A DNA stretch of 44,874 bases, counting the filler, from Jimgerdemannia flammicorona (Eukaryota): the NCBI GenBank assembly GCA_003990765.1. It is 2 parts of 2 records of this genome, joined end to end, with 100 filler letters (N's around TTAATTAATTAA, not from the genome) between each part and the next. Parts side by side here need not be neighbours in the genome. Positions count along the whole stretch, not along the records: positions 1 to 22,392 come from RBNJ01001288.1; positions 22,493 to 44,874 come from RBNJ01001289.1. One strand, written 5' to 3'. Under the pieces are notes generated by a model. It was not told the DNA's origin, ran no database searches, and worked only from the letters and a program-made list of their open reading frames with translations. The position numbers and the translations under genes are program-made. Each line of letters begins with the position of its first letter. Positions within the stretch are counted from its first letter, which is position 1. Of this stretch, positions 1-44,874 are shown piece by piece.

Positions 1-43
1 CCCCCCCCTCAAAAAAAAAAAAATTACAAGTGTCCCAACCCAC

Positions 44-2091
44 CGTCAATTGCCTAGGCTTCTCTTCCGAATTGGCGGCCTGCTTTTGCTCGCGGTAGGA
101 TAGCAAAAAGTTCTTCAGGTTTTCGGCGTACCGATGTCCTTCCTCCGAGAGATCGGCATCGGCCTTATATGATCTTTGATTTAGGGATTCGCCGTTCTGC
201 GTAGTGTCGGTAGATTAAATAAAATGAGATTTCGACCTCATAAAAACACCACCCAACCCCGCCCCCGAAATGGTTAATTGCGTTCAACGCACGTTCTCAT
301 AAAACTAGTACGACGAGTTCACGGCGACACGACGGAAGAAGTGCGGCGATCAGGTGGAGTACATAAGTTTTCATAGTGTGTGGCGTGCACGTAAGAAAAA
401 GAAGAATTGCAAATGTGGTTGGGGATGCTCACCCGCGCGAAGTAGATGGTACGGGGGTTGATATGCAGGTTCATGAGGTAGTAAACGATACGGGACTGGA
501 GGTGTAGTGGGGGAAGAGAGTAAGGATGGCTCTCAAAAACAATTGGTGCACATATATACACCCTTCAGCTTCGCCATATTCCCGCACCCAATATCCCATT
601 GGCAACAATGTCCACCGCATTCATATACCCATCCCCGCAACCTACCTGCAAGTACCCGTTAACGTTGTTGACGATAATCTGTTCTCCCACATTCATCATC
701 TTGACGAAGCTGAGCTTCAGGTCGGTGATGGTTTCGTAGTAAGGCTCGTGGGCGTCGATACGGCCCTGAAGAAGGGGAGTGGAAGGACGATCGGTCAACT
801 GTATCATAGGAACCCCTAAATATTCCAAGGTATGTTATTAAAAGTGAGGAGTTTAAAGTACCTTAAAATCCTTCACGGCCTCCTCGGGGTCCCATCCTAT
901 GTACTAGATAGTGGTGGTGGTAGAAAAAATGCGTTAAGTACATCCAGACAAACGAAACTGAGAACGAACAGGACTCTCCGGAAACATGTCACGGGTCCGT
1001 CAATGATGGCCAAAAAAAAAAAAAAAAAAAGAATACGCACGTCCGGCGACGATATCTTGACACTCCGTATGTTGGCCTCAATAATTTCACTCTTGTTACA
1101 TATTGATTCTGTACGTGTCAGAGATTTAGGATTACGGAGAGAATTATATGATGAGATCATTGTAGATACTATATCATACTACTTTGTTTTGGAGAATAAG
1201 AGACGTCGTCGTGCTTACCAATAAACACCGCCTAAGCACCAGAGAGGAATGAAAGAAACACATTAGAATACGAACATGGCTGGTTTGCTTCCCATGCACC
1301 CACAGATCGAGCCATTCCAATCACTTCTATTAGCCCAGTACCCTTGCTCGCTTAACGATTAATATCCCCTCCCCGCAGCCCTCTAGTAATACCTGTATAT
1401 GGTTCTGCGTCAACAGCTCCTGCAGCAGCCTCCTACGCTCCTCAGTGGTATTGCTTGCGTCGTAGATGCCAACCTGGCCGCCGCCGTTCTCGAGCCAGTC
1501 AATCATGTCGCGCAGGCACTCCTCGGCAATCTCTTGACGCTGAGCGGCCGTGTTCAAGTTGCCTATTGTTGGTGGAGTAAAATGAGCGGGTTGGCGGGCA
1601 CGCAAATTTTTAATAGGAGAGGGAGGGAGGGGTGTGTTTTATGGATTAGTGTCGTCTTCACTCGGTTGGTTGAATGAAAGATATAGTTTGCCTAATTCAT
1701 CCTCTCCGATTCGCACCTGACGCGCCTATACTCCTTTTTCCCACTCTCAAATATCCGTCATATACCCTCTAACAAAGCGTTTACGATACAAACATACCAG
1801 GAGCGAAGAAGTCGTTTGACCGTGTTCCAATTCTCTGACGACGATAATTCCCCACGCTAAACACCTTTGTTTGCACGCCGAGCCAGCGCAGGTAGCGGCA
1901 CAGGGAGCGCGAGACGTGGGTCTTGCCTCGGGCTGGGAGACTGACAGGGGCAGTGAGTGCAGTCAGTAGAGCAATTACAAACGGATCAAGGAAGAGAGAA
2001 TGGAGAGAGATTGATACCCGACGGTGATGATTGCGATAGCGCCGGCATGGAAGAGACGGCCTGTTGTTGTCTTGTAGAGTTGAGCGGCCAT
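44..2091 (-). CDS. 6-phosphofructo-2-kinase/fructose-2,6-bisphosphatase family protein (YLR345W-like clade), 5' part; the gene continues beyond the left window edge
   Basis: Phase-consistent GT-AG exons 2091-2018, 1940-1798, 1562-1393, 1231-1219, 1108-1041, 903-862, 765-646, 495-433 and 196-44 translate to [47 protein letters not shown] (P-loop) ... [13 protein letters not shown] ... FIESICN ... [12 protein letters not shown] ... [29 protein letters not shown]. These are hallmark 6PF2K motifs followed by the start of the histidine-phosphatase domain. Confidence 0.93.
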
Positions 2092-4448
2092 TGTCTTGTC
2101 AACTGGCATGCGATAGCGGATCTAGCGGATCTAGGGGGTTTTTTTGGGTGAAATGCGCCGTCACAGTCTGGCGATCAGGTGACCAGTCCTTCCATGACCA
2201 CTTACAGGAACACCCTTTCCCGCCTTCTACCCCACTCAAAACTAATGTCACACAACACTATCCCTCACGGTATCATCTACTTTCTTCCAGAGATTGCCCG
2301 CGACCCGCCCTCAATCGTCGGCCGCAGTGTCCGCGTCAACGGCACGTAAGTTTCTCCACAACTAAGCCGATTCCAGACACATACCCTTCTCACCCTTTCT
2401 TCCACCTCCACCTCCCAGCCTAGTTTCATACGACGTGCACACGAACCGAGCCGTTATTGAGCACGAAGGAGCCCGACTTCTGGTCGATACGTCACTGCTG
2501 GGGACCTTCCCACACCGCATCCGGTCGCTATTTCAGTGGATCGGGGAGGTCGAGGCGTGCGAAGAGGCAGTGGAGGTAGAGCTACTGTGACGAGCTTTTC
2601 ATACTCAAGAGAACGAGATTACTGCGTGCTGGTTTTTTTTTTTTTTTTTTTTTTTTTTGGTACGGAATGCATGCCGGACTTCTTGATGTTTTATTTCCTC
2701 TTCGCCCCCCTATTTTCTTATATAGCCAACACCACCTTTGGTTCTCCGCGCCCGCGTGGTCCGAAACGTGGACGGTCTAGACCTGCAACTGTACGAGCAA
2801 GCCGTGCAGCTGCGGCGGCGGTTCGAGCGGACGGGGTTCCGGTTCGACGTGGGGGCCGGGGTGTAGTGGACCTGCCGAAACGAGCGGATGTGGTGGATTT
2901 GTGTTGGACGAAACTATCGCGTAGAGATGTGGAGTGCGTAACCGTCATTCGTTTTCTTAATGCCCAATCGTCATTCTGTCAATTCGTGTTAATATCTATT
3001 ATGGAATTCGGTATCTTCGCTTAATGTTGCTCGCGCGCGAGATACCTTTAAGCTTGCTGTGAAGACTTTCAACTTGTTGCGATGATTAAATGACATATAC
3101 GGCAAGCCAACTCTCACGATATGGCATCCAAATATTTTGCACAGTAGGAAAATCGTTCTCGTTCTCAGAGTGTCGAAAGAATATGATCAGTTGTTTCCAT
3201 GATGTGCTCGGTGTAGGCTAGAGAGTGCAACTCCGACGAGGGGCGATTCTCTGAAACAGAGTTGAATCTTTAAATCAGACCTGCGAAGCACTGTGTGTGG
3301 CCTGCCACGATCACTCATCTCGTATCAAAACCGTTATATCAGTGCTTTCATTGGAAATTTTAGAATATCATAAATATACATCTCTTGGGAATTTCAAAAC
3401 CCTCCGTGTCAACAACCTTTTTGGTATTTCATGACACTCGCTTGCTTATAAATAGGAGTTCCACAAACTGAACTTTGCGGCCTACTTTGCGTGTCATATG
3501 TTTGCGGCGCTGATAGTGGACGAACATATTGTCAGTGGTCACCATAGAGTTAGTCAAGTTGCAATAGAAACCCTGTTTGAAATAGTTCAATTTACAAGGA
3601 AAGTTTTCAAAGCATAAAAATGAAAAATAAACGGACTACCAGCCCGGACGATAATAACTTGGTCTCCAAATCTTTCGGCGACCTCGAAAGAGATGCGGGG
3701 CTTGATGTACGATACTCCGGGTGTCTGGACTGTCGTCGATTGTTCGACGGATACTGTAGTTCACTCGGATTGGATGCTCCTGTTTGTAGATGCTCCAGGA
3801 TATAATTATATATATTTTTATTTTGGGAGTCTGAACTACCCCATTAGGATTGGCCACAACACACCAAGTTTTGGCGAAATCGACCTGCACTTCCTTTTAA
3901 GTCGACCATAACCTTGGCTTTATAATTTGGCTTCACACCATCCGTCTTAAACACCCTTCTTCCCCTCCTTCTCGTAAGTATTTTTTGATGTGTCCTATTA
4001 GCATTCCCACTGATTCCGCACGTGCTCAGGAAAGACTACAGCGACATACTCTAGAGTATGGAACCAGACGATCACTCGAAGAAAGGGTGGATAAGACCTA
4101 AGACCATCTACCGACATTCCATCTCGTACGGAGAACTAACCACGACTATCGGTGTTCGCTCCTTTGCGCGTCTCCTAAGTCCTCAAGAGTTAAGGATTCC
4201 AAGGTTTTTTGTGTACGTGTTTTTTTTTTTTTTTTTTACTCTGTTTATGCCTGACACCCTCAGTTGTTTTCAGCGCGTTTTTAACGCGTTTACGTGTATT
4301 TAGCTATTCTGTCCAACATTTTGGTACCTGAGATTCAATACTTTTGCAACTACGACTTGATTCTATTCTGCATATCTACTCATATGTCTCACTCTCATAT
4401 CTCATTCACATTTTTGATAGACTGAACCATCATCCAAATTTCCGAATA

Positions 4449-5400
4449 CCGCGTGTTTTCGAACTACGCGATGTACAAAGGTCAGCAAGAGACCTTCCCT
4501 CGTGGGAGTTCACTTTCCTTTGGGGGAGCAACGCACCCTTCCTTCGTGGGAGGATCCGAACTACGCGACATACAAAGGTCAGCAAGAAATTCTCTCGTGG
4601 GAGCTCTCTTTCCTTTGGGGGAGCATTGTATCCTTCCTTCGTGGGAGAATCCGCGTGTTTTCGAACTACGCGACGTACAAAGGTCAGCAAGAAATTCTCT
4701 CGTGGGAGCTATCTTTCCTTGGGGGAGCATCGCATCCTTCCTTCGTGGGAGAACATCACCCTTCACCCTTCCTTCGTGGAAGAATATCAGTCTTCACGGA
4801 GAATCCGCGTGTTTTCGAACTACGCGACGTACAAAGGTCAGCAAGAAATTCTCTCGTGGGAACTCACTTTCCTTTGGGGGAGCATCGCATCCTTCCTTCG
4901 TGGGAGAACATCACCCTTCACCCTTCCTTCGTGGAAGAATATCAGTCTTCACCCTTCCTTCGTTGGAGAACATCAGTTTCACCCTTCCTTCGTGGGAGAA
5001 TATCAGTCTTTACCCTTCCTTCGTGGGAGAATATCAGTCTTTACCCTTCCTTCGTGGGAGAATATCATTCTTTACCTTCCTTCATGGGAAAATATCAGTC
5101 TTTACCCTCCCTTCGTGGGAGAATATCAGTCTCTACCCTCCCTCCGTGGGAGAATACCAGTCTCCACCCTTCCTTCGTGAGAGAATATCAGTCTTCACCC
5201 TTCCTTCGTGGGAGAATATCAGTCTTTACCCATCCTTCGTGGGAGAATATCAGTCTTCACCCTTCCTTCGTGGGAGAATATCACCCTTTCGTGGGAGAAT
5301 CCACGTGTTTGCGAACTACGTGATGTAAAAAGGTCAGCAAGAAATTCTCTTGTGGGAGCTCTCTTTCCTTTGGGGGAACATCTCATCCTTCCATCGTTCC
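4449..5400. repeat. Composite minisatellite: ~100-160 bp long units plus about 13 copies of a 30-31 bp unit
   Basis: The long unit CCGCGTGTTTTCGAACTACGCGACGTACAAAGGTCAGCAAGAAATTCTCTCGTGGGAG recurs near 4449, 4556, 4651, 4805 and 5301. The short unit ACCCTTCCTTCGTGGGAGAATATCAGTCTT(T/C) is tandem from ~4890 to ~5300. Both share the core TCGTGGGAG. Confidence 0.92.
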
Positions 5401-5446
5401 CTTCCTTAATGAAAGTACATGCCATTCCTTACACCTTTCGTTGTAG

Positions 5447-6434
5447 GAACAATTACCCCCAGGTCACGCCAATAAACCACTCGCAAGAATAAGTGGATGG
5501 ATGGAGCCATTTGTCCACGTCGAGGCCCAACCATCTTCCACGAACCATGATCGAAAGCTACCGTATTCCATCCATCTTGGGTTTTGCCAGAGTTCGACTG
5601 CATGTTGGATCTACAGCACAGGCCACTGGTAAACCGTCGCAAAGTGTATTACATTAGAATGAGGATTCTTAAAAGGCATCTGCTTACTTGATCCTCTTGA
5701 AATGTCTAGTATTTCGTCGGTCGGACTTTGAAGATGGTGGGGAATTCGAACACGGCTAAAGTCATCAACACGGTTTCTGCCGCCGCCCACGGTAAATTTT
5801 CTTCAAATGAGTGCTCGATAACAACGTATTCCCTTTGCTCTGCTAACGCATTCTAACTCTTTCTCAGACGGTCTTCGCTTTGGGTGGCGCCGAATGGTAC
5901 AGTCTCGCGACTAGTGAGATGGTTACTATTTACATGCGCGGCCTCGCTGGGCATGTCATCCGCAACGCCAGTTGGCAATACGAGGCGTGCTCTACGTTGG
6001 ATGTTGTTCCTTATGTTTTCGTCAGTATTTTGCCTCCCCGTATTCGGCCTGGCTCTGCCTTCTCACACGTTCAAAGCTACATTCACATCTTCGCCGAGGC
6101 CGTGCTGTCGAGTGTGGATGGAATCGCAGTTAGTGGGACGCAAGTGCTCCGATATATGGATCACCAGATCGGAATGCACAATCCGTGTCTTGAAACAATA
6201 ACGAGATTGACGCGAGGCGCGATGATCCGTGGTCGTGGTGTCGAACTCCTCTACCGTCTGGACCGCATTAATTACGAGAGGGTCCATCTCCGAGAAGAGG
6301 GGCAGCAAAGGGCAACATCGACGAAGCCAAGATTGAGAAGATGCTTCTATGGGCTCAACGGGTCGTTGATTTGCCAAACGACGGCGAGAAGACTTTCGTC
6401 GCCGCTTGGTCGAATCCCGAAACTCGATTCTAAG
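5447..6434 (+). pseudogene. Possible degenerate multi-exon gene of unknown function
   Basis: Exon-like blocks sit between pyrimidine-rich AG acceptors and GT donors (e.g. ~5710-5791 YFVGRTLKMVGNSNTAKVINTVSAAAH, ~5868 onward TVFALGGAEWYSLATSEMVTIYMRGLAG). A frameshifted tail reads AKGNIDEAKIEKMLLWAQRVVDLPNDGEKTFVAAWSNPETRF*. No family recognised and no clean spliced ORF reconstructed. Confidence 0.3.
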
Positions 6435-7120
6435 TCCGAGGGAGTAACATGGATGCGTATAGACTAGCGAGATGCATGCGTGCGAGATGCGTGCATGCAT
6501 ACTGGCAAAATTAATGGCTTCTAGAAGCATTTAATTTCCACCCCTTTGGTTTGCTTATCCCTTATCACCCTGTTCCGACGGACAACCATTCGTCACGAAA
6601 GTATCTAAATTTATTCAAGGTACAGGTAGAGCGCATCGATATTGCTGAGGCAAACCAGAGCGTTCCGTGCTATTGAGCACTTCCAGTATCGGAGAGAAGT
6701 ACACCAGAGAGACGTTGACCACAATACGGTACTTTATCCCACAAAGCCACAACGTCTTCTCCGTCCCACCCCTCGCCCACCCACATTGTATCTTCCCGCA
6801 CCACCTTCTCGTTTGCCACGTTTCCGACGTCCATGACCGCGTCGCCTCCCAGAATGCCTAGCCCACCATCTTGGGGTTTGCTCCTCCACGTATTTCTACG
6901 TCAAATCGAAATGTTTGGAATTTCTTATACAAGGAATTTCGTTCGGGATGGATATCATGATATGCGGTTATGTTACAAATAAAATGCAGTCCGCCACCGT
7001 TTGGTGAAGGAGAGCGAAGGGAGGAAAAAAAAAAAAAAAAAAAAAATCTAGAGGTCCTTGAAGTCAAGGATATGTCCAAAAAAAGAAAAAAACGTCGCCG
7101 AAAGGGATAGCCGTAGAGCT

Positions 7121-8239
7121 TCAAGCAAACAGGCCGCACGAAATCAGGTTCCGGAACCAGAGTCGGGAGGGCATATTGGGTGTCTTGGATAATCGCTTCC
7201 CGCCCTGGGAGGGCTTCTCGGGGGTTCGAGGCGCAGGTTCCGCAATAGTCACAGGTTTCTCGCTCGTCGCTGGGGCCTGAAGAATGTTAATTATTAAACG
7301 ACTCGCGATTCATCGGTACAAGTATGCCAGTTGACCGAACATGTTGTCGTAACCTGCAACCCTGCTTCCTATATAGATATTGGACGCACCTGTAACTGTT
7401 GCTGTCGCGCGGCGGAGATGGAGCTCCGACGTATGGCTTCTTGCATGAAGGGCATGGTGTCCAGGGCGGCAATGGCCTCGTCGTATGGAAACTATTTGTG
7501 TATCCGGATGGTGGATGAAAAGAGAGTTCAGTCTTGCTCTCATCTCGTGTTAAACACGCGTGTCCCAAAATTCCAGTGAACGCCCAATGGTGAACGCCCA
7601 ACCGTGGTGAATACCGACCCACTTCCTGGTGCGCTTGGTGTCCTCGGGCCACTTTTCCAGCAGCTCATCGACCTCCATCTCGTAAAGCCAGAAGACGGCG
7701 GCGGGGCGGCCGTCGGTGACAACGACATTCTTACGCATTTTCTTGTATTGGTCCCAAGTACCGAGGAAGCCGGTGATTCGCCCGCGTAGACCGGCTGGGT
7801 GTAGAGGAATAGGAGAGGGCGGGATTTAATATGGGGCGATTATACGATGCTGAGCAAAATCATGGAGAAAAGAATGAACTTACCCTCTTCATACGTTTCC
7901 CTCATCGCAGCCTCTTCCTTAGTTTCATCGGACTCCCATCCGCCCTTTGGCTACAAGGTGACCGGAATGGAATTGTTTTTTTTTTTTTTTTTTTTTTTTT
8001 TGGGAGGGTTGACATCATGGTGCATATCATCGACTTGCAAAACCCCGCGACACTTTCGCCCAAGGAAGAGAGCGACAGGTATGTGGAGATTTTCATACCA
8101 GGATCCACTGGTTTTCGCGCTTGGTGCGTGATATGAGGAGGATCTGGCCCGTCTGCGGGTTGATGGGAACGCAGCCCGCGACCTGACGAACGTTGTTGCT
8201 GTCGTAAACTTGCTTCTCGCGACCCGTCCGTGCCTCCAT
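7121..8239 (-). CDS. DDP1: Nudix hydrolase, diphosphoinositol-polyphosphate phosphohydrolase (DIPP/Ddp1/Aps1-like), ~213 aa
   Basis: Exons 8239-8099, 7950-7884, 7794-7619, 7491-7390 and 7276-7121 give [26 protein letters not shown] ... [28 protein letters not shown] (complete Nudix box) ... [14 protein letters not shown]. The N-terminal [10 protein letters not shown] and the WPE..R.R.W motifs are typical of the DIPP subfamily. The last exon is less certain. Confidence 0.9.
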
Positions 8240-9216
8240 TTGTATATGTCTAGGTAGTTGGATGAGTGGGTGTGGTATGTAAGACGATGGTTTGTAGTGT
8301 GGCGAGGTCGGGAATGGACTTATGCACGTCAGGAATGACTTTTATGACTTTTAAGGTGGCTCGTGCGCGGTGCGCATTTCCGCATCATACTGTTCCTGGC
8401 CTGGCCAATGATGGTGCTCGCAGCATACACGTGTACATAATCGATGAGATTTTCAAAAAGGTACCAATCCAGATTGGCTTTTCAATAAACTTTGTCTCAT
8501 ATAAGCCCAGCCCCTCACGTGAGGGGGTGATCGGCAAGGTGGTAGGGCCCCAAAGTCATGCGCTCATTGTTTTTCTCCACCCGTGTGTGAGCAACCCAAG
8601 GTCACCTGCTCCATTTTCCCGCCGAAATATATAACGTCCGCTTGTACTCTATACGGGACACCCAATTCGTCCCAATCGCCAATGGCGTAGTGCGAACGAG
8701 ACACGTGTGTCCGAAGCACCATACAACACCCACCCCCCGCATATTGCCATCCGCCCTAGTCACAAAGCGTGGAAACCAGCCAGAATGTCCACCCCGCCTC
8801 ATGCATCCGACCCCGTTTATGCATTGTAAATCTTTTTCCACAGACCGAAAGGGAGGCCGCATCTATGTGAAACAACTACCGCCTTGCATCGAGCCAAACC
8901 ATGGGGAACATAGTTTTTCGAGGGTCGGCAGGATTAAATGATGCCGACAGTCGGGTCTATCCACCCCCGTCCCCCGCGATCGTCCACGAAATCTCCCGCG
9001 ATCTTGTGCCTCCTCCGCAGTCCAGAATTGGCCATCCATCCAGCCAGCCGGATCGAACAGCTCACGTGTGCGTGAGCGCAACATGTCGGACGGGTGGACC
9101 TTTACTGCGCATCCCGGCGCGGCCATCCGGTGCCGACTGTGACCGACCACCGTGTGTCCCGCGACGACGGCAAGGAGAGTATGCCAAGGAGAGTATGTCA
9201 AGGCAAAGGCATGCTT

Positions 9217-9301
9217 CTTGGCTCGACCGCATTCGGTATATCAAGGCGCCTTGGCTTGACCACATTCGGTATGTAGGCGTCTTGGCTCGACCGCATTCGG
9301 T
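9217..9301. repeat. Short tandem repeat, ~32 bp x3
   Basis: CTTGGCTCGACCGCATTCGGT occurs three times with minor variation. Confidence 0.7.
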
Positions 9302-9555
9302 TGGCCGAGATCAGCATTGCTCTATTTGTCTATTTGTATATATAATTATTAGGCGGAGGTTAGTTTTGGTATCTCTCCACCTGATTCAGGCCGAATGCAT
9401 AAGCAGTCTGCTGCTGGTCTGCTGGGTCCTGGGTAAATAAATGGGTTCCAATTTTTTTTTTTTTTAAAAAAAACGTGACCCATTTGCAATGCAGGTAATA
9501 CAAACGATTCAACAAAATTTCAGCACGCAACCCGAACCAATAGTATACATTTTTA

Positions 9556-10635
9556 TTATTCCCGCCACCAATTCCTTTTCTCTGGACAATTTGACTTTTG
9601 ATGCACTCTATACTTATTCCGTCGCCAATGCCCCAGCGTCCCTGATAAATGATTTGGTTCGCAGAGCGTATTGCTACAAGCGTAATTTCGAAACGCAATG
9701 CCCAGCGGGTCATCATCAGAGTTACTAAAAACATCAACGGCGCCGACTATGCGCGCCAATCGGTGGGCATATTAAATCGACGTCAATGTATTGTGAGTCA
9801 TCTTCCTCAATAGTTTACGTGGCTTTCGTGCGACAATATCGATGCTCACTTCGGTGCCGTCAACATCCTTCAATTCGAGCATAGTCAGACGTGCTTCCAT
9901 CGGTGGCACGTTCGCGGACCGACCCCAAGCCCAGCTGATGATGCAAACGAGTAGGTCATATTCGTTCGTTGCAAAATGGCCTGTCCTTGTGGTTTGGAGC
10001 ATGTAATCCATCGCCGTGGGTTCCAGCTCATCTAGGTCTCCGATGGCGAGCGACCCTTGAGCGAATTGTTTCCAGAATAATATCGCACATTGTCCACGGT
10101 GTCTTTTGGAGACACGGGTGCGAAAGTAATACGGCAGCGTGCTTTGGATCGAAGTTAGCCAATTCTCCAATAAGCCTCTCCAGCTTCTCCTGAAGTTCTG
10201 GCAGGAGCAAGAAATCTGCCGCAAGGTACGCTTCGATAGCTGTAAGGGGCTCCGTTCCAACGGGAAGGCTGTCGGTGTGAATGTAATGTAGGACCAGCCT
10301 AACCGCTGGCGACCTGATATGTTTCAACGTAATTTTCTTGTGCCTAGATTCGTACGTTTCTCTTTGGCCAAAGAGCATTTTCTTGAAGAAAAGACACCTT
10401 GCCGAAAGGAAGGCTTTGTTGGCACCGATTTCAACATCATCGGCGCAGTATATGTATATGGCAGTCGTGGAATGCTGTGTCGTTTTGAAGAGTTTGAATG
10501 GCGTCCACTAGCAACTGTGGCGGCTTCACGGATTCTGGCAGGTTCGAGTTCTTTGGACCCCTTTTAGGAGTTGGCGGCCTCTTTCCTGCTGGACGGTTTG
10601 ATGGAGATGAAGTTGGTTGCGGTTGACTTTGTATA
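9556..10635 (-). pseudogene. BTB/POZ(-BACK-like) protein pseudogene, paralog of the gene at 11137-12188
   Basis: Fragments in shifting frames: IQTLQNDTAFHDC / YCADDVEIGANKAFLSARCLFFKKMLFG...YLAADFLLL / SLAIGDLDELEPTAMDYML...YDLLVCIISWAW / LARIVGAVDVF...AFRNYAC. They are collinear with the intact paralog; at least 3 frameshifts (~10455, ~10070, ~9770-9790). Confidence 0.82.
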
Positions 10636-11136
10636 TTTCCCTTTATGTGATATGCAGTAATGGAAAGCCTAGGAGTGAAACAGTATTAGGCGCAAAAGTT
10701 CTGGAGAAGCCAACCGCTTGCTTGTTTTCATTGATGGTCACTTGAATGTTGGTAAACTTGTCGGATCTACCTGCCTTAACATGTACAAGAATGATGCTTT
10801 GCCCTCCATCAATCTTGTTCCTTTTGCCCCCTATTGCAGGTTCATACAATATTTGTTACTGCGATTGTATCAAGGCAGTCAACCGTATGTCTTGAAGAAG
10901 CAAGTTTATGATTACATGATAAATGGCGAACTATCTGGACAGATCACTTGTGTCAGCGAGAGTAAACAGAAAGAAAAAGGTGGGGGTAAAAGGATGGAAA
11001 GGCAAAAAGGGCGGAAAGGGCAAAAAGGGCGAAGGAGGATTTTTGGAAAATCCCGCATCACATGACTTTTGCGCAGCCAATGGCCCGAGTGTACGTGCAT
11101 CCCATCGCTTATCTGGTCGCAACGAGAACCGCCTTC

Positions 11137-12188
11137 ATGTCGTTCGTAGAGAAACTTAAAAAAAAAATCCTTAACCCTTCGCTTATGAATGACGGTCAGT
11201 CCATGCCACACTCGTGTTCTCACGGTCTCTTCCTAGCCTGAGCCAACCAGCTAACGCCTCCACAGCTGATCCGAAAACTCCCAGAGACCTCAAAGCCGAC
11301 ATCAAGGCCCTTCACAACGACGCCCGGTTTCACGACGTCGTCATCCGCTGTTCCGACGGGGTGGAGCTCGGCACCAATCGGACGATCGCGGCGAGCCGCT
11401 GCGACGTCTTCAAGGCCATGCTGTACGGCCCGATGCAAGAGGGGCGCTCCCGGATCGTCCAGCTGAACGAGATTGGTTCCGAGGCGTTGGACATCGTGCT
11501 CTCCTACATGTACACCGAGAAGCTCCCATACATGACACGAACGACAACAGTGGATGTGTACGCGGCAGCGGATTTCCTGCTCCTTGACAATATGAAAGCC
11601 GCCGTCATCGAGTCGATGGAGTGCGGGTTCCGCACCCTGGACGTCTCGTTTTATCAACGACCCCTCTCGCACGCCTGTTCCGTCATGCCGCCCTCTGCGG
11701 GGAACAAGGAAATGTACGAGCTTCTCCTGCAACCATTCCAGGACCAGAATATCAACCTCGGGGACTTGTCGGAGCTCAGTGTGGAAGCGATGGAGTACCT
11801 CCTGACGCAAACACACCACACGACGTTCAAGACGACCGAACTCGGCGTTCTCCTCAGCGTGATCGACTGGGCCTGGAAAATGTGCGCGGAAGCGCCACCG
11901 CCGCAGGATCGCCACAGCGTGCTGGCCTCGCTCGACATCTCCACCGGGTGCGGGCCTGTCATCGCCATCGCCGATCCGGAGCCTCGCACCCTGCTGCTCA
12001 GGATGCTCGAGCACATTCGTCTCGACCTGGTATGCCCCCATCGACTCTCCCGTATCATGGAGGCGGTGGACGTATTCGCCGTTTATGAGAGATCGCCGTT
12101 TTTGGTTGCGTTTCAGAAATTCGCTTGCGGGATTGAATGCCCGCCGGCTCATCCCTCACGGCGCCGTGGAATCGAAGGATCGTCCTAG
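11137..12188 (+). CDS. BTB/POZ domain protein with BACK-like helical region (putative Cullin-3 adaptor), intact
   Basis: Exon 1 11137-11194 (MSFVEKLKKKILNPSLMND). Intron 11195-11265 has a GTCAGT donor, CTAAC branch point and CAG acceptor. Exon 2 11266-12188 reads FHDVVIRCSDGVELGTNRTIAASRCDVFKAMLYGPMQEG...LSYMYTE...YAAADFLLL, a BTB signature. The splice explains the missing in-frame ATG of the 324-aa ORF. Confidence 0.88.
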
Positions 12189-12649
12189 ACCTACACCAGA
12201 TGACTTTGAATAGATTGTGTGCAAACACCATTTAGCATACTTGGCGCGAGTGCGTTGTTAATATATTTAGTAATAGACCTCGTTGTCCGGTTTCAGCTAT
12301 CCTGTGATTGGTCACCTTCTAACTTATTCTCTACTTTCGTCCAATTCATCGACATTATTCTGCCTTTTTTTCACTTCAGTTAAACATTTTATTTATGTAT
12401 TTATTCGTTATTTGTTTGTTTGTTTTTGAAATTCGAATGGTGTGGCTCCTTATTTTCTGATAGGTGATACATACTACGCCTTGAACCATTTTAAATGTTG
12501 TGACCTGAAATATCCGGCACGCGGACGATGTTTCGCTGTATTTACTTTTGTATTTATTTATTAAAACATTCCCAACATATCTGTAAAACGTCCTGCCTTT
12601 CCAAAGTCGGTTTCTCCTTGATGAACGTGCAAAGGATACGACTACACGA

Positions 12650-13690
12650 TCATACACCACCGGTAGCATTCAACCACAACGAGTACCACTCCATCGCGTG
12701 CTGGTTTTGTGGTACATCCCAGCCCAGAGCATTGTTATAAGCAACCACTTGCGCGTATGTTTGATTCATCCATCGTAGGTTATAGGCGCCGCTGAGCTCT
12801 CCCGTGCGGTCCTGACCGTGGCCTGAGTGTTGAAATATGACAGATGTGGAAGCGATGGTCAAGGGGGGTTGGTACGGTGTTGAGGGTAAACGATACGAAA
12901 CTGAGGAACAGGGGGATACGAACCACAATGGAAGTACCAAACGATATTTTTTTTGGTGCTGGTCGACGAAGCTCCGTGGACCTTCTTGTTGAGCAATTCG
13001 ATGCGATCCGGCAACTTGTCGTAATCCCACTGGCGGAAAGTCCGGGCAAGCGCGTCGCGGGTGACGGGTGGCTGGTCCGCGGGTGCAAGGGTTTCGCCGC
13101 CCAGTTCCCACCACACGAGTTCGGCGATCTGATTAGCGGGGCAAGCCGATCCGTTATTGGGGTTGGTAATTCAATAAACTGCAAGTATCACCAAGCAGCG
13201 CTCCAGCGCCACGTCGTGGTGACTCTCACCAGATCCGTGTGATTAAGGGCAAAAGACATTTCGGTATTCAAGGCATCGCTTTCCGATGGATCGGTGTGGT
13301 TCAGTAAGGTGATGATATGGAGCTCGATGGGGGTCGTAAGCGTCGGGGCTACGGTGAGAGTTCGAATGTGAGCCGGTGGGCGACATGGTGCAAAACAAAA
13401 ACCAAGCCGATAACAAATGAGACCCTATTGATACCCTGAAACTGCGGTCCCTCGAGTGCCGATCGGTTGACGAGATATGACACCAGGGCATCGTAGGCGA
13501 ACACGGGCGGATTCAGCGTCTCGGGTAGATTGCCGCGGAACAGATACGTATTCGTTGGCTTGCTGTAGTCGACAAGATGGATGCGGTCGTAATTGAGCGG
13601 TTCGACGCCTGCGAGCACGGCGACAATGGCCGTGGAGGCTAGGAGGAGAAATAAAAGTGTCTTCCCCCAGACAATAGGCGGCACGGACAT
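12650..13690 (-). CDS. Secreted cysteine-based (PTP/dual-specificity fold) phosphatase-like protein, ~250 aa
   Basis: Exons 13690-13435, 13348-13230, 13128-12924 and 12822-12650 are phase-consistent. Signal-peptide-like N-terminus (KTLLFLLLASTAIVAVLA-GVEP), YLFRGNLP motif, spliced active site WYFHCGHGQDRTG (CX5R), and five N-glycosylation sequons (NRS, NHT x2, NQT, NAT). Confidence 0.85.
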
Positions 13691-15316
13691 GGTCGTGATG
13701 GAAGCAGGTGCTGCGAGTCTCACCAAGGGGTCGAATTAATATTATTCACCGACGTCCTTCCTTGTCCCACAGTTGTCAAGGAAATAATTGGTCGACTGCG
13801 GTTCCAGAATGCGAGGCTGAGTATCTTTGTTTTGCTTGACCGATCCCAAACTGGTTTATATTATAACCTGCAAGTGAACCTCACATGACAATGAAGCCGA
13901 CACAGAATCACGTATCCCGCAAGATAACATTTTCTACGCATTAACCAGGGTGTGTGCCCTTCGTTACCTTGCGAGAAAGCCAAATCGTCAATCGTAGTGA
14001 CCGAAGTGCTCTATTATGAGAGGAAGAGATCCTGAACTTCGAGAGGTTGGAATGTCTTGTGGGAGAACAAAATCGGGTTAACTGTTTTGACATCTTGTAT
14101 GGAGGGCAACATGGAAAAATTGCCGTCATCGTCAGGGATTCCAAGATATCAGAAATAGCGGTTTCTTTCTTGCGTCATGTGGCACGTTGGCGCCGTCTCT
14201 AGTCGTGGTACAATAATGGGACGGATACTGGGGCCGGTGATATGTTTAGAGGAAAGCACAGCACATTAATTCTTGAGCGACAGAAAGGGGGTAGTGGAAT
14301 TTTCGCATGAATGACATTCCCACTATCTCGTGAAAATGTATCGAGAGAGTGATATATCACGGCAAAGTTCCTTTGTTTATTATAGAGGATGAAAAGCGTA
14401 AACTTCTGAATTCATGTTTATCTGACATTCCGTTAGTTGCCAGCGATCAAGGAAGTAGCAGATTACATCGAGGTGGGCGCGCTGCAAGCTAGCATAAGCT
14501 TGCTGCTGATCTTGTCTTACAGTGCGGTTGATTGTTTAAGATGGAAGTGGAAATGGTTCGATTAGCTTCTGTCAAAAATAAAATGAATAAAAATTCGCAA
14601 TCAACCAATTTGTCGCTATCCGATAGTTCAGCGTTAAGAACCTTTGCAATGCGCGACGAAACCATCTTGTGGAGGAGATGAGCTGCAAGTAAATCTCACG
14701 TTTTTTCGATATGCATCAGACTAGCTATCTTTGCAATTCTCTCAACGTGCGAACGACCACGTCAAGCTTGTTCTGGACCCAATATATATTTCCTATAGGA
14801 TAATCTAGGTATGTGAAATGGCGATGATGGCCGACAGCTTGTCAAAGCCGAGGTCGGTGCACGTTCCAACTTGATCCTCGATTACATGACATTGCTCGGC
14901 AAATTGGCAATAATGAAAAATATCATGCGGCAAATGCGGAGGCTCTCTTAGCACATCTGATACCCCCGGGAGCGTGGTCGATGTCGATGTTAGTATAGGG
15001 CACGTGTTTTGGTCCTAATCAAGTGTGGAACAATGATGCGGAGGGTCCTTGTAAATCGTTCGCGAAAGCCGAACGGTTATATGCGTATCCTCAAGACCTT
15101 TCCATAGGCTTATGCGGCACCTTACGTGGGCTATGGTGTTGACCAGATAAAAGTGTACAAATAGGATAGGTTGCGAAGATAATAAAGGGCAGATTTTGGA
15201 CTATCGGAATTCTGGCAAGAATCGTGATATCAGAATACTGGGTCATTTTTCAGGGTTGCCAGGGGCTACAGACAAGTTTGCGACGCAAAATGATCACCCT
15301 TTTCTGCCTTTTGATA

Positions 15317-16170
15317 ATGTCTTCTACCTCCTACGAAACCAAACAACCTCTCCTTCTCGACCGTGAATATCCCTGTTTGCCACCTGAACTGGTATGCGAG
15401 GTGATCGGCCATGTCGCGGCAAAAATCAGCCCCTGGAAAGGTGTATCCGATTCATTCCTCGACCTGTTTGCCAGCCCCTTGGTCTGCACAACCTGGAATG
15501 ACGAGGCCCGCCAGCGGATCACTGAGGACACCTTCTCTGATCTGTTTTATGGTTCGGAGACGATCGCCAACATCAGGCGGATGGCCGAGCTGCTCAAGGA
15601 AGCTCACAAATATGGACTCCATTACCATACCTTGATAGAGAGCATGGAGATTCGGTTCTCCGCTTGCTTTCCCGAACCCGAATTCCAGCAAGCACTCGAA
15701 GGCTATGCGACCATCCTGGCACTCTGCCCACCCAACTTCTCCAAGATCAGTATCCGACAGGTCCCGAAGCCGTTGGATATTCCCAACAAGGAAATTGATG
15801 CTTTCTTCGACCGCATTAAAAACCTCACCCCCTACCGATCACCAGACTCGAATTACATGGCTTCCACAACTCCGCCGCCAGCTCCGTCTTCTCTCACTCT
15901 GTTGCCAGCTTCTTCATCTCTCACTCTGCCACCCTAAGGGGGCTTTTCCTCAGCTCCATATGTCTCAACGGGGCCATGACACTCGCACTGCGCCTCTGCA
16001 CTCAGTTACGCATGGTGGGAGCCCAAAACGTTAAGAAAGGCGAACTGTTCGTCCTGCTCCCCGGAGCTAAGGAGTTTCTGGTACGGCGACAGTAACAGTA
16101 AAACGCTTGATAGCGACAGAAAGATCGTTAATGAACTGAGAAAATCGTGCCCATACTTGACAGACTTCAG
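15317..16170 (+). pseudogene. F-box / leucine-rich-repeat protein, frameshifted
   Basis: N-terminal F-box-like LPPELVCEVIGHV...LFASPLVCTTWNDEA. Downstream LRR-like segments lie in other frames (ITRLELHGF...TLRGLFLSSICL...LCTQLRMV; ELRSFWYGD...LRKSCPYLTDF), followed by a GT donor at ~16170. At least two frameshifts; a copia LTR follows ~250 bp downstream. Confidence 0.65.
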
Positions 16171-16423
16171 GTATGCCGACCTGCCGTGGCGCATCGTTGG
16201 TCGGGAGGTCGGGGGTCTGGGGATGCGGGGTTTTTTTTGGCATTTTGATAAGTTGGGATCGGTGCAAGGGTGAGGGTTTTGGAGGGTTAGGAGGAGTGGG
16301 ATTGGTTTTATGAGTATTTGAGCTGCGTTCTCACTGTTGAGAAAGATGTCATTGTTAATGAAAAATGATTATAGGATCCACGTGTCCTTCGTTCTGACTT
16401 GTTCCTCGCTCGCATATATATAT

Positions 16424-16619
16424 TATTGGTTATTATTATGCATCTCGATAATGTGGCTTAGACACGTGATACTTTGTAACTACGTCATCTTTGAGCTACG
16501 TCATCTTTGAGCTACGTCATCTTTGAGCTACGTCATCTTTGAGCTACGAATACGTGCTATCTGGAATAATAAACAAAGCCCTCTTCTCCCCACTCCATAT
16601 TCCCAACTAAGATACAACA
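16424..16619 (+). repeat. 5' LTR of copia element, with an internal 16-bp tandem repeat (x4.3)
   Basis: Shares TTATTATGCATCTCGATAATGTGGCTTAGACAC...CTATCTGGAATAATA...CAACA with 21334-21417. CTACGTCATCTTTGAG starts at 16480, 16496, 16512 and 16528. Confidence 0.88.
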
Positions 16620-16621
16620 AA

Positions 16622-16635
16622 GGTTATGAGCCCTG
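16622..16635 (+). promoter_or_regulatory. Primer-binding site, half-tRNA-iMet type
   Basis: GGTTATGAGCCCTG lies 2 nt after the LTR end and matches the Ty5/Drosophila-copia type PBS, which pairs with the anticodon region of initiator tRNA-Met. Confidence 0.8.
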
Positions 16636-19048
16636 GTTAGTGGCTAATCAGAAACACCTTTTTAAGACTGTATGCTACTTTATGCTAAGATGTCATAACT
16701 AACAAATCAAGGAGTTAGTGTGAGTATATCAGTCACAGTAGGTGTGGGTACTCTCAGAATAGATATGATGGTCACAGTTCCCACAGCAAGCATAAACACA
16801 GCCAAGAGGTCAATTCCTATCTTTGATGATAAGGATTATGCTATTTGGGCACTTCATATGAGTAATCTTCTGGAGAAGTATAACTTAATAGAATATATAA
16901 AATTATAAATATAGATTTAAGATTATAATATTATAAACAATCACTAAATATTATAAGAGATCATTTTTATATGATTAAACTAGCAAATAAAGCTTATAAT
17001 ATACACTATGATAGTCTACAATGTGTGAGAGACTCTATGCAATTATTATATATATTCTTATTAAATTAGTTTTATCTGAAATCTCAGCTTATTCAATTTA
17101 TAAATAAATACTAAGAAAAGTATTATAAATATACTAATTATATCAATGATCTGGTGAATCAGATGAATTCTCTGAGTATGCCAATAGAGTATATCAGTGA
17201 TAAAGACAAGATTTTAATCCTTATAAGAGATCTCTCTAAGATAAATAATAATTATATATAAGAGTAAGAAACTTACAGACTATATATATTATATAATAAT
17301 AAGTCTCATTAATGAAGAGATGTGTCAAGGAAATAGTAGTAATAATGATAATGAGAAAGCATTCTATAGATCATATGATAAGATAAAAAGCACTAATAAG
17401 ATCAAAAATATAAATCTAAGTTTGATATAAACTATTATTACTATAATAAATATAAATATATATAAGAGTAATATTAATTGGTATATGTTTGAGCTGAAAG
17501 CTGACAAGTATATATTTCTTAGATATTCTGATAAGATATATTAACTTTAAGATCTATATAAATATTATATAGTAATCTTGCATAATATATAGTTTAACAA
17601 AAAAGAAAATTAGGAACTCTATATAGATATATCTATTAGAATCTCTACTTCAACATCTACTTCAATATCTACTTTAATATTTATATCTCAGCCAATATAA
17701 GTATGTATAACATCTGGTATTAACTTTTTTAATAAAGTAAAATTATTTTTAACTATTATATATATCTGAGCCAGAGTTATCTAAACTAAGAATAATAGAG
17801 ATTAAAGATATGTAACAAGACTAATAATGATAATAAAGAGTCTATCAAAAATAAGAAAAAGTCAAAATATAAGTTTAGAAATAAGACTTATTCTAATTTA
17901 GAGAGTTATTAGAATATATTAAAGATATCTCAATATAAGAACTATGTGAGCTATATTGAGATATATAAATATATATTTATTATAACTTCTGGCAAGCCAA
18001 GTATATATAATAAAGTAATAACTTCTTCTAACAATAAGAGATAGAAGTAAGCCATAGATAGAGAGTATAATTTACTTATCAAGAATAATATGTAGGATCT
18101 AGTACTTCTTCTGATCAATCAATAAGCCATAGAATTATATTAAGTTTATAAAATTAAGTATAAGTATGATAGAAGTATAAAATAGTATAAAACTTATTTT
18201 ATTGCTAAGAGTTATTTACAAGATTATAGTATAGACTATGATGAGATATTTTTGCCAATATTCAAACTTACTTTGCTAAGAATACTTCTTATAATTAGTA
18301 CTATACACAATCTGAAAATCTATCAGATAGATATAAAGATGGCTTTTCTTAATAGTAATATAGATATAGAGCTATATTGTCAACTATAAGAATATGAGCA
18401 GAATGATGACCTCATATATAAACTATATAAAGAATTATATAGCATTAAGTAAGCAGCTTATTTATAGAATAGAAAAATTAATAAATATCTTCTTAATAAA
18501 TAATTTTATATACTGTAAAGTAGATAATTACATATATATTCAATACCATACCAATGAAGTAATATTTATAGATATATATATAAATAGATGATATAATTAT
18601 TATTATAATAAAAAGTAAGCTTAATAGAGTCAAAGAAGTCCTATATAAGGAATTCAAGATGATAGATATGAGTAATGTATTCTTCCTTTTGGAGATATCT
18701 ATTATATATAATAGAAGTATATATATTATATATTTCTTATAGTTAATATATATCTAAGCTATCCTCAAACAATTTAATATGAGTAAATATAAGTCTATCA
18801 GTATCTTTATAGAAATATCTATAAAGTTAAAAAAGTTTAAAACTGATAATAATAAAAACTATATCAATATTTCTTATTAACAAATAGTTGGATCTCTTAT
18901 ATATATATCTCATACTAGAAATGAGACCTGATATCTCATATACTATAAATAAGATAGTATAATATTTATGTATCATACTATATACTCACTCTCAATAAAT
19001 TGAGTAGGAGTAATAGTAATATATAATAATAAAGACAATAGTATATAT

Positions 19049-20216
19049 AGTTATTACACTTCTTTCTCCACTACCTTACCAATTATAAAGTTTGGTAGAT
19101 AACCTTCTAAGTCTTCTTTCCTCTATTATTACCCCCTCTACCTTAGATTGGTTTACTGTATCTGTAAGAGCATGGTAAAAGGAGGGTAATGATAATGAGT
19201 TACCCTTTTGTCAGTATCAGATTAGTATCTTCTTTACTTTTTTACAGTTTCCAGTACCTTCAGCTGCATCTGAGATACATATACTCATTTTGGTGCAGTA
19301 TCTTCTTTCTTTTGTTATTATCAATAAGAAGTTATTTTGGTATATTACAGATTATATAGAGAGTTGGCCAATCTTGGATATCAAGTGCCTAGTATAGGTT
19401 ACCTGCAGGTTCTTGGTACCTATGGTAGAGCTTTCTGGTATTGGCAAGCTTCTCAGTGAGTATGGTTCTGATATAGATAACTACTTTTTGAGTGATGTCA
19501 AGATAGGAGGGAAGATAGCCATCACAGATAAAAAGAAGAGTAATAATGATGAATCAGTAGAGTACCAGGCTGGGAGTAGTCATTGGGGCTAGAGTGGGTA
19601 CTGCTTCAGTAGAGCCTTTTGATTGATACAGAGTAATTAGATGGTAGGTATCACTTCTAACTTCTTTTGATAATTCAGTAGGTTGGGCCCTGATCATTGA
19701 GAGGGTTGGGGAGTCTGAGGCTACCTATTTCAGGTATCTTAGCTACACTCAACTAAAACTAAGAGCTGATACAGCAATATGATCAAGGTCTACAGACTTG
19801 AGTAAGGGGTCTTCTCCCATCTTATGTATAAGTTCTCTACTCATCTCATCTGAGAGAACTAGGCCCTATCCACTATAATGTACTTTGATGAGGGTTTTTT
19901 CTTTACCTATTATTCTCTTTAGGGTAGTAGAGACTATTCTATTTAGCTCAGATATAGTCTTATATATATATTGGGGTTTTGGATATACACTTTCAGTTGT
20001 TAGCATATGACTGAGTTCTCTCTGATAGTAGAGAGAGTATAGTGTATAGAATGAGATATAGACCAACATAGGCCCTACTACACCTAGTATGGTTAAGCTG
20101 CTGGACAATAGTTAGTCTAAATTAATAGAGGAGCAGTACTTAATGGGTGGTAGGGGAGAGTTTTGGCCTATATAGTCTAGGTTCTCTTCTAATAAAAATC
20201 AATAAGACTTTGAGTC

Positions 20217-20288
<72 letters not shown>
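19049..20288 (+). mobile_element. ~1.2-kb polyadenylated non-autonomous retroposon, copy 1 (inserted in copia pol)
   Basis: AATAAA at 20191, a 68-nt poly(A) at 20221-20288, flanking direct repeat AAAGACAATAGTATATAT (19031-19048 and 20286-20303), and full-length similarity to the reverse complement of 38189-39437. Confidence 0.85.
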
Positions 20289-20290
<2 letters not shown>

Positions 20291-21099
20291 CAATAGTATA
20301 TATCTATCTAATATATATAATACTAATTAGGCTAGATACTTAGATAATCACTGATTTACAACTAGATATCTCTTTTAATTAAATGATAAAGAAGTTATAT
20401 TTTGATAAATACATAAGTAGAGTTTAGTAGTAATATCATCTATATAAGTATCAAGTATTATCTACAATAATAAAGAAAGTTATTTAATTATATTAGCTAT
20501 TAAAGAAACTTAGATTTGATCAGAAATGATACTCTATTCTCATTTATTAAGATAATTAGTCTATGATTACTATAGTAAAGAATCCTATTTATTATAGCAG
20601 AATAAAGTATATTGATATATGTATAATACTATTATATATATAAGAGAATATATAGAAAATAAAACTATATACTTAGAATATATCTCTATAGAGTATATGA
20701 TTGCAGATTTACTTACTAATGCTCTTCCAAGACCTAAATTCAAGCAATACACTAAAGAATAAGTCTTATGGCAAACTATATACTAATAATAGGTAATTAT
20801 AGAATATTTTATAATAAAAAGAAAGCAGAAAAATAATATAATATATCTCTCTCTTTAAGCATTTTATTGTATTATTATTCACTAGTTATTCTTCTTCTTC
20901 TTCTATATTTGAGATTTTCTACCATCAGAATCTATCTATATTTTTTATTTTTACTATAGTTTCTTAAGCTTTAAGTATAAGTAAATAGTATTCTTTTAGT
21001 ATATTTACAGTTATTTTGCAGTTATTGCTTAGTTACATTACATTATATTCCTGCTTATATTGCATATTATCTAATTGAGCAAAAGTGTTGAAATTCTTA

Positions 21100-21333
21100 T
21101 CCCTTAGATGATAATGCAGCTAAATTTGGCTTTAAATTTTTGAAAATTCATAAGTCTGAAAATTATAATAACTTTTTAAATATACTTTTTTTTACCTCTG
21201 GGTAAAATTTTATGAAATTAAAATTAGATGAATTGAGTTATATTTTTAATAGAAAATGCAAACTTGAAAAAATCAGATATTCTCAATAAAAAAATCACTG
21301 CTAAAAAGACGTTCCCATATACCATCTAAGGGA
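21100..21333. mobile_element. MITE (~234 bp) inserted in the copia 3' LTR
   Basis: Terminal inverted repeats TCCCTTAGATG (21100-21110) and CATCTAAGGGA (21323-21333), with TTA on both sides and an AT-rich interior. Removing it restores a contiguous LTR start TGTTGAAATTCTTATTATGCATCTCG. Confidence 0.72.
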
Positions 21334-22144
21334 TTATTATGCATCTCGATAATGTGGCTTAGACACATGATTCTTTGTAACTACGTCACTCGATGCGCTA
21401 TCTGGAATAATACAACAATTGGTTAACTGTTCACTTTTTCTCTTTCATTATTTGCATTATCATATTATTTCTAATTCTGTGTGTCATCATAAGTTAAATA
21501 AAATGCGCAAAAGAAAATGACATTATTGCCATAAAAAAACGTAGAACAAACGTTTTTCTATACTATGTTTCTTTACGTGAACCGTTCCCTGACCATTTTG
21601 TGATTATGCAAATGCGTTGCATGTCACTTAAAAAGGTCGCTAACAGGTCGATATTCTCAGAAAAATTTCCGGAACTCCCATATCCAAATGTTTGAGTACT
21701 GAAGCAAGGACTCAACTATAATGTCCATCATTAAACAAATAAATATTTTATTACCCTCTTGAGAAGGATGAAGATATAATTATAACAAATCGTATTTAAG
21801 AGGTCGCCCCGAACTCGGCCATGAGCAACCTCACAAAGAAATTAAGAAAGAAATAATATTACATAATGGAGAACAAAAGATATAAATTGGAACAGTCAAA
21901 CAAAAGCAGTTCTATTAATGGTCAATTGGGGATTTTGTGAACTTAGAACTGCTTTATTCAATACATTCTTAGGGGTGTTTATACAATTACATACACCAAG
22001 GAAGGGAGAATTAATGTGCTATCTATGCTTGTAATACACTGAGGTCATTGGCATGGAAGGTCTTGCCAGCACCACACATATGCTTTTCGTTCTTGTTGAC
22101 TGCATAGTGGCGTAGTACAGCCAGCACTACGCCACTATCACACC

Positions 22145-22392
22145 TAGTGCTCCGCAAACCCGACCCGATTAACCCGAAACCCGACCCGTAAAACAGCCAA
22201 CCCAGAATTAGACGTCACCCGTCTTTAACCCAACCCGGAATTATACGTCACCCGTCTTTAACCCGACCCGGAATTATACGTCACCCGTCTTTAACCCGAC
22301 CCAGAATTGTACGTCACCCGTCTTTAACCCGACCCGGAATAATACGTCACCCGTCTTTAACCCGACCCGGAATAATACGTCACCCGTCTTTA
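22145..22392. repeat. 33-bp tandem repeat (~6 copies, runs into gap); possible subterminal array of a DNA transposon end
   Basis: Unit ACCCGACCCGGAATTATACGTCACCCGTCTTTA with period 33, preceded by TAGTGCTCCGCAAACCCGACCCG with ACCCG motifs. The transposon assignment is inference. Confidence 0.8.
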
Positions 22393-22492
22393 NNNNNNNN
22401 NNNNNNNNNNNNNNNNNNNNNNNNNNNNNNNNNNNNTTAATTAATTAANNNNNNNNNNNNNNNNNNNNNNNNNNNNNNNNNNNNNNNNNNNN
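22393..22492. other. Assembly gap with artificial spacer
   Basis: A 100-nt block of N with TTAATTAATTAA (stops in all six frames) at 22437-22448, typical of a contig-joining linker. Confidence 0.95.
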
Positions 22493-24705
22493 CCACATTG
22501 CAGCCCCCCCCCCCATTTCTTAGTTCAATCCTGTAAGTTCACATCTATCTCATAACAGACATCCTGCAGTAAAAAGAGATCCACCTCCAGTCTCTTTAGC
22601 TATCAAAATATGGACTTTCTCCTAGCTGCTCCCCATAACCCATTCACATTTAAAGAGAATATTCTAATTGTACTGTTCATATTGAATAATGTTTGAATTT
22701 GAGACCCCAGCCTGGTATTCCATACTCATCTCATCCCCAGCCAGCTGCTTCCAAGTCCCCCTCTGTGACAGCCTGAGCATCTAATGCCCTCCAAGATTTC
22801 TTGATATTCCACCCCATCTACCACCTCTATCTCCAACTGATAGTCTGTACATACCACTCTCCACTTCTCCAATCCCTTCCTCGAGCTCCACAAGTAAGCT
22901 GTTTGATCATTTGCAATCTCCCTAAGTTCCTCCTCTCTCTGATCATTGATCTGATATTCAACTGATTCCAAGAGGACTACTAGGATCTATTCCTCACCTT
23001 TTGCAGCATCTCCTCACCATGAAGGATTTCCTCCCAATGCCTCTCTTCTATAACCTGAAAGTCCTCTCCCCCCGGCACCTCTACTATCACCTCTTTCAGA
23101 GTCTTCCACAGCCACTTCTCCTCATCTGCTGCCTCCACCATACCCTGAGTGACCTGATCACTCTCCACCTCTGGGTCCACCAAAGTGTTCCTCCTTACCA
23201 ACTCATCCCACTCCTCATCTGGTATATCCAGCAACTCCTCCTCACCTCCTGCCTCACTTGGGACACTATACTGAGGGTAAACCCCTTCACTCATTTCCAC
23301 ATCTGCCTCTACACTGCCCTCTCTCTCCTCCCTCAGTCCATCCTGGGCCCCACCTTGGGCTGTCCTGTGTTCCTCTGCCCAGGCACTCACATACAATCCT
23401 ACTCTCCCATCTCCTTTGCTGCTGCCAGCCCCACCATTGCCCAACTTCACCAGCAGCTCCTTCTGGATCCTTCTCCCCTGTATCTTCTCCCAGGTCCCCC
23501 AATCCATCCTGATCCTCTTCCCATCAACTACTTCCACCACTGTCTTGGCTTCATACTCCTTCTAAGCCAATCTCCTCCTCTCAACTGCATCTATCAGATC
23601 CTCCAGAGCCTCAAGCAAATCCTCCTCCTCTTTCTGAGTTCCCTTCATCCACATGACCTTACACTCCACTGGGCTCCACTTCAGGGTCACCAGCCAATCC
23701 CTCATCTTCCCCATGTTCTCCTTCCTGGCCAGCCTTACCCGAATGTCAATGTCACTAGTCCAGAGCTCTGTACCCTCTCAGACCTTGAACCCGATGTCTA
23801 CAATCTCACTATACTCCTTGACTGCCCCCACAATCAGCTCTCTGGCCCTCTCCCTTGATACCATAGGAAGATCCAGCACTGTCAACTACACCACTCAGGG
23901 GTCCCAGCACATACATCTGGCCATAGAGACCACAACCCCACCCACTGTCACCCCCTTCTTCATAGTAGCCAGAAATACTTCCTCTTTCTCAAATCCCACC
24001 TCAACTCCTTCTTTCCTCTTCAAAAACTTCACCAATGCTGCCCCTTTTGTCTCTTATGCCACCAGCCCCAAGATCATCCTTGCAGTCACCACCAAGCCCC
24101 TGAAACACATTGTGACAGTAAATTCTGATCTTGATTTCTTGAGTAACAGTGCTGACACCATACCCGTCACTCCATCTGCCAGGTCCCCAGGCCTCGCACC
24201 CACCCTCTATTCTGAACCATCAACCACCATCACATCTGGATTTTTTTCCAGATCCCCAGTCACAGCCCCATCAGCAGTCACATCCCCAGCCCCTACTCCC
24301 CCCCCTCTCCTACTACTGGACACTCCCCTGGGCACTCCTCTCTATCCCCCAGCAGTAGCTGTCAGCACCTTCCTCAGGCCCAGCCAACCATCCAGACTAG
24401 AGGCCATTCTCCCCATCTTGATCTTGTCAGCAAAGGTTGACCTCTCCCCTCCTTGCTGCCTCAGGCCACCCCTCCCTCCACCACCAGTGCCTTGGCCAGC
24501 CATTAAGGCCCCTGGCATCTCCAAACCATCTCCCCTCCTCTCTACCTGTTGCCAGCCAAAGGCCCCACTGCTCTCCAGGCCAGTACACTCATCTGTATGA
24601 TCATTGCCATCCATATCAATAGTCATTGATTACCAAAAACATTATAAAAAGTATTGTCTGAGTCTTATGTCACCCAAATGATACCAGTGAAAGGTGATTG
24701 GGATT
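22493..24705 (-). mobile_element. L1/Tx1-type LINE: long ORF1 and start of ORF2 (AP endonuclease), truncated by the gap
   Basis: ORF2 starts at ATG 22680 and reads MNSTIRIFSLNVNGLWGAARRKSIF**LKRLEVDLFLLQD, the APE motifs (SLNVNGL; D...LQE-like). The upstream ~1.9-kb frame 24620-22726 has scattered stops and an RRM-like segment VV*LTVLDLPMVSRERARELIVGAVKEYSEIVDIGFKV*EGTELWTSDIDIRVRL. Confidence 0.82.
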
Positions 24706-25690
24706 AGTTGCAGTCCTCCTTTTCCTCCTCACTTCCCTTCACCCTTGATACCTTACAGATGATGGCCCCCTACATCAGTACCAAAGGTCAGTCACTTGTC
24801 TTCCCAGTAGTCTCCTTCCCAGCCAGTCAAATTCTGACATCAATATCCTCAGTCCTGAAGGTAGTCCCCTCCCACATCTGGAACCCAATATCTATCATAT
24901 TACTATATTCTGCCATCACCTCCTCTACCCTCTTGTTAGTCTCAACCTTCATCACTGTAGGCACCCCCTTCACTAGTAGCTGAACCACTCTGAGGTCTCA
25001 CCTCAGATAGTGCACCATAAGGACTACCACTTCCCCTATAGTCATTCTAGTCTTCAATATTACTTCCAGTGAGCCAGCCTCCTTAAAGCCCACCTCCACC
25101 CCCTCCAGCCTCTTCAGGAACTTTACTGAGATGGCCCCAGCCATCTGTTGAGAGATAAGTCCCAGAACCATCCTTGCTATCACTATCAAGCCCCAGAATC
25201 ACAAGGTTATAATAAACTCTGAGATCAACTTCTTGAGCAATGGTGCCACCATTAGCTCCATCACACTATCAGCTAGGTCCCCCTTCCTCTTTGGTCCCAA
25301 CTGCCCAGCCCCACCATCAGCAGTCACATCTGTATTTTTTTCCAGATTTCCAGTTACACTTCCATTAGCAGTCCCCCCCCTACTCTCAGCATCCACTCCA
25401 CTAGCCCTTCTCCCCAACTGCTGAGAGGCTGCACCTCCTACCACCCCTTCCCTCTGCTTCCCCTTCCCCTCTGCTTGCCCACCACAAGCTCCAACAGGCC
25501 ATCCTCCAGCCTTCAGTATATCTGCAAAGCTCTGCTCCCTCTGCCCTCCTGCCCCACCTCTAGTGCTACTCTCCCTGCCTAAGCTACCCTACCCACTCAG
25601 ACCACTGAAAGATCCTATCCCCAATCCAAACCCACAACTGATATATTACCAGTCAAAGGCTCCAGATCCACCTGACCTAGTATACATACT
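24706..25690 (-). mobile_element. Second, diverged copy of the LINE ORF1 (5' portion)
   Basis: Collinear with 23660-24450, e.g. GSVTGNLEKNTDVTADG vs GAVTGDLEKNPDVMVVDG, GDLADSV vs GDLADGV, VKFLKRLEGVEVGF vs VKFLKRKEGVEVGF. Confidence 0.8.
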
Positions 25691-25833
25691 GGCTTGCATA
25701 TTTATTGCTATAATCTTAGTACTTTTCTCCAATAAACATCTTGAAAGTATATTATAAAGTATGTATAATGTGAATAGTATCTGAGAAAGGTCTGACAATA
25801 TATTGATTTAAGATATTATCTCTATTATAAGTA

Positions 25834-27123
25834 TGTAGAATCTATAGATTTGTAGAAAAATGATTGAGTTATTTATTATTTAGTAATGTGAATTTACATA
25901 TATGTTAAGATTGATAATATATATATATCATATAGAGTCATATACTTATATAATATAGTTGATAACCTAATTCTACCACTTCTGCTCTATGATATATGTC
26001 TCAAACAATATAGTAAAATTAAATAAAAGACTATAACCTATAAGAATTAAGTTGTAATACTGGAATATATACTATCTATATATTAAAAAATATCTGAATT
26101 CTCTGCTTATAAGTCTGAAAATAGGTTAAGAATATAGTAAAAGATTCTCCATAGTTAGATGCCATATAGGTAGAAATAAATATCTACTCATGAATGAGAG
26201 ATATAAGTAATATTAGAGATAGATATAATATAAGACTTTTAGAAGCCTGAAAAGTCTCATGATTTCTGTTAAAATATCTAAATACTAGTTACTAGTATAG
26301 TTTACTGATATAGAGTTTCCATTATTCCTATTTCTTATATACAAAAATTGAAACTTATCTTTAAAAGAGCTTTAGTTAATAAATCTGCTATCATATACTT
26401 CATTAGTATATATTCTAGATTTATAGTGCTATTTTCTATATATTTGTATATAAAATACTATTGAATATGGATATATTTGGTTCTGTTATAATGTATAGGA
26501 TTCTTTACCAATATAATTGTAGATTAGTTGTCTTGCTGGAATAGTATAGAGTGCTGTTGCTTATATCATAACTTCTTTAACAGTTGTTGAAGCTATATAC
26601 ATAGCTTTCTTTGTTGTCATAGAGAATATTTAATATTCTGCTTATATAGATAATATTACCACTAAAGATTTTTTGAATATTTGCTATAAAATGACTCCTT
26701 TTTTGCTAATTTTAAAGAAGTATCCAGTCATAGAGTATCAATCATTGATATCTCTAGCCTAAACTATATTATATATATCAGATAGCCTCATACTACTTCT
26801 GTTTGATTTAATGCTGCCTAAAAATAGTATATAGTATACCAATCTCTTGATATACTAAAGAATATACTTAACTATCATTCAATATATATTATTATAGTAT
26901 GATGAGTACTGTACTACTTTGTTTATAGAATACATCAGACCTCATCTCAAGCATAAGATACATAAGCTTTCCTGTAGCTTATCAATAGGGAATATTATTA
27001 TTAGAGACAGTATCTGACTTTTTTAATTTTATTAAAGTATCTGAAGGAGTTCTAATGAGATTACAGTTACTTATTCCAAATCATTCTAGAATAACTTATA
27101 TATATATAGTTTGTGATAGATAT
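25834..27123 (-). mobile_element. Second Ty1/copia relic, 3' part (RT end, RNase H, probable 3' LTR ~25834-25978), interrupted by the gypsy element
   Basis: Minus-strand NPIHYNRTKYIHIQ*YFI...MIADLLTKAL (~26370-26510) and YLSQTIYI*VILE*FGISNCNLIRTPSD (~27040-27120) are copia RNase H/RT motifs. The element appears to resume for a short distance after 37630. LTR limits are approximate. Confidence 0.75.
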
Positions 27124-27611
27124 TGTAATATAGTAGATATATAACTATATAAATATATCAGATTTCTATATCTTGAAAACTTGATCTTCTTTGACTTTAC
27201 AGAGTTCTCGGGATACAAGAGTGGGTGAGTTCAAAGTGTATCTGCCCACAGGCTTACTAGTTCCTTTGCTTTCTCTTTGCTTTGAACTATTTTGATCTGA
27301 GGTTTATTTACTATAGATACTGGAGATATTTATATAAGTTTGCTAGCTATAAGGTGACTAATTTATAACTATGTTTTCTGTGAGTTACTTTTCACAAGTG
27401 TTAATCCTTAATATCTATTAAATCTTTAATGATTATTAAAACTTTAACATCTGTAAAATCTTTGTAAAGAATTTAATATTTATAAAAACTTTAATGTTTA
27501 TGAAATAACTGCTATTTATAAGACTATACAATATTTGATAATTATATTTAGGTACCATAATCAAATGTCTATTCTCCTGATTTATATTTTTGATTCAGAT
27601 CAACTATTATA
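27124..27611 (-). repeat. gypsy 3' LTR
   Basis: TGTAATATAGTAGATATATAACT...CAGATCAACTATTATA aligns end to end with 37163-37630. A purine tract on the minus strand is adjacent at ~27612-27622. Confidence 0.88.
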
Positions 27612-30600
27612 ACTTTCTTCTAAATAGGTGATTTATCTCTGAAACATCCTATTCACTTGAACTCCCAAGCTTTCACTAGTTGAATCTCCTTGTACTGTAT
27701 GATTTGTATCATTATATTCTCTCAGTAGTGTATTTTGATATGTCCAAAGTCTCCTGGGACTACTCCTCAGAAATGGGCTAGAGCTGGCTCATCATCTTTG
27801 AATAACTTATTAACTTATTTGACAATTATGATCTGAGTGTAAGAGAGCTGGCACTCTCTAATTCAGTCTTCTTTTTTCATCTCTAGCTTTAAGTTCAGTA
27901 GCTATCTCAACTTGAAGTATTCTTGAAACTCAGTCTAATTCTAGTAGGTCTTGAAATGTGAAATTTATAACAAGTGTATCAGAATAATACTCTGGATACT
28001 GTTAAAGAATTCTTCCATAATCAGTAGCTTGGTAATATACCATTGTCTTTCTATGGCTCATTGTGCAGTACTGGTGATCTTGAGGACTGTGGCAGTACTC
28101 TGTTGATTAGCCATAATACTTCTTGAGTCAATTTCAGTAAATGGTAGTGGGGATGATTATGCCTGAGAGTTTTTGTAGCCAAAAAGTAATTCCTTTTATA
28201 TCTTGCACAAGGTAAGGTCTTTCTCACTTAGGCTCTAGTTTTTGTGACCATAAAGCTTTTATTATATTCTGATATATCAGGACTTTGTCTCCTATCTTAA
28301 GAATCTTCAGAGGCTTGTAAATCTATTCTGCATTATTTCACTGTAGTATCTGTATCTTAGTTATGTAATCCTCAGTCTTTTTTCTGATTTGGTTTATTCT
28401 CTGTATCCATAAATTTCTATAGAGTATCTCTATTTAACAATAAGGTTTTTTGAGAACTTTTTTCTCCAAACAGTATCTCTTAAGGGGTAAAATAGGTACT
28501 TTGTGATTAGATATCTTGAAGAGCAGATAATGCTATTGGCAGATAGTGATCTCAGTTTTTATAGTTATCACAGATCTTGGTGATGATATTCTTGAGGATC
28601 TTATTGGTCCTTTCTGCTTATCTATTTCCCTGAGGGTAATAGACTATAGTCTGAATATACTAGATCTTATACTTCTTGTAGAGAATTCAAGAATTCTATT
28701 TCTCTATCTGTAGTTACTTATGCTAGGGTCTTGAATCAGCAGATGATTTCATTATGAAAGAAATTGGCAATTGACTATATATTGATTTCCTTGAGGGGTC
28801 CTGCCTCTATCCATTTTGTGAAAAGGTCTATAATAACAATGATATATTATTAAAGTCAGAGATAGAGGGCTAATTACATCTATTGCAATATGTGCAAAAG
28901 ATACTGGTTCTATGTATGCTGATTCTGAGGTCTGATTTCATTGATCTTATTTCTGTTTCTGATATTTGTTATAGGACATGATAAATTATCTGATATCTTT
29001 CTCTATTCCTGACCACCACATTGTTCTTTTTACTTTATTATATGTGATTGTTTCTCCTAGATGGCTGAGTTCATATACTGATTTCATTGCTTGCTCTTTC
29101 TTATATTCAGATATAATTAGTGGCTTTCATCAGTATTTCTCCATCAGTCTTGAATTGTTTCTATATTCTGATGATAATTGTTTGAATCCATTCTTCCAGA
29201 TATTAGAGCATCTTTCACTATTCCAGGTAGGTGATAATTCTATAATAGAGTTTCTTATTCATGATTCATTTATTAGTTGAGAGTTCTTTGGAATTTCTAT
29301 GAGAGGGCATCTGTATTGGCATTAGTTCTTCTAGAAAAGTGTATGATAGTTACATTACTGGCTTATAACTTCATAATCTATCTGGTATAGATTCCTTTGA
29401 GTTATCTAGTAGTCAGCAGCTGGGTAAGAGTGGAGTTGTCTGTCTGGATAGTAAAGTGTCTTTCTGCAAAATAGTAGTGAAACTTCTCTATGACCCAGAT
29501 AACTGTAAGCTATTCCAACTTATAGGATTCATACTCCTTTTTAGCTTCTCAGATTCTTTGGCTGAGATATGCAATGATATATTCTACTTTGTCTTTCTTT
29601 TAGGTCAGAATGACTCTTAGTTCTTAGGTACTTATATCTATCTACAGGATGAATTCTTGAGTCCAATCAGATCTTCTAAGGATAGATACTTGGGTTAGTC
29701 TAATCTTAAGCTTATCAAATGCTTTCTGTTATCTACCAGTCCATTGGAACTTGATATCATTTTTGTTGAGTTCATAGGTTGGGCCTGTAATGTTGGAGAA
29801 TCCTCTAATAAATCTACAATAATATGAGATAAGTTCTATGAAGACTTGGGCTTCAGTGATAGTAGTGGGCCTTGGGTATGCTACTACTACTTGAATCTTG
29901 AGCAGGTCTGTGTATATTCCATCAGTTGATGATATGACAAAGGTAGAAGATCTCAATTTCTGCAAACTTATACTTTCTGGGCTTGATGTAAAGATAATAC
30001 TGTCTTAGCTTCTCTATTATCTGCTGGATATACTGCAGATATTCTTTGGCTGTCTTACTATAGATAATAATATCACTATATAAATCATCATTCATCTTTC
30101 CATATTATAGTTGAAGATTTTGTTCATTATTTACTAAAAGCTTGCTAGTGTATTACATATTCCAAATAGTATTCACAGATAGACATAGGTTCTATCTAGG
30201 GTAATGAATGCTGATTTTTCACTTGCTGCTTCAGTGAGGCCAATCTGATAGAATTCTGAGTATAAATCCAAGGTGCTATAGTACTGTGCTTTATCTTCTA
30301 GAGTTACAAGGATGTTACTGATGAGGGGTAGTAGTTGATGATCCTTCTTTATAGTCAGGTTGTGCTTCCTGTAATTGGTGCAGAGTCTTGGAGCAAATTC
30401 TCCTAGTTTGCTTCCTTTTTTGGGGGCCAATATAACAGGTGAAGCCCAAGGGCTACTGGTTTCTTCAATAATACTGACTTCTTCCATCTGCTTGATTTCT
30501 TCTTGAAGCCATTTGTGATAGACTGGCAGAATTGACTTTGTCTTTTGATAAATTGGTTTGGTGTCTCCTATGTCTATATCATGATAGTAGTGTGGAGTCT

Positions 30601-30769
30601 TTCTCTTAATATTCTTGAAGTCTGTAGTAAGGACATCCTCAAATTTATAGAGTATCTTCTTGAGTTCCTTCTTGAGTGGGAATTTATTTCTGATAGTATA
30701 GTTATACTTGTTTGTAGTTTCCTCCTTCTTGTGATCTAGTTCTGTAATATTGATATTAGTAAATACTCC

Positions 30770-31135
30770 TCTTTCTATAGATCCGAATTCTTTCTTTCCT
30801 CATTCTGTTTCCTCCAACTTCTTAACTTCTATAATCTTCAGCTGAAGAACTGAGAGAATCAATATCTGCACCAATTGGTCCTTCTTCTTGATTGGAAATG
30901 GAATTGTAGGATTGTGGTTTCTAGCAATGAGTAGTATTTCCCCAATATAGTCTGAATCAATGACTCCTCCTTCAATAGTAATCTCACTCTTAGCCAGACT
31001 ATTTCTTGTCTTGAGGATCATAATATAGTCCTTTGGAATGGTCATTTCCAGACCAGTTGCAAGCAGAGTAATTGTCTGAGGCTCCAGTATAGTTTTCTCT
31101 ACTATGGCAATATCCATTCTAGCTGTATTCTCTGA
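30770..31135 (-). pseudogene. dUTPase domain within gypsy pol (copy A; copy B at ~34580-34945)
   Basis: Degenerate versions of the five trimeric dUTPase motifs occur in order between PR and RT: ARMDI, KTRNSLA, GGVIDSDYIGEI, DQLVQIL, *GKKEFGS. Confidence 0.88.
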
Positions 31136-34100
31136 CTTATATTCTGATAGAACTACATCAGGATGGATTTTCCAAATCTTGACCTTGATTTCTTCTTTAT
31201 CATCACTGTCCTCTAGGAGGGCTAGTGATTTGTCATTCTCTTCCTCCTCCTTTTCTTGCCTTGCCTGTTTCTTAAGAGCTATTTGTCTTCTTTTATAGTA
31301 GATTTTCTTAATTCTGCTGATATACTGGTAGCAATCATTGATATGTTTCATATAGTACATCTTGATTCTATGAGGGCAGACTCCTTGTGGTATATATTCT
31401 TTAATGATCTTTTTGTACCATTCTTCCTCACTGATCTATCTGACATTTTTCTTCTTTTTCTACATAGTTATCATATAGGCTTCTTCTTGCTCACTTTCTT
31501 CTTTCTCTATCTCAGACAGTATTTCTTTGTTGATATTGATGGAAATTTGCATCTTCTGATCTCAGTGGATGATCTACATCTTCAGACATTGAGGTCAATT
31601 ATTGCTCTGACTTTGTAAAGCCACTGGTTGTTAATGAGAATGTCATAATTAGTAGCATTGATTATGATCATATCTACTAGAATGGTTGCTCCTCCAAACT
31701 TGATGGGAACATCTCAGATCTTTCTCAAAGATATGGTTCTTATACTATCTGCTGTGATGAATACAAATTTAGTTGCTTCTTCAATCTCTCAACCTAGGCA
31801 GTCTGCTGCTTTCTTGCTGAGAAGACATTCTCCTGCTCTAGTGTCAATGATAGCCTCAATGATTCTATCTGCAATTTGATAGGTTGTATAGGCAGATGTC
31901 TTGTAATTAACTTTACTCTCTTCTCTAGAGTCTTTTTGAATATTTTTGATCTTGGTTATCTTCTATTCTTATTTCTTAGTTGTCTCAGAAAGTCCACACC
32001 TCATTTGCTATCTGAATATAGGTATTTCTGCCAGCTGGCCAAAAGTGACATTGACCTTTTGTTGACTGAGATCCTTGAAGATATCATACTTAAAAGTCTT
32101 GGTCTTATGAAGCTTCTTCTTTTCTCCTTCACTGGCTAGAGTAGTTCCTCAAATGATATCTTGAACAGCCTGTTCCAGTTCCATATCTTGATCCATTTCT
32201 CACCTTGGCTTTCTGTAGCAGTTTCCATCTGTTTTTCTACAGAGTTCTTCTTGGGTCTCTCTGCAGTCTCTTGTAGGGTTCTTTACTGACATCTTTCTTA
32301 GTAATCTGTGCAGGGTAGGTCTTCTATTCTTCTTCATCTGATTCTCCAATCTTATCAAAGATGATGGTATTGACCTGTTCCTTATTTCAAGTAGCATTGC
32401 TTGGCTGGATCTTTTATTTGATTTTGCTCATATATTTATTTGAGTAGTGGCCTTCTTCTCTACAGGTGTAGCAGATACCTCTCATTTTGTCTGTAGTAGC
32501 AGCAAATGTCTGAACTGAGTAGTAGTCTCTTTCTCTAATTTCCTTTACTGCATCTCTAAGATGGGCTATTATTTCAGCAAATTTCTTAGCAAGTTCCTCC
32601 ATTGGGTCACTGTTTCTCTGTTGCTCTGCAGCTTTTGGCTGAGGTGTGTTTTGATTGATTACTATGATAGGAATTATACTGGTTGTCTTGAGTGCTTTGA
32701 TTCTGACACTATTGACTCTTTCTATTGTGTAATCTTATAGATATCTGGCTATCCAGTATCACTGAATATAGGTAATCTTTTGTGCTAGATCCAGGACCAC
32801 TAGTGATGAGTGGGTGGCCAGGGCTATCTCTGGATAGACTCCTTTCATAAAGGTTGCCTCAGCTACTTGATCTTAAATAGTAGCAGCATAATTTATAAGG
32901 ATTATCTGATATTGAATTTCAGGTATGACTAGTAGCTTTTCTTTCTTTAGTATTTCTTCATTAGTTTCGAATTGTTTCTATATTTTGTTGATAATTATTT
33001 GTGTCTATTCTCAAAATATTGGGGCATATTTCATTATCCCAGGTAGGTGATAGTTCTATAGTAGAGTTCCTTATTTATAGTTTATTTGCTGATTGGAGTT
33101 CCTTTGGAGTATCTGTGAGAGGGTATCTGCATTGGTATTGGTTCTTCTAGGGCTGTGCACAATGGTTATATCATAAGCTTGCAACTTCATAATCTATCTC
33201 ACATAGATTCCTTTGGGTTACCCAGTGGTCAGTAGCTAAGTGAGGGCTGAGTAGTCTATCTGAATAGCAAAGTATCTTCCTGCAAGATAGTAGTGGAACT
33301 TCTCTATAGTCTAGATGACTGTGAGACATTTCAACTTATAGGATTTATATTCTTTTTCTGCTCCTTGGGTTCCTTAGCTTAGATATGTAATAATATACTC
33401 TACTTTATCTTTTTTCTGAGTCTGGACTGCTCTTAGTTCTTGTGTACTTACATCTGTCTGTAGGATGAATTCTTGGATCCAATTGGATATTCTGAGGATG
33501 AGTGCTTGAGTCAGTCTGATATTGAGCTCATCAAATGCTTTTTGTTATCTATTGGTCCATTGGAACTTGATTCTTATTGAGTTTGTAAATTGGGCCTGCA
33601 ATATTAGAGAATTCTCTAATAAATCTGTAGTAGTATGAGATGAGTTCCATGAAGGCTTGGGCTTTAGTGACAGTGGTGGGCCTTGTGTATGCTACTACTG
33701 CTTGAATTTTGAGCAGCTGTGTGTATTCTATCCTAGTTGATAATGTGACCAAGATAGGAGATCTCAATTTCTGCAAACTTACACTTCTTGGACTTGATGT
33801 ATAGGCTATACTTTCTTAGCTTTTTCATCATCTGCTGGATATGCTGTAGATATTCTTTTGCTGTCTTGCTGTAGATGATAATATTATTCATATATACTAC
33901 CATCTATCTTCCTATATCATATTGGAAGATTTTGGTCATTATTTGCTAAAAGCTTGCTGGTACATTGCATATTCCAAATAGTATTTGCAGATAGACATAG
34001 GTTCTGTCTGGAGTGATAAAGGCTGATTTTTTGCTTATTGCTTCAGTAAGACCAATCTGGTAGAATTCTGAGTATAAATCCAAGGTACTGTAATACTGTA

Positions 34101-37100
34101 CTTTATTTTCCAGAGTTACAAAAATGTTACTGATGAGGGGCAGTAGTTGGTAATTCTTCTTTATAGCCAGATTGAGCTTTCTGTAATTAGTGTAAAGCCT
34201 TGGGGCAAATTCTTCTAGTTTGCTTCCTTTTTGCAGAATCAATATGACTAGTAAAGCCCAAGGGCTGCTGGCTTCTTTAATGATACTGGTTTCTTCTATC
34301 TGCTTGATTTCTTCTCTGAGTCATTTATGGTAGACTGGTGGAATTGGTCCTACTTTTCAGTAGATTGGTTCAGTGTTTCCTATATCTACATCATAATAGT
34401 AATATGGAGTCTTTCTCTTAATATCCTTGAAGTCTGTGGTTAGGACATCCTCAAATTCATAGAGTATCTTCTTGAGTTTCTTCTTTAGTGGGAATTTATC
34501 TCCAATAGTATAGTTATTGCTTGTTTGTAGTTTTCTCCTTCTTGTGGTCTAGTTTGGTGATCTTAGTACTGGTGAATACTCCTCTTCCTATGGATCTAAA
34601 TCCTTTTCTTCCTCTTTCTGTTTTCTCCAACTTCTTGACTTTCATGATCTTTGGCTGAAGAACTGGGAAGATTAACATTTGTGTCAGTTAATCCTCCTTC
34701 TTGATTGAAAATAGAATCATAGAATTGTAGTTCCTAGTAATAAGTAGTATTTCTCCAAAATAGTCTGTATTAATGACTCCTCCTTTGATAGTAATCTCAC
34801 TCTTGGCCAGGTTGCTTCTTGTCTTGAGAATCCCAACATAATCCTTTGGACTAGTTATTTCCAGATCAGTTGCAAGTAGGGTAGTTGTCTAGGGCTCTAG
34901 TACAGTTTTCTCTACTGTGGTAATATTTATTCCAACTGTATTCTCTGACTTATATTTCAGTAGAACTACATCAGAGTGGATTTTTTAAATCTTGACCTTG
35001 ATTTCTTCTTTATCATCACTATCCTTCAGGAGGACTGGTGGTTCATCATCCTCTTCCTCCTCCTTTTCTTGCTTTGTCTGTTTCTTGAGCACCTTCTGTC
35101 TTTCATAGTAGATTTTCTTGATTCTACTGATATACTGGTAGCAATTATCAATATGTTTCATGCAGTATATCTTGATTCTATGAGGGCAGACTCCTTGTAG
35201 TATATATCCTTCAATGATTCTTTTGCACCATTCTTCTTTACTGATCTATCTAACTTTCTTTTTCTTTTTCTGAGTAGTTACTATATAGACTTCTTCTTGC
35301 TCACTTTCTTCTTCCTCTATCTCAGGCAGAACTTCTTTGTTAACATTAATGGAAATTCACATCTTTTGATCTTAATAGATGATCTATATTTTCTAGACAT
35401 TGAGGTCCATTATTGCTCTGGCTTTTTGAAACCACTAGTTGCTGATGAGGATGTCATAATTAGTAGTATTAGTTATGATCACATCTACTGGAATAATTGC
35501 TCCTCTAAACTTGATGGAAATATCTTGAATCTTTCCTAGAGGTGTGGCTCTTATACTATCTGCTGTGATAAATACCAATTTTGTTGCTTCTTCAACCTTT
35601 CAACCTAGGTAGTCTACTGCTTTCTTACTTAGGAGACATCCTCCTACTAAAGTGTCAATAATGGCTTTGAAGATTCTGTCTTCAATTTGACAGATTAAAT
35701 AGGCAGAGGCCTTGTAATTGTCTTCACTTTCTTCTCTCAAGTCTTCTTAAACATTATTGGCCTCAGTTATCTTCCATCTTTATTCCTTGATTATCTCAGC
35801 AAATCTATATCTCATTTGCTGTCTAAACATAGGTATTTGTGCTAGCTGGCCAAAGGTTGCATTGACCTTTTATTGGCTGAGATCCTTGAAGATAGTATAC
35901 TTAAAGATCTTGGTTTTGCACAGCTTCTTCTCCTTTTCTCCTTTACTGGCTGGGATAATTTCTTAGATGATATCTTGAACAGTCTGTTCCAACTCCTATC
36001 TTGATCTTGATCTGTTTCTTCAGCTTGACTTTCCATAGTACTTTCTATCTGTTTCTCTATAGAGTTCTTCTTGAGTCTCTCTAGTGGTCTCTTATTGGGT
36101 TGCTTGCAGACATCCTTCTTGATAGTCTCAGCAGGATAGGCTTCCTATTCTTCTTCATCCAATTCTCCAATCTCTTCAAAAGTAATAAAGTTGGTCTGCT
36201 TCTTATTTCAAATAACATTGCTTGGCTGGGTCTTATATTTGGTTTTACTTATATATTTATATAAGTAGTGGCCTTCCTCTCTATAGATATAGCAGATACC
36301 TCTCTTCTTATCCAAGATGGTAGCAAACTTCTACACTGGGTGATAGTCTCTTCCTCTCATTTCCTTTACTATATCTTCTAGATAGATAGTCATTTTGGCA
36401 AACTTCTTAACAAGTTTCTTCATAGGATCACTATTTCTCTATACTCAGTAGCTTATGGCTGAGGTGTGTTTCAATTGATCACTGTGGTAGGAATTACACT
36501 GGTTACCATGAGTGCTTCTATTCTGACTCCAGTAACTCTTTCCATTATCTGGTCTTATGGATGTCTAGCTATCCAGCATTGCTGGGTATAGGTGACCTTT
36601 TGTATCAGATCCAGCACTACTAGTAATGAGCAGATAGCCATAGCTATCTCTGGGTAAACTCCTTTCATAAAGATTGCTTCAGCTACTTGATCTTGGATAG
36701 TATTGGTATAATCTATAAGAATTATCTAATATTATATTCTAGTGTAAAATGTATTTAAATTCTTACTCATTTCTTGATATATTGTATTGAGCTTATCCTT
36801 CAGAGCTTGCTTGATCTCATCTATATTATAGATAGTTTGGAGTCAGGCCTTCTGTGCTACTAGCACAGTATCATCATTATTTCCCATAGATTACAGCTGT
36901 TAATACTGCTCTTGCTGGTCCTCAGAGACTGAAGAGTATGGAGACTACTTGCTATCTTACTGTCAGGGTTCTTACAGCAGCATACTGCTTGAAATTATCA
37001 ATGAAGATAATGATTAATTTATCTGAGGTATGTATATCTATAGAATACTAGTGGTCTCATATCTATTTTGTCTAAATATCTTGATTCAATTTGTATAGTT

Positions 37101-37162
37101 GTTTGTTGTTTAGCTTGAAAGTGAGAGATTTGTCTTGAATCACCACTCAATAGGTACTAAGT

Positions 37163-37630
37163 TATAATATAGTAGATATATAACTGTATAAGTATGTTAG
37201 ATTTCTATATCTTAAAAACTTGATCTTCTTTAACTCTACAGAGTTCTTGAGATGCAGGAGTGAGTGAGTTTGAAGTATATCTGCCTGCAGACTTAATAGT
37301 TCTCTTACTTTCTCTTTGCTTTAAACTATTTTGATCTAAGGTTTATTTATACTAGATACTAGAGATATTTATACAAGTTTGCTAGCTATAAGATAGCTAA
37401 GTTATAAGTTATTTTTTGTAAATATTGCATTATTTTAGCATCTGTAGTATCTTTAACAATTGCAAGAATTTCAGCATCTACAGAATCTTTAATGATTGTC
37501 AAAGTTTTCTATATTTACAAAATATGACTACTATTTATAAGACTATACTATATTTGGGAATTGGATTCAGATATTGTAATCAAATATCTATTTCTCTGAT
37601 TTATGTTCCTAATTCAGATCAATTATTATA
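37163..37630 (-). repeat. gypsy 5' LTR
   Basis: TATAATATAGTAGATATATAACT...CAGATCAATTATTATA, a direct repeat of 27124-27611 differing mostly by transitions. Confidence 0.88.
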
Positions 37631-38185
37631 ATATATTATCAATTTATATAAATAATCAGATATATCAAATCAGAATAGCTATCTTTTGAGAGAATATATA
37701 TCTTCTGAGTGAATACTTCTCTTCTGAGAAAACATCCATTTTCTTAGAGAATAAGTAGTCATATTTTTTCTAAATTAGCCTTACTATATATTTCATAATT
37801 ATTCAGATAGAAACCAGATAGTAACCATACTTATATAAAATATCTCAGAGATTTTAATAAATAAACCTCAGTCTGAAAAGTCAAAGTAAAGCAAAAGCCA
37901 ATTATTTGATATACTTAGAAAAATATCTACTAAAAGTCACTTGATCAAAGAAGGATTATGATATATCTGCTAATAAGCCACTATTAAGAAGTTGTAAGCT
38001 TTATTTCTTTTTTACTCTAGTCTATTTTCCAATATAATAAAGTTTGTTAATTTTGATATATATATATATATATATTTATCAGATTAAGTATAAAGAGAAG
38101 TTTACTAAATTTTAATCTACTTACTAGATGAAGTCTGAAGAACTTTGAGAAATCCACTAATTTTTTATATTATATAGAATTTATA

Positions 38186-38188
<3 letters not shown>

Positions 38189-38251
<63 letters not shown>

Positions 38252-39437
38252 ATTTAAAAAAACTCTAAGTTCTGTAGATTTTATTAGAAGAAAACCTAGA
38301 CTATATAAATCAAAACAACCCTCCATCTCTCTTCCTGAACATTGCATATCTATTAATCTAGACTTACTATTATATATCTAGTAGCTCTATCATACCAGAT
38401 ACTGTAGAGTTTATTATAACCTATATCTTATTCTGTATATCATACTCTCTCTACTACTAGGGAAAAATAACCATATACTAATAACTGAAAGTATATATCT
38501 AAAACTCCAATATATATATAAGACTATACTAAAGCTAGATAATAAAGTTCCTGCTACCCCAAATAGAGTAACAGTCAAAGAAAAAACTCCTTAAAAAATA
38601 TAGAACAGTTGGTAGAATCTGCTTCTTACCAATAGAGTGAGTGAAAAACTTATATATGAGATAGGAGGAGACTCTCAATACTCTACTACTCAAGTCTATA
38701 GGCCTTGATTACATAACTATATCAGCTTCTAATTCCAGTTAAGTGCAGTCTAAATATCTAATTAGGATAGCCTTGAGCTCTTCAATAACTCTAAATAACT
38801 AGAGCTCAACCCCATATATTACTAAGAGTTACTGAGAGTTATATCTACTATATACATAACTACTTTATACTAATCAGAAGGCTCTACTGATATAGTATCT
38901 GAACCAGTCCTGATGACTGTCACCAGTCTGACACTCAACTGGTCTATCATAATTACTCTTCTACTTATTTGTAATGGCTATCTTCTCTCTCATCCTAATA
39001 TTATATAAAAAGCAGTTAACTATATCAGAACTATACTCACCAGAAAGCTTGCCAAAGCTCAGAGGGCTTCACTATAAGCACTAAGGATCTGCAGGTAATC
39101 TATACTAGTAATTGATATTAAGATTGACTGATTTTCTATATAGTCTATAATATACTGAGATAATATCTTATTGATAATAGTAAAAGAAAGAAGATACTAT
39201 ACTAAAATAAGTATATTCCAGATATAGCTAGAGGTATCAGAAACTGTATAAAAGGTAGAAAAAACACTGATCTAATATCAATAAAGGGGTAACTTATCAC
39301 TATTGCCTCCCTCTCACTGTTCTGCAATAGATACAGCAAACCAACCTGAGGTAGAGAGGGTAAAAGTTATGAAAAAGAGATTCAGAAGATTGTCTACCAA
39401 AATCTTATAACTGGTATAGTAGTAGAGAAAGAGACAC
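38189..39437 (-). mobile_element. ~1.2-kb polyadenylated non-autonomous retroposon, copy 2
   Basis: Poly(T) at 38189-38251, a body that is the reverse complement of 19049-20220, and flanking direct repeat AGAATTTATACTCTTT at ~38176 and ~39438. Confidence 0.85.
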
Positions 39438-39938
39438 AGAATTTATACTCTTTAGAAAACTGTCTTGTTATACTGAATTTGTATCTATTAAGAAAATTAC
39501 TAAAATTATTCATATTATATAAATACAAGAACTTGTACTTTTGGAAACCAATCAAATGTTTTATTACTTTTTGACAATATAACTGAGAGCTCAAGCCAAA
39601 CTTACATGGCTACCCCACCTTGTAATTTACCTCTATTGAGTTAGCACATTATAGTATATATTGGTTTTTTGTACATTAAATAACCTTGTTTTTTTTTTTT
39701 TAAAAAAAAAAAAAGTTCTTTTAAAAATCAAATTTGACATCTGTATCAAAGGAATAGATATTATAGTAAATATTAGTAAATATAGTAAATTTATATTAGT
39801 ATAATATTCATATGTAGATGTCATCATTCTTGCATCATCAGGAAATCTTTGGAATTCATAAAATCACGTAACTAGAGATCAATAAAAGCAATCCCCGTTT
39901 CTCTGCTAAACACTCCAGTAATCCCAACATTTTCAAAC

Positions 39939-41474
39939 ATGGTTGAGCAATCCGAAAGTATTCTTAGTCTCAGGGATGACATTGCCTCCATCTGGAAGGA
40001 CCCAACCTACCATGATGTGACCATTGTCTGCGCTGACGGTGTTGAACTGGGCGCTTGCCGTGCCATCTGTCTTCAAGGTATGTGCGAATTCAATTCTTTT
40101 ACAGTTTAGTTGCATCCATCAGTTTCCACCACATCTCCTATACACCTAATATCATATAACATCTTAAAAGATGCCCATTTTTCAAGGCTATGCTCTACAG
40201 AAATATGCCAGAGGGTTCCTCTCATCTTGTTGTCCTCAATGAAATCACCTCCGTGGTGCTTAACCTCGTCCTCGGCTTCATTCACACCGCAATTGTCGAT
40301 GAAGCTAACATTTCCTTTGCAGTAGGAATATACCATGCCGCAGACTTTTTCCTCCTCCCCATGCTCAAGAAGATAGTGCTGGCGCATACTCACGCCCTCT
40401 ATAATTTTGGTGTCGCTTCTTCGCTTCTCAACGAAGCCGTCGCCACCATACCGTCGAGCGGATACCACCAAAGACCTCTACGATGAGCTTCTCAAACCCA
40501 CTCATACAGGTTTGGTATTAGCGAGCTGACTGACCTCTCCGAAGAGTCCTTCGAGTTACTCCTCACCGATGCGGTGACCCTTTCTGTGCCAGAGGACAAC
40601 ATGTTGCTGTGTGTCATTGACTGGGTCTGGGCATGCCACGAGAATGCGCCATCAGCTTCTGAGCGCCGTGATATTTTGCAAGACATTTACAATATGGTTT
40701 CTGGATATGATGGCACGATCCGGCTGGGAGAGGGTGCATCACACGTCTTGCTGCTCAAAATGCTGAGCTACTTTGACCTCACGCATTCTGCCCGCATCGA
40801 CTCCAGAGCATCGTGAAGGCAGTCGACGTTTTTGCGGAGACCTCGCCACACTTCATGTCACTTTGCCACCATGCCTGCAAGAACACCGCATGCCCTACGA
40901 AACATCCGTCTGTATGCCGTGAAAAGGCGCGTCAATGTGTCGGTCTCCAGTGGGATAGTTCGATAGGCGGATCTCACGTTGTTGTTTCCGAAGATGGCAA
41001 GGTTGGTGAGCTTTCTTCGGGGATTTCGTTTTATACAGCACGGCTTCCCGTCCCCATGACGAAGGTTTATGACAATCACTACAATCTATGCGAATGGGAC
41101 ATTGTCGTTGAATCGATTGGAACGTATGGCGTATACGGCGTCTGCGAGATTGCCCTCGTTGAAGAAGAATTCACAGATTTTACTGGTGACGAGACAGACA
41201 GCGAGCATGCATGGGGTTTCCTATCCTACGGAAAAGTGTAAATTACGTTTGGTTTTGACATCTGCCGAATAATGGCCAACGTATTAAATATGGAAAACCT
41301 ATTAGAAATGGCGAAGTGATGACATTCCACTTAAACCTAAATGACCATACTTGTGCACTTTCGTTTAACGGATTCAATCACGGGACAGCATGGAGAAATC
41401 TTCCCGACAAGGTGTACCCTGCTGTAATGTTATATCCAGGATGCAAGTATCGGATAAAAGATCGTCGTGGTTGA
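39939..41474 (+). pseudogene. BTB/POZ-BACK-like protein with C-terminal SPRY/B30.2-like domain, frameshifted
   Basis: MVEQSESILSLRDDIASIWKDPTYHDVTIVCADGVELGACRAI, intron ~40078-40170, CPFFKAMLY...YHAADFFLL...LLCVIDWVW...KAVDVF, then LQWDSSIGGSHVVVSEDGK...EWDIVVE...AWGFLSYG...YGKPIRNGEVMTFHLNLNDHTCALSFNGFNHGTAWRNLPDKVYPAV (SPRY-like). Several frameshifts and an internal stop at 41239. Confidence 0.82.
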
Positions 41475-41662
41475 ATGACAAGATTATGGACAATTAATTG
41501 GCTCTTGGTTTAGCAAATCGAAGCATCATTGTATTGTCCAAACATATCAATGAGCTATATATGGTATTGCTGTATTCATTCATTTTGGCATATTTCTTAA
41601 TTCCAAGTTGTCATGCTTTCTATATTCACCGGATGAGTGCTGTACAAAATGACATTCGGACG

Positions 41663-41697
<35 letters not shown>

Positions 41698-42844
41698 CCC
41701 TTTCGGTTATATTTTCATGCTATGCATTTAATCCGGAATCCGGGATGTCGAACTCCGCCTCTCCCTGATGAGCCAAGGCGTTTCCCTTTTTCTTTTAGTT
41801 TTTAAAAGCTTGTCCTCCAACCTAAAATTCAATCAAGCAAATGATCTTGTGGACATTTGTGCATCTGGTATTAATATTTGGTAAAAATGAAATTCGCACT
41901 CCCAGGACGCGCGCTATCAAACATGGCCATTCTTTCAGGATTGACAGGCAATGGACCCCTCCTTCATTTAGCGTTCCCTAAGCACCTTTGTGCGGCTTGC
42001 CTATAATCTGGAGCAGAAGCTGGTTATCTTTATGCATGAAAATTGGTGTCGTGTTCATAAGCAACGTCACGAGAAATTCTTGATCTGCTGGTTACAACCA
42101 CAAGGCAGCCCCCGTATAGTTGAATAAAGGCAGGGCCCAGTCGAACATTCTCTTCTGTTCAACTGAAATATGTGACTTGGGAGATGCCAGATTCACTCTA
42201 CTCGACGACCGTGGCTGACAAACGCGCACATTTTCGGTTTTCGCAAAGGTGATTGAGCAGCACAAAAAAATCGACGAAGGAGTCAACGGAGTCGCCTACC
42301 AGAATCAGTATAATGTGCTGTCGTCAGTACAGCAAAATATCCATGGCAACTTGTTTTCAATGTCCACACACTCTGTATCCAAGGCAAACGTATGACTTAT
42401 TCTCCCATCCCACGTATGTTGATTGGATCGATTTGAGCCGAGTCATAAGGTGACAATTCGAATATGAGACGCTGCCTGACAGATCTCCTTCATTCGGTTG
42501 GAATCCACGGATGCCGATTCAATCGGATTCGAAGCAAGTTATCTGGAAATACAAGATCCCAATCGAATACACAGTTTCTTAAAAATGGCTGTTTGCAAGA
42601 ACAGGAGTATTGTGGCGAAATGACGTTTGATGTGTGATAACTGGTGATGCATCTCCTAAATACGTAATTTGGCGGATGGCCGAATCACCTACGCGACTCA
42701 ACCAAACCCGGTCAAACCCGCCGTGATCGCACAGCCTACCACCCGATTCCCACGAATTCCAACTTGCCATACTCTCTCTCTTCCAATGTCTGGCAGAGGA
42801 AAACACCTCTTCTAAAATTACATCTATCTGAGTGTAATATCTTT

Positions 42845-42900
<56 letters not shown>

Positions 42901-44874
42901 TCGTGTTGTGGGCGAGAATGCGCTTGCGAAGTGCAACAGGTCAATCCTTGAAGAGGAGACTGGCCTATCTCAGATACGGTTGAAAGGGATGTGAAAACTT
43001 GAACGAAACGCGTAAGTGTTGAACTATGAGCTGTGAGTGTGGAACAAAACTAGATCAGAGATAACCTTAAGCATAAGATATGCATTGACACGCGCTCTGA
43101 ATAGGTCTCTTATTCAATAAGGCAGTCAAACACTTCTTCTAAAACTATGTCTATCTCATTGAAAAATTTGAAACGGTTGTATTTGGCAATTTTATGTCCG
43201 CGAAAACTCACTTGAAAAAGACAAACGTGTGTAGTATTCCTATTGGCCTGTAGATAGTAAGTTTCGGCACGCGTCTTAGCGCGGAAATGGGCATTTCGGG
43301 CTCTAAGAAAGGTGTGACAGCGTTAGAAGAGAGGAGAATACGCGGAAGAGGTGTCGATACGGACGTTTGGGCCTGTAGGAATATCAATCCATAAGTATTT
43401 GTTGGCCGATAGGCCGAAATCCAGTATAAATAGAGGGTTCCCATAAGCCAGTCTTGAAATTTGGAAGAGAGCGCGTATCCCGGCAGGGGATCGTATATCC
43501 CAAGAATTCACGCTCAAGCCGTCGCTTTTCAGGCGCCCGAGACGCATCTCATAGTAATATCCTTAGTAAACCCGTCTATATAGACCCAACAATTTCCCTC
43601 TGCCAACCGCTCATATCCCACCCCTTTTATTATCTATATATCTCAGCCGTCAACCCCGCTAACCAGGGGTTGACCTGCATATTGCTCGTTTAAGGGTAGG
43701 TTCGTCTAACTCCAAGACTGAATAGTGCGGGCCCGATTGTACAAAGAAGGCCGAGAAATTGAAGACGTAAGTGGCCCCTATGTGGGGTCATAACATGTCT
43801 AATCACACTTCCACAACTTAGATAAGCATTTCCGATTTTTTGGTTCGTGTTACAATACATAGCCATGCCACTATTAGGAATTTGGGAGAATAAACCGGAC
43901 ATCTCATTTTCTTGTTGGATTGTCTCAAATAGGTGTTTAGTCTGATCATGACTGCTATGTTATCAACTAGCTTGTTACTATGACAGACTGGTTGTAAAAT
44001 ACTCTCATAATTTCTTTATTTGATTCCTTTCGAAATGGGGTCCAATATCGAAAATCAAAGGTGAATGACGAAAAAAAAAAAAAAAAAAAATTGAGAGCGA
44101 ACCACAGAAAGAGAATATGCATTCCACACATTGTATGTATACAACTCTCATCGCATTTGACCATCCCCCACTCTCTCTCTCCTTCATTACCATCTTGCTC
44201 CCCTCCAAAAACGATCTCCTTCAAACTCCTCCTCTTGGAATAACACAAACCCAGCCATAGTGAACCCCTACGTGTGGAAAAACGAACATCTCGTACCCAA
44301 GTGTGGGGAACTCAGTTAACCAATCAATGCACTAGAGTCCCAGTTCACGGCCGCCATCGCAGATTCTCCTCGCTCGAATCCGTGACGGGAAGAGCGCGCT
44401 GCAAAAGGGAAAAGACGAGGGACCCCAAGAGAGACGAAAATAGTGAAGACTGAGAGGGGTCAGAGTGGATTTATAAGATCGAAAGACGGAAAGAAAAGGA
44501 GGAGAGGGGACTTGCAGTAGATGAAAGCATTACCCTTTGATTGGATTAAGAGGAAGGTATTGGATGGCATGTGTGTTAAACTACCGCTCATTAATAAATT
44601 CGCTTATCAACTAATATATGTCTCAAAAATACATACTCACACCATCCCCTGGTTATCACTCTCGCGCGATTGCAATGCTCACCAAATATCTAATGACGCA
44701 CACGGCCGCAACCAGCATGCACGCATCAGATCCGCATGGAAGATGGTGCCGCCCAGCATCATTGCCATTTTGATAAGCCCGCAAAAGTATGCAGCCAGAA
44801 GCTCGGCCTCCTCGCTTGAAAGGCTGATGGATTTGAGAGAAATCGGAAATCGGTGAAGAAGGCTTTTTTTTTTT

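Follow-up and report, generated by a model that had tools for sequence, protein, structure and literature searches.

Cytosine loss in transposon relics bordering normal genes in Jimgerdemannia flammicorona

What process strips the cytosines from transposons that lie directly against normal genes in a fungus apparently outside the Dikarya? This question was raised by a 44,874-nucleotide stretch of the Jimgerdemannia flammicorona genome (GCA_003990765.1; hereafter the window), in which a preliminary description had seen a single hypermutated domain of about 23 kb with sharp borders, and had offered either a repeat-targeted mutagenic defence or broad-context methylation and deamination as its cause.

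Two transposon blocks at contig ends

Instead of a single domain, the range comprises two contig-end transposon blocks, not necessarily neighbours in the genome, joined by an artificial spacer of 100 bases (22393..22492; N44-TTAATTAATTAA-N44). CpG loss was confirmed in both blocks, with 0 CpG observed against 84 expected in 16554-21309 and 9 against 524 in 22493-39866, but it does not fill the 23 kb, which include the spacer and an island of normal CpG content that closes the left contig (21310..22392; 47 CpG observed, 40 expected). The island contains CpG-retaining AT-rich DNA, a 33-base tandem repeat (22200-22392) that reaches the end of the contig, and the second copy (21327-21412, by alignment) of a short CpG-bearing direct repeat located on the plus strand at the left border of block A (16436..16575). 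The two copies share identical 28-mers at 16438 and 21339, where none is expected by chance; a 16-base tandem repeat (x4.3, 16480-16548, TRF) lies inside the first, and comparing the copies in purine/pyrimidine space gave no additional homology.

The borders are indeed sharp, the last preceding CpG being at 16553 and the first following one at 39867, and the gene flanks, described as CpG-rich, have normal CpG. The left flank (1..16553; GC 0.49; 1049 CpG observed, 978 expected) harbors PFK2 exons (1330-2098, minus strand, Pfam 6PF2K), two BTB genes (10028-10507, minus, and 11193-12188, plus; Pfam BTB) and a phosphatase-like gene (12650-13735, minus), whose exon 12650-13132 is 94% identical to a named J. 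flammicorona protein. The right flank (39867..44874; GC 0.44; 231 CpG observed, 241 expected) carries a BTB-SPRY gene with its ATG at 39941 (plus strand, Pfam BTB + SPRY), and the intergenic and intronic DNA of both flanks has a GC of 0.42-0.50. All five matches of the PFK2 exon belong to Mucoromycota (Jimgerdemannia 72%, Endogone 65%, three Entrophospora proteins 52%). Judged by these protein matches the host is a member of the Mucoromycota (Endogonales), non-Dikarya as presumed and not an ascomycete.

In each of the five transposon segments the observed/expected CpG ratio lies at 0.00-0.04, versus 1.07, 1.16 and 0.96 in the left flank, island and right flank, respectively. The isolated CpGs reported to survive at 27209, 30784 and 32968 are real, and six others, not listed before, lie within 22882-24195. 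C-to-T conversion is confined to transposon DNA: all the elements are nearly CpG-free and the genes alongside are normal.

The elements and their relative age

Block A is a degenerate Ty1/copia element on the plus strand (16554..21309), recognised by its CpG count, a Pfam RVT_2 match (about 18084-18510, E 5.8e-20) and its composition (GC 0.26 overall, 0.15-0.23 across most of the block). Just upstream of the RVT_2 match, the translation of 18033-18068 reads NKR*K*AIDREY, with the in-frame TAG, TAA and ATA codons given as an example in the preliminary description, and a C-terminal RNase H region follows at about 20284-20726. The element is interrupted by a poly(A)-terminated insertion, element Z (19061..20321, plus strand, self-BLAST), with a perfect A68 at 20221-20288 (TRF). 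Inverted second copies of both are found in the right contig: the copia C-terminal region at 26365..26804 (minus strand, self-BLAST, 68.6% identical to 20284-20726), within a segment (25701-27122) of GC 0.24 with 0 CpG observed against 20 expected, and element Z at 38160-39432 (self-BLAST, 72.7% identity; T63 at 38189-38251, TRF), within the rest of the second copia+Z copy (37632..39866, minus strand; 0 CpG observed, 40 expected). This copy stops about 75 bases upstream of the BTB-SPRY start codon.

A degenerate Ty3/gypsy element (27123..37631, minus strand, Pfam and repeats; GC 0.34; 3 CpG observed, 309 expected) is inserted in the second copia+Z copy and bounded by LTR-like repeats (27123-27612 and 37162-37631) of 76.6% identity. 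With domains read solely in its unique part or in the first of its two duplicates, it encodes, all on the minus strand, a protease (31588-31884, RVP_2), dUTPase (30779-31144, dUTPase), RT (30092-30421, RVT_1), RNase H (29366-29743, RT_RNaseH_2) and integrase zinc domain (28947-29102, Integrase_H2C2), all by Pfam. Repeat comparison and self-BLAST revealed that the protease-dUTPase-RT-RNase H part has been duplicated in tandem within the element over 3.8 kb (29106..36733, minus strand); the halves (29106-32913 and 32918-36733) are 80.5% identical. The catalytic YMDD reads YMNN, as had been noticed (VVYMNNIIIYS, 33868-33906, minus strand).

The right contig begins with element Y (22493..25700, minus strand; translation, weak matches, composition), probably the 5' portion of a LINE (non-LTR) retrotransposon. 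One frame, rich in Glu and ORF1-like, has 10 stops among its 485 codons (2% in-frame stops), and the start of a putative apurinic-type endonuclease (22495-22704) is truncated by the contig end; the element gave weak matches (E 0.3-1.5), with the N-termini of proteins named exodeoxyribonuclease, LINE-1 ORF2 and Crc among the nine chains listed, and a Pfam search of the translation returned no family. Element Y is 96% depleted in CpG (6 observed, 154 expected) and free of AT decay, with GC 0.50, a GC skew of -0.4 to -0.5 and a TpG observed/expected ratio of 1.5; at about 25600 the GC drops from 0.57 to 0.29 over 300 bases, recovering at 39867. Since this LINE lacks CpG and yet retains a GC of 0.50, CpG loss is separable from non-CpG decay. 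Part of its CpG poverty may be an inherited property of the family, given that its arginine codons are 37 AGR versus 2 CGN.

The nesting implies that copia+Z came first and gypsy was later inserted into it. Transversion divergence is 2.7% between the gypsy duplicates and 4.3% between the LTRs, and reaches 5.8% in the Z pair and 10.8% in the copia C-terminal pair; GC is 0.34 in gypsy versus 0.24-0.27 in the older copia and Z segments; decay grows with the age of the element.

Spectrum, polarity and context of the mutations

Two tiers of damage can be distinguished, CpG loss in all elements and non-CpG C-to-T decay only in the copia, gypsy and Z relics. The mutational evidence comes from one window and four repeat pairs, the gypsy tandem duplicates being the main material. 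These differ by 622 transitions and 106 transversions (ts/tv 5.75), the LTRs have a ts/tv of 3.3, the Z pair of 3.05 (229 and 75) and the copia C-terminal pair shows 72 transitions and 49 transversions; between 30241-30360 and 34052-34170 all 14 differences are transitions (9 A/G, 5 C/T), in agreement with the earlier observation. Control repeats, on which selection or gene conversion may act, gave 1.15 for the LINE internal repeat and 0.7-1.6 for a tandem array rich in CpG that lies within the gene flank (4444-5397). Polarity was determined on 320 codons conserved across 150 gypsy relatives: 134 are altered, 98 of them by unambiguous single steps that represent 77 independent events. Of these, 55 are transitions from GC to AT, only 5 run from AT to GC, and 17 are transversions. 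The damage does extend beyond CpG and consists overwhelmingly of GC-to-AT transitions.

Among the gypsy duplicates, C/T differences affect 261 of 531 CpA, 114 of 230 CpC and 92 of 587 CpT sites (chi-square p about 1e-36), and the 3' neighbour of the target C ranks as G (saturated) > A ≈ C > T. The two strands agree in this pattern, as do three repeat pairs, and the repeat-pair comparison disclosed no effect of the -1 or +2 neighbour. Wherever ancestral CpGs can be inferred all have mutated, and 66 CA-versus-TG pairs in the duplicates show ancestral CpGs that mutated independently, on different strands, in the two copies. CpA>TpA, cited earlier as the ascomycete RIP signature, is not specific here: CpC suffers no less than CpA, and CpT alone escapes, which differs from the CpA-only rule of Neurospora RIP; the order CpA ≈ CpC > CpT is not known to us from any methyltransferase or deaminase. 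The sliding RIP indices suggested earlier reach positive values in just two places, the copia and poly(A)-element parts at about 17.5-20.8 kb and 37.9-39.7 kb, where the composite index exceeds zero and GC falls to 0.15-0.23, and negative over gypsy and the LINE.

The window offers no sign that the mutation is set off by duplication. Private transitions number 312 in one gypsy duplicate and 310 in the other, and 21 of the 98 damaging changes are common to both, which places damage both before and after the duplication. No strand clustering was detected in them (148 and 157 runs observed, 156 expected), nor any extra damage: 38 of 80 conserved codons are altered in the single-copy integrase versus 84 of 187 and 101 of 211 in the duplicated parts.

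Origin of the damage

The preliminary observations mostly hold and their interpretation is partly supported: between the two mechanisms offered, the evidence leans to broad-context methylation and deamination and away from repeat-targeted mutagenesis. The explanation we favour over true repeat-induced mutation, giving it about even credence, is slow deamination of methylated transposon DNA in two transposon graveyards at contig ends. First, CpG methylation of transposons followed by deamination of 5-methylcytosine would turn nearly all CpG into TpG or CpA. Secondly, the older relics (copia, Z, gypsy) have also lost non-CpG cytosines, A ≈ C > T and equally on both strands, lowering GC from roughly gene level (0.45-0.5) to 0.35-0.2; the likeliest basis of this step is dense all-context methylation of heterochromatic transposons by enzymes of the kinds reported for Endogonales (DNMT1-type, DIM-2-like), with deamination building up across millions of years. 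We infer the methylation, that of non-CpG sites above all, the enzymes and the tempo. By our own estimate a single slow process could account for the LINE only if its CpG mutation rate exceeded that of CpA more than about 30-fold, or if some of the CpG loss was inherited from its family; two separate processes, one possibly episodic, fit at least equally well.

Near-complete CpG loss with TpG/CpA excess, in transposons only and sparing genes, resembles the CpG (TpCpG) hypermutation of transposons that Horns and colleagues are said to have described in Basidiomycota in 2012; here, however, any 5' T preference would be hidden, all CpGs being gone, and CpA and CpC also decay, as a second tier that brings GC to about 0.2. 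Rhizophagus irregularis belongs to the same phylum-level group as our host: CpG methylation was measured on its transposons (PMC8647823, in the part cited) and would account for the first tier, including the CpG-free GC-rich LINE, although methylation is inferred here and that part does not describe context-ruled non-CpG decay. The Phycomyces methylome, the one from Mucoromycotina in a review table (PMC7862722), is mainly CG (2.2% versus 0.3-0.5% non-CG), which is a point against all-context methylation.

A true RIP-like defence in Endogonales is possible but doubtful. Repeats would be recognised, perhaps premeiotically, and C actively converted to T without RID, by a candidate DIM-2-like or heterochromatin route accepting any 3' base except T. 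As in Neurospora and other Pezizomycotina, strongly polarised GC-to-AT transitions with high ts/tv are limited to repeated elements, affect both strands and turn TGG and CAA into in-frame TAG and TAA; sharp-edged AT-rich relics with a positive composite index in the copia/Z parts adjoin GC-normal genes, almost up to a start codon. The target is set by the 3' and not the 5' neighbour, as RIP targets are, and the gypsy duplicates stand near the identity at which Neurospora RIP ceases to recognise repeats. GC-normal gene blocks alternating with AT-rich dead-transposon blocks also recall the isochores of Leptosphaeria maculans, where RIP has been experimentally demonstrated; unlike our host, it is an ascomycete, with RID and CpA-type RIP. 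In both species AT-rich k-mers are enriched in non-coding DNA only (non-coding/repeats/both 23/0/0 in J. flammicorona, 45/0/0 in L. maculans; Badet & Croll S14, rows for these species). Moreover, DIM-2 alone suffices to drive RIP in Neurospora according to the portion cited of bioRxiv 10.1101/115501, and DIM-2-like homologues are listed for Endogonales and Glomeromycota (PMC9963178, as excerpted).

Against it, one-strand runs and a duplication trigger are not seen, single-copy and duplicated parts are equally damaged, and ts/tv values of 3-6 at a transversion divergence of 2.7-11% point to long accumulation; transversions are also comparatively numerous. We therefore consider a premeiotic burst of the Neurospora kind, set off by duplication, the less likely course. 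The site hit hardest is CpG, and CpC equals CpA, unlike both Neurospora routes, which prefer CpA (DIM-2 'very strongly', same excerpt of 10.1101/115501), and the RIP indices fail on gypsy and the LINE. RID is stated to be restricted to Pezizomycotina and reported absent from Mucoromycota (PMC9963178, same excerpt). In the J. flammicorona rows of Badet & Croll, the species is scored 'no_rip', the class of the LINE, which keeps GC 0.50, amounts to 62 Mb (S2), and the repeat-identity table gives very many matches at 95-100% identity, which efficient RIP would prevent.

Ordinary ageing, in which CpG methylation strips CpG and normal AT-biased neutral mutation does the rest on unselected, non-recombining transposons while selection or biased gene conversion holds the GC of genes and their surroundings, is unlikely. 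Decay rising with transversion age and affecting strands and copies equally agrees with it, and GC-to-AT transitions are the most frequent spontaneous change in most organisms; however, 55 versus 5 polarised transitions imply an equilibrium GC far below that of the flanks, relic ts/tv contrasts with about 1 in similarly diverged non-relic repeats, the 3'-neighbour effect is three-fold, the LINE in the same block kept its GC despite its in-frame stops, and A68 is still perfect inside Z copies differing by 27%, although slippage can purify such tracts. Natively AT-rich, CpG-poor elements (from an AT-rich donor, for example) or an assembly or contamination artefact without mutation in place are highly improbable, because, for all the artificial contig join and the arginine codons of the LINE, each block is continuous with normal genes of its own contig, in-frame stops and catalytic D-to-N changes betray decayed coding sequence, and paralogous copies differ chiefly by transitions, with CA-versus-TG pairs from CpGs mutated independently.

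Whether by slow deamination of methylated transposons, as we favour, or otherwise, the window displays a RIP-like pattern in a Mucoromycota lineage where published screens report no RIP, its signatures having been undetected in Mucoromycotina according to the passage cited (PMC8647823, citing Venice 2020).

Compositional blocks and the host genome

Three compositional states were found across the window. Gene-bearing DNA (1-16553 and 39867-44874) has a GC content of 0.44-0.49 and observed/expected CpG counts of 1049/978 and 231/241, whereas the segment 16554-21309 contains no CpG against 84 expected and the segment 22493-39866 contains 9 against 524 expected. The observed/expected ratio is 0.00-0.04 in the transposon segments, compared with 0.96-1.16 in the gene flanks and in an island at 21310-22392. 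CpG depletion together with an excess of TpG and CpA was found in the transposons only, the genes being spared, and the right block ends about 75 bases ahead of the start codon of a BTB-SPRY gene. This compositional pattern is genuine and far exceeds what chance would give. The preliminary description had interpreted it as a single RIP-like hypermutation domain of about 23 kb (16640..39860). That single domain is an artefact of contig joining: it consists of two contig-end transposon blocks set side by side by the artificial 100-base spacer N44-TTAATTAATTAA-N44 (22393-22492), and its range takes in the CpG-normal island (47 observed vs 40 expected). The surviving CpG sites it listed at 27209, 30784 and 32968 are real but not the only ones, as six more are present at 22882-24195.

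The suggestion that the host lies outside Dikarya was borne out by gene matches. A phosphatase-like gene exon (12650-13132, minus strand) shows 94% identity to a protein named Jimgerdemannia flammicorona at NCBI, and the PFK2 exon has five matches at E <= 0.001, all from Mucoromycota (J. flammicorona, 72% identity; Endogone sp., 65%; three Entrophospora proteins, 52%), which places the host in Endogonales, Mucoromycota. Atlas placement of the PFK2 exon gave mixed phylum labels and no decision, and the best gypsy relatives, named mostly as concatenated models from a pseudoscorpion, were of no help for host placement. Both pieces bear BTB paralogues and copies of the same composite element, which fits their belonging to one genome. 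The three BTB-domain genes (10028-10507, minus; 11193-12188, plus; 39941-41474, plus), one of them with a SPRY domain, may represent a lineage-specific expanded family; a search of 5.8 billion proteins returned no relatives for the largest BTB open reading frame. Other repeats in the window include a CpG-rich tandem array in a gene flank, at approximately 4444-5397 (4459-5283), with periods of 31, 92, 105 and 155 bases and open in several frames, and a CpG-rich 33-base tandem repeat (22200-22392; 5.8 copies, 95% match) that reaches the left contig end.

Anatomy of the transposons

The left block (16554-21309) holds a degenerate Ty1/copia element with an RVT_2 domain at about 18084-18510 (plus strand, Pfam E 5.8e-20), into which an element with a poly(A) end, here called Z, has inserted (19061-20321). 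The right piece holds a second copia+Z copy, inverted and split by a gypsy element (38160-39432 and 26365-26804). Since this copia+Z junction is shared by the two contigs (19061-20726 vs 38160-39432 plus 26365-26804), it follows that the composite was duplicated whole before one of its copies received the gypsy element. The Z copies carry a perfect A68 tract (20221-20288) and a T63 tract (38189-38251, 96% match) while the surrounding copies differ by 27%; this fits damage limited to C and G, although slippage can likewise keep such tracts pure. The left block is flanked exactly by CpG-bearing direct repeats with identical 28-mers (16436-16575 and 21327-21412), which are unmutated, with 4.75 kb devoid of CpG between them. 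In purine/pyrimidine space no homology was found beyond these repeats, for which a small mobile element, LTR remnants and other origins are all candidates.

The Ty3/gypsy element (27123-37631, minus strand, 10.5 kb) contains protease, dUTPase, RT, RNase H and integrase zinc domains according to Pfam. Its LTR-like repeats are 76.6% identical, and it harbors an internal tandem duplication of 3.8 kb (29106-32913 and 32918-36733, 80.5% identity). The dUTPase domain (30779-31144, minus strand, Pfam E 1e-16) is situated between protease and RT, with a second copy about 3.8 kb further on. Such domains are known from the polyproteins of some fungal gypsy elements; here the dUTPase is notable because the element that carries it went on to decay by conversion of cytosine to thymine.

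A purine-rich quasi-open frame at 22493-25700 (minus strand) is probably a LINE. Its final stretch, truncated by the contig end, resembles the N-terminal 60 residues of an endonuclease of the apurinic type. The nine PDB chains listed for this stretch, at weak E values of 0.3-1.5, include chains named exodeoxyribonuclease, LINE-1 ORF2 and Crc, each aligned at its N-terminus. This putative endonuclease is proposed from these weak matches together with a sequence motif. Comparison of the LINE frames with Pfam gave one sub-threshold DUF only, and the atlas returned nothing usable for the open reading frame.

Mutation spectrum and sequence context

Differences between repeat copies are dominated by C-to-T and G-to-A transitions, as expected of RIP. 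Transitions and transversions number 604 and 105 between the gypsy duplicates (ts/tv 5.75), 70 and 21 in the LTR pair (3.3) and 229 and 75 in the Z pair (3.05). For the most diverged pair, the copia C-terminus (68.6% identity, GC about 0.22), the counts are 72 and 49, a ratio of 1.47 that cytosine saturation would produce. The controls, namely the tandem array at 4444-5397 and an internal repeat of the LINE (46/40), gave ts/tv values of 0.7-1.6. Local details of the preliminary description were recovered as well: the stop-bearing copia codons read NKR*K*AIDREY, the second gypsy copy reads YMNN for YMDD, and all 14 differences in the 120-base stretch that it singled out are transitions.

To polarise the changes, 150 gypsy relatives were aligned to both duplicates, and codons were taken as conserved when at least 70% of at least 15 relatives agreed (n=320). 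Of these codons 134 were changed, 98 of them by one unambiguous step; with shared events merged, 77 polarised events remained, comprising 55 GC-to-AT transitions, 5 AT-to-GC transitions and 17 transversions. The two duplicates have 21 of the 98 damaging changes in common, implying that damage occurred both before and after the duplication, and that the latter was a DNA-level event in an element already carrying damage. The claim that damage extends beyond CpG loss thus holds for the relics (copia, Z and gypsy), on the evidence of ts/tv and polarity, and fails as a general statement, since the LINE keeps a GC content of 0.50.

Context counts assume a GC-to-AT direction, which the polarised set justifies. 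Per lineage, C-to-T frequencies in the gypsy duplicates are 0.25 at CpA, 0.22 at CpC and 0.08 at CpT; inferable ancestral CpG stands at 0.49, the ceiling being 0.5. When only sites with an identical 3' neighbour in both copies were considered, 261/531 CpA, 114/230 CpC and 92/587 CpT sites differed (chi-square p ~1e-36). The order CpA ~ CpC > CpT holds for either strand and recurs in the Z and LTR pairs, and the polarised events are distributed as CA 29, CC 15, CG 8 and CT 3. The preference for CpA over CpC that characterizes RIP in Pezizomycotina was not observed. Neither the 5' neighbour nor the +2 base had an effect on C/T differences, and all inferable ancestral CpG was mutated whatever its 5' base, the TpCpG context preferred in basidiomycete-type hypermutation included (ACG 6/12, CCG 22/44, GCG 10/20, TCG 28/58; by construction these fractions cannot exceed 0.5). 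Comparison of the two gypsy duplicates also gave 66 CA|TG pairs. APOBEC-type editing of retroelement cDNA was rejected because both strands are affected (288 C/T, 334 A/G) and no 5'-neighbour rule is present.

Under the usual RIP indices, affected DNA has a high TpA/ApT, a low (CpA+TpG)/(ApC+GpT) and a composite above zero. In sliding 300-base windows, a check that had been proposed at the outset, the composite is positive in most of 17.5-20.8 and 37.9-39.7 kb and negative nearly throughout gypsy and the LINE, the substrate index being inflated by CpG-to-TpG conversion. This division between copia/Z and the other elements follows from a rule that is not CpA-only. In Neurospora, the RID and DIM-2 routes both favour CpA, DIM-2 very strongly (bioRxiv 10.1101/115501), whereas in the relics described here CpC is hit as often as CpA.

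Probable slow accumulation, competing explanations and implications

A single RIP event places its mutations on one strand, giving runs of C-to-T or G-to-A. We found no strand clustering of mutations in either gypsy duplicate (148 and 157 runs vs about 156 expected), which is weak evidence against RIP given that many rounds would erase runs. Private transitions number 312 in one duplicate and 310 in the other. Damage in the single-copy integrase part equals that in the duplicates, with 38/80 changed conserved codons vs 84/187 and 101/211 (5/17 vs 58/139 and 71/164 in stricter columns), so that no extra damage was detected in the locally duplicated part of the gypsy element. Decay tracks element age: transversion divergence increases from the gypsy duplicates (2.7%) to the LTRs (4.3%), Z (5.8%) and the copia C-terminus (10.8%), and the gypsy element (GC 0.34) is nested in an older copia+Z copy of lower GC (0.24-0.27). 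These four points favour slow accumulation. Within the window the genes are spared and the CpG-rich array at 4444-5397 is untouched though repeated.

The LINE separates two kinds of loss. It has 6 CpG against 154 expected, TpG and CpA ratios of 1.5 and 1.3, only 10 stops in 485 codons, 4.3% Trp and arginine codons that are almost only AGR. All transposons have therefore lost CpG, and only the older relics show decay outside CpG; for the LINE, some of this loss may be a trait of the family it belongs to. The likeliest reading, at about even odds, is methylation-linked deamination of transposon DNA in two tiers, CpG loss in all elements and non-CpG C-to-T decay in copia, Z and gypsy. With a baseline ts/tv of about 1, the excess over background is estimated as about ten-fold at CpA and CpC and about four-fold at CpT, and deamination of methylated cytosine over millions of years could supply it, if usual rates apply. 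The near-complete CpG loss of the LINE with little other decay speaks against a single slow process, for which the CpG:CpA rate ratio would have to exceed about 30; two separate processes are the alternative.

The signature is RIP-like in outcome, being polarised from C to T, restricted to transposons and sharp-edged, and it departs from RIP in that the context rule is another and nothing points to induction by duplication. A true RID-independent RIP-like defence is possible and, in our view, rather unlikely. A little less probable again is its more specific form, in which Endogonales, early-diverging plant symbionts, would have a RID-independent, repeat-directed defence changing C to T at CpG, CpA and CpC and not at CpT, perhaps by a route that is DIM-2-like or acts through heterochromatin. 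Less likely still is AT-biased ageing of the ordinary kind combined with CpG methylation. Native composition or artefact is very improbable.

How far published screens bear on these alternatives can be judged from Leptosphaeria maculans, an ascomycete that has RID and in which RIP is reported to have been demonstrated experimentally. In a kingdom-wide screen, RIP-like signatures are described as unique to Ascomycota, and the S14 table lists J. flammicorona as 'no_rip', with 23/0/0 k-mers enriched in non-coding DNA/repeats/both (Badet and Croll, 2025; PMC12543289). The same table gives 13/0/0 for Endogone sp. and 45/0/0, again 'no_rip', for L. maculans, the same non-coding-only pattern as in the two Endogonaceae (PMC12543289). 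On these entries the label is not strong evidence of absence, and a genome can escape the screen once its relics have dropped out of the repeat annotation. Its k-mer table has TATA 4.0-fold enriched in non-coding DNA, and tables S1/S2 describe, for J. flammicorona, a genome of about 231 Mb rich in LTR elements and LINEs (PMC12543289). Dallaire et al. (2021; PMC8647823) state that no RIP signatures had been detected in Gigaspora or Mucoromycotina, and measured CpG methylation on Rhizophagus transposons. Navarro-Mendoza et al. (2023; PMC9963178) report RID from Pezizomycotina alone and homologues of the DIM-2-like type from both Endogonales and Glomeromycota. In the papers covered by our literature search we found no report of RIP in Endogonales or early-diverging fungi.

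If a RIP-like defence were the true explanation, RIP-like mutagenesis would be older than Dikarya or would have arisen twice, and k-mer screens would miss it because the mark lies only on old relics that are no longer annotated. Whether such a defence or two-tier methylation-linked deamination is at work, old relics can go unnoticed in screens that set annotated repeats against other non-coding DNA, and a Mucoromycota genome has its transposons inactivated by a process directed at cytosines. In either case there is also a specific context rule (3' G > A ~ C > T) to hold against the DNMT1- and DIM-2-like enzymes of Endogonales. Relics with a GC content down to about 0.2 beside untouched genes bear on the origin of AT-rich compartments next to genes.
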